From assembly GCF_006345805.1 (NCBI RefSeq), contig NC_043012.1:13702001-13766000 (forward strand): DNA of 64,000 nt. Reading direction: 5' to 3'. Source of the DNA: Octopus sinensis (lineage: Eukaryota). Below the pieces are notes generated by a model. The model was not told the DNA's origin. It did no database searches and saw only the letters and a list, made by a program, of their open reading frames with translations. Both the position numbers and the translations under genes were made by a program. This document shows positions 1-64,000 of the stretch, in pieces (positions within the stretch are counted from its first letter, which is position 1; each line of letters opens with the position of its first letter).

Positions 1-544
1 TTATTGCCGGCTGTAGGTGTAACTGGGCTTCATGTACCTTTGCATGTCGTTTAAGTCCTCCTGCCGAATTACACTCTCTTCTACACGCCCGAATGATATG
101 ATTAGTATGGTGTGTTGCACCACCACCAGTGGCCAGGTTGTCACTCATCTGTCTCACTTTATTACTACGAAGATGACTCTTGAGTCCAGCTTTACTGAAG
201 CAGGGTCTTGCACAGACACTGCATGTCAGGTCACTTTCGAGTGCTACTGGTAACATGTAACCCAGTACAACCTGTTGCATGGTCGGGTCGTCGGCGACGA
301 AACCGGCAAATAAGCGTAATGGAAAACGGAGATAAACGCACAAGATGTTATTTAAATGATTTATGGTGATATAAATAACATCTTGTGCGTTTGTCGCCAT
401 TTTCCATTACTCTTATATTCTCCAAAATACATCTCACTTTTCGGAATTATTGCCCATGTAAATGTCGTTACTAATTTCTCTGGCACTTAAGCGACATTTG
501 GCTACTTTGGTAAGTTTTTCTCTGGATATTTCCTTGTTAATGAT

Positions 545-579
<35 letters not shown>

Positions 580-590
580 TATATATATGC

Positions 591-631
<41 letters not shown>

Positions 632-842
632 ATGTGAAATAGAAAGATGAATAATCTTGTAGTAGATTAATCAAAAGTTTAACCGATACCTTAGTAGCAA
701 AAGTCACAGCAGTAAACAGCACGGTTGGAGGTACAACCATATGGTGTTGCAACCGTGCGTTGGTGCGGATAATTGAAATTAAAACATTATTGGTGAATTG
801 AAGAAATGGAGCTGAACGCAGATTGAACAGAAATCGTTTTAT

Positions 843-929
843 TTCATTCTACACGTGTTTCGAAAGGCACAAATTACCAAAATCTGATTGAATAATGGGA
901 CCATATTGTGTCTTTCTCTTCAGGAAGAA
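843..929 (-). ncRNA. Type I hammerhead ribozyme motif (Penelope-like/retrozyme remnant)
   Basis: Minus strand reads TTC-CTGAAGA-GAAAGACACAA...TTGTGCCTTTC-GAAAC-ACGT-G-TA-GAA: intact core, G-C-closed stem II, palindromic ACGT loop III, GUA cleavage triplet. Confidence 0.75.
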
Positions 930-1063
930 AATAGGAAATCCGTTGGAAGAACAAAAACAGAACAGAGGCGGAGCAAAAACAAATCGAACTATGCTCCTAA
1001 GAGCCCATGGCGAAACTTTTATATATATATATATATATAATATATATATACACACTCACACAA

Positions 1064-1107
<44 letters not shown>

Positions 1108-1559
1108 GCACACACACACACACACACACACACAATAGCAATGCATCCCGACATTGCTTGGCTGTTATGACCTACAACCACATTGTATTTGTTCCTTTCT
1201 TATCGGCAGAATCGGTACAAGAGGAATTTGAAGCAAAGAACTCTTCTTTATAAACGTTTTTCTTTCGTTTTTGTGAAGAACTCTGCCGAAATTTTTCACA
1301 CCAAAAGCATGTAGAATGGCACCTTCGATTAGAATGAAATACTAACATTGACACCAAAATGACCTAGACTTGCGGATTTAAAGAGTTCAGTGACGTATGA
1401 GGACGTAGAACTATCTGTACTGCAGAAAGTAAAGTACAGAGAAAGAAAGCTGCTTCATTATGAAAAGCATAGTCTGTAATGTTTGGGCAGACTGCACACT
1501 TCAACATATGTTACGTGAAACTGACAATGCTTCTGGGTAAACTATGTTTTGCGTAAGCC

Positions 1560-2380
1560 AAGTGTTGATAGAATAAATATACAAGTCATCTGCACTGCTA
1601 AATGGACATCATGAGAAAAGCAGGGTATTTGTAAAGTTTGACCCTGGGGTTTGTTGATTGTCATAGCGAAGCACAATCGCACTGGGAAGTAGAGGTGCTT
1701 GAACTGAAATGACACATATGGGGGAATAAGGGGTATGTGTGGAATGCATGCGATCTGTCCTCGATGACAATAATGGTTGCTTCTAGGACATGACTTGTCA
1801 CTTTAGTTACAATCAATTTTGTACCATTACATAGTCGTGACGGGTCCAAATTCCTCAAGAGCATGACACATACTAGGAACAACTAATGCGATAACAGTCC
1901 TGTGGGTTGTAGAGAGCTGAAAAATTCTACTGGATACTCAACAGTGTCATGTTCATCGATGGTAGTAACAATCGTGACAAACGTTGAAGCATCTCCAGGT
2001 AAAATGTGGAGGACTTCATGGATTACTTTATCAACGCTTTCAATTCCGAGGTTCTAAAATAGCTCTCTCTCTCTGCGAACCATGCTATGTTTTTGATGTT
2101 GTCTTGCAATGTGGAAAATGCCTTCCCTTTAAGCTCTGCCATTGTGGACACCATGTGCCCACATTATAGTATATGTTTTTGCAGGGTGTTAGTCGACGGT
2201 AAGGTGCTATTTCCAATTGTAGAAGTTGATGAAAAAATTCCTCAGCTAATGGGTCGTTGTAGAGATGAGCACGCATATTGTTGCTTAATGAAAGCTGACA
2301 AACAAACCTCGACAGAGGTGAAAACTTCAGACACACATAGATGTCGCCAGCTTGCATACCCCTGTGACTGTAGAAATAAA
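1560..2380 (-). mobile_element. Helitron PIF1-type helicase pseudogene fragment
   Basis: Frameshifted pieces SLSNNMRAHLYNDPLAEEFFHQLLQL, VMLLRNLDPSRLCNGTKLIVTKVTSHVLEATII and FPVRLCFAMTINKPQGQTL match PIF1/Helitron helicase motifs. Confidence 0.85.
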
Positions 2381-2399
2381 GATAACTGCGCTCTTGGAA

Positions 2400-2740
2400 A
2401 TACTTGTAAAAAAAAGATGTACTACACAACACATTTTATTAAAACGATATACATAAGAGCTACCCTATGAAAGGAAGACAAGCAGCACACAACTCTTGCA
2501 GAAACTGAAAGTAAATATATTGGGGAACTTAAAGACAAAGATATTAGATTCGTTTTAGAATTGAAATTCCTCGCCTCTATACCTTCGTAAATGTAAGAAA
2601 TAAGAAATGCTACCTTTGCATCAATGAAAAATGTTTCATACTAGCGGCACAACACCCATTACTTTACTTAAGGGAAGAGAGAAACTAGCTTGCCTGCAAA
2701 AGGTTAAGATTACCTTCTCTAAATATAAAGGGAATTAGAG
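2400..2740 (+). mobile_element. Degenerate Penelope-like GIY-YIG endonuclease C-terminal fragment
   Basis: Broken translation ...YIGELKDKDIRFVLELKFL...RNKKCYLCINEKCFI resembles the CxLCxxEK end of PLE endonucleases. Confidence 0.5.
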
Positions 2741-3483
2741 ACCCTTTGATTCATCCTACAAATAACACCTAGAGCTCTTCACCACAGGAATAGTAGATTT
2801 CGATACTAAATTTGGCATATATTATAATATATTACTATTAAATCGAGTTTAATAGTATTACACACCTAGGCCCCTTATGTCCCTTCACCAACATATGCCT
2901 GTTTAAATTCCAACTCCCATACTTAATATCTAAATGCATAATATATTTATCAATCTATCTCTCTTTAATATAACCTCCTCACCGTTTAATGATGCCAGTT
3001 CTTTCAACTAAGGACCTAATTTAGAATAAGTACTCAAACCCTTACAATTACCCCCCCCTCTCTGAGAACCTGTACCTGCCATCTCAACAATGGATGTCTT
3101 TGCAACTAGCTTTACTTTCACTTAACTTTACTTTCTACAACATGGTTTAGCTTGTTTAAATTAACTTAATTTCATTCTGGGCGTAACTTTTAGTCAGCAC
3201 AGCATATGGGGCTAATTCCAATTAAGTTGTCCCATTAGATTTGATTTACTCATTTAAGAACGACCCGCTCACGCCGTATAACATAATTTAACAATCTAAT
3301 AGTAATTGCACGCCTTTTTAGATTGTATTTGTTTGTACTTTGTACTGCAGTAGGTGGTTTCCTATGAATTATTATTGCCCTTAGGCATATTTTTGAATGA
3401 ATGGAAGTGTAATGTTGTATTAGGCCCCATGTAGATGCACCCAACCAAGAGTTGGTATATCGACAAGGTTAGTAATATTACCA

Positions 3484-3486
<3 letters not shown>

Positions 3487-3529
<43 letters not shown>

Positions 3530-3612
3530 GAAGAAGAAGAAGAGAAGAAGAAGAAGAAGAAGAAGAAGAAGAAGAAGAAGAAGAAGAAGAAGAAGAAGAA
3601 GAAGAAGAAGAA
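3487..3612. repeat. Compound (TAA)n(GAA)n microsatellite
   Basis: Direct reading; explains the poly-L/I/R ORFs. Confidence 0.95.
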
Positions 3613-5054
3613 TATGTATCAAGTATGATTTATCAAACTGAAGTAGAACCCTGTATTTGTAAGCATAATAATAATGAGCGAGTGATTTAATTGCCATTTT
3701 TTGATTAATTTCGGATTTTATACTTATGCCTTCTCATAGGTCTACTAGGTTGAATGTATTTAGGAATGTTTAAACAATTATTGTTTGTCTAGAAAACCCA
3801 TCGCTTGGGACTGAGGTGGCTATTTCAGAAGATAAATTTAGTATTATAATTATATAATTGAAGGACAATGCCCTAGTCATTGCCTCTCATTAACGGCACT
3901 CTTCCCTTAACCGTTGTACTTTCTTTTGCACGGTACTTGTGTACATGTTTGGTTGCTTTAATTATAATGTCCTAAGCGGCCTTTCGCCACTTTTAACACA
4001 TGCTGCTTCTCCATACTTTTACTTTATATTTACTTGTTTGTTTCCATCTACCTCTATAACGGTCTTAATAGCTTGCCCTTTGGTTTTTAAATTTAACCGA
4101 CCAATTATATTGATGGCTGGACTTTGATCAATTACGGACAATTGGTGGATGGTCTTTACTATATATCAGTAAACGTATAACTGTGATTAATTTATGGACA
4201 TGTTATTTGGATAAATATCAATTAGTTCTATTTAAAAATCTTAAGTACTATTCTTTTTCTAGACCCTTTGGTGTATCTCGAGATACTAAAGCACTTATTT
4301 CACTTTTTATTATTTATACAGTCTGTTATTTCTTAAAGAAAGATTAACCCATCAATTAATTTTCTAGTTTAGTCATTTATTCAAAGGCGTGATTCATTAC
4401 ACTTTGAAATGTTATTGTTCAAATATATAGATATATTAAGCCTTCTTTTCTCCTCTCGTAGCTCTTTTCTTTTCTTCTCTTTTCTTTTATATGTTTTTCT
4501 TCACCCTAATGAAGTTCCATATTCCAGATCGGATGTGCTATAGAATATGAAGAATACTATACTCAGACTTTTCTTTGGTAAGGCTGCGGGTCGTTGGATG
4601 TTGGAGTAAAGTTCTGCATTAAAGAATTACTAATAGATTGTTGTCAATTTGTTGTTGATCAAAAGATTTTCCGGTTTCTACTTAATTTAAATTTCATTCT
4701 TGATAAACTCTTTTTTATTTTTGCTATAGCCTGTACCCCATGGCATAATATGCTTGCGTAAGTATGCCTAAGGTTACCACAGGTATTTTTTACCGGTAGT
4801 ATAAGGGATATTCTTATCCCTTAGACAGTTATTCCAACCGCTCTCTATACTAGCCTATACATAATTATATATATGTGTGTGTGTGTGTTTATATATATAC
4901 TGTTGTGTCTCGGGTGAGTCATTCCCTTTAATTGCCTTATAATTTTACCGGTGATTGTGTTAAATTATAAGGCACTAAAACAACAGACACAGCAGAATAT
5001 TCTTCAGCACACGAACTCACTTAAAGATTCTTGCAAACCAAATCGAAAAATAAA

Positions 5055-5105
<51 letters not shown>

Positions 5106-5109
<4 letters not shown>

Positions 5110-5352
5110 CATACTAGCAGAAAGACACGGTGTTCCCCTGGTTACTGTTCTTATTCATATTAGTAAATAATAACCATAAAGATACATTCTCATAATTATT
5201 TTAAAATGTCTATATCTTATTAAGATATATCCAAATTATAGTAACAATAGAATTTTCAATTGAAAATCTCTCAAATGTTGAAGCACCTCAGGCTAAACAA
5301 TATACATTGTGTAACCTTTTATATGTGGAAGAAATTCATGTTGTCGGTATTG

Positions 5353-5384
<32 letters not shown>

Positions 5385-5691
5385 AATGTATGTGTATATA
5401 TATACATGTGTGTCTGTGTGTATGTTGTCTATTCCTAGCTACAATACCGACAACATGAATTTCTTCCACATATAAAAGGTTACACAATGTATATTGTTTA
5501 GCCTGAGGTGCTTCAACACTTGACAGATTTTCAATTGGAAATTCTATTGTTACTATAATTTGGATATATCTTAATAAGATATAGACATTTTAAAATAATT
5601 ATGAGAATGTATCTTTGTGTTTATTATTTACTAATATGAATAAGAACTGCAGTAACCCGGGGAACACCGTGTCTTTCTGCTAGTATGAAAT
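5106..5691. repeat. Near-perfect inverted repeat (arms ~5106-5354 and ~5440-5691) ending in Helitron-like 3' termini
   Basis: Arms are reverse complements with few mismatches; the right arm ends ...CCCGGGGAACACCGTGTCTTTCTG-CTAG-T. Confidence 0.9.
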
Positions 5692-5934
5692 AAATGTATT
5701 AATTGATGGTATGTATGTCGTTTCCAAATCTCTGGCTGATTGAACTGCGTAGTGGTGCTGTATTTCTCACAGATGTGCCCAACTGACCCTAGTATATTCC
5801 ACAAAAGGAAAAGCAAACAATGCATATGTATATATATACATACATACACACACACACAAATATATATATATATATATATACATATGTATATATATATATA
5901 TTATATATATATATGTATGTATATATATATAATA

Positions 5935-5980
<46 letters not shown>

Positions 5981-6110
5981 GTATATATATATACTCGTAT
6001 ACACGCACACGCATATATACATATATATTATATATACCCCCTGACTGTTGGCAACAGCTATTTGCGCCGCACATTCTGTTAAAATGAAACGGATCTGCGC
6101 AGACGAAATC

Positions 6111-9100
6111 AAACGACGGCCATTATCGCGTAGCAGCAACATTTCTACTGTCACATATCTTTAGGCGGCTCTCCATTTAAATGTCATTATAGGTCAGAAA
6201 TGTGATCTTATCACGAATGAGAAGTTTATCATTGTGTCAGTGTTTGAGAGCGGAAAAAGAACCATTGAAATATAAAAAATACTGGAAAGAGACCACTGAA
6301 CAGCGAAGAAATTTTTGCAGTCTCCTATTTCTGTCCGGTCGAGGGCCGATAAAATTAAGTCGAGGGCTGCTTTGAATCATACTTTGTCACGTTTAAAAAG
6401 GGGAGTTTTGTGGAACCCATGTCTGACAAGTAGAGACGTCTTTAATCCTTGTGGCAGGGAAGACGTATCGAAAACTACCAGGTGTCTGTAGCCTCTTGAA
6501 GCAGGTTGCCAGGAATGTTAAACCTGTTACAAGACCCGCTCTGAAGGCAGTTCATAAGCAGAAGAGTGAAATGGGCAGAAGAATACAGGAAGGTAGATCT
6601 TTAAACAGTTCTGTTCACTGACGAATGCCGTGCTACCTTTGGCGCACCATATGGTTGGAGTAAAGGTTGTGTATCAATTAGCTGGAAGTGTCTACATCGT
6701 TTCAGGGGATGCTAAGGCCAAATTTACTCAGGGAAAGACAGACGAGAGGGCAAAGGCAGACGAGAGGAGAAAGACAGACGAGAAGAGAAAGAGAGAAAGG
6801 GAGACCGCGAATATTGTTATCGGTGAGAGTGAGGAAAAAGAAATTGTTTATATAATTATGAACAAAGAAAGGCAACAAGTCTTTAACAAAAAAATATAGT
6901 TTTCTCCTACAGCTGGATCGTCTTACTTCCGAAGTGTATTTAATTGCATCTCAGACGAAAAAGTACAATTTCAAAATAAAGTTCGAATTTCATGGCACTC
7001 TTAAATCTGAAGTCTTACTGTTTTCTTTTCAAATGACCATATTAAGATGTGCTAAAAGTTTATCAATGTACTGTAGTAAAATAACATAAGTTATGTGCAC
7101 AATTTTGTTCCGTAATTGAGATTATTTACTTCTCGACGTAAAATGAAAAATAATAAAAATTCACAAACTAAAATACGTTAAAACAAAGATCTCAGAGATG
7201 TTGCTTCTGGAGATTGCACTTTCGTCTCTAAATTTGAAGTTAAATATGATATCCACTTGAAAAATTCTAAGATTATGCACGTTGTCTGCACAGTGAATCT
7301 ATAATAAAATGGTTGGCCTAATGAAAGAGAAAAGTAGTAACTAACACGTGTATTTTCCCCCAAATATGCTAGAACATGAATAGAATAATATACAACCATA
7401 CATATAAGGAAATAAATGAAATATGATAAAACAATTAATAGAATTAATTATGATACTGACCATAATTCGGATTCAAAGCTTCAAATTTAACAAGATTGAA
7501 TTTTTAGATTTGAGCAAAGCAATGCATTGTAGACGAATAGTATGTATATGATGAGCTGCTAATCTCAGGTACTAGCATCGTCGGTAATAATATATTGAGC
7601 CTTGTGTATACAACTTTATATCTTATATATATATATATGTTCAAATGTATCTGTATGTGTATATATACCAGCGTGAGCGTATTTGTTTGGGGGTAAGTTT
7701 ATGCAGTCATTTACAGAATCATATACATTCGTACATACTGTATACACACGGTCCTACATAAAATTTACCGTGCACTTAAGTGCTTGAGGTGAATAAAGAT
7801 TTTATTGATATTGAGCAGAACATTTCTAGAAACAAATGGAAAGGAATTACTAAAAAGAATAAGGACGAAACAAACGATGAATTTTATACTTCAATCCAAG
7901 GATACTTCATAGACTCTCATCTTGCTTAATCTCCCTGGAGTTTGCCATTATTTATTACTCGATATATGTATATATGTCATTAGAATAAATCGTGATAATC
8001 CTTTCTCTTTTAATGTTGTGTATTATTGCGAAGCTTTCAGCATAGATTTTCCCATGAGCATAAGATGTTTTTATGGCAGTATATATTTCAGCAATCAATA
8101 CACCTATTTATGAATCTGCCTGATAATATATATATATAAGTAAATTACTGAATACGAAGCCACATACAAATATATATAATTATACACACGCAAACACTTA
8201 TCAATTAATGGTGAGTATATATATATATATGTGTGTGTGCGTGTATGTGTGTATGTGTGTTATGTGTATGCGTGTTGTGTGTATGTGCGTGTTTATGTGT
8301 ATGTGCGTATGTATGTGTGTTGTGTGTATGTGCGTGTTTGTGTGTGTGCATGCGTGTATGTCTGTGAATGTGTACTGACATGGTAGACCAGCGCTCTATG
8401 GTACTGATTTGCTTCATCTAAAATCATCAGTGCCCTGTACAAGTTTTTTGTCAAGTCTCTTACTTACCAATCAGGGATACCATATGAGCTGGAGTTTGCA
8501 ATAGGTCGACCTGTTTGAAATGGCACTAAATTGCGTATCCTAAAGTCAAGTCTTCGACACGCGCCAACCTCTTTGATCACAATTTTAAAATCTTCGTTTC
8601 AGTGAGTTATGAGTAGAACATTATCAATAATATCCCTCTCTGACAAGGGTTGCGTAGGATGCCGATGTAGGTAATAAAATCTATTTATCTTTTTGAACCT
8701 AGTATTTGTCTGGAACAGACAAACGAAGAACTGCCAAAAAGTCATACACGTCTGCGCGGGATCTGCAGCTTTTCTGCTTTGTTTTAAAGAATTGGTTGCG
8801 AACGTCGCTCTGAGTACATCGGATGCAAAATCTATTTTTCGGCGATTCTTCTCAGTTTCTGACCTCCCTCTAATCCTAAGAAGGATAGAAAGAAAGCAAA
8901 AAGGCTTTCAGTGATGACCAAACCACACCTGTTGTTTTGTGTTTATTTTTTATTTTTATTTACTTTATTTGAAGATGTCACCATCTTCAAACTCATTCCA
9001 ATACAATGGTAAAAAGCAAAGATGATTAAATAAATGAATGAATGGTGAAGAGGAAGGTGGATATCCCTCCTCTATCTCTTACCCTCTACCCATCTGTCTA

Positions 9101-9524
9101 TCAGTCTGACTAGCTATGTATCTATCCATATATCCATCTGTCTATCCAACTATCTATCTATCAGATTATCTACCAACCTATATTTCTATATATCCATTAC
9201 CTTAGATTTGGAACCTCTCTAAAAGTAAAATAACGTTCTTTTCTAAACAAAACCCAAAACACATCTGTTATATATAAATGAACAAGTTGTTTGTACATTC
9301 ACAAAATTGTATTTGACAAATTCTAGAGACGAACCAGAACGCTAACAATAATGAACAAATCAAAGGATTTATTCAAAAATTCTGACTTCTTTTCTCAATA
9401 TTCAATTCTGTACATCACACCTAAATTTCTATACACACACACACACACACACACACATACACATACACACACACACACACACCACACACACACACACACA
9501 CACGCACACACACATATATATATA

Positions 9525-9585
<61 letters not shown>

Positions 9586-9600
9586 CAGTTATATATATAT

Positions 9601-9631
<31 letters not shown>

Positions 9632-9696
9632 GTGTGTGGTGTATATATAATATATTGTGAAATAATATCAAGAAATTAATATCAGAAAAATTCATC

Positions 9697-9727
<31 letters not shown>

Positions 9728-11237
9728 AGATATAAAGTTGTTTACACAAGGCTCAATATATTATTACCGACGATGCTGGTACCTGAGATTAGCAGCTCAT
9801 CACATACATACTATGCGTCTACAATGCATTGCTTTGCTCAAATCTAAAAATTCAATCTTGTTAAATTTGAAGCTTTGAATCCGAATTATGGTCAGTATCA
9901 TAATCAATTCTATTAATTGTTTTATCATATTTCATTTATTTCCTTATATGTATGGTTGTATATTATTCTATTCATGTTCTAGCATATTTGGGGGAACATA
10001 CACGTGTCAGTTACTACTTTCTCTCTTCATTAGGCCAACCATTTTATTATAGATTCACTGTGCAGACAACGTGCATAATCTTAGAATTTTTCAAGTGGAT
10101 ATCATATTTAACTTCAAATTTAGAGACGAAAGTGCAATCTCCAGAAGCAACATCTCTGAGATCTTTGTTTTAACGTATTTTAGGTTTGTGTTTTTATTAT
10201 TTTTCATTTTACGGCGAGAAGTAAATAATCTCAATTACGGAACAAAATTGTGCACATAACTTATGTTATTTTACTACAGTACATTGATAAACTTTTAGCA
10301 CATCTTAATATGGTCATTTGAAAAGAAAACAGTAAGACTTCAGATTTAAGAGTGCCATGAAATTCGAACTTTATTTTGAAATTGTACTTTTTCGTCTGAG
10401 ATGCAATTAAATACACTTCGGAAGTAAGACGATCCAGCTGTAGGAGAAAACTATATTTTTTTGTTAAAGACTTGTTGCCTTTCTTTGTTCATAATTATAT
10501 AAACAATTTCTTTTTCCTCACTCTCACCGATAACAATATTCGCGGTCTCCCTTTCTCTCTTTCTCTTCTCGTCTGTCTTTCTCCTCTCGTCTGCCTTTGC
10601 CCTCTCGTCTGTCTTTCCCTGAGTAAATTTGGCCTTAGCATCCCCTGAAACGATGTAGACACTTCCAGCTAATTGATACACAACCTTTACTCCAACCATA
10701 TGGTGCGCCAAAGGTAGCACGGCATTCGTCAGTGAACAGAACTGTTTAAAATCTACCTTCCTGTATTCTTCTGCCCATTTCACTCTTCTGCTTATGAACT
10801 GCCTTCAGAGCGGGTCTTGTAACAGGTTTAACATTCCTGGCAACCTGCTTCAAGAGGCTACAGACACCTGGTAGTTTTCGATACGTCTTCCCTGCCACAA
10901 GGATTAAAGACGTCTCTACTTGTCAGACATGGGTTCCACAAAACTCCCCTTTTTAACGTGACAAAGTATGATTCAAAGCAGCCCTCGACTTAATTTTATC
11001 GGCCCTCGACCGGACAGAAATAGGAGACTGCAAAAATTTCTTCGCTGTTCGGTGGTCTCTTTCCAGTATTTTTTATATTTCAATGGTTCTTTTTCCGCTC
11101 TCAAACACTGACACAATGATAAACTTCTCATTCGTGATAAGATCACATTTCTGACCTATAATGACATTTAAATGGAGAGCCGCCTAAAGATATGTGACAG
11201 TAGAAATGTTGCTGCTACGCGATAATGGCCGTCGTTT
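6111..11237. repeat. ~1.5-kb inverted duplication (arms 6111-~7635 and ~9715-11237, ~2.1-kb spacer)
   Basis: Arms are reverse complements with scattered substitutions; ORF pairs 6630+/10451- and 7178-/9952+ are near-identical. Confidence 0.95.
6190..6710 (+). mobile_element. Tc1-family transposase pseudogene fragment
   Basis: GQKCDLITNEKFIIVSVFESGKRTIEI*KILERDH (HTH), VKPVTRPALKAVHKQK, VKWAEEYRK, KTVLFTDECRATF (first catalytic D); stops and frameshifts present. An inverted copy lies at ~10640-11155. Confidence 0.85.
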
Positions 11238-11258
11238 CTTTATATATATATATATATA

Positions 11259-11639
11259 TCTTTCTCTATAAACGGCAGTTTGTCTGTGCGTGTTTCTGTG
11301 TGTCTGTTTTTTGTACCCTCACCCTGACCACGGCTTTCAAACGATTCTGATGAAACTTGACACACACACATAGCCCAATGTCATAATTCAAAACTAACGC
11401 AGCGAAAATTTTGAAAAGTTCCCCCAGTTCTGAAAAAATCGATAAATTCGACATGGGATCGAGAATCAGAAACACAAACCGCAAACTGTCTAGGGGACGC
11501 AACTCCACCTTTTAACTAAAAAAAAAAATTTACCACATCATTTTTTTCCATTTTTTGTTATTTTTTGGCTATATCTCTCTAAAAATGCTTTATAGTTATT
11601 TCCCTTACAAACCTGAGCAACGCCGGACGATACTGCTAG
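11259..11639 (+). mobile_element. Non-autonomous Helitron
   Basis: 5' TC start after (TA)n; 3' end CCTGAGCAACGCCGGA-CGATACTG-CTAG|T (GC hairpin + CTRR). Confidence 0.75.
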
Positions 11640-11649
11640 TATATATATA

Positions 11650-11997
11650 TATATAAAGTAAGTTGTGTGTCTGTCTCCTACGATTTAGATTCCTAACTAC
11701 TCCCCACATTTTGCGGTGCAGTGTAACCAAAAGCAGGTATCTTATAGTCGTGATTCATATCGAGCCCTTCCGGGTATTAGCGCGCGTCTACGATGAGTCT
11801 ACGATTAAAAAAAAATTTCCATCATGATTTTTCCATTTTAATGCATTTTTTTCGCTATTATATAAGGGAAGTAACTCTCTAAAAATGTCTACGATGAGTC
11901 AACGATTTAAAAAAAAAATTACGATAATTTTTTTTTGTCCAATTTTTTTAATTTGCATTTTTTAGCTATTTTTGGCTATAACACTCTGAAAATGCTT
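11650..11997 (+). mobile_element. Second, related non-autonomous Helitron, cut by the following SINE
   Basis: Shares subterminal sequence (TTTTTGGCTATA..CTCT.AAAATGCTT) with the previous element and stops at the SINE junction. Confidence 0.55.
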
Positions 11998-12374
11998 ACA
12001 TTCTTCTTCTTGTTTCAGTCATTTGACTGCGGCCATGCTGGAGCACCGCCTTTAGTCGAGCAAATCGACCCCGGGACTTATTCTTTGTAAGCCCAGTACT
12101 TATTCTATCGGTCTCTTTTGCCGAACCGCTAGGTAACGGGGACGCAATGCTAGGGGGACAAACACAGACACACAAACACACACATATACATATATACACA
12201 TACATATATACGACAGGCTTCTTTCAATTTCCTTGTCTACCAAATCCACTCACAAGTCATTGGTCGGCCCGGGGCTATAGTAGAAGACACTTGCCCAAGA
12301 TGTCACGCAGTTGGACTGAACCCGGAACCATGTGATTGTTAGCAAGCTACTTACCACACAGCCACTCCTGCGCC
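11998..12374 (-). mobile_element. Octopus tRNA-derived SINE
   Basis: Minus strand GGCGCAGGAG-TGGCTGTGTGG (A box)...GGTTCAGTCC (B box)...GGGCAAGTGTCTTCTACTATAGCC, internal microsatellite, 3' tail GGCGGTGCTCCAGCATGGCCGCAG...CTGAAAC(AAG)n. Confidence 0.85.
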
Positions 12375-12540
12375 ATTATATATATATATTCTCTCCCAAT
12401 TTCGCAGTGTGTGTATGTGCATAAATAAATGTAGTTACGGTAATGTATCCCATTGCTTAGGTTATAATATTTCATTAATATATGTTTTGATGAACGTCAG
12501 ACCTGATAACAAGATTGCTTTACACATTCATTCAAGGCCT

Positions 12541-15500
12541 CAGAGATCAAAGAGGGGTGCCGACAGAGATCAAAGAGGGGTACCGACAGAGATCAAAGAG
12601 GGGTGCCGACAGAGATCAAAGAAGGTGTCGACAGAGATCGAAGGGGGTGCCGACAGAGATCAAATAGGGTGCCGACATAGATCTAAGGGGTGACGACAGA
12701 GATCAAAGAGGGGTGCCGACAGAGATCAAAGGAGGTCCCGACAGAAATCAAAGAGGGGTGCCGACAGAGATCAAAGGGGGTGCCGACAGAGATCAAAGAG
12801 GGGTGCCGACAGAGGTTAAAAAGGGTGCCGACAAAGATCAAAGTGGGTGCCGACAGAGACCAAAGAGGGGTGCTGACAGGGATCAAAGGGGTGCCGACAG
12901 AGATCAAAGAGGGGTGTCGACAGAGATCAAAGAGGGTGCCGACAGAGACCAAAGGCGGTGCTGACGGAGATCAAAGAGGGGTGCCGACAGCAATCAAAGA
13001 GGGGGCCGACAGAGATCAAAGAGGGGTGCCGACAGAGATCAAAGAGGGGTGCCGACAGGAATCAAAGAGGGGGCCGACAGAGATCAAAGAGGGGTGCCGA
13101 CAGAGATCAAAGAGGGGTGCTGACAGAGATCAAAGGGGTGCTGAGAGAGATCAAAGGGGGTGCCGACAGAGATCAAAGAGGGGTGTCGACAGAGATCAAA
13201 GAGGGGTGCCGACAGAGATCAAAGAGGGGTGCCGACAGAGATCAAAGGGGAGGCCGAGGGAGACCAAAGAGAGTGCCGACAGAGATCAAAGAGGGGTGCT
13301 GACAGAGATCAAAAAGGGTGTCGACAGAGATCAAAGGGGGTGCCGACAGAGATCAAAGAGGGGTGCCGACAGAGATCAAAGAGGGTGCCGAAAGAGATCA
13401 AAGAGGGGTATCGACAGAGATAAAAGAGGGTGTCGACAGAGATCAAAGAGGGTACCGACAGAGATCAATGGGGGTGCCGACAGAAATCAAAGAGAGGTGC
13501 CGACAGAGATCAAATAGGGTGCCGACAGAGATCAAAGGGGTGCTGACAGAGATCAAAGAGGGGTGCCGACAGAGATCAAAGAGGGGTGCCGAGAGGAATC
13601 AAAGAGGGTGCCGACAGAGATCAAAGAGGGGTGCCGACAGAGATCAAAGAGGGGTGTCGACAGAGATCAAAGAGGGTGCCGACGGAGATCAAAGAGGGGT
13701 GCCGACAGAGATCAAAGGGGGTGCCGACAGAGATCAAAGAGGGGTGCCGACAGAGATCAAAGAGGGGTGCCGACAGAGATCAAAAAGGGTGCCGACAGAG
13801 ATCAAAGGGGGTGCCGACAGAGATCAAAGAGGGTGCCGAAAGAGATCAAAGAGGGGTATCGACAGAGATAAAAGAGGGTGTCGACAGAGATCAAAGAGGG
13901 TACCGACAGAGATCAATGGGGGTGCCGACAGAAATCAAAGAGAGGTGCCGACAGAGATCAAAGAGGGGTGCTGACAAAGATCAAAGAAGGCACCGACAGA
14001 GATCAAAGAGGGGTTCCGACAGAGATCAAAGAGGGGTGCCGACAGAAATCAAAGAGGGGTGCCGACAGAGATCAAAGATGGGTGTCGACAGAGATCAAAG
14101 GGGTGCCAACAGAGATCAAAGAGGGGTGCCGACAGAGATCAAAGAGGGATGCACAGAGATCAAAGGGGGTGCCGACAGAGATCAAAAGGGTGGTGCCGAC
14201 AGAAATCAAGAGGGGTGCCGAAAGCGATCAAAAAGTGTACACCGACAGAGATTAAAGAGGGGTATCGACAGAGATAAAAGAGGGTGCCGACAGAGATCAA
14301 TGGGGTGCCGACAGAGATCAAAGGGGGTGCCGACAGAGATGAAAGGTGGTGCCAACAGAGATCAAAGAGGGGTGCCGACAGAGATCAAAGGGGCCGACAT
14401 AGATCAAAGAGGGGTACCGACAGAGATCAAAGAGGGGTGTGCCGACAGGTACCTACAGAGATAAAAGAGGGTGCCGACAGAGTTCAAAGAGGGGTTCCAA
14501 CAGAGATCAAAGAGGGGTGCCGACAGAAATCAAAGAGGGGTGCCGACAGAGATCAAAGAGGGGTGTCGACAGAGATCAAAGGGGTGCCGACAGAGATCAA
14601 AGAGGGGTGCCGACAGAGATCAAAGAGGGGTGCCGACAGAGATCAAAGAGGGGTGCCGACAGAGATCAAAGAGGGTGCCGAAAGAGATCAAAGAGGGGTA
14701 TCGACAGAGATAAAAGAGGGTGTCGACAGAGATCAAAGAGGGTACCGACAGAGATCAATGGGGGTGCCGACAGAAATCAAAGAGAGGTGCCGACAGAGAT
14801 CAAATAGGGTGCCGACAGAGATCAAAGGGGTGCTGACAGAGATCAAAGAGGGGTGCCGACAGAGATCAAAGAGGGGTGCCGAGAGAATATCAAAGAGGGT
14901 GCCGACAGAGATCAAAGAGGGGTTCCGACAGAGATCAAAGAGGGGTGCCGACAGAAATCAAAGAGGGGTGCCGACAGAGATCAAAGAGGGGTGCCGACAG
15001 AGATCAAAGAGGGGTGCCGAGAGGAATCAAAGAAGGCACCGACAGAGATCAAAGAGGGGTTCCGACAGAGATCAAAGAGGGGTGCCGACAGAAATCAAAG
15101 AGGGGTGCCGACAGAGATCAAAGAGGGGTGCCGACAGAGATCAAAGAGGGATGCACAGAGATCAAAGGGAGTGCCGACAGAGATCAAGGGGGTGCCGACA
15201 GAGATCAAAGGGGGTGCCGACAGAGATCAAAGGGGTGCCGACAGAGATCAAGAGGGGTGCCGAAAGCGAATCAAAACAAAAAGTGTACCGACAGAGATTA
15301 AAGAGGGGTATCGCAGAGATAAAAGAGGGTGCCGACGAGATATCAATGGGGTGCCAAGAGCCGACAGAGATCAAAGGGGTGCCGACAGAGATGAAAGGTG
15401 GTGCCAACAGAGATCAAAGAGGGGTGCCGACAGAGATCAAAGGGGTGCCGACATAGATCAAGAGGGGTACCGACAGAGATCAAAGAGGGGTGTGCCGACA

Positions 15501-15963
15501 GGTACCTACAGAGAATAAAGAGGGTTCCGACAGAGTTCAAAGAGGGGTTCCGACAGAGATCAAAGAGGGGTGCCGACAGAAATCAAAGAGGGGTGCCGAC
15601 AGAGATCAAAGAGGGGTGTCGACAGAGATCAAAGGGGTGCCGACAGAGATCAAAGAGGGGTGCCGACAGAGATCAAAGAGGGGTGCCGACAGAGATCAAA
15701 GGGGTTCCGACAGAGATCAAAGAGGGGGTGCCGACAGAGATCAAGAGGGGTGCCGAGAGAGACCAAACAAAGGGTTGCCGAAAGAGATCAAAGAGGGGTG
15801 CCGACAGAGATCAAAGGATGTACCGACAGAGATCAAAGGGATGCCGACATAGATCAAAGATGGGTGCCGACAGAGATCAAAGAGTGGTGCCGACAGAGAT
15901 CAAAGGAGGTGCCGACAGAGATCAAAGAGTGTGCCGAAAAAGATCAAAGATGGTGCCGAAAGA
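12541..15963 (+). repeat. 23-bp minisatellite (CAGAGATCAAAGAGGGGTGCCGA), roughly 150 units
   Basis: Direct reading; 21-24-bp variants, no spacers; source of all the PTEIK/RQRSK/DRDQR ORFs. Confidence 0.97.
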
Positions 15964-15967
15964 AATC

Positions 15968-16007
15968 TTCCCTTACAAACCCGAGCAACGCCGGGCGATA
16001 CTGCTAG
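15968..16007 (+). mobile_element. Helitron 3' terminus closing the minisatellite
   Basis: CCCTTACAAA-CCCGAGCAACGCCGGG-CGATACTG-CTAG|T, near-identical to 11602-11639. Confidence 0.85.
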
Positions 16008-16689
16008 TATATATATATATATATATATATATCAACTGAAGCTTGCACGTTTGACACTACCTTATTCTCGTTATCGCATAGGTTCATTATCATAAATATT
16101 ATAATTATTATCATCATGGTTGTTGGTGTGAAAAATTCATAAACTATGTGAAAGACAATTTTTTCCTATGCCAATCTTCTCATTGTGAATTTCCTTACCG
16201 AAATGAACACTTTTACCGGTGTAATGCGAAGTACGATTATTTATATCAATAAATGTAAGTACCTATAAATATTCAATAGTTTTCTTTTTAAGAAAATAAC
16301 AATACATCGCAATGAACTGCGTCGCTAATGAATGCACTTACTGACTGAGTACTGATTTATACGAGTGTATGATATATAATTTATAAATTGTCCTGGTCTA
16401 ATTCTCCGTTTGAGCATCCATGTATTTCATGAACCGATCGACCTAGAGATTTAGCTTAAGAATAGATTCCGTTTTCTCATAATGTTTGAATATGTGTGTG
16501 TGTGAAGGTGAATATATGTTCATATACGTGTTTATAAATGTACATATATAGGAGGGGTATTCAAAAATTATCTCCACTTGCGCCATAATATATCTTTATT
16601 ATTGTCACACTGCCTTCTGCGCATGCGTCCTTAAAGTTGGTAATATTGCATTCACATGATCAAGTAAGGAGAGATACAAAAAAGAAAAT

Positions 16690-16897
16690 AGAAAGCAAAA
16701 GAACAGTGAGGAGGTCACAGAAGTGTGACAAAAGAACTCTGGCCGAAATACGATTAGTATGAAATGAAGCTGAAGCAAGTGAACACCAAATGTATACTGC
16801 GTGTATATTCATTGGTTAAACCGGTAACATGACCATCCCGAAATACAACAATATCTGTTTCAACACACGAATTCACATCAAGAATCTTGCAAATCGA
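16690..16897 (+). mobile_element. Penelope-like pseudo-LTR fragment (same family as 59770-59990)
   Basis: Reverse-complement homology to 59770-59990, including GGTCACAG.AGTGTGAC and the terminal CACACGAATTCACAT.AAGAATCTTGCAA. Confidence 0.6.
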
Positions 16898-16909
16898 ATA
16901 TATATATAT

Positions 16910-17209
16910 CACCCTGATCACCGTGACCGACCAGACTATCAGATGTTGCTACACATCGCTGGTCACAATGCGCTTCGCATTGTTTTAGCCTTCAAATGAC
17001 GCCACCCCGCTAGCTAAGCGAGCAGGCCAACAGAAGAAAGAGTGATGAGAAAGTTGTGGCGAAAGAGTACAGCAGGGACCGCCACCACCCCCTGCCGGAG
17101 CCTCGTGGATCGTATAGGCGTTTCGCCCGCAACGTCCGGGTCTGGGAATCGAAACCGCGATCCTACGATCGTGAGTCCGCTGCCCTAAACACTGGTCTAT
17201 TGCGCCTCC
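16910..17209 (-). mobile_element. tRNA-derived SINE (second family)
   Basis: Minus strand GGAGGCGCAATAGACCAGTGTTTAGGGCAGCGGACTC...GGTTTCGATTCC: tRNA-like head with A/B boxes. Confidence 0.75.
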
Positions 17210-17211
17210 TC

Positions 17212-17340
<129 letters not shown>

Positions 17341-17380
17341 GTATGTATATATACATATATATATATATATACGTATATGT

Positions 17381-17885
17381 AGGTCCCGGGTTGATTCGGG
17401 GTTAACCACAGTAAATAAGGTACTCAATACATAGCAGAGTAAAATTAATTTATTATATAGAAGGAGCTTCTACAGGACTAGAACTGTTTCATTCAAGAGA
17501 AATCTTCAGGAAGCTAGTTAACAAGAATTGTATTGGCATTTATACATTTAGGCAGGTTTAACGGGGTGTTGGTGGGGGACTTTTTTGGGGGTAGGCATAG
17601 CGTAAAATAACATACTTGGGGGAGTGGTCAAGGAGTCAGTGTTAAATTAGATAGAAGAATAAATAAAAAGATAAAAAAAATTTTAAAAATATATATAAAA
17701 AAAATAAAATAAAAAACCTATATATAAAAAAAACGCTATGCCTATCCCAAAAAAGTCCCCCACGAACACCCGTTAAACCTGCCTAAATGTATAAATGCCA
17801 ATACAATTCTTGTTAACTAGCTTCCTGAAGATTCTCTTGAATGAAACAGTTCTAGTCCTGTAGAAGCTCCTTCTATATAATAAAT
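17381..17885. mobile_element. Penelope-like pLTR remnant with internal inversion and two hammerhead copies (17465-17515 minus, 17819-17868 plus)
   Basis: Inverted arms 17448-17603 / 17733-17885; AGCTTC-CTGAAGA-TTC(TCTT)GAA-T-GAAA-CAG(TTCTAGTC)CTG-TA-GAAGCT; flanked by (TA)n. Confidence 0.7.
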
Positions 17886-17952
17886 ATATATATACGTATA
17901 TATATATACATGTATATATTATATATATGTATGTATATATACATATATATAT

Positions 17953-18002
<50 letters not shown>

Positions 18003-18194
18003 TATATATATCTATATATATATATATATCTATATATATATATCTATATATATATATAATATATATATATATATATACATATATGTATAATTTAAAAATA
18101 GGATAAAATCTTCATAAGAAATTATCAAGTTGTTAGCGTGAAAAACCTCATAAGAGGAAAAATCTGTAAATTTTTTCACTTAAAAATATTTATT

Positions 18195-18477
18195 TATATT
18201 ATATAGAGGGCATTATTACACATAAATGCCGCGCGCTAGGAGGGACTCTTAAAGTCAAAACTACCAAAATAAACATATTGTACCGAATGCAAGTCTCGAA
18301 GCAAGTCATTTAAAAACAGAATTTAGCTGCAGATCACCAGTGACTTCGTAAAATGTTTTTAAATGACTTGCTTCGAGACTTGCATTCGGTACGATATGAT
18401 TATTTTGGTAGTTTTGACTTTAAGAGTCCCTCCTAGCGTGCGGCATTTATGTGTATTAATGCCCTCTATATAATATA
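18195..18477. repeat. Fold-back (arms 18195-18318 / 18354-18477)
   Basis: ~124-bp reverse-complement arms with few mismatches and a 35-bp spacer. Confidence 0.9.
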
Positions 18478-18493
18478 TATATATATGTGTGTA

Positions 18494-18570
<77 letters not shown>

Positions 18571-19261
18571 GAGATAGATAGATATTGAAATATAATTTTC
18601 TCTGAACAATGTGTCATACGATCTCAATAAAAACGCATCAAGTGTAAAAAGGAAAATACTCAAAGTTGAAGGTAAATGATTTAATTAGTCTCTTTGTGCA
18701 AATTAATTTTAATTACATTTTTAAAATGTTCAGTGTGACCAATATACTTTCAGGTGTCTCATGCAGGCTACTAAAAACTTCTGTGACATATCTGGCGTTC
18801 GAAACCATGCAGCACAAGGAGGAGTCCCTTTTTTTCTTTTTTCCTTTTTTCTTTTGTTATGGTAAACTACAAATTCACTTCCTGTGTAAATCTACTATGC
18901 TCAAAGTGTAATCGGAAATTGTTGTAACTTACCAAGAACTTTTAATTAATGAAAGTTCCGTTTTCATCCTTGAAAGTATTGATTTCCTGTGTGATTTTTC
19001 TTTTGTTTTGGTTTATTTTTGTTGTTGTTGTTTTGTGAAACTCCTTTTGGGAAAATAAGTACGACATAATAATTATCTAATAGTTCAGATTGCGTTATGG
19101 ATTTTTTTGCACTGCTGAAATGTTTTCGGATGTTTCGACCTTTTGGAATCTAAGAGTGGGGAAAATATAAACGTTACAGCATATCACGGACTGGCTTGTA
19201 ACGTATTTACGAAGGATGAGACACAACACAGTGCAATTAATTATCTTATAGAACAGAAATT

Positions 19262-20461
19262 TTATTCTTCCTGATTTTCCTGTGGTACAAACGACAAAGA
19301 TATGAATATGATCGAAATTATTATCGATATTATAATACTGACTTTTAGAAATATAGTGTCAAGTCGTATGTAGTTGAAATTATACTTTCGGTTTGTATTT
19401 CTTGATATTTCCTCCGATTTTGCGATAGAAATCCTGGAAACATCCGCTATTTGATTACTACAAAATTTATTTTTCTTTTTACATGGCGAACTTAATTTTG
19501 GCTCATTAGACGACTGAATTACATACAACTTGCTGACAACCACCGAACCAAGAGTGGTAATCCCACTCATCAATGATAACAACATTAAATACAACATAAG
19601 AAGTGAGGGGTATTTTGAATTTGCTGGAGTTTTATTCTCAAACTGAATAAGGTATAAGACGTTTGAGAGAAATACCGTCGTAGCCAGAGAAACTTTCTCG
19701 CCTGATTCAGGAGGCAGGAGGAAAACAAACACCGTCAAAAGCGTCATCATTATTGTTGGAATCAGCATAGCTATGATACCAATAGTAAGCTTACGCTGTA
19801 AGTGTATCGATGCAACAGCGTAACTGAAAGAGAGTTCCAAGACTTCCCTCTCACCTCTTATATTAACATTCCATTTATGGTTTTGTGTATGATTTATATG
19901 ATAGAAAGTGAGTTTTTTTATTTGTGTATGCTGAAGTGCATGCAAAGCGATACACATGCCAATTTCGCATATATGTTCATCGAATGGGTAGGCGTAAGCA
20001 TTTACCTGGCAATGACTATGTAATAAAGTTAGCGACCACTTTTCCACCACCCCATTATAATAAATCTTCACTTCAGGAAACTTGTCTTCATCATCTGATT
20101 CTTTCATGGAATTGCACATTATGATGGCTGGCATCCACACCTTATTTTTTGGCATGTATAAACTCGTAATGTTGTTGTGTTCCAATGGATTCCAGACCAG
20201 ACGTTCATCGTACCAATGGTTCGTAAAGAAGTATCTAGCCTTTAGTAAGTTATTTACGAAATCCAAATCATAGAGTGTGTGAAGACCCATGACCACATAT
20301 ATATCAACAGTATGAGTTACATTTATAACAGGTCTTACATACTTGTTATAATTAGATAATAAGAAATCTTGCAATAATCCTTCATCTGTGTACATACGGT
20401 TAGAATTTGCTTCCGATATAATCAGAGCGGAAAGGAAAACACAATATTGTATCAATATCAT
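19262..20461 (-). CDS. Cephalopod chemotactile receptor (atypical nAChR-like Cys-loop channel subunit), intronless ORF, CRT-like
   Basis: 399 aa; signal peptide, YNKYVRPV, WYDERLVWNP, WMP, Cys-loop CQVNAYAYPFDEHIC, M1-PPESGEKVSL-M2, M3, M4; lacks loop-C vicinal Cys-Cys and loop-B Trp. Confidence 0.95.
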   Translation of the reverse strand: MILIQYCVFLSALIISEANSNRMYTDEGLLQDFLLSNYNKYVRPVINVTHTVDIYVVMGLHTLYDLDFVNNLLKARYFFTNHWYDERLVWNPLEHNNITSLYMPKNKVWMPAIIMCNSMKESDDEDKFPEVKIYYNGVVEKWSLTLLHSHCQVNAYAYPFDEHICEIGMCIALHALQHTQIKKLTFYHINHTQNHKWNVNIRGEREVLELSFSYAVASIHLQRKLTIGIIAMLIPTIMMTLLTVFVFLLPPESGEKVSLATTVFLSNVLYLIQFENKTPANSKYPSLLMLYLMLLSLMSGITTLGSVVVSKLYVIQSSNEPKLSSPCKKKNKFCSNQIADVSRISIAKSEEISRNTNRKYNFNYIRLDTIFLKVSIIISIIISIIFISLSFVPQENQEE

Positions 20462-20699
20462 TATTCGAAATATGTAAAATCTTCAATCTCATTTCTTTTT
20501 AATCACATGTTAATGATTTCCAAAGAATATCACTTTTGTAAATGTTTTGTAATTTCTTTAATTAAAATGTAGATCTATTTTGTTAAATGAATTACAATTT
20601 CGATATTATTGATGCAAGACAATAATGTCAAGATAGATTGCTAATGTACATGGTTGAATTTTACAACAGAACAGAAGGATATTATCCATTTATCTGCAA

Positions 20700-21045
20700 A
20701 ATAAGAACTCGAAATAATCGAAAGTATGCAGCGGATTACAGTGGAAAATTTCACGAGAAATGCAAATTTAGTGTGTAAGAAATTTGTGTTGGTATTTGCC
20801 AGCACTACATTGCAAATACCTAATCATCGTGTGTTTTGCTGTTACAGAATAGGGTTAAAGATTTATTTATTGCTGTCATATAATGTTCATTCTTTACCAA
20901 AATATGTAAGAGAATCGTATACCGAGAGTTGTAGTTCCCGCTTTGTTACTCCTGTGACGATATCCATGTTAGAGTTAATGAATTGCAGCCAAACACATCC
21001 GAAAGTACATGCAAGTGCTATGAATCTGCAACCAAAAAGAAACCA
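20700..21045 (-). promoter_or_regulatory. Conserved upstream motifs of CR gene 1
   Basis: AAGTATGCAGCGGATTACA at 20722-20740 and CTGTGACGATATCC at 20952-20965 match the same motifs at the same distances upstream of the other two CR ORFs. Confidence 0.55.
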
Positions 21046-21639
21046 ATGATTCGTTAGAATGATCAACGAACATAAAAGGCAACATGAAAATCATTAGGGT
21101 TTAACTTGATTTATAGGTTTCGTGTAAATATCCATGCTAGTAAATCTAAAGTTTTGAAATAAATGTCCGAGTATATGTCATCTTTGGTTGGGATACATTG
21201 CAAATAAATTTTAAATGTTGATTTTTGACAAGTTACTTAACATGTATACCTTTATATTGTTTATAGCTGAATACATAAAAACAGTTTAATCTAAGAAAGA
21301 TACAAGAAAGGATGCGTTGTATGTTATACAATTTCAGAAATCGTTTACTTCGTTGAGTTCTATAGAAAGGGAATCATAGTACACAGCACCATCTATTTAT
21401 ACAAGGAAACGGAAGGCCTAGTGCGCACTCGCTATAACGTCTTGACTAAAAGCACGAGTAAAACATGTTTTAACTTCAATAAATAGATTGTGATTTATTG
21501 TTGCATAGACACATACATACGTATATACAGAGACCTAAGTCTACTTTATTAGAAATTCCACAATATCAACAGGATATTTTGTATGTATGTATGTATGTAT
21601 GCAGATTTGTGTTTTGGTTTATGTATGTGTTCTCATGTA

Positions 21640-23480
21640 TATAGTTGCATGCTACTTAAATGATAAACTTGTGGAATGTTTTACAGGTTTTTACAGTTCC
21701 AGTGATCTGTAGTCTTCGATTCAGCCTAATTTCTGAAGGTTGGTATTTAGTCACTGTGTTACATATCCCAGGGCCGTTATAATCACAGATATGTAACTGA
21801 ACTTGTAATCTGCATAGACTAACTGCAGATTTCTCAGTAGTTCAGCGCAGCTACTCTCTTTCTCACTGATCATCATCTTTATGTTAACTTACGCTGGGCA
21901 ACTGATTTCCACAACTCTACACAGTTTCTCTTCTGCATCCCAAATCATTATCTGAGGTCTATTGTTTTTACACTTTACTGAGGTTTACGCTGGACTATTC
22001 CTCCGGTATTCTTTTTGATTAATTGGGGCTCTGGCTTCTACCATTTTGTGGGTTCTTATTTCTTTGTCTTCAGGGTTATCCTGCCGACGGATTTCATTAT
22101 GTATTATCCAAGCTAAAGCATTATGTCTCATCGGTAGCTAATACCGCGATGACATTTGCGGACAATGTCACATTACTGATGTGGGTGATATCTTCAATAA
22201 TCACGTCACAAACTTTGCATTTGTCGTCAGATCTTGCTGCTTTTCCTGCATCGTCGTACATTTTGTTCACTAGGCATTTGATTGATATTTCCTAGATTGC
22301 GAAGCATACTTTTCTCAGTGGGAAATAGTAATCCAGTTGATCGGTCCATGATAGACTGCTTTGATGATCAATGTTACTATCATCTCTGAACTTTGTACTA
22401 ACATATCCATGCATGGTCTTCTGTTTATACCCGCTCATCAATTCATCTCATGATACGTTGCTGTAGTGTGGCGTGACTCCTTTGGGCCTGTATTTAAGCT
22501 TATCAGACAAGGAATCCTGCTGAAGTAGCTGCCTTCCAAGTCTTATGATATTATCACCCTCATGGATGTAAACGTGGTCCAGGGATGCACTTCAACACTT
22601 GGTGATTAAAAAAGCTTGCCGAAGGGATATGATAAGATATTCAAAAGCAGTTTTGATGTTAAGCCTCTGCTACCCAGTTTTCGTTTTAGGTAAAGGCGTT
22701 CGACATCATTTCGGATGTGGAAATTATGTGTGTTGGTTAGTTTCCAAATCAATAACTCGGATCTGATCAAGCGTCCAATCAACCAGCCCAAATCTTCCAA
22801 GGCCCACATTTTCTTTATTCGGCTGTAATATCAATTTAGTGACACGTGTTTAGTTACAGGTGTCATCTTAAGATATATTTTCATCCACACATACATACTT
22901 GTAACATTCCTCATTGAATATAGAGGAAATTGTTAAATCATTGATGGAGATGTTGCTGGTCTGGTTTACAGTTTTTCTTCTTTTCACAGCCATTTAGCAA
23001 CATCGCAGCCCTATATTCTTTTCAGAATACTGTAAACAAGTCAAGAAGCATATTATTTGTTTATAGTTTCAAATCATTCACAAAGAAACAGTGTGTAATT
23101 TTCGTATTTCTGCTTCCTTGTAAACCAGTGTTATATGCTTCAGATTTGCTTAACATGAGTGACAAGGGGTTTGCTGAAACTATTAACAACATCATTGAGT
23201 GCTGTCCACCAGGGAATATACCTCAGCTATACTGTATTCTATAAGCGATAATACAATCATTCCTTGTATTTAATTTCAACATGGTGGGCAAAGATAAAGT
23301 CAGGTCAGCTCTGGTTTTAACAACGCTCACTGAAGCTTTGGCAAGTTCTGGGCTTCTAGCATCCATGATTGGGGAAAATAGTCAAAGGATTTCTTGTAGT
23401 CTAGCCACATTGAAACTAGGTTCCTTCTATGCTTTCACCTCTCTGAGATTATAGTCTCGTTTATTCATAATGAAAGTTTG
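21640..23480 (-). mobile_element. Degenerate RLE-type non-LTR retrotransposon (R4/Dong-like)
   Basis: HNFHIRNDVERLYLKRKLGSRGL and NRPQIMIWDAEEKLCRVVEISCP...ITALGYV (restriction-like endonuclease region); many stops; flanked by (TATG)n on both sides. Confidence 0.7.
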
Positions 23481-23560
23481 AATGAATGAATGTATGTATG
23501 TATGTATGTATGTTTGAATGTATGAATGTATGTATGCATGCATGCATATATGTATGTATG

Positions 23561-23593
<33 letters not shown>

Positions 23594-24026
23594 TTGAATG
23601 TATGTATGTATGTATGTATATATGTATGTATGTATGTTTCAATGTATGTATGTATGTATGTATGCATGTATGTTTGAATGTATGTATGTATGTATGTATG
23701 TTTGAATGTATGTATGTATGTATGTATGTTTGAATGTATGAATGTATGTATGTATGTATGTATGTATGTTTGAATGTATGAATGTAGTATGTATGTATGT
23801 ATGTATGTATGTTTGAATGTATGTATGTATGTATTATGTATGTATGTATGTATGTATGTTTGAATGTATGTACGTATGTATGTATGTTTGAATGTATGTA
23901 TGTATGTATGTATATATGTATGTATGTATGTTTCAATGTATGTATGTATGTATGTATGTTTGAATGTATGTATGTATGTATGTATGTTTCAATGTATGTA
24001 TGTATGTAGTATGTATGTATGTTTGA

Positions 24027-24059
<33 letters not shown>

Positions 24060-24263
24060 TGTATGTTTGAATGTATGAATGTATGTATGTGTGTATGTAT
24101 GTATGTTTGAATGTATGTATGTTGTATGTATGTATGTATGTATGTTTGAATGTATGTACGTATGTACGTATGTTTGAATGTATGTATGTATTATGTATGT
24201 ATGTATGTATGTATGTATGTATGTATGTATGTATGTATGTATGCATGTATGTATGTATGTATG
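23480..24263. repeat. (ATGT)n satellite with recurring TTTGAATG variant
   Basis: Direct reading; source of the MYVC/HTYI ORFs. Confidence 0.95.
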
Positions 24264-24782
24264 ATTCGAGAGATTTTTTATATGAATTTCTGTGCTGAAA
24301 AAAGTTCTGCGTGCCTCGGGAGAGCCATTATGCCAATATCATTAACAAACGCACTGATTCACCTCCACCCCTTTATTATAAGATAATTGCTTAAATATCC
24401 AACTTTCTAATCAGATATTTGTTTAGATTAGTAAAGCGGTAAAGCGTTTCTTTTGTTTTTGTTCGTTCTTTTGTATTTTTTTTTCTAGTGGAAGAAAATT
24501 TCTCTTCGTCCATTATATAGGCCTCATTTCTGTCTCAGGCATTATTGCGTGCGTACCTGTATTTGTGTGTGTGTGTGCGTTGGTGTGTATGTGTCGATGA
24601 GTGTGCGCGTGAGCGCGCTTGTGTGTCTGTGTAGCAGTGCGCGTATTTGTCTGTATATACACTGGTACACACACGCGCGCGCGGTCTCAGACAGACAAAC
24701 GCGACCGCCGTAACGGATTAAAAGAAAAGTCAATGTAAATTTGCAAATAGATCACTAGACCTGCGACAAAAATAAAAATCTT

Positions 24783-24838
<56 letters not shown>

Positions 24839-25033
24839 CTTTATATATCTAATATAGATAATATGTATAATATGTATAATATATAAGTATATAATATATA
24901 TCATAATATATATATATATACTCATCATAATATATATATATATGTATATACAATATATACATATATATATATATATATATATTATCATATATTATATATA
25001 TATATTATGTATACATTATACTATATATATATA

Positions 25034-25088
<55 letters not shown>

Positions 25089-26224
25089 GTATATACATAT
25101 ATATATATAATAAATGTATTTTGCTGTCTAGGAAGAGGCATTTGGCTAATATTATTCTCACACACGCTTAACTTCAATTTCTCTCCTTTATTATTAAGCA
25201 AATGGTTAAACATCCAACTCGCCGACTAACTGTTTGTTTAACTTGGTTAAACAGTAATTCATCCGTTTTGTTTTTGTTTTTATTTAATATTTTTATAAGT
25301 AATAATGTATAATTAATTTATTAGGTCTTTATTATACGTGCATATATATTTATTGATAGAGATAATATGAGATCTTAAATCTAATATTTATATACATTTA
25401 TATATTTTCATTGATAATTTATTTATTATTCAATTATTATATAATTATTTGACTTGAAATTATATTTAATAATATGAATAGTCATTTTTCTTTTGTAAAA
25501 TATGTATGTAATTAGATATTGACTATAACTCATATTAGATTATTTGTGGGTTTCTTAAAAATTAATACTTAAAAATTAATATTTAACATTATAATCGATT
25601 GTATGACGTAATCATAATCGTTAAGTTTCTTGTTTGATAATATAGTTTTTTATAAGAAAAATTATTATTTTATTTATTTCTTAAAAAATATTGTTCAAAT
25701 ATTTCTGATTATTTATTTAAATATTATAATTAACCTGAAGATTGACTATAACCATAATTCGAATTATTAATTGAATTTAAATTATTGTTATTCGAATGGT
25801 TTATAGGCATGAAATGATCGTAGTGGTTTTATTCTTTATCTTATATTAAACTTTTAATACTTTTTGATAGTTATATATATATTTTTTTTTAAATAATAAT
25901 AATATATATATAGATATATATAAATTTAAGTATAAATTATTAATTATAATTTATACTTAAATTTATATATTATAATTTATATATTAAATTTATAATTATT
26001 AATTATAAGTATAAATTATTAATTTAAATAATTTTTTAAATTTTAACTTTAAATTTAAATAATTTAAATTTTGAATTTTATATTTTATTTTTTTTATTAA
26101 TTAATTTTATTTCACTGTATTGGTTTATGATTTTCACTGTTTGATTTGCCTAATAGTGGTTTTATCTCTAATTTAATATATATATATATAAATATATAGG
26201 TGTGTGTGTGTGTATGTGTGTGTG

Positions 26225-26577
26225 TGTAAGGTATACTAGCCATCTCAATATGGCTAACCACTAAGGGTGGGTGTTACTGTAGATTGTAGCCCCAGGAGAT
26301 CATCGTCTCCAGCTGGTTTTAGGCACACTTTCTGTGCGCTTATGGTATTTGCAAAGGGAGATCATCCCTCTCTCGTACGCTGAAGACAGGCAAATACCTA
26401 GAAACTGCAGTCCGTGCGTATCACTTAGGATGACGAGAGAGGGATAACCTCCCTTTCCAAATGCAATAAGGGCACAGAAAGTGTTCCTAAAGTCAGCTGG
26501 AGACGATGATCTCCTGGGGCTGCAGTAACACCCACCCTTAATGGTTAGCCATATTATTATGGCAAGTATACCTTACA
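26225..26577. mobile_element. Fold-back element (arms 26225-26376 / 26433-26577) with a hammerhead in its loop
   Basis: Imperfect ~150-bp inverted arms enclosing the motif listed next. Confidence 0.75.
26374..26418 (+). ncRNA. Minimal type I hammerhead ribozyme motif
   Basis: CGTACG-CTGAAGA-c-AGG(CAAATA)CCT-a-GAAAC-TGCA-GTC-CGTGCG: 6-bp stem I, intact core, palindromic TGCA loop, GUC site. Confidence 0.8.
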
Positions 26578-26624
26578 TTGTCGTGCAGTTACTGTTTACA
26601 TCTCGTTCAGAGATTTATTATTGC

Positions 26625-26663
<39 letters not shown>

Positions 26664-27700
26664 GTATATACAACATACATATACTATTGTGTATGTATTA
26701 TGTATGCCTGTATGAATGGATTTATGGAATTAATCTTGATCCACAAAATTATCTGCCACAAGCATTCCGATTAACTTAATTATCATCTGGATCCGTAGCA
26801 TATTAATTTTACCCGAAACAGTGTCTCAGTAATCTCTAGATCTCGATTTTCTCACAAAACTTACACATTCAATGAAAAATTTCAAGATATTTTATATCAT
26901 TTATTTGATGTTTACATATTATATTTCTTGACTTGTTTGAACTACATAATGCAAAGCCACTTTCCACTAATAAACGTAGATTTAGTATATGTGTATATTA
27001 ATATGCATGTTGCTGATTAGCGTAAACTGTAAAATAAATACGATGTAAATTCCAAAATTACTTTGGTATATCAGATATTATGAAGAATATTAGAACTAAA
27101 ATGTATCCTATTTTTCAGTTCAGATGTTTGTATGAATTTTCATCTACTTTTATTGCTCTGATTTGGAAGTAAAATCTGGGTGTGTCTGATAATTTTTTCA
27201 GTCTTTCTGAACACGACATAACCGAAGATATAAATTCGACGGTTACAGTAGAAAAAAAAAACAAAAACACAATTTTAGAAGAAGTTAAGAAATAAGTGAC
27301 TGGACTTGAAAAATTTTGCGTGATAGTGAAGAGTTTGATGCGGTGCACAAAATGAGAGGGTCCAGAGAAAGAAAGATGCAAATGACTTGTATATTCCTGC
27401 GTGTTTAGAGTAAGACTCCACATAGTTTCTAGATACAATGTTCATTATACCACCTTCAAATATAGCAGAGGATGGAGCGACTGTGAAATTCATGCACATT
27501 TGAAAAAAGCGGCATACAGCAAAAGTGTCGTGAATAAATAAAATCATTTTGCAAACATATAGAGGGTGATGATTCTCAAAGTGTTACGTACTTTGTTCAG
27601 AACCCGAAAAGGTAGACAAAATACTAAAAAGAAACACTGTATAAAAGGCTTGCTTGTATCCTTTACGAACAATAATCGTCCGCCGAGTACACAGTGTATA

Positions 27701-27734
<34 letters not shown>

Positions 27735-27800
27735 ATAAATATAAATATAAATGAGATAAAAACCAAGACTGTGAAGATTTTAGAACATTTATAAATAGAA

Positions 27801-27849
27801 GGTCTTACAGCTGTTTCCATGATATTTATAATATCCCTTCATCGGATAC
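27801..27849 (-). ncRNA. Hammerhead motif, U4C core variant, weak stem I
   Basis: Minus strand GTAT-CCGATGA-AGG-GATATT(ATA)AATATC-ATG-GAAAC-AGCT-G-TA-AGAC. Confidence 0.55.
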
Positions 27850-27929
27850 GGTGCGAGAAAATGGTTAATTTAGATAAGTATTGCTTAACCATTTTCTCAC
27901 ACAGTCTACATTGAAGAGATATCATAAAT

Positions 27930-28085
27930 GTCCTGTAAACAGAGTGTTTGGGTGGCAAGTGCATGTACCAAGAATGACAAACATCCAGTCAACGTCATGG
28001 TGTTTGGATTAATGGTAGCGTTATGCCTCTATTACTTTTCCGACACGGCCTCAAACTCAACACGAAGGCATGTATCAAGAGGAGA
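27930..28085 (+). mobile_element. Tc1-like DDE transposase fragment
   Basis: KHPVNVMVFG / VMPLLLFRHGLKLNTKACIK resembles the Tc1-family segment after the first catalytic D. Confidence 0.45.
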
Positions 28086-28102
28086 AGGCTTGTATATGTA
28101 TA

Positions 28103-28153
<51 letters not shown>

Positions 28154-28167
28154 AACACACTTACACA

Positions 28168-28206
28168 CTAGCGGAGATACCCGGCGTTGCTCGGGATCAA
28201 AATTGC

Positions 28207-28248
<42 letters not shown>

Positions 28249-29150
28249 TTATGTTGAAACGGGTGGTACGGGAAAATGCAGAATTGACGACAATATATTT
28301 GTGGACAACATGATGGTCTAATTTGACTAAGTGACATGTCATGCGTCCATTTGGAGTATTCCAGGCCCTCACACGAAATGGAAAATTGGGGGTTGGAGGT
28401 TATGTGAATTTTGAACGCACCGAAAAGCTGACACTATATATAATCTCCTTTGCAGCATATATATCTCTCCTTTCCGTCTTACACGACCCATCGTCTAACG
28501 TTTTCGCACCTCGTTCGGGTTTGTTGTCCTACATTATTTATCAAGTAAATTTGGAGGAATTGTGATTGTTCATTTGTGAGTCACTTGAAAGCAATGAGGT
28601 AACAGACTTTCCTTTGAATTTTTAACATCGGCGTAAATTCATGTTCAACTATCCCCTTAGATCCACGAAACGATGTCATTTGAAATTCAGAGTTGTATTG
28701 TCTGATATCGTTCAGAAAAACATATTTTTACTGGGCGGAAGTGCCTTCCAGAAGATCCATAAGACTTTGAGAAGGAACTCGTAGTGATGGCAATTTTATC
28801 TTACCGCCTGAGCAGCACATGTCTTTAGTTTCATTCGTAAAATCTAAAACTTTGAATAAGCGATAATTTGAGTTAAGCACACCAATTCGGACAAAATTAT
28901 TATTTATACACGAATAGAATGGATCATATGTGAAAACAGATCCAGGAGTTGTGAAGAAGGAATTTGTGCGTAGTCTGCTTCTCAGAGCAGTTCTATTGGG
29001 TATCTGTGTAATCATTAAAAAGTTGATTTATCGATTCAGCATCAAGTGCTGCAGCATATTATTGCTGATCTAGGGAAAGTTTCATGTAGCTTCTCTCTTG
29101 AGACTTCATTTGATGTGCTGCAGCATGCGCTTGCAGATGTTGAGAAAGTC
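28168..29150 (-). mobile_element. Internally deleted Helitron (N-terminal RepHel region plus 3' terminus)
   Basis: MCCSGGKIKLPSL...FLNDIRQYNSEFQMTSF is typical of Helitron RepHel N-termini; minus-strand end CCCGAGCAACGCCGGG-TATCTCCG-CTAG at 28168. Confidence 0.75.
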
Positions 29151-29500
29151 TCAGAAATATAAAAGAAATGCGTTCATCTTAGTGTTATCATATTACAATC
29201 GAAAGTGGCAGAATAAAATTAAAACTATATAAGCTTATCACTTTAGAATGAAAGGTGAAAGAACACAAGTGAAAGTAGATCACATTACAATATAAATCTT
29301 ATGCTTTCCAATGTGACACGATAAACTGGACCAGTTCCAATGTTGTTTTAATCCAAGTGAAAATAAAATTACAGGTTTACACTCACGGAGTGTGATACTA
29401 TTACCTTGAAATATTTGATTTGATTTGGTCGATCTGTATGAGAATACACAGAGGACAGACAGAGAGGTAGACAAAGAAATTTATATATTATATATATATA

Positions 29501-29561
<61 letters not shown>

Positions 29562-29576
29562 ATATATATATATAAT

Positions 29577-29613
<37 letters not shown>

Positions 29614-30059
29614 TTACATACATGCATACATACAACCATACATACAAACATATAGATGTAGATGCATGTGTGTGTATATATATGTTGAGAGAAAACAGGT
29701 GACAGGAGAACAGGATAACGTTATGGAATTCAGATACTGACCATATTCATTGAGTAAACTGAAGTTTGAAAATTGTGCACTGCAATCTTATAGGAATTGG
29801 TGTTGATTTTGAATTCCAACAGCTGTGGGTTGTAAGCACGTTTATACATTCTGGCTCGTGTATGAAAGTTTTGTGTGCAAACTAATACGTGCAGGACCCT
29901 TTTCTATATAGATATACAATGTGAGTGGTGTGTGTGTGTGTGTGTTCTTTTGTGAGTGTTTGTGTTTGTGCGAATGTGTGCGAGTGTGTATGTATGTGTT
30001 TGTCTGCACGCGTGCATCTATATACACACACATTGAGTTATGTATGTGTTTATGTATAC

Positions 30060-30109
<50 letters not shown>

Positions 30110-30126
30110 GCGTATGTACATGTATA

Positions 30127-30203
<77 letters not shown>

Positions 30204-30266
30204 GATATATATATATATAATATATATATATATATACATATATATATGTATATATAGGTATAGATA

Positions 30267-30309
<43 letters not shown>

Positions 30310-30319
30310 CATATATATA

Positions 30320-30372
<53 letters not shown>

Positions 30373-33056
30373 AGCGTGTGGCTAGTATGTTTAGTGTGAC
30401 CAAAGCAGTTGCTTACAATTACATGATACTTTCATAGCATTTAATAGTAGGAAAACATCTATTAACAAACAACTGAGATTTAACAAAAAGTGAACGTAAT
30501 GCACCACTCCTGAAAGACTCAAGAGACACTAAGTTTCACTTTCATCTGCTATGCCAATATTGATTCAAATATATGCTATTAAGCTTAGTACAGAGCAACC
30601 TGTATAATGTGAAATTGTATATTTTGCTTAATAGATATGCATTAGCATTCGTTTGTGAAAATTGATTGATAATCAAAATGTGTTTCGAAAATTAGTAAAA
30701 CATAGTTGCACACATGCCTAATGAGTTACATTATTAAATTAGCAAATATAATGCTTTTGTTAATTTTTACTTGTTTCCGGGTATAAATAATAAGATGTCT
30801 ATGGATGAACATGTGTGATGCAATAATTACGGTGCATTGAAGGTAAAATATCTAACAGTAATCAACATATTTATAATAAAACAAAATTGTCCTTATGCTC
30901 TATAACGACACTTTTATTTCTTACATATTGATACACTTAATACTCAATATTTCTTTCCGCTACAATATGTGTTTACTGCTTGTAGGATAGAATTATTCAT
31001 GTATCTGAGCACTAAAATATAAAATATTTTTCCAAATATTATAGATATGAAAGAACGATGTAGTTTCATTGAGCATTCACAATGCACCTAGACGTTTTCA
31101 CTACGAATATTATGAGTACCCTTATTCTTGTACTCTCATGAATACAGTGAAAGAGAAAGTATGCTGGAGTACATTAGAGAACTCATAGTCATCTTTAACC
31201 GAACACTTTTCGACATTTTTAAGATTCGCTTGAAAATGAAAGCGAGTGTGAAAATGGAGGTGCCGTCTTGAATGCCTTTAGTAGAAACGATTTATGTAAA
31301 GATGTATGAGAGTAGCGAAAATAGCAAATGAAAATGTAGATTATCTCTAAGGAAAAGGATGTTGGTTGCAAACGACAGGGAAAAATGACACTTAATCTTC
31401 ATGTTTGGACAATCTTTGAAGTGTGAGAACTCTCCATGTGCCATACATCTCGTCATCTGTTAGAAAGAGAATTAAGATTACATTTCCTTATTTGTTAACC
31501 ACGTATACTTATAATATGCATTTTCATTTGAGGTTTCAATGTAACGGACTACATTTTATATATCGCACTGGAATTATCCCCTCCTCCTTTGCTCTGATGA
31601 CAAATAAGATAAAGCACACCAATTTTTGTTTCACTTGGTTCATGATTGGTTTTATTCCTCAATGAATTTATACAGGTAGATTTCAATACGTCATCAAACG
31701 CTCGATACCGATCTGATTATTTTTCCTTTTCCTTACAGGCAAATCTTTAGAATTTCTACACGACATTCCATTCCAATCTCCTTTATCTGTCTCGTCTATG
31801 ACATCACTAACAGAGAATAATGCACTACTTATCACAGGTATAGTGTAAACAAATTCATGTTCCAAATCCTCGCTTTCTCTGATTTTAAGGGTTTGTATTT
31901 TGCCAAATTTCCATCTCTGCTTTTTTCACAATACTGGAATCAATGATGTATCAGTCACGAAATAAATTTGAGATTCATTTTCTATTATTGTAATATCTAA
32001 TTTAATATGGTCTATCATTTTATCCGTTTGTATTGCAAAACCACACAAATTTTGCTTGTTTCCAACTTAATTAGTCTTTCTATCTGAAGAGTGTACCATC
32101 CTGCTTCAAACATCCATTTCTGACAAATCTTTTAGTGCAAGGCTTAAACAACTTGATCATGTCTTTATTTCCTATATTCTAGCTGGGCCAACTTGAAATA
32201 TTCTGCAATGATGCCAATCATTGTTTCATCCCCAATTGCAAACACTCAGCATTTTTCCGACAGATTCTCCCCGTACACATATTTTCTCAAATTTCCCCTT
32301 TCAAATGCCTCCTTTTCAAAGAGGCTCAGGATATTGTTCAATACACATGCTCAGGGGTTTTCCAAAACTGACCAAGCAAATATATTTCCTAGATCTGTTT
32401 AAAATGTTCCCTTTGAATTCCATTCATGTCATTTGCTCCTTTCTTAGGCTTCAATATTATTAAATTTATTTTACTATTACTTTATCACGCCGATGGCAAA
32501 TGAGGCACTGGAATTGCTATGGTGGCACTTATTTTGTTTTTGCACAAGGCATTCAAACATACATATACACATACATATATACTCATATATAAAAATTAGT
32601 GCACATTTATGTACAGAGACAAGCCAATAGCAGGTTCCCTGAGATAGTAGAAAGAACAGTCAAAAAATCCAAACCACAGTTCAGAGCAATTTCAAAGGGA
32701 ATGAAAAATAAAAACAACACATTTACCATGTTTTGCAGCCGGTCCTCAGACTTCGAAATTAAATTAGCAAATAAAATAATTTACAACGTCAAGTATTCAT
32801 CAGCGGACACGCTATAACATTAATATATAAAGTAGAGACCAACTAACGCGTGTCTCATCCTTATATAATATATTTTTTCAAATCCACCGCGCAGGCGCAG
32901 TTTTAATCCGCTGCAGTTAAAAATTCCGATTAAGCTTCCGAAATTGATAAAATCATTTCCCAAATTTATATAGTGTAGAAAAAAATTATAGAAATCTTTT
33001 CTTCCAGTGGCCTAGTATGTATACAAAGTCAATAGACTATATAAAAAATAGTGTAC

Positions 33057-33160
<104 letters not shown>

Positions 33161-33221
33161 AAATATATATAACATATATATATATGTATATATATAAATA
33201 TATGTATACACATATATATAT

Positions 33222-35885
33222 ATGTGGGGCCTGTTGCATCAAAATAGAAACAAAATTTCTTTCCTGAGAGATCTTACTGCATGCAATCAAGCCCTATGCA
33301 TAGCACTTGTGGAAACTCACCTCAACCTTGATATAGAGGACGCAGAAGTACACATACCAAACTATGCCATACTGCGAACAGACAGAAGGGAAAGGAGCCA
33401 TGGTGGAGTTGCTGTATACATCCGAGATGACCTCACACCCCAGGTCTTGATGACATACTCAAATTCGGTATGTGACACCTTAATTGTATACATAAGACAA
33501 CATAATATAGTCATATGCAATGCATATTGCCCACCGGATGCACCAAATCACATAGGCAAGTTTGAAGATTGCCTCACAAGAATTAAAGAAATCCTCATGA
33601 ATCTGGAACACCACGTGACCATATTTCTTATGGGTGATTTCAACTTCCCCAACGTAAAATGGCCCGAAGATCACATACTCTCAGGAATGAATCATTGCAA
33701 GCAAGTACAGGTGGAGTCCCTGCTCAACCTCACCAATGCCTTATTCATGTCTTCTGTGCAAGCCGTATGCCAGAAATATGTCCCAGAGCACAAGGCTAAA
33801 ACAAATAGGAGCAAGATTCCAAGAGACAGGAAGATCCTCATGAGACGACGGACGAAGGTTGCAAATCGTCTCAACCAACATCCCAAAAGTAGCGAAACGT
33901 CCCGCCTAAAAACAACACTGATGGAGATCGAAAAAAGGCTGCAACAATCCTATGTGAAGGAGAAAGCAGACAAAGAAGCCTGGGTTATAAAAAACATTCA
34001 ATCAAACCCAAAGGTCTTCTTTCATTACGCGAAAGAAACAGTCTCAGTGCACTACAAGATAGGACCCCTTCTCCAGAAGGATGGCTCCCTCACAGACAGT
34101 CCAACTATGATCAGTGAGATGCTGAATGGCCAGTTCAAAAGTGTCTTTACCACCCCGTTGGAACACAGACAAGTGAACGAACCAGTGGACTTCTTTGCCG
34201 CCTCACCTATAACCAACGAGGCGGTTACAATAGAATGTATTGACATTAGCGAAAAAGATGTCCTACTAGCCATAGATGAATTGGACACAAACTCAGCCGC
34301 TGGTCCAGACGGTTTCCCAGCCATCCTCCTCAAAGCGTGTAAGCATGCCCTGGCAAAACCCCTTAAGATTCTCTTCCAGAGCTTTCTTGTGAAAGGCAAA
34401 CTGCCAAGCAAGCTGAAGGAGGGAATAATATGCCCAATACATAAAGAGGGAAGTAGAGCAGATGCCAAAAACTATAGGCCTATCTCTCTGACTTCACACA
34501 TCAGCAAAGTCGTGGAAAGGATAGTCAGAAAGAAACTAATCGCATTCCTTGAGGAGAATAACTTGCTGAGTAATACCCAGCATGGTTTTCGACCAGGTAG
34601 GAGCTGCCTGACCCAGCTCTTACAGCATTATGACTGGGTGTTGAGGCAGTTACTCATCAAATCAAATGTGGACGTAATCTACCTTGATTTTGCAAAAGCT
34701 TTTGAGAAGGTGGATCATGATATGATATGCCACAAACTACGTGACCTCGGCATAGCTGGAAAACTCGGAGTGTGGTTGCATGACATCATGAAAGATAGGA
34801 GTCAGGCAGTAGTGGTTAATGGAGCCACCTCTATGAACACACAAATAGTGAGCGGTATTCCACAGGGCACTGTCTTGGGACCACTGCTTTTTATATTGGC
34901 CCTCTCAGATATGCCCTCAAATGCCCGGATAGCCACTCTGGCCAGCTATGCAGACGATACGAAAGTCTCGCAGAAAATACAGAACCCCAGCGATGTTGCA
35001 CACCTGCATCAGGAGTTGGACTCAATCAACAGATGGGCTGAGGATAATAATATGCAGTTTAATGCTGAAAAATTCCAGGTCCTGCGCTACCAGCATCCAA
35101 AACTGAATATTAAACTTACAGGATACACCGGTCCACAGGGAATTTCAATCCCAGAGCCTAAGTCTGGGACAAGTGCACATTACCAGGATGGCGACAAAGT
35201 GCAGACGACTGGCTGGGTGGATCCTAAGAACATTCAGAACCAGAGATAAGGAAACCATGATGGTCCTCTGGCGGACATTCGTCCTCAGTCGCCTGGATTA
35301 CTGCTCACAGCTATGGTCACCCACCAGTGTAAAATTAACAGCAGACCTTGAAGCAATCCAGAGAAGATTCACAAAGAAGATCGTCTCTTTGCAACAGCTC
35401 AGCTACTGGGAAATGTTGAAACAGCTAAGACTCTACTCCCTGGAGAGAAGACGGGAGAGGTATGCAGTAATATATGTCTGGAAGATCCTGGAAGGAATTG
35501 TGCCAAATTTTGGCATTGTAAGCTACACCAATGCTAGAACGGGACGACACTGCATAGTGCCAAAGATCCCAGCAATGCCATCACGCTTCAGGACCAGCTT
35601 CTGCAACAGTCTGGGTTTCAAGGGCCCACAGCTTTTTAATATTCTCCCAAAGAGTCTGAGGAACTTGCACAAATTAGATGTAGCGGTTTTTAAATCAAAA
35701 CTGGACATCTTCCTGTCAAGAGTCCCAGATGAACCTACCTCACGGCGAGAGGTGCAAATGAGAGTAGCTGTATCAAACTCCATTCTTCACCAAGTGCCAC
35801 ATATTAGACGAGGTTCGTCGCAATAACAGTGTAGCACAAAACGGCGGTGCATCGCATGGCCGCAGCTCTGAGCTGAAACTAGAAA

Positions 35886-35894
<9 letters not shown>
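33222..35894 (+). mobile_element. CR1/L2-group LINE ORF2 (APE endonuclease + RT), internally deleted, with 3' UTR and A-tail
   Basis: VETHL, RTDR..HGGVAVY, MGDFNFP; AGPDG, NYRPISL, QHGFRPGRSC, LDFAKAF, GIPQGTVLGPLLF, YADDTK; the APE C-terminus appears missing and there is a frameshift near 35170; ORF 35173-35826 is the C-terminus; flanked by (TA)n. Confidence 0.92.
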
Positions 35895-35924
<30 letters not shown>

Positions 35925-36286
35925 CATATATATATGTATATATATAAATATATGTATACACATATATATATGTATATACATATATATATACATATGTATA
36001 TATATGCTAATATATACATATATTTATATACTTATATATATGCATATATATATATGGATATATATATATATATACATATATATATGCATATATATACATA
36101 TATATGCATATATATACATATATATATGTATATATATATACGCATATATATTTAAATATATATATGTATATATATATATATCTTTATATATATATATGTA
36201 TATATATATATTATATATATACATATATATGTATATATATATACGATATATATATATGTATATATATATACGCATATATATTTAAA

Positions 36287-36318
<32 letters not shown>

Positions 36319-37594
36319 CATACATATATATATATGGTGGCCATAACCCGAATTTACACACCCAACAAGGATGGTATGAACCTAAAACATCAACACACGA
36401 TGAATTATTTTAAAATATTATTAACAATTAAATGTCAGTATACAAACAGCCTAGATACAAAACAAATATATACGAACAAAAATAAATTAATGCTACACTA
36501 GACGTGCCGTCAAAATATTTTTAAAGATAAATTTGTATAGTTCACAAATTCGGACTCAGAAACCTGGCTTCAGCATTTGTTCGTGACTCTAGATTCACAA
36601 ATTTTGGTTTCCACAAAATTGGCCGAGCCTCACGAATTTAGTTTTTTTTTTAATATGGATTCCGTAAATTTGGATTTCATAATTCTGGCCTCACACATTT
36701 GGTTTTCGAATCTTGGACCTAAACATAAATCTTACGTCAAAGCAACCATTTAAACTTAAATGTTGATGTCACAAAACGGCTGCCGGACTACCTCAATAAT
36801 TATAGTAAAAAAATTAAATAGTGAAACAAAAATAATCTAGATTGCTTTAAATTACACAAAACATTGCTTCATACAAACATGCTGATTCCATCCATTTGTA
36901 TTTTTATTCGTATTCATAGCAAGTCACGATCCTAACCGTGAGCTATAGACATTTTTTTTCAGCTTATCGGACTTCGATATTGTAAGTCTTACTTACTTCT
37001 TTCGCCAAGTTCCTTACCTTTTCTTTTTCTTTCTCCCTCTTTGCGTTTTACTTCTCGTCTGTATGTATATATTGCGTACATATGTATATGTGTATTTGTG
37101 TGTGTATTTACGTCTTACATATATATGTATGCATATGTATGTGGTCTGTGTATATCCATCTGTGCATTTTGCTGTATATATGTATATTGATGGTTTAGTA
37201 TGCGTATATACTGTTGTAAAATATTTTAATGTTTAATGTACTAATTGTATTAATCGAATTATATTTCATATATAATTATTGACAATATGTATTTTGAATA
37301 GGATGAATTCATTTATTTTGTTTATTTTGTTTATGGCATGCTTAAGACCGTAATTTGAAAGGACCAATGAAACAAAACCATATCATTTAACTACAATTGA
37401 TCATATCGTTATTTCTGTTTTATTTTAATAAAACTGTCCGACGAACGGGAACGTGAAACAGCTTTTGTTATATTTCTGCTGCTTTTAAATAAAGCATATT
37501 ACACTACCTCTGGTATTTAAGTACTCTTTTTTCCACCTTGTTTCACGTTTATGCACTTACTCTGGTATATATGTATATATATATATTTATACAC

Positions 37595-37629
<35 letters not shown>

Positions 37630-37638
37630 CACACACAC

Positions 37639-37676
<38 letters not shown>

Positions 37677-38749
37677 ATATATATATATATATACGAAATG
37701 ATGAGATGATGTATGTATATCAAAGGTAGAGATATTCAGTCACGAAATGGTTAACACGTGTGTGATGCACACGATTATTCTTTTTGCATTCTGTTCATTG
37801 TTTTTCTTTTCCTGTATCGGCTTTGTATCAAGAACGGATTCCCGTACCCCGGTCGAGGAGTCTTGTACTATGTCACCTTCTGTTTCAAGTTTTTCTTTAT
37901 TTATCCTTTCAAGTAAAGCATCTTGTTTTTGAAAGTTTTCATTTATCCCTTAGGAGTGTCTTTCAGGTTTTTTCCTATATCAAATATACTGCACCTTGAA
38001 ACGTAATAATTTATTCATGTAAACGCTGGTTAACTATATTCAAAGGCAAATATTATTATCTGTCCACCCCACCGCAATAGGCATAGGTGGTTTAATGTTG
38101 AAATACATACGTTAGTCAATTAGAAACTAGACCTTTTATACTTTATTTGATTACCCGAATGCATCTTCACAGCAATCATCAATTCATCTCGCCACTAAAT
38201 ATTAGATCACAAAGCAAGTAATGTTTGTGAATGGGTTTAGTCGTTACGTGTACCCTATTGCTTGACTGTTATTTTATTTTGTCGATGCTTGAGCGATGAA
38301 AAGCAAAGTTGACCTCGGTGCGAAATGTATTCCGAACCTAAAGGGCAGGAACAAACGCAGCAAAGCATATAATCGATGCTCTGCCACCTCACTACATTGA
38401 CAACAGAACCAACAATAACAAAAACAACAACAATAATAATTAATATTATTATAGTTTATTATTAATCATTACGCTTTTACAGATAAATCGAAGATGGTAC
38501 AGAACGATTGAATACAATACGATATGATGTGGTGCTATATAAAAGTGATTACAATGCAAGTAAAAACAAGAAGGCAGAAAATACAATCAAGGACAACTCC
38601 ACAAATGTAAGTTGACTTCCTAGAGTTGACCGAGTAATTCACACAAAGCAATATTCACGCTGACCAGAATTCAAGCCCTCTCTCCCCATTTTCCTCCATC
38701 AATCTACAACTTATGCTCGAAGCACCCCCGAGCTAATTTGCTGGTAGTT

Positions 38750-39500
38750 TAAGTGGACGTTACCTATGTTTAAACCTTTCAAACCTATCCACTGTACAAC
38801 TTCTTTCACGAAAGCCAGCAAACAAACGCAACATTGCTTCTTCTTCTCGACCATAGGTAAGCAGCGGGACAATGTTTAAAGTAAACATCACACATAGCCG
38901 AATCCGTCATACATGTGACAGATGCGTTCGGGTCAATTCTACAATTCAACAATACCAGGTCAGAAAATGTTCCTCGCTCTGAGCACAACTATTGCAGGTC
39001 TAGTTGAGGGCACTTCAATATCCGAACGGTTTATCTCCTAACGGCAAAACTCAAGCCTATTTACATTGCTTGACCACAAACATCCGGAAATTATGAAGAT
39101 ATTTCCATCACACACGAGCCTGTTTATTTTGTCGACAATAACAGTCTGAGAATATTGGAAATAACTGGAACATCGCCAATCGCATTCTCCGTCTATCTGA
39201 AGGCTGTGGGTGCATGACAAAGCTCTGTGTGTTAAGCGACCTAATTTGGTCTAGGCACGATCGAGAATTACATTTCACTCAGAGTGATAAAATGGTGAAA
39301 AATGAGTGTCTCAAATGGTGACGAGACACTCTTACAGCACAAGACACACTGGATACGTTACTGCTTCAGTGTATGTTTACGCTTTATCACCTGTGGCATC
39401 CCAATCCTTCACTTAGCTGACAGCAAATGGAACACCTGATATTTGAAGCACGCCCTTTGTACAGAAAGTGGAGGAACAGACATTCTCTCCTGTAAGACGT
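38750..39500 (-). mobile_element. Very old non-LTR remnant (possibly L1/Tx1-like C-terminus); paralogous copy at ~56040-56770
   Basis: TCNSCAQSEEH and FKHCPAAYLW-like pieces; clear nucleotide similarity between the two copies. Confidence 0.35.
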
Positions 39501-41137
39501 GAAATGGGGTAAGACGTGTCTAGTGTTAATACTTAATATTTTAGAAGACCAGTAATAGTAATTTTGTGGGATGTACTACAAACCACAGCTAAATAACCTT
39601 TATATCACAACCTATTCGTCTAAAAATGATATTGAAATTATAAAAAGCATACTTCAGATTCGGACTGCCCATAGATTACAAGTGAGACTAAAAATACTTG
39701 TTAATTTAACAATTCACAAGACTTCACTATTTTTAAAAAAATTACGTTTAATTACCAGTTTGAAAATTATAGATGGGTGGTCGCCGATTTCCATTTTTTT
39801 CTTTTAACCATCGACTGTTTCTTCCATTGTTTTTAGGTGAGTAGTACAAAAAAAAAACACAAAAATTGCCTAAAATTGGTATTGAGTGGCGGACGTGACT
39901 TTGAAGAAATTCGTAACTGTTCAAATATTTTTTTCTGCTTTTGTTTTTATTCCGAAAAGATGTCTCCCATTTTTTTTTCATTTCATAATGCAGTAAAAAA
40001 TGGAGAAAATCGGCGTGAAAGAGGTGATTCAGTAATTTTCAATTTTGTTTTACTCAAAAAGTATTCCCTGCCATCATTTGTAAGGAGGTGGTGTATAACA
40101 GTTTTTAAATATCCCAGCCAAAAGAAAGACAATAAAAATTATATCATTGTGTTATTATGAAAGTCCACCAAAGCATTCTCTTGGGAAATACCTTGCACCG
40201 ACGGAATACTCAGGTAGTGCCTGCATATAATGGGCGCCATTTTAAAGCTGGCGATTTTGGCACTTCGGCAGATGACGTATTTTTGCATTTTATGTTGTTT
40301 TGGATTTCTTTGGATTTGTGAACTTTCTTTAATCCATAAAGTTGCTGGTTTTCATCTCAAAGTTGGTTAAGTGATTGATTTCCTTTAACATCAGCGTATT
40401 TTGGTACTTTGTCGTCAGTTTACCTACTTGAATCATAGAAATTCTTTGAATTTGTTGTAAATATTTGAGCCAACATGATCATCGCATTTGTTGTAAAGAT
40501 GTGAACTGGCACCATATCCCAACACCTCCCTCCCAAAACCATATAAAAACATATATTTCTAACAACACACATTCCAATAATAACCTTTTTTTGCTCTCTC
40601 CCTCTCCTATCATCCCCTTTATATTAAAAAACGTGTATCTTACACCTCCTTAACCCTCCGCCAGACACACACTTAACCTCATTTTTAACAGAAAATTACT
40701 AGAGTTTATCTTCATGAAATTAAGATAATTGATTCAGCCAGAAGAAAAGAATCTGGAAAATATTTGACCATTATATTTTCTGAAACGATCGTAATGCATC
40801 TCACTTGACTATATTTTATATTTTTATTTCATTCGGTAACTACTTTATTTCATTTCTTCGAGAACCATTTTAAATCTCCTTACCCTATTGAATTTTACTG
40901 CATACGAGAATTATTGTAAATCTTGTAAACATCTCACCTGCTCGAAATTTTAATTTAATTTATTTAATCCGATGTAATTTTCTGTATAATAATTGGAATT
41001 ATAATAAAGGAAATATATATGTATATATTACTTTTATTCCGAATTCAACTGTGTATTGACCGGATTAGGAGAATGATAAACTCATCTGTCTTCTCTCCCA
41101 CCTTAAACTTTGATATATATATATATATATATATATA

Positions 41138-43734
41138 TACTAAGTAATTAAGGGTTTAGCAACGAATTGCCTCACCAACACACCGAATTTAGAAATAGCA
41201 GTCAAAGAGATATAGCTATTCCTTCTACTAAAAGGGGGATCTCAGTAAAAACACAGCACTTGAAAGGCAAACACAGACAGGTAAGAAAGAATGAAATGAC
41301 GTCAATCTATCATACAATTTTAAGTTAGTAATTGATAATTATTCCAAATTAATTAATTTCACCCTTTATTGTTACTGATAACCATATTTTATCCCAGTAA
41401 ATGACCACAGCATTTTGTCTTGGCTACACGCGGGTGGAAGGGGGCTGGTGACACAAACTTTCATTCACACTTTGAATTTCGTGGTACTGGTCATGCTTTG
41501 GCTCGCTCTGACACTGAGTTGAGATAATGCCTTCTAGTATCTCAAAATTTAATATACAATTATTCATAATTGTAGTATCCTGCGCCGATGAGAAAAGAAG
41601 TTTGGATAAGGTAGAATTTTCTAATTCTTATGCTTTCCTAAAACTTGATTTCGAAACGTACGTCCGTAGGTAACTTAAAATTGTATGATAGATTGCCGTC
41701 ATTTCATTCTTTCTTTCTTACCTGTCTGTGTTTGCCTTTCAAGTGCTGTGTTTTTACTGAGATCCCCGTTTTAGTAGAAGGAATAGCTATATCTCTTTGA
41801 CTGCTATTTCTAAATTCGGTGTGTTGGTGAGGCAATTCGTTGCTAAACCCTTAATTACTTAGTATTACTTAAATTTTCCTCGAATGGGGCTTTTACATGC
41901 CGAAATCTACTTGGTGTAATTGATAATTATTCCAAATTAATTAATTTCACCCTTTATTGTTACTGATAACCATATTTTATCCCAGTAAATGACCACAGCA
42001 TTTTGTCTTGGCTACACGCGGGTGGAAGGGGGCTGGTGACACAAACTTTCATTCACACTTTGAATTTCGTGGTACTGGTCATGCTTTGGCTCGCTCTGAC
42101 ACTGAGTTGAGATAATGCCTTCTAGTATCTCAAAATTTAATATACAATTATTCATAATTGTAGTATCCTGCGCCGATGAGAAAAGAAGTTTGGATAAGGT
42201 AGAATTTTCTAATTCTTATGCTTTCCTAAAACTTGATTTCGAAACGTACGTCCGTAGGTAACTTAAAATTGTATGATAGATTGCCGTCATTTCATTCTTT
42301 CTTTCTTACCTGTCTGTGTTTGCCTTTCAAATGCTGTGTTTTTACTGAGATCCCCCTTTTAGTAGAAGGAATAGCTATATCTCTTTGACTGCTATTTCTA
42401 AATTCGGTGTGTTGGTGAGGCAATTCGTTGCTAAACCCTTAATTACTTAGTATTACTTAAATTTTCCTCGAATGGGGCTTTTACATGCCGAAATCTACTT
42501 GGTGTAATTGATAATTATTCCAAATTAATTAATTTCACCCTTTATTGTTACTGATAACCATATTTTATCCCAGTAAATGACCACAGCATTTTGTCTTGGC
42601 TACACGCGGGTGGAAGGGGGCTGGTGACACAAACTTTCATTCACACTTTGAATTTCGTGGTACTGGTCATGCTTTGGCTCGCTCTGACACTGAGTTGAGA
42701 TAATGCCTTCTAGTATCTCAAAATTTAATATACAATTATTCATAATTGTAGTATCCTGCGCCGATGAGAAAAGAAGTTTGGGTAAGGTAGAATTTTCTAA
42801 TTCTTATGCTTTCCTAAAACTTGATTTCGAAACGTACGTCCGTAGGTAACTTAAAATTGTATGATAGATTGCCGTTATTTCATTCTTTCTTTCTTACCTG
42901 TCCGTGTTTGCCTTTCAAGTGCTGTGTTTTTACTGAGATCCCCGTTTTAGTAGAAGGAATAGCTATATCTCTTTGACTGCTATTTCTAAATTCGGTGTGT
43001 TGGTGAGGCAATTCGTTGCTAAACCCTTAATTACTTAGTATTACTTAAATTTTCCTCGAATGGGGCTTTTACATGCCGAAATCTACTTGGTGTAATTGAT
43101 AATTATTCCAAATTAATTAATTTCACCCTTTATTGTTACTGATAACCATATTTTATCCCAGTAAATGACCACAGCATTTTGTCTTGGCTACACGCGGGTG
43201 GAAGGGGGCTGGTGACACAAACTTTCATTCACACTTTGAATTTCGTGGTACTGGTCATGCTTTGGCTCGCTCTGACACTGAGTTGAGATAATGCCTTCTA
43301 GTATCTCAAAATTTAATATACAATTATTCATAATTGTAGTATCCTGCGCCGATGAGAAAAGAAGTTTGGGTAAGGTAGAATTTTCTAATTCTTATGCTTT
43401 CCTAAAACTTGATTTCGAAACGTACGTCCGTAGGTAACTTAAAATTGTATGATAGATTGCCGTCATTTCATTCTTTCTTTCTTACCTGTCTGTGTTTGCC
43501 TTTCAAGTGCTGTGTTTTTACTGAGATCCCCCTTTTAGTAGAAGGAATAGCTATATCTCTTTGACTGCTATTTCTAAATTCGGTGTGTTGGTGAGGCAAT
43601 TCGTTGCTAAACCCTTAATTACTTAGTATTACTTAAATTTTCCTCGAATGGGGCTTTTACATGCGGAAATCTATTTGGTGTAATTGATAATTATTCCAAA
43701 TTAATTAATTTCACCCTTTATTGTTACTGATAAC

Positions 43735-43737
<3 letters not shown>
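41138..43737 (+). mobile_element. Tandem array of 588-bp hammerhead-containing units (retrozyme / Penelope pLTR-like) with a 5' inverted partial unit
   Basis: Unit start GTAATTGATAATTATTCC at 41328, 41916, 42504, 43092, 43680 (period 588); 41138-41327 is the reverse complement of 41671-41864; (TA)n on both flanks. Confidence 0.9.
41579..41670 (+). ncRNA. Type I hammerhead ribozyme, copy 1 (others 42167-42258, 42755-42846, 43343-43434)
   Basis: CCTGCG-CCGATGA-[GAAA...long hairpin...TTTC]-GAAAC-GTAC-GTC-CGTAGG; predicted cleavage after 41664. Confidence 0.82.
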
Positions 43738-43784
<47 letters not shown>

Positions 43785-44103
43785 TATCAATTGCCCATGA
43801 TTTGACTTGTGAATTTGCATAGAGGATAACATGTGAAAATTATTATAAGCATGAAGCTAAAGTGAGCGAAGTAAAATAGTTAGTGTTCAATGTTCGTTTC
43901 ATAGAGTGAAAATCTTGCGTTAGTATTTAAATTAAGCATTTCTAATGGGTAGTATGTGACAACTCTGTACATATAACATCGCTATTTGAAACCACGTGTG
44001 AAGCAAAGGTTAAACATTTCTGCGTGTCTCGGAATGAGTGGAGTATAATATATGATTGTAGGTTCAGAATGCCAGATCACTTTATAATTTAAATGTAAAA
44101 ATG

Positions 44104-45276
44104 TCATTCTCTTCTAAGAGATAGACAGATAAAGTAAATTGAAACTATTGCCGATGTTAGAATTATAATTTTTAGAAATATACCATCAAGTCGGCTGTAA
44201 TGAGAAATACATTTTTTCATCCCTTTCCCTTTAAATTCTTTCTTAGACATTGTTGAAATATCAGCAATTTCATTAATGCTTGGCATAATTTTATTTTCGT
44301 TCGACGGGTTCAATTTGCTATTGTCAACTAACTGATTTACATACAGCCTGGTTATAATCACCGAACCAAGTGTAGCGATACCACTTAACAGTGATAATAT
44401 CATTAAATAATATCCAAGAAGTGAGGGTTGTTTTGAATTTTTTGGCAAATCATTGTAGAACTGTGCAACGTACAAGACATTTGATAAAAATATTGTCATT
44501 GCTAGAGAAACTTTCTCACCAGATTCTGGTGGTAGAAGGAAAATAGAAAAAGTCAATATAGTCATCATTGTTGTTGGAATCAGCATAGCGATTGTACCCA
44601 ACTTTATTTTGCGATGTAAGTAGAGAGTAGCGGATGCGTACGAGAAAGTGTTTTTGTCATATACGTTACAAGAGAAGCTGATATCCCATTGATAGTTAGA
44701 TACATGACCTACACTATTGCAGGAAAATTCTTTTATTCTTGTATCTTGAAACTTATGCGATGGGGTACCCATGGAAATAACGCATGCCTGTTCATCAAAA
44801 GGGAAATTGTAAACATTTATTGCACAAAAAGTGTGTAGTAATTTAATTGACATCATTTTCGCAAATCCATTAAAATCCACAGTTATTTCGGGAACGTTAG
44901 TTTCAGATTCTGATTCCTTTAATGTGTGGAACATTGTAATAGACGGGATCCATACCTTATCTATAGGTAGGTAGATATGTGTAATATTATTGTAGTTTAA
45001 TGGATTCCATCTCAACAATTCATCCGTCCATTGCAATACAATCCAGTACCGGGACACGAGTATATTGTTTACGTAGTCCAAACCATGGAGTACTTCAAGA
45101 AATAATTTTGCGGTTATATCGACCGAGGCAGTTAAATTAATGACAGGTCTTATATGTTTCATATAATTAGATAATAATTTGTCTTTCAACCTTAACTCAT
45201 CTTTGTACATTGGGTCACAATTTACTACCGATAGAGATGTAGTCAGAATCAGGACGATGCATTGAACAAATATCAT
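44104..45276 (-). CDS. Cephalopod chemotactile receptor (atypical nAChR-like subunit), intronless ORF
   Basis: 390 aa; signal peptide, HIRPVINLT, WTDELLRWNP, Cys-loop CAINVYNFPFDEQAC, PPESGEKVSL, four TM helices, no vicinal Cys-Cys. Confidence 0.95.
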   Translation of the reverse strand: MIFVQCIVLILTTSLSVVNCDPMYKDELRLKDKLLSNYMKHIRPVINLTASVDITAKLFLEVLHGLDYVNNILVSRYWIVLQWTDELLRWNPLNYNNITHIYLPIDKVWIPSITMFHTLKESESETNVPEITVDFNGFAKMMSIKLLHTFCAINVYNFPFDEQACVISMGTPSHKFQDTRIKEFSCNSVGHVSNYQWDISFSCNVYDKNTFSYASATLYLHRKIKLGTIAMLIPTTMMTILTFSIFLLPPESGEKVSLAMTIFLSNVLYVAQFYNDLPKNSKQPSLLGYYLMILSLLSGIATLGSVIITRLYVNQLVDNSKLNPSNENKIMPSINEIADISTMSKKEFKGKGMKKCISHYSRLDGIFLKIIILTSAIVSIYFICLSLRRE

Positions 45277-45890
45277 TATGTATAATAATTCTGTATGGTA
45301 AATATGAGCGAATCACAGTTTCTTTTAGTTTTTATCAAGCAAAATTAAGAATTTCAGAAAAATTCTATTTTATTTTCTTTAAAAATAATATATTAGCTTT
45401 TTTCCTGAACACGTCATTCGTGTTACAGATAAGAATATTACGATTGATTACTTACATGAACATTATAACACATTATTAATACAAAAGAAGAACCCAAAAT
45501 GCGTCTCAGGATGCGTTCTCATTCAATGAGTATAGACGGATTACCACATTGATAATCAGTTTTCATTGTAGCTGATTTTTTTTGCTTGGAAAATTAAGAT
45601 AACGATCTGAATATATTTTGGTGATGCTGTCATAAAACTCCAATCAACTTTGCATGTTGCACAATGAATCCAAACGTCTTAGTAAAATATTCAGAAGCGA
45701 CATCTTTCAATATTTAGGAAGCTATTCATCAAGGTATCGGACGCTATTATGCCGGTGGTTTCTGTAACGATATCCGCGTGAAGCAGTAAAGTGATATCGT
45801 TTATAGTGAAGGGAAGGAATTACTGTCAAACCTACTCTTCACTGTAGAGTAAATGGATAAGTCGGCAACCTAAAAAAATGAAGTTATTTG
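45277..45890 (-). promoter_or_regulatory. Conserved ~600-bp upstream block (paralogous to 62603-63205)
   Basis: Colinear similarity by eye, including an identical 18-mer AGTATAGACGGATTACCA (45529-45546 = 62876-62893) and GATATCCGC.TGAA. Confidence 0.7.
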
Positions 45891-47189
45891 TTAGATCATA
45901 TCATGTAAATCAAATTTTGCAAACAAATAAAATATCAATAACTCTGTATTCGTGAAAGAGCGAAGAAATAAGGTATACTTACAATGGCCGGGCGAAAATA
46001 AACGCCAAGAAATATAATAGGGAACCAAATCAAATTATGTAACATCAATCAAAAATAATAGGAATTATCTCATGCTGATGAATCTCTAACACTTTGGAAT
46101 AGTTACGCATGTATGAAAGTTAAAACAATTATTTTCATGCTAAATAACGAAGAATATCAAGGCTAAATGATGAATTCATAAAACATGCATATAATAGTCT
46201 GCTTGTTCGTTCGCACGTAATACTTTAGTTAGTTTGGGAGGTGGAGATTTATTGACTCAGTGATGGAGTAAAAGTGAGAGAGAGAAATGGAGAGTAAAAA
46301 CGGAAGAGAGGGACATTTAGAAAAGGGCGATTAATATTAATACACATTGTCCTAGTGGTCACTTAGTCAGCTGGAGGTCGATACGAAGGAGTAGACGAAA
46401 GGAAACGACGAGAGGAAAAGAGGGGAGAGAAGTGTTAATGGTGTGCGATGTGGTGGGAAAGGAATACTTATTACGTCCATAAAAAGTTAGCGGAAGATAA
46501 AGGTAGAGAGTGATGGACAGGGGATGCAGTTAAATTAAGAGAGAGAGAGAGAGAGAGAGAGGCAGACAGCGGTGGTGGATGTGGTGGTAGTAGTGGTGGT
46601 GAGTTGATATTGAAAAGTATTTTGTTTTATTGAGCTAATTTTTTATATACAGACCATCGCATACGCATAAGTGCGATTATTTATCGTTGCTCGCTTTAAA
46701 ATTTGGGATTTTCTTATAACGGTTAATTTAGCCTAAACTCTTGATTAACAAGAAACACAGTTGCAGCTACCAGAGAATGGATGTGCAAACATAGAGCACA
46801 GATTAGAAAAGAAGAGCGAGAAGATATAATAAAAAGAAAAGACAACACTGAAGAGACGTAGGCGAGTGTCAAGAAAATTTAAAGAAAGCTAAAGTCATCC
46901 ATTCTTTCTTCAATTGGTTTTCTTATTGTTTTTTTCATTCCATGGAGCTTACACAGACCCCACTTGTAAGTATATAATTTACTTAAAGTTATTCTAACAA
47001 AAACAAAATGATAGATATTGTCTGAGAAAATACACTGGTTTTATAGGTTTTTTATTTGTTACTATATTACCGTGGCGAACAATGAAGTACATTCTAATGA
47101 AAATAAAATTGGTAGAAATGCTTATACGCACAAGCATACATACATACAGTAAATGCCCCTGATGCACTACAAGGCACTGGCTCTCGTGG

Positions 47190-47650
47190 ATTCTCATCTT
47201 AACGGATTGAAAGGGTTATCATGCACATTGTTTTGTCTTGGTATGAAAGACGGACTATGAAAATATTCTGCTCAATACCACAAATTTGCTTATCAGTTGT
47301 TTGACCTTAACCAGTTGACCATGTCCCTTAGTGGCTGACGATATGCGCATCTCTGATCACATGCAGAAGTAGTGGGGGAGCATCATAGACGTGTGTTGAA
47401 AGGAATTCTTTGAGGTTTGGATAATTCACCTTTAGAAACATGGGTGTGTATTTCACCGTCTTTAAATAACCCTTATCCAGGGACCTTTTGAGCGGGATGG
47501 GCTACTCGACCTGAAGAAAATACTAACTGGTTGTGATGCATGTGCCTGGTGTACCCTTATCAGACAGGTAGTCACGATGGATATACTGGGCTTCGTATAT
47601 TTTACACCAGTGTTACTTTGATGTCATGCACTGTTCTCTCACTTAATAAT
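47190..47650 (+). mobile_element. Dispersed repeat with (AAT)n tail (LINE 3' end or SINE); inverted copy at ~54330-54740
   Basis: The two regions are diverged reverse complements (e.g. GGGACCTTTTGAGCGGGATGGGCTACTCGAC). Confidence 0.6.
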
Positions 47651-47655
47651 AATAT

Positions 47656-47686
<31 letters not shown>

Positions 47687-47704
47687 AACAACAACAACAA
47701 CAAC

Positions 47705-47744
<40 letters not shown>

Positions 47745-47847
47745 TGAAGAAGAAGAAGAAGAAGAAGAAGAAGAAGAAGAAGAAGAAGAAGAAGAAGAAG
47801 AAGAAGAAGAAGAAGAAGAAGAAGAAGAAGAAGAAGAAGAAGAAGAA
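47646..47847. repeat. (AAT)/(AAG)/(AAC) compound microsatellite
   Basis: Direct reading. Confidence 0.95.
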
Positions 47848-47859
47848 TCCTTTCTCCTA

Positions 47860-48105
47860 TAAGTACAAGTCTAGAAATTTGGGGGAGTGTACTAGTCGAT
47901 TACATCGTCACCAGCGTTTCACTTTAAATTAATTTATCGACCCCGAAAGGATTGAAGTCAGAGTCGACCTCCGCGGAAATTGAAGCTAGAATGTATAGAC
48001 GGACGAAATACCTCTAATCATTTTGCCCGGCGTGCTAACGATTCTGCCATCGCGCCACCTTAATAAAAACAACGACGACGACAACAACAACAAAACAGCA
48101 ACAGC

Positions 48106-48147
<42 letters not shown>

Positions 48148-48431
48148 AATAATAATAATAATAATAATAGTAATAATACTTTCTACTGAATGCACAAGGC
48201 CTTGAAATTTTGGGGAAGAGGACTAGTCAATTCTATCGACCACAGTGTTTCACTGGTACTTAATTAGTCGACCCCGAAAGCATGAAAGGAAATTCAACCT
48301 CTGCGGAAATTGAAATCAACGTAAAGACGGACGTAATGCCTCTAAGCAATTTGTGCGCCGCGCCAATGATTCTGCCAGCTCGACACATTCACAATAATAC
48401 TAACAGCAATAACAACAACAACAATAATAAC

Positions 48432-48462
<31 letters not shown>

Positions 48463-48745
48463 GTAACAACAATAATAAAAACAACAACAATAATAATAAT
48501 AATAACAACAACAACAACAACAACAACAGCAATAATAATTATAACATAGACACAAGGCGTGGTATTTTCGGGGAGGTAGTAAGGTGATTACATTGACCCA
48601 AGTACGTAACTGTTACTTATTTGATCGACCCCGGAAAGAGAAAAGGCAAAGATGACCCCGGCGGATTTTGAACTCAAAACGTGACGAAGAGCGAAATGCC
48701 ACTAAGCATTTCGTTCTGCGCGCTAACGATTCCGCCAGATCACCG
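47860..48745 (-). mobile_element. Three head-to-tail diverged copies of a common octopus SINE separated by (AAC/AAT)n; further copies near 38200-38390, 49510-49740, 54905-55100, 55545-55720
   Basis: Repeated minus-strand head GGC...TGGCAGAATCGTTAGCACGCCGGG...TTCAA.TTCCGC.GAGGTCGAC. Confidence 0.7.
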
Positions 48746-51269
48746 TAATATTCCACAAGCAATAAAATATTTTCAAACAGAATAATATTATAAATTATAA
48801 TATTATATTCTGCAGCAGAATAATATTATAAATAAAGCCTTCGCTTTCCTTCCATACATCAACTACAAGTGTAAAGAAAAACAATAGAAAACTGTTTAAA
48901 AAATGATAGACGTAATCATTTTAGTTTTCAATTTCTGTCTCTTGAGATTCCGCCTTTAATGTTACCTTCGTGGACTATCACACCATCTCAAGAAATAAAT
49001 GGATTAAGAAGATATAAAATTCCATCTGACATATTTCAAAATATGCGTGAAACTGCCAGCCAATAAATATTACTGTAAACACTGTATATTCTTTTATGAT
49101 CAGCAAATGTTTTCACGTTTTTCCAAGTGGATCAACAAAATTTTATGATATATACAAACACATACTACGTGAAATAAAATTAATGAAGTGGTAATTTATT
49201 GAATTAATGCTATGAAGGTATTGGTATTAAAGTCCAAACAACATGATATGCACGTATGGTGTTTCATTAAGTTACTGTTTGTAAATGAAATATTAATATG
49301 CTACATATTAATAAACTACAAATAAAAATTGGTGAAAGTAATAGTTACCGTATATCTTATTCGTATATCTGTCGTTTCTTATTCGCGTGTTACGATTATT
49401 TGATTATGAAATACGAAAATGAATATATTCTCTGCGAATTCAAAGCATACTTTCAACTATGGTCGCATTTTTAATGAAGAAATAATTTCAATATTGTAAA
49501 TGAAAAAAAACGGAGGCAAGCTGCCAGATTCGTTAGCATACCTGGCTTAATGTTTAGCGACATTTTATTCGTCTTAACGTTCTGAAATCAAATTCAACCG
49601 AAGTTGACTTTGCCTTTTATCCTTTGGAAGGTCGATAAAGTAAATGCTAGCTGAGAAATGGAGTCGATGTAAAGGACTTCTTCACACCCCACACACCTCG
49701 TACTGAAATTTATGAGCTTCTGCCAAACTTTGAAGCTAGTATTATAAACGAAAAAAACAACTTGTATTATTGAAATTAAAAATCTTTTTCAATTCAATGA
49801 AGTTAGATATATCTATATAAAGAGTTTCAAACGTCGTGCATCGTTTTTACATGAGGAATTCGCAAGGATAATGTTGACATAAGGAAGGAGCAAGGATAAT
49901 GTTGACATAAGGAAGGAGCAAAAATAGCAGCAGATACTGAGAGTATCTCTAAAATATACCAGAATAATGAACATATATATTTGAAAATATGGAAATAAAT
50001 TGAAAGTTATGAAACAACTACCTGAATCAATTATGATTCTGACCACGTTTCGGATTCAAAGCTTCAAAGTTCAATTTCGAGATTTCTGTAATGTAAGAAA
50101 TGGCAAAGACATAGAATGTATGCACTGAGCTGCTAATGTCAAGTGCTAGCATCGTCTTCTCTAATACATTGAGCTTTGTGTAAACAACTTGATATTATAC
50201 GCTTAATATATGTATGTATGTGTATGTACCAAATTATGTATATATGTAAGTGTGTGTATGTACCTAAATATGTATGTATGTATATGTATGTACCTAATTA
50301 TGTATGTATGTATGTGTATGTACCTAATTATGTATGTATGTGTATGTACCTAATTATGTATGTATGTATGTATATATGTATATGTACCTAATTATGTATG
50401 TATGTACATGAATGCATATATATATTCATAGTAAATTACACATACATATACATTTAGTCATACATCATATTTATGTCGCTGCTTAAAACTGACCGTGCAA
50501 TCAATTGATTGTAATTAATAACGCTTATCTTTCCATTTAACCAGAACATTTGCAAAATGGATTATTATGAAGCATTTGAATGACATAAAAGAAGAATCTG
50601 CTACATCAATACTCAGAGACAGCAACGATACATAGGATACATTAGAAAGTCTTATCTACCATAAACTTCTTAAATCCTGCCATTGTTAATATGTATGTTT
50701 AGGTGTTTAGGTGTGTGTGCGTATATGTACAATCATAAGATCCAAGGATCTAACTGTTGCAAGTTTGTAAGCTTCGAGCAGTCCGTGATAGGTATTAAAA
50801 AAAACAACGTTCAGAATCGATAATTTGTTGGCATCGTAGGCTTTAGACTTTTCCCATGTCGAAGTTCGATCAGCTGAAAAACAAAAATTTATCGATTACG
50901 GTTAGCAAATTCGGTCACAAGAAATGGGTATAAAATACAAATTGAGGGAATGAAGCAGGTACAATTTAAGCTAAATACATGTCCTCGATACCAAATAGTC
51001 TCATGTAATTATTGATCAACGAAGGTTACTCTGGTTACCTTCTCATCAAGCCGATGATGACTCAGTTATATGAATGTTATACTGCCGTTAGAGAATCCCA
51101 AGTTAACTCGCCGCAGATATAATCTGAAATGAGTGGCAAAGCTGAAAGAACAGAATAGAAAAATCAAATTACTGGCAAACATCCAACAAACAAATATTTG
51201 AATAACTTGGTCAGTAGATAAGAAAAGTGAAATAAGAGAACATATATTAGGGAGAGGGGATAGAATTTC

Positions 51270-52031
51270 TACCACTGGGTTCAATCTTCTGCCCAGAAGC
51301 AAGAACGCGTCGAGTGCTCGAGGATGAATTTGGAGATGTGCCAAGAAGATGGGTCAAAATTGTTCAAAAGACTGATAACACAGGATGAAACCCGGGTCCA
51401 TCACTATGATCCAGAGACCAAAGCCCAGTCAATGCAGTGGCAGCACCGTGACTCACCTCCTCCAAAGAAGGCAAGGGTGCAGCCCTCCGCTGGCAAGGTC
51501 GTGCTCACAGTCTTCTGGGAACAGGACGGAGTAGTGATGACAGATTTTCTGGCAAAGGATACCACAATTACAGGAGCCTATTATGCTTCACTTTTGAGGA
51601 AATTAAGAGAAGCTATCAAAATCAAGAGGCGGGGTAAGATCAGCAAAGGCATCCTCCTCCTGCAAGACAACGCTCCGGTCCACAACTCGCTTGTCGCCAG
51701 ATCAGAAGCACAGGGGTGCGGCTATGAACTCCTCCCCCTACTCTCCTGACATTGCACCCTCTGATTTTCACCTCTTCCCAGCCATGAAGTTGTTTTTGAA
51801 AGGAAAGCATTTCCCAGATGATGCAGCCTTGATTTCTGAAGTCACGTCGCGGTTGGAGGAGCAGGCTGGTGACTTCTACAAAAACGGTCTCCAGAGCTGC
51901 ACCAAACGATGGGAGAAATGCGTAACTCTGGGTAGTTCCTATGTAGAAAAGGACTAATAACTGTGCCAGGTTTCGTTACTCTACTGCTATGGGAAGTGAG
52001 TCAGCGGCATTACTTATTGAACGCCCTCGTA
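51270..52031 (+). mobile_element. 5'-truncated mariner transposon with frameshifted transposase and right TIR
   Basis: ITQDETRVHHYDPE, LTVFW, LLQDNAPVH, YSPDIAPSDFHLF; ends ACTTATTGAACGCCCTCG-TA. Confidence 0.92.
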
Positions 52032-52574
52032 TGTATCATCATCGACCAGTAAATAAAATATATTTTCATGTAGTAAATATATAGATCTTGAATTTATTCT
52101 TCATCTCTTTATGAACTATTGTAATAATATACAAGCAGCCATATCAACACCTTGTACTGACTGTATATTACAACTACTCTATTAGTAAAACGCTTATTAA
52201 TAATTGAAAGAATTGAGTTTACTAAAATACTTTTAATTTGCGTTGCAAAAGACAAAATCAACCATATATTGTTATTAGATAATTCATCATTTCTATTAAA
52301 ACTGGGCGCAATATTGCCTGCTTCATTATTTATAAAGTATATATTTACATTTACTTTTATTATTTTCATTATCAGGTGTAGTTTACTTTATATTCTTCAC
52401 CTTCAAATTATAATCTAGCTTTTAATTTCACATGGTTGAACATACAAGGAAAAGAAGAAGATGAAAAAACCCAGAATATTTGTTTTACACGACTAAACAA
52501 TATATTAGAATCCCCATACCAAAAGTATTATACAATATTATACAAAATAAGATTGTTTTCTTCTAATATAATAA

Positions 52575-53230
52575 CCGTTCTCGCTAACACTTTTCAAAGT
52601 TTGAGTGTGGGATATAATTCGGAGTTAGAGATTTTGTTTGCAAGGAGAGATAATCGGTAACAAAGGTATTTTTCAGTAGAGGGGAGGTAAATCTGTAATT
52701 TCTGATATTGATTTGTATTTGAATCTGATTTATATCAATATCATGTTCAATAGATGGTTAAATTTTTACTTTTCAGTATGGGTTTACATTTAATTCTGGT
52801 TCATATTTTTCTATAAACGAGTCGTACTTGTGCTGAGGTCGAAATGGCAAATTGATATAATGGGATGATTAGCAATTGTTGTTGCAGGTGTTCTGCATAT
52901 CTGTCAAAATGTTCACTGAGATATATCTGGTGATATTGAGGAGATGTCTGTTGTCTGTAGACTGTACATCTTCGTCTCTATGGCAGCCCGAGCATCTGAT
53001 TACAGAATTGAATATAAGTCCATATTGAAACTTAAGGAATTAGACCACCTATTGAATATAATATTGATATTAGCCAGAATCAAATACAAATCAATATTTA
53101 AAATTTACAGACTTAACCCGCTCCTTTACTGAACAATACCTTGGTTACCAATTATCACCCTATTAAACAAAATCTCTAAGTCCGTATTGTATCCAAAACA
53201 CCAACTTTGGAAAGTGTTAACGAAACCGTT
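52575..53230. repeat. Old imperfect fold-back (arms ~52575-52800 / ~53010-53230)
   Basis: E.g. AATATTGATTTGTATTTGA-like and AACACTTT.CAAAG segments recur as reverse complements. Confidence 0.6.
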
Positions 53231-53524
53231 AACTTATCTTGTAACATATTGCATAATATCCTTGCTATGATGATTCTAATATATTCGTTAATCGTGTAAA
53301 ACAAATTTCCTGTGTTTTTTCATCTTCTCTCTTTACTTTTAACTCACACAGACACACACACACACACATATATATATTTATATATATATATATAAACATC
53401 ACTCAAAGACATGTGGATTATATTCAAGGATCTTACTTTTATCATTCAATCTAGTTGATAATATTGCACTGCACGGGGAATATATGGTCCTCAGTTTGTT
53501 GTAAATACTTGTCTACTATATATC

Positions 53525-53657
<133 letters not shown>

Positions 53658-53739
53658 TTTATATATGTATATATGTATGTATATCTTCCTCTATCCATCA
53701 CGCACTTGTGCCTCCCTCTCCCAATTGCAAGCTGAAATT

Positions 53740-54085
53740 CCTCTCTGTATTAGAGCATTTTAACGCAATCCTTAACCCTTAGTTTAGGCTTATGCGCTGG
53801 TCTACTTCTACTTTCCAGCTCACCATACAACAGCTGCTTGGGGAGTCGCTCATCACTCATCCTTACCAAATGTTCCCACCTCAAACGTCTTTGCAATATC
53901 ATTGACTCTATTCTTCTACTGCCACTCCTCTCAAGCACCTCCGCGTTACTAATGGTCATTATCTAGTTCAACCCCCAATTTTTTCTGAGACAGTATTGAT
54001 GATATCGATCCTCCGGTAAACAACACACGCTTCACTTCCATATAGCAAAGATAGGAGGCCGCATGTGTTACATACCTTAACTTTA
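53740..54085 (-). mobile_element. RTE-clade LINE C-terminal fragment
   Basis: ISNAEVLERS...RRLRWEHLVRMSDERLPKQLLYGEL...KPKLRVKDCVK. Confidence 0.85.
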
Positions 54086-56909
54086 ATTTAGAGGTCTAAA
54101 AAGACATGCTAATGGAGGGCATATTGTCGCATTTCTTTCTCCTGTTTGCCAGCACAGTTGTCTAATATGTAATAAAATGTGTAAAAGCTTGGGTGGGCTT
54201 AAAATTAATATAAGGGCATCACATGGCAACAATTATAAATCCTTTCAGTAAGTCTTCTCGGATATGGCTTTTCTTGCGTAACGAGGATGCAGCTATGTCG
54301 TGGTTACTAATGCCTGTTTATTAAACAGCATGACTACCCGTCTGATAAGGGTACACCAGGCACATGCATTACAACCATATGTGCGTGACATGGTGACCTC
54401 ATATAAAGATAAGCAGCACATGACCTTGCATGTGTGGCCCAGTTAGAATTTTCTTCTAGTCGAGTAGCCCATCCCGCTCAAAAGGTCCCTGAATAAGGAT
54501 TGTTTAAAGATGTTGAACGAACCACCCATGTTTCCAAATGTGAATTACCCAAACCTCCAAGAATCCCTTTCAACACACGGTCATGATGCTCTCCCACCAC
54601 TTCTGCTCGTGATCAGAAATGCACATATCGTCAACCACCGAAGGACATGCTCAACTGGTTATGGTCAACAACCGACATGCAAATCTGTGGTACTGAGCAA
54701 TATATTTACTGTAGCCCATCGTTTATACCAAGATATATCTTTTGCTCTTCGAATCCAGGACACATTCCCGTACAAGCTACACCGGTCGACAGGTCTCACA
54801 CTACAGATCCTTGTTCCTTTCTTTTTCTTTTCAACAGTTCACTCAAGAGATGAAATCGTCAACATATTTTGAAAATATGCATCCATGTGAAATATAAATT
54901 ACAAATTTTGGCACAAGGCCAGTCAATGAGGCCGGAGTGGTAAGTCCGATAAATTCGGACCTAGAATTCAAATGGTGTTTTTTTTGTCACCAAACCGAAA
55001 AAATGAAATGCAAAGTCGACCCAGACGGAACTTGAAATCAGAAACAGGAAATGTCGCTAAGTGTTTTGCTCATTGTGCTACGATTGTGTCAGATCACTGA
55101 ATTTATGCAATTAAAATATTAGAAAGAATTGTGTTGTTGCTTTCGCTATGATCTTATTGCTGACAATGATATTTCTTAAACGTTTATTTGTTGAGTCTTC
55201 TGGTTCAATTTTTACAAAGTCTTCAGGTTACTTCCTTTTAAATCAAGCATTTTGGTTTTTGGCATTATTCACTAGCCATGATTTTAAGGTTTTTTTGACA
55301 ACGCACAATCAGCTACACCATGATAAACATCAACTTAACATTGTAAACGTTATTCTACCACTATAGAAAAGTATATTCCAAGGCGAAAATTTGTCTAACT
55401 CCACCACTATAATAAGGACAGGTAATGCAGTGTCCCAAATACATATATTGGCCAAACAGAAGCCAAACATTTAATAATCTGAGAGTGGTGAGCCGAATTC
55501 TTTTCCGCAACATTCATCTATTCATCGCGTCTCTAAATTTTCTTGTACAAGGCAGGCAATATTAGTGAATGGGCTTAGTCGTTTGCATATACCCTAGCTG
55601 AACTGGTATTTTATTTTACCAATGCTTGAGCGACGAAATGCATAGCTGTGCTTGGTGCTAAAGAGCAGGAACAAATACGGCAAGGCATATTTTTCTATAC
55701 TGAACCACTCCGGCGCCTTGAGAACAGAACAAAAAATAACAACAGAAACAAAGGCAACAATAATAATTATTACTAATATTTTATTCGTTATTACATTTTT
55801 ACAGATAAATGGATGTGAGTACAGAAAAAAAACAAAAACTAATAAGTACAAAATTCAAGCAAAAGAAATTCCACAAAAAGTGTTAAACATGAAAATCACA
55901 CAAAGCTAAGTTCAAGTAAATCTTTCCATCTTTCTTTATGAAGCTACAGGCCTATGGACGGATCGAGCCTGTTCTCTTGGAATATCGTTGTCACTCTCAC
56001 CAACCTTTCAATAAATGTTCTAGTACGTAAAGTGGAAATCGTCTGTTTTTAACATTTTCAAATTCGTCCAATACATCACTACTTTAGCGAAAGCCAATGA
56101 GAATGATAAATATTTTGTTTCCTTCCTGATCATTGAGAGGAAGTAGGACAATATTTAAAATAAACCCCATTCATAGGCGAATCCGCGAAACATGTGACAG
56201 CTGTGTTCGGCGCAAATCCACAATTCAGTGAGTCTAGGGCTCTGGACAAAAGTATGTAGCAATATTTCTTGCTCTGCGCGAATCTCCGGCTGGTACTTAG
56301 CTGTAAAGTTTATTTCCTACTGGCAATACCACAGGTCACTTTTGTGTTGCCAGACCAGAGACGCCTGGAGATTATCTATGAACCTTGGCAAAAAATACTT
56401 CCGATCCAGACGAGCTTGTTTATTTTCATCAACAACTACAGTCTATTCGTGGACGACCCATCTAGCTGAAGGCCACGAGTGTTTAACGAAACAAAGGTTG
56501 CCAAATTTTGCTCCGGTTTCGTCATGAGCACGACTACAGCTCACTAAAAATCTGATGAGGTGGTGAAAAAAGAGTCTCTCAAATGGCAACTCCCCATTCT
56601 TGCTGTCAATGACACATTAGTTGCGTTTCTTCAAAAGTACATGATTACGCATTATCACAAGTGACATCCAAGTCCTTCAATTGGGGATTGATTACAACAA
56701 ACGGAACAATTAAACTTTGAAAGACGCCGCCTCCTCAGAAAGTTGACGAGTACACAATCCATCCGTTAAGATGTGATATGTTACAAGACATGATAATAGT
56801 TAATCTATAAAATTTTAGAACAAGGGCAGAATTCTTTTGGGACGTGCTAGAAACAACATCTAAATCTCCATTAAATGATACAAATTTTCGTCTGATAATT
56901 ACCTTGAAA

Positions 56910-57165
56910 TGCCTTATTAATTTAACACACTCACCGGTCAGATTTCCACTTATTTACTTATTATATTTTACTAAAATTTTCTAATACTACTGAAAAGACT
57001 GCAAGTTGCCACGAAAATTTTAGTGAAATAAAATAAGTAAATCAGTGGAAATCAGACCAGTGTGTGTGTTAAATAAATAAGGCACTAAAACATAAAGACC
57101 CCTCCCAGACACAATAAAATATACTTCTCACACGAATTCACATAAAGAATCTTGCAAACCACATA
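56910..57165 (+). mobile_element. Penelope-like terminal fragment with internal inversion (related to 4900-5045)
   Basis: Hairpin TGCCTTATT...AATAAGGCA followed by the CACACGAATTCACATAAAGAATCTTGCAA terminal motif. Confidence 0.5.
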
Positions 57166-57866
57166 CAAAAACGAAATTACCTTAAAATTATAAACAAAAT
57201 CAAATCGCAGATTCAGATTGTTCGTATTTTAAATGTATTGCTGAAAAACACTTTCATAAAACCCAAAATTTTAGGGTTTATGGGGAGCGGGGTAAATGAA
57301 AAATTTTTTTAAATGTCACTGTTTTTCAGTTACGTTTCTTTTTCTGTTTGAAAATTAATGCAGTGCGTGTTATAATGGTGGACGCCGATATTCAAATGGC
57401 AAGACAGCTTCCATCAGTTATAAGTACGTATTGCAAAAAGACAAGATCAAACGGTTAGATAAATACTGAATAAAGGAGAGGAGTTTCAAAATATTCATAA
57501 CGTTTCTTTTCCTTTCATTGTGTCGAAATTGCCTCTCATACAATTAAGTGCATAGTACCAATAAAAAGAAATTAAGAAAATCGCCCCGGAAAAGGGGAAA
57601 GATGTTTCTTGATTTCTCAAAACTTTTCGTTCATGAAAAACTTTCACCATTTCAAATTGTGTGGTGAAAAAAAAATCAATTTATAAACACCCACTAAAAT
57701 TAAAGAATATCCAGCCTATGTGAATGTGCCATTCCGAAAATCCATTACGGTATTCTATTGTGGAAATATTCCGGCAACGATGGGATACTTGGGTAGTATT
57801 GTTATATATTACGAACATTTGTGTATGTACATAGTAGCAATATATATATATATATATAATATATAT

Positions 57867-57919
<53 letters not shown>

Positions 57920-57968
57920 AAACAAGTCAAAAATAGAAAATGCTAAAATAATTTTATAGTGAACATTT

Positions 57969-58006
57969 CAGTACCGGTTTCGGTCATTTTGAGACCTTTT
58001 CAACTG
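57969..58006 (-). ncRNA. Minimal hammerhead motif with compensatory U3-A8 core
   Basis: Minus strand CAG-TTGAAAA-GGTC(TCAAAAT)GACC-GAAA-CCGG-TA-CTG. Confidence 0.6.
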
Positions 58007-58132
58007 TAACGATTAAATAATTAAATTTAGAAAAATTAGAAGAAAAGTTTTTTTAAAAGAATATTTCTATAGTAGTGTTCAGATTTAAGTGGCATTCTGC
58101 CTTTCTCTGACTCCCTGTTTGCACTTGTGTGT

Positions 58133-58175
<43 letters not shown>

Positions 58176-58559
58176 CATGTACGTGTGTGCACGCGCGGGC
58201 GTCTGTGTGTTCGTATTGATCCTTGGCCTGTTCAGAGACGATTTGACACGACTTATGTGCTTCGTTTTTCATACTGGCTTGCATAGCAAAATTTAATTAT
58301 AAACAAGAAGGTAGATTGTACAAAGTTGAGTCACAGAACTTTTTTACAATATATGCCCCATACCGTTAGCAATGTACTGCCAGAATTTAAGTTAAGCTTT
58401 TCCAATGTGTAATGTGAAACAAACTAGACAGATAGTGTTAAATATTGGCAACCACATGTAAAGCAAAGTTTAAATATTTCTGCATATCTGAGAATAAATA
58501 CATTTGTGTATATGAATCTTTAGAATACTGAGTGTTCTTGTAATTTAAAAGGAATAAGT

Positions 58560-61180
<2,621 letters not shown>

Positions 61181-61402
61181 ATACAAAGTAAATCAAGTAA
61201 GTTTCTAGTTTTAGCTGCTTACACCATATATTTTGCGTATTTAAATTAAGCATTTCAAGTGTGTTATATTGAACAACTCTGAATATATATTATCAATTTT
61301 GTGGACCTCGTGGTACTTAAAATGTGAACGTCCCTACACATCTGACAATAACTAAAGTATTATATGTGATTTTCGAGAAAGAATGCAGGATAATATTATA
61401 AT

Positions 61403-62602
61403 TTAAAAATACCCTAAATTTCCAAGACTAAGACAAATAAATGCAGTTGAAAATGATACCGTTATTATAATGATAGATTTTAGAAATATGTCATCAAGTT
61501 GGTTGTAACGGAAAATATATTTTTTCGTTTTTTTTCTTGGCATGTCTTTTTTAAGTACAGAAGGATTGGATTCTTCTTTAGATATTATTGAAATATCTGT
61601 AACTTGATTAATGTGCGAGGACATAGTACTTTGATGCGATTTGATATTATCAGACGACTGATTTACATATAACTTGCTTATAACCACCGAACCAATTGTA
61701 GCGATACCACTTAACAAGGATAATACCATTAAATATAAAACAAGAAGCGAGGGTCTTTTTGAATTTATCGGTATGGTTTTCTCGATTTCAACAAGGTACA
61801 AGACGTTTGATAAAAATATCATCGTACCTAAAGAAACTTTCTCACCAGATTCTGGAGGTAGAACGAAAACGAAGATAGTCAAAATAGTCATCATTATTGT
61901 CGGAATCAACTTAGCAATGGTACTTGAATTCAATTTACGACGTAAGTACATCGTAGCATTTGCGTAGTTGTATTTTTCCTTTATGCCATCTGGGTCGCAA
62001 AACAATGTGATATCCCATTGATAATTGCGTAAAAAGTCTGCTTTACTGCAAAGCAATTTTTTTATTTTTATATGTTGAGGTTCATACGTTGGTATATAAA
62101 TAGAAATATCACACATCTGTTTATCAAAAGGATAACTGTAAGCATTCATTTCACAATCGGCATGCAGTAATATGGCTGACGCCATTTCCACAGATCCATT
62201 GGAATACACAACTACATCCTGACAACTATTTTTATATATTGTTTCCGTTCTTGAGTTGGATAATGTAGTAGACGGGATCCATATCTTATCTTTAGGTAGA
62301 TAGATACGCGTAATATTATTATAGTTTAATGGATTCCATCTCAACAATTCATCCATCCATTGCAGTTCACTCCAAAACCGAGCCTTAAGTATACTGTTTA
62401 CAAAGTCCAAATCATAGAGTTCGTCAAGATATAATTCTGCATTTATATCGACCGATGTAGTTAAATTAATGACAGGTCTTATATGTTTCGTATAATTAGA
62501 TAATAATTTACCGTTCAACCGTAATTCGTCTTCGTACATCGGATCAGTATTTACTATCGACAGAAATATTGTCAGAAACAGAACGAGGTACTGGACAAAC
62601 AT
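61403..62602 (-). CDS. Cephalopod chemotactile receptor (atypical nAChR-like subunit), intronless ORF
   Basis: 399 aa; HIRPVINLT, WMDELLRWNP, Cys-loop CEMNAYSYPFDKQMC, PPESGEKVSL, four TM helices, no vicinal Cys-Cys. Confidence 0.95.
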   Translation of the reverse strand: MFVQYLVLFLTIFLSIVNTDPMYEDELRLNGKLLSNYTKHIRPVINLTTSVDINAELYLDELYDLDFVNSILKARFWSELQWMDELLRWNPLNYNNITRIYLPKDKIWIPSTTLSNSRTETIYKNSCQDVVVYSNGSVEMASAILLHADCEMNAYSYPFDKQMCDISIYIPTYEPQHIKIKKLLCSKADFLRNYQWDITLFCDPDGIKEKYNYANATMYLRRKLNSSTIAKLIPTIMMTILTIFVFVLPPESGEKVSLGTMIFLSNVLYLVEIEKTIPINSKRPSLLVLYLMVLSLLSGIATIGSVVISKLYVNQSSDNIKSHQSTMSSHINQVTDISIISKEESNPSVLKKDMPRKKTKKYIFRYNQLDDIFLKSIIIITVSFSTAFICLSLGNLGYF

Positions 62603-63205
62603 TTTTATTTATAATTATTCTGTAAAGAATATCTGTGAAAATTCAATTTCTTTCATATTTTATCATGAAAAATTAAGAATTTTTGAAAGAATTTGGCTTA
62701 TTTTACTTAATTATCAGATATTAATTTCTATCTCAAAAGCGTGTCATTTGTGTTGTTGAGGAAAATATTACGACTAACATGAAAATTATAGTTTAATACT
62801 AAAATAGAAAAACCACATTGTAAATACAAAATAAATACGCAAACATATATCGGCATGCCTTCTTTTCCACTTAAAAGTATAGACGGATTACCATACAGAT
62901 AAATCGTATTATAGCTAATTCTATTACTTGGAAATTAAGATCAGAATCTGAACAGAACTTTCTGGTGCCGCAGTCATAAACATATAATCAGCATTGCACG
63001 TTATATATCGCATCCAGTGTTTGTGGTAACATATTCATAGGTGTCCTTTTTTAATATGTGCGAAGGTATGGACGCTTTGTATCGGCTACTTCGGTGATGA
63101 TATCCGCATGAAACCGTAAATCGATCTTGTGTATAGTGTTTCAAACGTTCATTTGACTGTAAACAGATGAATCGGCAGCCTAAAAAAAAACAAGGTATTT
63201 GCATG
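62603..63205 (-). promoter_or_regulatory. Conserved upstream block of CR gene 3
   Basis: Paralogous to 45277-45890; GGATTA at 62885-62890, GATATCC at 63099-63105. Confidence 0.7.
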
Positions 63206-63468
63206 ATAATGTTAGGCAGATCAAAGTTTCTACCAAAAATAGTTCTCTGTAAAAATTTTGTGTAGAAACAAAATGTGTAATTACCTTCAAGTTAAATAAC
63301 CAAGTAAAATATCATAGTTCAACGTTATCTTGAAGAGATATAAATATAAAATTTCGAGTTATTAAAAGAAAATGAAAGATTGCGTAAGCTTTCTTATTAT
63401 TTGTATCATGGATATTATGATGTCAAACAATGAAATACACTTCAATGAAAATTTAATCGTTAGATATC

Positions 63469-63511
<43 letters not shown>

Positions 63512-63533
63512 ACACACACACACTCACACACAA

Positions 63534-63582
<49 letters not shown>

Positions 63583-64000
63583 CATAATATTTTTACATTA
63601 TTTACGTTTGGCGGATATTTGTCCTCATCTTGTTTGTTGGTAACAAGAGAACCTGCGTTCTCATTCCTAAGGTATTTTGTTATTACTATTATTTAGGTGA
63701 TGATGTTGCTATTACTATTATTCAGGTCACCCGTGGGCTAATTATGGAGTGAATTTTTAGGGCTTATAAATCTAATATTTTCCTATCCTTCTTTAATACC
63801 AGTTCCCATATGCTATTTATATCTTCACTCGTTCTGCTTAGGAGGTTGTTGTGTCCTAGCATAGGTGCTGCTTCTTTTAGTTTTCGTATTTTCTAGTGGT
63901 GTCCTCTGTTTGTTATTTTAACAGGGGGAGGTGGCCCCATACATGATCAGCTATACCTGATTTACCAATATCGCCTCGTGTCACAGCTTTGCGATGTCCA

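Follow-up and report, generated by a model that had tools for sequence, protein, structure and literature searches.

The window analysed here, a stretch of 64,000 nucleotides from Octopus sinensis, very probably contains part of the octopus chemotactile receptor (CR) gene array, whose products would act as ion channels with paralogue-specific tuning. Three uninterrupted single-ORF genes for Cys-loop subunits are found on the minus strand: g1 (19262–20461; 399 amino acids), g2 (44104–45276; 390 amino acids) and g3 (61403–62602; 399 amino acids). Each encodes an N terminus resembling a signal peptide, together with a ligand-binding domain of the Cys-loop type and a transmembrane domain, matches the Pfam families Neur_chan_LBD and Neur_chan_memb, has an intact C-x13-C loop, and carries the conserved transmembrane motifs PPESGEKVSL and FLSNVLY already pointed out in the initial annotation. 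Its count of three intact genes and one pseudogene agrees with the open reading frames and with an nhmmer search of the window, where the five matches at E ≤ 1 comprise the three genes and two pseudogene pieces, and no further CR remnants. An alignment of flanks extending to +366 hints at a second gene stub 3′ of g2, which is not found by blastn. As annotated, all four copies are co-oriented (tblastn, nhmmer); a reading with g2 and g3 on the plus strand was rejected, as that strand contains 30 and 29 stops, with CAT at 45274–45276. The listed strands of the other 22 ORFs were reproduced by an independent scan. The description as a tandem cluster holds in that the four copies occupy 43 kb of one strand, but the spacing is loose, with 23,642 bases between g1 and g2 and 16,126 between g2 and g3. 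The genes had likewise been called intronless, a claim that stands for the coding sequence, which consists of single ORFs collinear with CRT1 over their full length, and is limited to it. Acceptor-like sites occur 593 nt before the ATG of g2 and 577 nt before that of g3. Elsewhere, there are no Rfam matches at the gathering threshold in the window, with chance-level matches only in two sub-regions. A C2H2 finger is the sole match to pass the Pfam cut-off among 68 further open frames, these being what remained of 85 after setting aside g1–g3, two retroelement/transposase frames (scanned separately), and frames lying across genes or repeats or of seemingly low complexity.

The assignment to the chemotactile receptors of the known octopus array is supported by PDB sequence matches, Foldseek and phylogenetic trees. 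For all three genes, CRT1 of Octopus bimaculoides (PDB 8EIS, 9E6B-D, 9YI4; UniRef entry P0009) ranks first in the PDB (E 1e-118 to 1e-142; 3.5e-142 for g1, 1.5e-119 for g2 and 2.7e-118 for g3), followed by the squid bitter receptor CRB1 (PDB 8EIZ; 1e-39 to 1e-44) and then by 5-HT3/nAChR structures. CRT1 is 53–56% identical to g1–g3 and has its clade, fold, Cys-loop, GEK motif and M2 in common with them. CRT1 is also the top Foldseek match (E 8e-36, rmsd 2.7) of an AlphaFold model of g2 (pLDDT 76, pTM 0.63). In the trees, g1, g2, g3 and CRT1 fall within an octopus clade (support 100/99) that lies apart from nAChR-like outgroups.

That these genes encode neuronal nAChR subunits of alpha or beta type, whether canonical or nearly so, is extremely improbable. 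Close homologues do bear NCBI names such as ‘acetylcholine receptor subunit beta-type acr-2-like’, the Pfam families are common to both groups, and non-alpha nAChR subunits also lack the Cys-Cys. However, the scores of CRT1 are about three times those of any nAChR in the PDB searches with g2 and g3, and the grouping with canonical neuronal nAChRs that the initial annotation had proposed to look for did not occur; in the trees, g1–g3 are set apart from named nAChRs, one of them an alpha-10-like protein of Octopus vulgaris, an outcome that rules this reading out. Nor do the genes have the aromatic box or the vicinal Cys-Cys of canonical nAChRs. In an alignment with named nAChRs, the annotated loss of the loop-B Trp and of the loop-C Cys-Cys is borne out, with A/P/P in the loop-B column of g1/g2/g3 and no Cys-Cys anywhere; the loop-A Tyr is also missing (C/F/S), and loop C is shortened in all three, by 6–7 residues. 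A Trp is found at the loop-D column in g2 and g3. The Glu at −1′ had been cited as a cation-type selectivity filter; by sequence, all three genes indeed carry it, as do 41 of 45 rows.

A sucker role does not follow from the missing acetylcholine residues alone, since a CR-like clade extends well beyond cephalopods (PMC13174522, section 3.4.4). As in the window, CR genes are clustered in O. bimaculoides: eight homologues named for that species, namely P0006, P0026 (the counterparts of g1 and g2) and six others, lie on one 58.2-Mb contig, which matches the 26-gene, sucker-expressed CR cluster on chromosome 15 described in the part of PMC9068888 covered here. The homologue matches in the protein set searched include no CRX/CR840-type named sequences.

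The birth-and-death evolution proposed for the array is visible as intact copies beside a pseudogene, but it is old rather than ongoing in the window, because all three intact genes have closer counterparts beyond this genome and the pseudogene is heavily decayed. In the tree, the partners are O. bimaculoides P0006 for g1, O. bimaculoides P0026 for g2 and P0027 for g3 (support 97–100). Gene g1 is 83% identical to P0006 and 76% to P0005, no match of g2 in the searched protein set exceeds 74% identity, and the three paralogues are mutually only 47–54% identical. Because the nearer relatives of all three intact genes lie in other genomes, the duplications are old. The upstream flanks of g2 (45277–46020, minus strand) and g3 (62603–63317, minus strand) are homologous, with 73% identity over 673 aligned bases, and g2 and g3 therefore arose by DNA-level duplication. 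For the flanks of g1, local alignment scores with those of g2 and g3 are not above the best of 100 shuffles. A recent, species-specific expansion and loss is an improbable account of the array. The pseudogene among intact copies and the still alignable g2/g3 flanks would fit it, but a single clade of g1, g2 and g3 is rejected (p-AU 7e-48), and the separate counterparts, the low identity among paralogues and the divergence of the pseudogene, described below, all argue against it. In line with the CR reading, dN/dS is below 1 for all three gene pairs (0.35–0.61) and lowest in M1–M3 (0.24–0.37), with the dS of the g1 pairs (1.0–1.2) being high and hence imprecise. In the ligand-binding domain, however, the dN/dS of the g2–g3 pair is 0.64 (interval 0.43–0.97), only just below 1.

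The pseudogene is a long-dead old copy split by a retroelement. It starts about 220 bases 3′ of the g3 stop and lies on the minus strand in two pieces, which together contain six stops and eight frameshifts over the aligned part. The 5′ piece (61026–61184) runs from the end of the signal peptide to about codon 55; its nhmmer match (61142–61026) has an E value of 3.7e-7, and its alignment scores 37.4 against a best of 24.5 in 10 shuffles. The 3′ piece (58564–59569; matched from 59569 to 58564, E 2.2e-100) keeps the CRT1-type cysteine pair. Across 26 octopus-clade proteins, identity to the pseudogene never exceeds 42%. Its DNA is closest to that of g3, and it is placed beside the g2/g3/P0024 group on a long branch, with an SH-aLRT of only 85–88. 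Descent as a dead orthologue of O. bimaculoides P0024 is permitted by the AU test (p-AU 0.45) but is not adopted here, as the pseudogene shares none of the 14 residues that occur only in the P0024/P0023 pair. The same test also permits a placement with g3 (p 0.079) and one with g1 (p 0.069).

The insertion that splits the pseudogene (59570–61045, plus strand) is a remnant of about 1.5 kb of a Penelope-like retroelement at an (AT)n tract. It has 213-bp inverted arms (59946–60156 and 60830–61042) that are 95.8% alike, and (AT)n at both junctions; inverted pseudo-LTR arms and (TA)n insertion are Penelope-like features according to the portion of PMC8557442 covered. In a frame at 60023–60682, hand-written motif patterns match a CX2-5CxxC motif and, after it, a putative GIY-YIG-like core containing R, H, E and N in order, with no Pfam GIY-YIG match. 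The closest known counterparts would be Penelope-like elements of the Neptune/Nematis type, whose C terminus carries a GIY-YIG endonuclease (PMC8557442, same portion); the insert differs from them in having no reverse transcriptase part and no Pfam or Rfam support. Rfam finds no hammerhead ribozyme in the insert. The sole match to a relaxed hammerhead core in the 64 kb is located in one arm (59977, minus strand); it departs from the usual core, and no clean hammerhead is seen in the MFE fold.

None of the intact genes is the orthologue or sister of CRT1 in the tree, where its sisters are P0008 and P0007. At eight published CRT1 pocket sites, g1 is identical at three, g2 at one and g3 at one, compared with seven for the CRT1 orthologue P0008, the loop-C pocket columns of g2 adjoining an alignment gap. 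The Cys116/Cys170 pair of most chemotactile receptors is present in CRT1 and g1, and missing from g2 and g3, which also lack L153 and the E104 acid of CRT1. Instead, g2 has Cys186/Cys203 and g3 has C185/C202, a C-x16-C pair in the same register around a conserved Trp as the beta8-beta9 pair of squid CRB1. A lone cysteine of either pair is found in none of 43 scored rows. This difference in the extra cysteine pair between g2/g3 and g1/CRT1 is missing from the initial annotation. CRB1 resembles g2 and g3 in lacking both CRT1-type cysteines, and resembles g2 in having an aromatic residue at the loop-A position.

The C-x16-C pair also occurs in P0076, P0077 and P0083, for all three of which CRB1 is the best PDB match. 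Its common register in these proteins, CRB1, g2 and g3 might suggest that g2 and g3 belong to the CRB lineage, or that they acquired a beta8-beta10 segment through recombination with a CRB-type gene, but either origin is highly improbable. CRB1 is distant from g2 (28% identity in the structure match) and CRB-like proteins form a separate clade. A single clade of g2, g3 and CRB-like proteins (seven rows, four cysteine columns removed, CRB1 represented by P0076, P0077 and P0083) is rejected at p-AU 0.00014, in a test based on a quick LG+G4 tree, which gave long-branch warnings, and on a group chosen after inspection of an earlier tree. Recombination is ruled out by the beta8-beta10 region of g2/g3, which is 40–43% identical to CRT1 and 12–27% to the CRB-like rows. 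Rejection of the common clade points to convergence of the cysteine pair. We infer from the sequences both the disulfides at these pairs and any shift in ligand; the swap in g2 and g3 may mean that a different kind of chemical is sensed.

A more specific proposal, which is tentative and less likely than not, is that an independent CRB-like architecture emerged in octopuses inside the CRT1-type expansion. In the g2/g3 subclade, the disulfide that staples loops A and B together at the pocket would have been lost and another gained between beta8 and beta9, precisely where squid CRB1 carries its cysteine pair, probably via an intermediate with both disulfides, like P0077. Given the aromatic residues of g2 in loop A (F116), loop D (W78) and loop C (F211), the ligands of g2 may be bitter, cationic compounds and not steroids or terpenes. 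The 2023 CR structure papers reportedly discuss extra CR disulfides. The word ‘disulfide’ is absent from the two CR preprints covered, and the swap may already be described in the primary papers of 2020 and 2023.

Going by what is known of the family, the subunits would assemble as pentamers, either homo- or heteromeric, and serve as cation channels of the sensory cells in suckers. These channels would ignore acetylcholine; a poorly soluble surface molecule would bind the remodelled pocket between subunits, open the channel and depolarise the cell. Each paralogue is probably tuned differently. Gene g1 appears to be the most CRT1-like, with W122, L153, F192 and the loop A–loop B cysteine staple kept, and g2 and g3 seem to have traded this staple for the beta8-beta9 pair, with a polar residue in place of L153. 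The steroid/terpene profile of CRT1 is thus unlikely in g2 and g3.

It is possible, if on balance unlikely, that one or more of these CR-family subunits, most likely g3, is only modulatory in heteromers, or works outside suckers. CR subunits form multimeric combinations, and the part of bioRxiv 10.1101/2025.03.03.641191 covered here singles out CRT1 and CR840 as working homomers and reports CR840 to be sensitive to chloroquine. At the W122 and F124 positions, the residues of g3 are small; g3 also lacks the acid at the E104 position and carries Met at 6′, an unusual pore residue that is found in two of 45 rows and is missing from its closest counterpart. It nevertheless keeps aromatics at the Y39, Y58 and F192 positions, as well as Glu −1′ and Leu 9′.

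For the CR family as a whole, g1–g3 mostly leave existing knowledge unchanged. The family, its clustering, its intronless coding sequence and its pocket divergence are already published, CR function is treated in the covered parts of PMC11526382 and bioRxiv 10.1101/2025.03.03.641191, and 14 O. sinensis CR sequences have already been mined, according to the portion of PMC13174522 covered. The window supplies full-length ORFs, as g1 is seemingly truncated in the protein set searched (342 amino acids, without signal peptide) and g2 seemingly absent from it, and it also supplies a sharp, testable structural difference between CR subclades. In the portions of the papers covered, reported ligands are few for the set of 26 CRs, so being able to predict ligand class from a sequence feature would help to assign ligands to the others. 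If the proposed CRB-like architecture is real, g2 would be a candidate for a chloroquine-type response, and the subclade would represent a convergent disulfide exchange that retunes a sensory channel.

Three intact single-ORF genes lie on the minus strand of the window, g1 (19262–20461; 399 aa), g2 (44104–45276; 390 aa) and g3 (61403–62602; 399 aa). They share 47–54% identity, and each encodes a Cys-loop receptor subunit with both Pfam neurotransmitter-gated channel domains and a hydrophobic N terminus. A hydropathy scan located three further hydrophobic regions after the N terminus, with M2 by itself staying under the threshold, and all four helices are present in the AlphaFold model of g2 (mean pLDDT 76). 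Translation of g2 and g3 meets 29–30 stops on the plus strand and is open on the minus strand, in agreement with the raw bases, and every chemotactile receptor (CR) copy was placed on the minus strand by tblastn and nhmmer. The co-orientation proposed in the initial annotation is thus upheld, as is its count of three intact genes and one pseudogene, which is borne out by the ORFs, the Pfam domains and the read-through of the fourth copy.

The best PDB match of all three genes is CRT1, a CR of O. bimaculoides (E 1e-118 to 1e-142), followed by the squid bitter receptor CRB1 (1e-39 to 1e-44) and then by 5-HT3 or nicotinic receptors. CRT1 is also the top Foldseek match of the g2 model. In trees, the three genes and CRT1 fall within a 26-row clade (support 100/99), separate from the nAChR-like outgroups. 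Alignment with named nAChRs confirmed the divergent ligand-binding loops that had been reported: the loop-A Tyr, the loop-B Trp and the loop-C Cys-Cys are absent, loop C is shortened, and Glu at −1′ is retained along with Leu at 9′. Loop names and prime numbering follow common usage. Eight homologues with O. bimaculoides names are located on one shared contig, and a 26-gene, sucker-expressed CR cluster is described on O. bimaculoides chromosome 15 in PMC9068888; we infer that the window is its O. sinensis counterpart. The cluster is real and was rightly interpreted, and both family and cluster are already known. According to PMC11526382, CRs are intronless, derive from nAChRs and form homo- and heteropentameric channels for hydrophobic ligands; they have been mined across 30 cephalopod species, as stated in a preprint (bioRxiv 10.1101/2025.10.28.685082).

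PMC13174522 counts 14 O. sinensis CR sequences and regards intronless CR structure as still to be verified in more genomes; the window supplies such verification for three coding sequences. Upstream, acceptor-like sites (pyrimidine tract plus AG, minus strand) occur at 21026, 45870 and 63180. These lie 564, 593 and 577 nt before the ATG of g1, g2 and g3, respectively, within a short block alignable across the three genes, and an additional AG stands 15–18 nt before the ATG of g2 and g3. By sequence, the genes may carry 5′ UTR introns, although each 900-nt flank holds two acceptor-like sites and the g1 flank overall is not significantly alignable.

The copies are old. A single clade of g1, g2 and g3 is rejected (p-AU 7e-48), and their tree partners are O. 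bimaculoides P0006 (83% identity) for g1, O. bimaculoides P0026 (74%) for g2 and P0027 (71%) for g3, which makes at least g1 and g2 older than the divergence from O. bimaculoides. A distinct protein, P0008, is the orthologue of CRT1. Alignable flanks of g2 and g3, spanning about 720 bases on the upstream side and 360 on the downstream side, score well beyond the best of 100 shuffles; the two genes thus arose by DNA duplication rather than fresh retroposition. The flanks of g1 gave no significant alignment with either. Pairwise dN/dS, from a simple counting method with dS about 1 for g1 pairs, is 0.35–0.61 with its minimum in M1–M3, and reaches 0.64 in the ligand-binding domain of g2–g3. Positive selection in the CR pocket is reported in PMC11526382.

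The entry for g1 in the searched protein set is a 342-aa form whose first residue is Met58, and its O. bimaculoides counterpart is entered in the same way. P0005, by contrast, aligns with the full 399 residues, and the longer ORF with signal peptide is probably correct. The closest match to g2 among proteins of 214–683 residues is 74% identical, so g2 seems to be missing from that part of the set.

The pseudogene begins about 220 bases past the g3 stop and ends at about 58560. Frameshift-aware read-through (profile columns 35–63 and 68–316 of 400) gave six stops and eight frameshifts, and its identity to each of the 26 octopus-clade proteins is at most 42%. It tends toward the group of g2, g3 and P0024 in trees, without firm support, and retains the CRT1-type cysteine pair. 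The first AATAAA downstream of g3, at +305 (about 61095, minus strand), is inside the 5′ piece of the pseudogene, so g3 may now take its 3′ end from the dead copy. Near codon 55, a foreign segment of about 1.5 kb interrupts the pseudogene. It is flanked on each side by (AT)n and contains inverted arms of 213 bp (96% alike) and a frame carrying CX2-5CxxC and GIY-YIG-like motifs. In these respects it resembles Penelope-like elements, for which such features are listed in PMC8557442, although neither Pfam nor Rfam supports the assignment. Because the arms are alike and the gene is far more decayed, insertion into an already dead gene is favoured over an insertion that killed it.

About 365 bases downstream of g2 lies an array of about 4.1 head-to-tail copies of a 588-bp unit (41137–43739; 99.3% identity); a partial inverted copy of 195 bp stands before it, and (AT)n borders both sides. 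The array's layout resembles tandem/inverted Penelope-type insertions, it has no Rfam match, and its distance from the stop codon is about equal to that of the insertion after g3. A 1.55-kb inverted repeat (6111–7659 and 9696–11237), whose arms are 98.5% identical with about 2 kb between them and (AT)n at the ends, gave no Pfam match among its scanned frames, and a portion of it recurs at 49987–50426. On the plus strand, a non-LTR retrotransposon remnant (33222–35826) has a 675-aa ORF encoding endonuclease and reverse transcriptase domains and, overlapping its end, a 212-aa ORF in a different frame, and a transposase fragment (51324–51749; Pfam Transposase_1) is of mariner type. A strongly strand-skewed, G+C-rich minisatellite of about 151 copies of a 23-bp unit (12541–15967) gives rise to spurious ORFs. 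A single C2H2 zinc finger (zf-met E 1.1e-5) is encoded by a minus-strand open frame at 2–406, which may belong to a mobile element or be an exon of a neighbouring gene, and long imperfect palindromes of 300–590 bp (5106–5691, 18186–18486, 26225–26577) may represent small mobile elements of hairpin type.

Eight ligand-contact sites of CRT1 given in two preprints (bioRxiv 10.1101/2025.10.28.685082 and 10.1101/2025.03.03.641191) were compared: g1 is identical to CRT1 at 3/8 and g2 and g3 at 1/8 each, against 7/8 for the CRT1 orthologue. The conserved hydrophobic back wall, L153, is replaced by Ser in g2 and by Thr in g3, and CRT1 affinity fell when hydrophilic residues were introduced at this site, according to the former preprint. 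At the calcium-related E104, g1 has Asp, g2 has Ser with acidic neighbours and g3 has Tyr. Pore position 6′ is Met in g3, a state present in 2/45 rows. A separate CR subclade (P0014, P0020, P0021), in which Lys replaces Glu at −1′ and position 2′ is Phe, may differ in ion selectivity.

The binding domains of g2 and g3 also differ from those of g1 and CRT1 in their cysteines. Of 287 domains among 196 stored proteins, the 45 reaching ≥220 bits, not counting a truncated g1 duplicate, were kept and the pseudogene was added; three rows with a gap in a column being scored were excluded. Among the 43 scored rows, which are related and hence not independent, 33 have only C116 and C170, six only C186 and C203, one (P0077) all four, and three neither pair, two of these grouping with the outgroup. 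A lone cysteine of either pair occurs in none of the 43, the all-or-none pattern expected from two disulfides. C116 stands in the column of the loop-A Tyr, and C170 is two residues ahead of that of the loop-B Trp, so that together they would staple the pocket on its principal face. In the g2 model, residue 186 ends one strand and 203 is within the next. The C186/C203 pair is found in g2, g3, P0026, P0027, P0076, P0077 and P0083; the best PDB match of the last three is CRB1, which aligns with g2 and g3 in the same cysteine pattern and register. When the four cysteine columns are left out, the trait requires two changes and the AU test rejects a single clade (p-AU 0.00014), on a quick tree with long branches and for a group picked after an earlier tree had been inspected. 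The local segment of g2 and g3 is nearer to CRT1 than to the CRB-like rows, and convergent gain of the pair is the best reading. P0018 has lost both CRT1-type cysteines and has not gained the other pair; it and P0077 are possible intermediates of the swap. The swap went unmentioned in a literature search that included O. sinensis receptors, a weak negative, as the primary 2015, 2020 and 2023 papers and the preprint supplements, which may name g1, g2 and g3, lay outside it. Judged from sequence, either pair may form a disulfide, and the exchange in g2 and g3 could affect ligand choice; this convergent cysteine swap is the element of the cluster that deserves follow-up.

Follow-up and report, generated by a model that had tools for sequence, protein, structure and literature searches.

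Non-LTR retrozymes of metazoans are known from coral, Mytilus and axolotl (Cervera and de la Pena 2020, PMC7229834, available text), and that enzymes of Penelope-like elements (PLEs) copy retrozymes from a circular template is a published hypothesis (PMC7229834 and PMC4209133, in their available text). Insertions of PLEs themselves come as tandems and inverted copies, usually with a tail at one end only and with a bias toward microsatellites (Craig et al. 2021, available sections); tandem and inverted PLE insertions with a one-sided tail are a standing question, on which the family described here bears. The PLE protein of the anole (PAc) cuts and extends both strands, starts reverse transcription at two internal sites and is predicted to be dimeric, and cleavage by the hammerhead ribozyme (HHR) is not needed (Frangieh et al. 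2024, PMC11167929, available text). We found no circular-template or twin-priming account of PLE inversions in the literature outside subscription journals.

By every feature testable here, the octopus element that we analyse is a metazoan non-LTR retrozyme, and neither an autonomous PLE nor the pLTR of one. Like the retrozymes of PMC7229834, as far as its available text describes them, it consists of non-coding tandem units with one type I HHR each, its GC content is under 50%, no LTR, PBS or PPT was seen in it, and it occurs as many dispersed monomers to multimers in a genome that also holds PLEs; its 1-bp helix III with a palindromic tetraloop resembles that of axolotl HHR_Amex1 in the same text. 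The unit of 588 nt is longer than the 170-400 nt retrozymes of that paper but falls inside the 51-972 range of a vertebrate survey (bioRxiv 10.64898/2026.07.22.740005, available part). Against what the available texts give for metazoan retrozymes, the octopus element has a 61-nt stem II and a U4C core where they have a short helix II, it targets (TA)n strictly with no discernible target-site duplication (TSD), and its two fixed 3' ends and head-to-head arms are not among the features described. The class itself is known; the footprint of the insertion mechanism is the part worth pursuing. The octopus family is known from sequence, and retrozyme-type cleavage and circles are predictions here. 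We found no description of it in the main texts of the octopus and cephalopod retrozyme literature outside subscription journals (supplements and repeat databases may list it under another label), and the words 'retrozyme' and 'ribozyme' are absent from the main text of the O. vulgaris repeat annotation.

With canonical EN+ PLEs, in the available accounts of them, the element shares an HHR that is followed downstream by two internal RT start sites, a tail at one end only, partial tandems, an inverted 5'-truncated arm and AT/TA targets. Unlike them it has no ORF and is a closed repeat without a pLTR-ORF junction, its tail is ~105-110 nt rather than 30-40, and comparison with the pLTRs of the tested PLE families showed no homology. 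The hallmark of an autonomous PLE, an RT and GIY-YIG ORF between pLTRs, is absent here and in 60 copies. The ribozyme is also unlike the min-HHR of metazoan PLEs, which lacks helix III and loop 3 and has a helix II of 7-8 bp (Cervera 2014, PMC4209133, available text). A further likeness is to the non-autonomous Chlamys elements (MRC1), described in the available sections as PLE parasites with multicopy head-to-tail insertions; those elements resemble their helpers at the 3' end, whereas no 3'-sharing helper was found here, and most Chlamys lack an HHR, which is present here.

An earlier note on the window (the whole 64-kb stretch of Octopus sinensis DNA that was analysed) had described a four-unit hammerhead array with an inverted arm, and that observation is confirmed. 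The features are given below; unit positions are counted from the predicted cut.

41113..41139, no strand: left (TA)n target tract (TRF)
41137..41327, minus strand: inverted arm, unit positions 7-201, outer 3' end at start site A (201)
41328..43739, plus strand: tandem arm, running from unit position 252 (5' end) to start site B (311, 3' end)
41579..41670, plus strand: type I hammerhead 1, predicted cut after 41664
42167..42258, plus strand: hammerhead 2, predicted cut after 42252
42755..42846, plus strand: hammerhead 3, predicted cut after 42840
43343..43434, plus strand: hammerhead 4, predicted cut after 43428
41665..42252, plus strand: predicted cut-to-cut monomer, 588 nt, 36% GC
43548..43739, plus strand: last copy of the conserved 3' module (unit positions ~120-311), one per unit
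43736..43784, no strand: right (TA)n target tract (TRF)
44104..45276, minus strand: chemotactile-receptor-like ORF, 390 aa, context only, outside the element

The period of 588 is exact, and the plus-strand array is 4 x 588 + 60 nt in the assembly, its near-identical units varying at 7 columns. Its extent is as noted before except at the right end, which merges into the TA tract at 43739, not 43737. Each of the four units has its hammerhead, and the predicted cuts are those given earlier. In the search for type I hammerheads that had been proposed, our own descriptor finds exactly four in the 64-kb window; an Rfam scan of the window gave no hammerhead match to E 5 and returned three weak unrelated matches (E 0.18-4.8); the miss is probably due to the long stem II. 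The inverted partial unit at the left end, which together with the (TA)n on both sides was also recovered, is 191 nt long (the A arm, against 2412 nt for the B arm), has one 4-nt deletion relative to the unit and abuts the array with a spacer of 0. In the last module copy, site A is at 43629 and site B at 43739. All 100 shuffles of the monomer fold less well than the monomer itself (z -4.49). As for coding capacity, the longest ATG ORF across 41138-43739 has 48 aa, and tblastn of two PLE proteins against the monomer gave nothing significant (best E 0.033 over 22 aa).

The stop codon of the receptor-like ORF does lie 367 bp from 43737, and the best match of this ORF is the octopus chemotactile receptor CRT1 (E 1.5e-119), a ligand-gated channel. 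The link to the receptor that had been drawn from this distance looks incidental, because (TA)n tracts on many contigs carry insertions of this family, and no effect on the receptor gene is indicated. The ORF is the middle one of a receptor-like cluster of three single-ORF ligand-gated channel genes (19262-20461, 44104-45276 and 61403-62602, all on the minus strand) and the only one compared with CRT1. The window also holds a satellite with a 23/45-nt period and ~150 copies (12541-15967), a LINE with endonuclease and RT in two ORFs (33222-35826, plus strand) and a mariner-type transposase fragment (51324-51749, plus strand).

The locus is a young member of a non-coding 588-nt repeat family that is dispersed in the genome. 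The genome-wide count that had been suggested gave 784 exact copies of an 18-nt 3' core of the ribozyme motif against 0 for the reversed control, so the array is not due to chance, and a search of the genome with the monomer returned 3059 first-look candidates, of which the 40 scored gave 204 matches spread over many contigs. When 60 insertions were taken by their order in the genome, their identity to the unit in the window was 70-99%. A TA-rich flank is found at 60 of 84 outer 3' ends of the position-ordered set, as against 3.5% of background 30-mers; both flanks being (TA)n, a duplication is not readable. Long arrays are a minority, the cut site being crossed once in 59 of the 70 position-ordered insertions. 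Local expansion of a satellite, or an assembly artefact, is extremely improbable as an account of the locus. Some long arrays do sit on small unplaced contigs, but the copies are dispersed with stereotyped ends, the units differ at the 7 columns, and all four independent runs (below) have contigs with the head-to-tail joint. Two insertions (L100:3449-4174 and L121:3770-7235) are composite: within a single TA tract, arms from more than one family or subfamily adjoin or lie inside one another, possibly through template switching or reuse of a hot spot.

To describe the anatomy of insertions we assembled 142 non-redundant ones from three sets (best match, ribozyme motif and 3' motif), which do not form one random sample; 3 of the 142 were left out as cut by gaps or contig ends, as was 1 of 143 loci with no usable match. 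Two sites account for 184 of 205 insertion 3' ends: 115 lie at A (190-215, with 78 exactly at 201) and 69 at B (290-318, with peaks at 304 and 311). Two divergent arms are present in 67 of the 142 insertions. When both ends are at known sites (n=50; the other 17 of the 67 have an off-site end and are excluded), one arm ends at A and the other at B in 49, both end at A in 1 and both at B in 0 (p 4e-14). In 16 of the 49 A+B insertions, the unit positions at which the two arms have their inner ends match to within 25 nt (permutation mean 5.8, 16 reached in 0 of 20000); the stops are on the same lap in 11 of these, the B arm is one lap longer in 3 and the A arm in 2, so that 5 of 16 are exactly one lap apart, in both directions. 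The other 33 of 49 have no matched stop points. The insertion in the window obeys the A+B rule and is outside the matched-stop class. A cluster of 5' ends near 359-372 had been a candidate PLE junction and was rejected, the upstream sequences being unrelated. The TA targets, 5' truncation, inverted arms and two fixed 3' ends support Penelope-type integration of a retrozyme-like, non-autonomous element, as the earlier note had proposed.

We set out the reading that we consider quite probable, namely that the locus is a recent insertion of a dispersed hammerhead repeat, a non-LTR retrozyme copied into (TA)n by a PLE RT-endonuclease acting in trans. A transcript of two or more units would fold into a double hammerhead, which would cut slowly with its U4C core, and the product would be ligated to a circle, unless the multimer stayed uncut. 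Bound to the module, the PLE protein (probably as a dimer) would cut both strands of a TA tract. Each of the two DNA ends would then prime a cDNA on the same RNA molecule, one at A and the other at B, the number of laps run by each RT would vary, and the cDNAs would finally be joined head to head at their ends. A different origin of the inverted arm, from the fold-back of a single cDNA or from microhomology joining at hairpins rather than from two RTs, is in our judgement distinctly unlikely. In its favour, many arm junctions have an overlap of 1-10 nt, and near-palindromic junctions would explain the matched stop points; a second arm at the other fixed site in 49 of 50 insertions is not readily explained in this way.

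On the template, the predicted cut site is crossed 248 times by all 205 arms, and in the 3'-motif set (79 arms) there are 78 crossings against 2 stops near the cut. Five of the 205 arms stop at +6 to +8, where about 1 is expected per 3-nt window, and 1 stops at the cut; the small excess may reflect a pause at stem I. The inverted arm in the window does end near the cut, as had been pointed out, but this closeness says little beside the 248 crossings and the 5 stops at +6 to +8. A pile-up of 5' ends at the cut site is ruled out by the same crossings and the rarity of stops, and nine ends at unit position 1 proved to be artefacts of chaining. Jumps of the template at the cut that leave scars were likewise discarded, there being no excess of indels at the cut junction. 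As the cut site is read through and rarely a stop, the template was likely joined there, as a ligated circle or as an uncut multimer, and we put a circle (monomer or small multimer) at slightly better than an even chance. Rare alleles are present in all units at 12 of 21 multi-unit loci (L066 among these 12 being a duplicated locus), and at 5 of the 12 they extend over both arms, a pattern that points to one source per insertion. The suggestion that the array is a concatemer of one monomer circle is plausible, but the case is not clean here: private alleles are shared by units 1 and 2 (530A) and by units 1 and 3 (104G). Elsewhere, L051 has blocks of shared variants and L052 a roughly period-4 pattern. 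For such unit-specific alleles, a multimer template, subsequent conversion or noise from polishing is a better fit than a circle of one monomer.

These variants recurring inside arrays also speak for a rival account that we hold to be somewhat unlikely, in which the family is a PLE derivative copied from a linear uncut multimer, with a hammerhead that is weak or dispensable for insertion and with no circle. Arms that read across the cut site agree with it, as do the sweep of U4C through the youngest clade (below) and the independence of PAc insertion in vitro from HHR cleavage. By itself, 5' truncation can only shorten arrays, yet young loci have 7-8 crossings per arm; a linear multimer with one bound module does not predict the 2 insertions whose A arm is a full lap longer with matched stops; and the core and stems have survived ~20% divergence by way of compensatory changes.

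Four independent runs, taken by guess to be RNA, have contigs that span 29-30 of the 30 bins of the unit, and all four include the head-to-tail joint, which goes back 588. Three of these runs do not contain single-copy intergenic DNA that is covered by a DNA-like run, which fits RNA, if not exclusively. The contigs carry no strand, end or circularity information, and their loose ends into (TA)n indicate that at least part is read-through of genomic copies. An intron just 3' of the cut, suspected by eye, was dropped when the matching GT-AG joint was not found in the contigs, where absence proves nothing. The contig cover of the DNA run has a gap at 43790-44557.

The hammerhead consists of stem I CCTGCG/CGTAGG (with one G-U pair), the core CCGATGA, the 61-nt stem II and a 3' part made of GAAA, C-GTAC-G and TC with palindromic loop III; these parts had been seen before, stem II being put at ~60 nt. 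The label 'minimal' was misplaced, since the 1-bp helix III and palindromic loop are as in amphibian type I hammerheads and not as in the helix-III-less min-HHR. Action as a dimer agrees with predicted folds: a transcript of two units reaches its minimum energy as the double hammerhead, with a predicted 8-bp inter-unit helix III (p 0.8-0.95) and a predicted gain of 12.6 kcal/mol over two forced monomers. Short PLE hammerheads reportedly cut as dimers (this is attributed to Lunse et al. in 2017). PLE-type hammerhead motifs are weak in vitro, and self-cleavage of the family ribozyme is a prediction. The U4C change is reported to make activity considerably lower in vitro and still to allow viroid infectivity (PMC3088659); among Xenopus retrozyme dimers, in the part of the report available, 1 of 9 cut and 8 of 9 did not.

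Older copies have CCTACG and a canonical CUGANGA core, and in the position-ordered set the canonical core is found in 64 of 73 classified motifs (19 of 92 had no classifiable core and were left out); the eight U4C motifs of this set are all in copies at least 95% like the window. With the core masked, a tree of 86 rows gathers 43 U4C rows and just one U4 row into the same supported clade (98/94), which suggests that U4C is one derived change in the youngest clade, a single origin being compatible with the tree. Repeated origin within the family, also considered, is unsupported by this tree. Across 12 hand-picked copies, 91.8% of the cells in the ribozyme stems are paired and 4 pairs have double changes, a count that 49 of 500 shuffles reached; the compensatory changes thus give modest support to the ribozyme having been kept, the covariation sets, here and for the module below, being small and hand-picked with related rows.

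Unit positions ~120-311 form a module that, in the fetched loci, is homologous to about seven other TA-bounded families, several of them tandem with a hammerhead of their own and periods of ~555-560 (L016; L086/L109/L325). An alignment of 12 rows has three helical regions (151-160/231-240, 162-185 and 249-287), in which 92.2% of cells pair. Double changes occur in 10 of the pairs, a count reached by 0 of 500 shuffles, while slid controls gave 1-3. This covariation is good support for a conserved fold, if not independent, the structure having been derived from the same alignment of related rows. Sites A and B both lie inside the module, each ~15-25 nt 3' of a hairpin, and we infer that the module may serve as an RT-binding and start signal. 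Being young and abundant, with start sites already mapped, a cis module that covaries and a core variant found in nature, the family makes the circular-template hypothesis testable in vitro.

A wider reading that joins these points, which we advance tentatively and would not yet bet on, is that the module-sharing families are a superfamily of hammerhead RNA circles with a common 'RT landing module', dimer priming at two sites and chasing RTs. A Penelope RT dimer on the module would prime both cut DNA ends on one circular RNA, and the two enzymes would chase each other round the circle until they meet. If this is true, rolling reverse transcription has left its direct footprints in the genome by the hundred. 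The youngest clade would have spread once its ribozyme had been weakened (U4C), as would be expected should a stable uncut template be favoured.

PLEs are abundant in this genome, some families having near-identical copies and TA-flanked ends. A profile search of 167 PLE loci found the module as their own terminus in 0; it hit 6 insertion sites, with two hits in some, and those at L250 (the same as L272), L243 (the same as L273), L178, L269 and L325 all proved on inspection to be separate TA-bounded retrozyme copies. A first candidate helper, with the module beside a PLE ORF, was rejected in the same way, as a separate TA-bounded insertion. The module is absent from the PLE family with a remnant in the window, from a second family, from a young family with a 781-aa ORF and from further families of the GIY-YIG search. 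In the PLE search, 150 of the 16,000-18,000 candidates per query were scored, so that absence of a helper is not implied.

The same 167 loci show no pLTR homology to the unit. That the unit is the pLTR of an autonomous PLE, and the locus a truncated pLTR multimer, is very unlikely in our estimate. The linkage search proposed earlier found 0 of 60 position-ordered copies joined to a Penelope ORF, and no ORF lies in or is fused to the unit here or in those 60, so that it is not the pLTR of an adjacent PLE; moreover, in subfamilies whose identity ranges between ~84% and 99% one unit runs into the next head to tail, and the 5' ends have no common upstream sequence. For the pLTR account there is the frequent homology of vertebrate retrozymes to pLTRs, seen in 24 of 57 Xenopus families (in the available part of that report), and the PLE search covered the limited share of candidates given above.

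The remnant in the window is a 3' PLE fragment (60050-60682, plus strand) with a GIY-YIG-type endonuclease and TA-flanked ends, without the module; its family has 5372 candidates, with near-full ORFs elsewhere, and its protein is 98% identical to an O. vulgaris protein. The young family (L258-L277, e.g. L262:2932-5274 and L267) is TA-targeted, with ~98% identical copies, a 781-aa frame and two 3' ends ~40 nt apart; our descriptor found no hammerhead in its pLTR. It carries a CX2-5CxxC linker of the kind described for Neptune and Nematis (Craig et al. 2021, available sections).

Other hammerheads were seen along the way. A sister family (L086:4633-5807, L109:1173-3512 and L325, reverse, 2244-3061) has a period of ~557-560 and a GUU cleavage triplet; one of its copies has a CCGATGA core and the others CTGATGA, which suggests that U4C arose separately in that family. 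Unrelated hammerheads with a 50-70-nt stem II (L014:851, L022:152, L088:2191, L112:1967, L132:7064 and L266:1486, oriented) suggest that a long stem II is common in this genome, and more long-stem-II hammerhead families occur at L016:2346-3200, L260 (~6776-8000) and L209-L211. The copy at L016 is inserted directly beside a copy of the 588-nt family.

Follow-up and report, generated by a model that had tools for sequence, protein, structure and literature searches.

A possible spliced 5' leader in octopus chemotactile receptor genes described as intronless

Chemoreceptor gene layouts and the octopus receptor array

Retrogenes have reportedly recruited distant promoters by way of a 5' UTR intron, as Fablet et al. 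are said to have described in 2009. According to two further accounts, retro-derived genes reach distant promoters via new 5' UTR introns (PMC3670739), and human odorant receptor transcripts carry one to four non-coding 5' exons, with the start site, not the ATG, as the reference point for their homeodomain sites (PMC4982115). The octopus chemotactile receptors (CRs) form a 26-gene cluster with expression in the suckers (PMC9068888) and are described as intronless and retro-derived (PMC11526382), a description repeated in PMC13174522 as yet awaiting verification in more genomes; both sources treat the intronless state as a sign of retroduplication. The wider question is how these receptors are switched on in combination in sucker cells; according to a 2026 preprint on cuttlefish transgenesis, no functional cephalopod promoter had been identified (10.64898/2026.09.23.753964). 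The literature searched, to which the primary CR papers did not belong, contains no account of CR promoters or 5' UTR introns, and term look-ups in PMC9258296, 10.1101/2025.10.28.685082 and PMC13652810 gave nothing relevant; public gene models with UTR exons may already show a CR leader intron.

The 64-kb stretch of octopus DNA analysed here (the window) contains three uninterrupted open reading frames on the minus strand, at 19262-20461 (gene 1, 399 aa), 44104-45276 (gene 2, 390 aa) and 61403-62602 (gene 3, 399 aa). All three encode the ligand-binding and transmembrane domains of neurotransmitter-gated channels (two Pfam domains, nAChR-like), the same two as in octopus CRT1 (PDB 9e6b/8eis), and gene 2, a CRT1-like pentameric ligand-gated channel, matches CRT1 (PDB 9e6b) with an E-value of 1.5e-119 over 385 aa. 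Named Octopus proteins are among its 22 strongest homologs, and the three genes are 45-56% identical to most family members. They form a tandem same-strand array with a spacing of 16-24 kb, each with a poly(A) signal less than 400 nt from its stop codon. The domains, CRT1 as the closest match, the uninterrupted coding region and the tandem clustering together identify them as octopus chemotactile receptors of the CRT type, and the original prediction that they are CR paralogs is borne out. In a tree of 18 CRT proteins genes 2 and 3 group together (support 97/93), while gene 1 stands apart, near the midpoint root.

The layout proposed below for these genes would be a fresh instance of the known spliced-5'-leader arrangement, and its mechanism would be ordinary. 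As in vertebrate odorant receptors, tandem chemoreceptor genes would combine a single coding exon with a predicted spliced leader and a promoter distant from the ATG (PMC4982115), although the CR product is a pentameric ion channel and not a GPCR, and the predicted CR acceptor lies about 0.57 kb above the ATG, with 11-16 upstream ATGs, whereas human odorant receptor 5' UTRs measure 389 nt in all (PMC4982115). As with retrogenes, promoter recruitment would be expected to leave behind an acceptor above the coding exon (PMC3670739); unlike in retrogenes, the CR acceptor would then have been multiplied across a receptor family by tandem duplication, and the retro-origin of the CRs is itself putative.

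Several minor observations concern the family as a whole. A degraded fourth CR copy lies on the minus strand at about 58385-59569 and 61026-61185, with 60% DNA identity to gene 3 and its start adjoining the 3' flank of that gene; no convincing match to the upstream leader or acceptor was seen beside it. It is split by an insertion at 59946-61042, whose inverted ends of 213 nt are 96% alike and which holds an open reading frame of 210 aa (60050-60682). After gene 2, a minus-strand remnant at 43811-43918 is homologous to the start of the degraded copy (2 of 500 shuffles were as good). The public models of gene 1 (19262-20290) and of its closest named relative (P0019, P0021) start at Met58, giving 342 aa without a signal peptide, and several further CR models are cut at the N-terminus too, which is a sign of poor annotation of CR 5' ends. 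Another public CR model, P0013, carries an N-terminal extension that is presumably transposase-derived. No CR locus was confirmed in viral contigs (45 pattern matches, none upheld), and the 79 examined of 186 confirmed loci in metagenome contigs are generic channels, 21-38% identical, with no CR among them.

A predicted 3' splice site above the coding exons

Three short motifs had been reported upstream of all three ATGs, and a renewed search of the sequence returned every position and distance. On the forward strand GGATTA starts at 20733, 45538 and 62885 (272, 262 and 283 nt above the ATGs of genes 1, 2 and 3), GATATCC at 20959, 45769 and 63099 (498, 493 and 497 nt), and TC[GT]GCA[AG]CC at 21025, 45862 and 63172 (564, 586 and 570 nt). 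Read on the gene strand, the A run that follows the last of these (motif 3) is a T tract and then an AG, with CTAAC 22-33 nt above the exon boundary. The predicted 3' splice site occupies 21026-21057 in gene 1 (CTAAC at 21053-21057, branch A at -29, CAG; exon from 21025), 45870-45894 in gene 2 (CTAAC at 45890-45894, branch A at -22, AG; exon from 45869) and 63180-63215 in gene 3 (CTAAC at 63211-63215, branch A at -33, AG; exon from 63179), all on the minus strand, placing the predicted acceptors at -564, -593 and -577 from the ATG. Pyrimidines fill 9, 10 and 11 of 12 positions in genes 1, 2 and 3, the YAG is CAG, TAG and TAG, and the AG-free zones extend over 77, 70 and 48 nt, with no other AG between branch point and acceptor; the sequence elements of a U2-type 3' splice site (branch point, pyrimidine tract with YAG, AG-free interval) are thus present. 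The branch A lies within the expected interval of about 14-45 nt above the exon, and its distances fit those of cattle introns, where nnyTrAy lies at 28.8 +/- 11.2 nt (PMC8531310), a mammalian consensus that may not be that of octopus. The splice consensus used throughout is mammalian, not derived from octopus introns, and the comparison is of three paralogs from one genome.

Such signals are rare in this DNA. Under a strict definition that was set after the motif had been seen (a YAG with 9 or more pyrimidines out of 12 and a CTAAC within the AG-free zone), 5 of the 6,543 AGs on both strands of the window pass, three of them being the motif 3 sites; by strand these are 5 of 3,019 minus-strand AGs and 0 of 3,524 plus-strand AGs. 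The other two lie at 50873 and 43856. An independent gapped pattern search likewise gave five matches, again including the three motif 3 sites, against 1.07 +/- 1.03 expected, and none of 100 shuffles reached five. When the thresholds were varied, all three genes matched in 12 of 16 settings; gene 1 failed in the four strictest (10 of 12 pyrimidines), and the loosest admitted 146 sites in the window. An acceptor-like site anywhere in a shuffled 700-nt upstream region appeared in 43-51 of 2000 trials. The site at 43856 lies within the remnant after gene 2, and that at 50873 (minus strand) is 5.6 kb above gene 2, near an open reading frame at 51324-51749 on the plus strand, which we take to be mariner transposase-like.

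The elements of the signal have moved between copies while the signal itself is kept. At the column where genes 2 and 3 have their AG, gene 1 has GG and instead a CAG 7 nt downstream, and gene 3 lacks CTAAC at the column of genes 1 and 2 and has another about 10 nt upstream, as would be expected if selection maintains splicing. In simulations of neutral drift from an ancestor bearing the signal, the strict form was present in all three copies in 0-13 of 4000 runs, the CTRAY form in 3-49 and the loosest form in 19-163 (nine settings each). Between acceptor and ATG gene 1 is clearly homologous to the other two. Above the branch point it shows no homology to them (shuffles did as well in 61 of 100 and 21 of 100 cases), and the 3' flank shows little or none (4 of 100 and 26 of 100). 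A duplication unit starting at the branch point was considered and rejected for genes 2 and 3, where homology continues to 47119/63467. It is very improbable that all of the motifs, motif 3 included, are a neutral residue of tandem duplication and that the splice-like signal is nothing but a T run arisen by chance in AT-rich DNA: the leaders of genes 2 and 3 do resemble each other only as much as passive DNA and four-fold sites do (see below), and four low-depth sequencing runs guessed to be RNA contain no junction, but the rarity of the signal, its persistence under neutral drift in no more than 13 of 4000 runs (strict form), the shifted AG and branch point, and the end of gene 1 homology at the branch point argue against it. 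From these sequence features motif 3 is likely a 3' splice site on the gene strand, kept by selection, and it would be old in the CR family, since the split between gene 1 and the other two genes lies close to the base of the CRT tree.

The reading that we favour, with a probability of about 0.68, is that CR genes called intronless have a spliced 5' leader, joined through the acceptor at -564 to -593, and a promoter further upstream. Transcription would start at that upstream promoter with a non-coding first exon. Recognising the branch point, the T tract and the AG located 564-593 nt above the ATG, the spliceosome would connect this exon to a long last one, in which roughly 0.57 kb of leader precedes the coding region and the 3' UTR. 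We infer in particular that the acceptor is used and that exon 1 exists. The splice signal would be maintained by selection, while the leader, copied at each tandem duplication, would decay at about the neutral rate and leave motifs 1 and 2 as islands at comparable distances from the ATG. If so, the DNA just above the CR start codons is transcript leader and not promoter, reporters and motif searches belong above exon 1, the label "intronless" has to be qualified, and the CR genes would seem to have converged on the gene layout of odorant receptors. The three exact junction coordinates (21025, 45869 and 63179) are testable with existing sucker RNA-seq.

A further variant would treat the receptors as alternative last exons on one strand, each behind a strong acceptor and joined by splicing to a single upstream first exon, or a small number of them, used in common; the choice and co-expression of receptors in a sucker cell would then depend partly on splice-site choice and not on a promoter per gene. 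Some room for it is left by the end of gene 1 homology at the branch point and by the failure to find a first exon or promoter shared by all three genes; OR51E2, spliced to an exon of a neighbouring pseudogene, offers a single precedent among odorant receptors (PMC4982115). The patchy homology of genes 2 and 3 and the donor-like sites above the acceptor, the poly(A) signal of each gene and the spacing of 16-24 kb speak against it, and we consider it highly unlikely.

Motifs 1 and 2 against the background of homology

If motif 3, read on the gene strand, marks a 3' splice site, the other two motifs would lie downstream of it, inside the transcript. Motif 1, GTAATCCG, is the longest exact word common to the three genes (minus strand; gene 2 45537-45544, gene 1 20732-20739, gene 3 62884-62891); in genes 2 and 3 it belongs to an 18-mer whose reported identity is confirmed (45529-45546 and 62876-62893). 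Motif 2, GGATATC (minus strand; gene 2 45769-45775, gene 1 20959-20965, gene 3 63099-63105), is the best-scoring island of the leader, and in its surroundings genes 1 and 2 are identical at 13 of 14 nt.

The entire 0.6 kb upstream is homologous among the three paralogs. The near-constant motif distances, proposed as a shared code, are real, and they are explained by paralogy: the distances to the ATG are similar because one exon was duplicated. Genes 2 and 3 align continuously (43923-45918 with 61237-63229, 69% identity), and in the block upstream of them 432 of 592 aligned columns agree (73%). As a control of the same age we used a passive duplicated block at 38032-39638, partner 55369-56910, of no assigned strand, which apparently belongs to the gene 2/3 duplication because the same degraded CR-start remnant follows both genes. 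Its stretches are 74%, 69% and 71% identical (330 of 447, 242 of 351 and 1020 of 1442), the 3' flanks of genes 2 and 3 66% (110 of 166) and their four-fold sites 76% (58 of 76), so that leader identity stands at the level of passive DNA (66-74%). Gene 1 is 53% (36 of 68) and 58% (38 of 65) identical to genes 2 and 3 at four-fold sites. The passive block was rejected as a duplicated promoter: its two copies sit downstream, some 4.5 kb from genes 2 and 3, and are also more alike than the four-fold sites of genes 1 and 2. Part of it may resemble a tRNA-derived octopus SINE.

The motifs exceed what chance would give without homology. When gene 1 was shuffled, two GC-rich three-way words of 7 nt or more near the diagonal appeared in 0.1% of 2000 shuffles, and none of 200 reached the observed island score; the gene 1 leader itself is homologous, with a mean global score of -0.25 where shuffles give -62 +/- 11. 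Residual homology, however, is not clearly exceeded by motifs 1 and 2. An identical 18-mer arose in 23-59% of neutral simulations (five settings, 600 runs each), and the 3' flanks of genes 2 and 3 share a 20-mer. Over about 560 positions three exact three-way words of 7 nt or more were seen against 1.2-3.4 expected by drift, two of them GC-rich against 0.1-0.8 expected, an excess whose probability is 0.003-0.2 depending on setting and 0.07 for the divergence actually measured. Of 1800 neutral simulations, 297 were as similar overall as the real sequences, and the real island score was attained in 32 of those 297. Conservation relative to neighbouring DNA is thus not above background between genes 2 and 3 and borderline in the three-way comparison, so that motifs 1 and 2 may or may not be under constraint; the claim that the islands are selectively retained holds for motif 3 only, once it is read on the gene strand with 30 additional nucleotides.

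The motifs had been interpreted as a common promoter module, with transcription starting within or just below the 0.6 kb and expression in sucker sensory cells driven jointly by a second factor bound at GGATATC and a K50 homeodomain factor bound at TAATCC, which we take to be the K50 homeodomain site. All three genes carry both words without mismatch, neutral drift gives somewhat fewer GC-rich three-way words than are seen, a given TAATCC survives in all three copies with a probability of only 0.01-0.02, and the upstream ATGs would be harmless if transcription started near the ATG. A TAAT-core hexamer upstream of chemoreceptor genes also recalls the homeodomain and Olf/EBF motifs of odorant receptors. 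Homeodomain sites are enriched at odorant receptor promoters (PMC4982115), and the active element described in the cuttlefish preprint overlapped a first exon and intron (10.64898/2026.09.23.753964). The odorant receptor motifs, however, rest on mapped start sites and enrichment over 160 transcripts (PMC4982115), whereas here one hexamer is seen in three homologous copies below the predicted acceptor, once per gene and with neither repetition nor turnover. Moreover, the splice site accounts better for motif 3, drift alone yields one to three such words, the island score is reached by the simulations noted above, genes 2 and 3 are no more alike than passive DNA, and one possibly RNA-derived contig spans motif 2. 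A common promoter module is therefore unsupported, with motif 3 read as a splice site and TAATCC retention within or near neutral expectation; a homeodomain code is unproven for motifs 1 and 2, and we regard this interpretation as unlikely. Its weaker form, with transcription factor sites inside a transcribed leader, is compatible with the spliced-leader reading, under which motif 1 could be a weak donor, a candidate protein-binding site or a residue of homology; motif 2 would have no assigned function, which counts against that reading.

A structured cis-regulatory RNA was considered and rejected. The leaders have unremarkable folding z-scores (0.02, 0.62 and -1.39), as do six windows around the motifs (-0.70 to 1.10), no stable structure is shared, there are no Rfam matches, and a 9-bp hairpin at motif 2 occurs in gene 2 only. 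No upstream open reading frame is common to the three leaders.

The predicted leader, a candidate second intron and the search for exon 1

Taken from the splice site to the ATG, the predicted minus-strand leaders span 20462-21025 in gene 1 (564 nt, 11 upstream ATGs), 45277-45869 in gene 2 (593 nt, 11) and 62603-63179 in gene 3 (577 nt, 16). These ATGs are not depleted (shuffle means 9.6, 10.5 and 10.3), which is awkward for a constitutive 5' UTR and constitutes the main difficulty for it; either leaky scanning or re-initiation would deal with them, or the leader is shortened by further splicing or a nearer start.

According to the alternative originally offered, a leader intron of 250-270 nt runs from a GTAATC donor within motif 1 to TACAG, 14-17 nt before the ATG. 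This was right as to direction (5'-UTR splicing), and the TACAG sites are indeed present, ending 14 nt (gene 2) and 17 nt (gene 3) before the ATG. Genes 2 and 3 read G/GTAATC, and the shorter leader would lose between 5 and 7 upstream ATGs, a count made with the cut placed 2 nt past the GT. The donor itself is weak, with no G at +5 and 5, 5 and 4 of 9 matches, scored by eye, to a U1 consensus of nine positions for which the listing threshold was 6. In gene 1 the word is retained, but it is preceded by T at -1 and an ATG-proximal acceptor is missing, there being no AG in pyrimidine context near that position; the conserved stretch also extends well beyond the donor hexamer, and better donors exist at -179/-176. 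GTAATC as a donor is accordingly improbable.

The better donors are CAT/GTAAGT in gene 2 (minus strand, 45450-45458; first intron base 45455, -179), with 8 of 9 matches to the U1 consensus, and the aligned CAT/GTTAGT of gene 3 (minus strand, 62778, -176), with 7 of 9; strong donors occur at 0.7-0.8 per kb per strand across the window. Paired with candidate ATG-proximal acceptors at 45291-45310 in gene 2 (exon would start at 45290, -14) and in gene 3 (exon would start at 62619, -17), both on the minus strand and with 7 of 12 pyrimidines, they would allow optional removal of a second intron of 160 nt, from -179/-176 to -14/-17, leaving 9 and 12 upstream ATGs in genes 2 and 3. The public CRT1-like model P0004 starts 11 residues before the usual Met (compare 45277-45320 of the window); provided that their Leu codon ends in A, these added residues could correspond to a pyrimidine tract with an AG at the position seen in gene 2, 14 nt before the ATG.

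Sequencing runs from three studies were mapped on 43800-47100; the four runs used carry a guessed RNA label, none of the 24 candidates being recorded as RNA. They gave 10 pieces at a depth of 2-4.2, of which eight fit fully and two, unlike the sequence at both ends, were set aside (44471-44537 and 46189-46231). One contig covers 45572-45797, across motif 2, with one mismatch, and is compatible with a transcribed leader; this support is weak because the runs may contain DNA. A 151-nt piece at 45168-45318 runs ungapped 28 nt past the ATG-proximal AG, which weighs against splicing there while falling short of the 31 nt needed to call a bridge. No junction was seen in any of the four runs and no piece reaches the acceptor at 45869; cover is zero at 45798-46188, above 46231 and below 44150, which does not count as a negative result, and cover summed by region, being unable to rank parts of the gene, was left out of account.

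Upstream alignments within the window did not locate exon 1. Donor candidates above the acceptor lie at 21236 in gene 1, at 45982 or 46982 in gene 2 and at 63284 in gene 3, with ambiguous alignments; donors 45982 and 63284 would plausibly define an intron of 105-113 nt, for which competing alignments exist. Further up on the minus strand, genes 2 and 3 share an island at 47064-47119/63412-63467 (42 of 56 nt identical, 75%), a candidate upstream exon or promoter piece that was not detected above gene 1.

The window also contains several repeats. Between 41137 and 43739 about four head-to-tail copies of a 588-nt unit are 99% identical, with a 195-nt inverted copy at the edge, reflecting either recent amplification or an assembly artefact. 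A 3.4-kb minisatellite at 12541-15967 consists of 151 copies of a 23-nt unit (GC 0.51-0.53) and gives rise to spurious open reading frames, and between genes 1 and 2 the plus strand at 33222-35826 holds open reading frames of 675 and 212 aa that resemble, by eye, a LINE endonuclease and reverse transcriptase.
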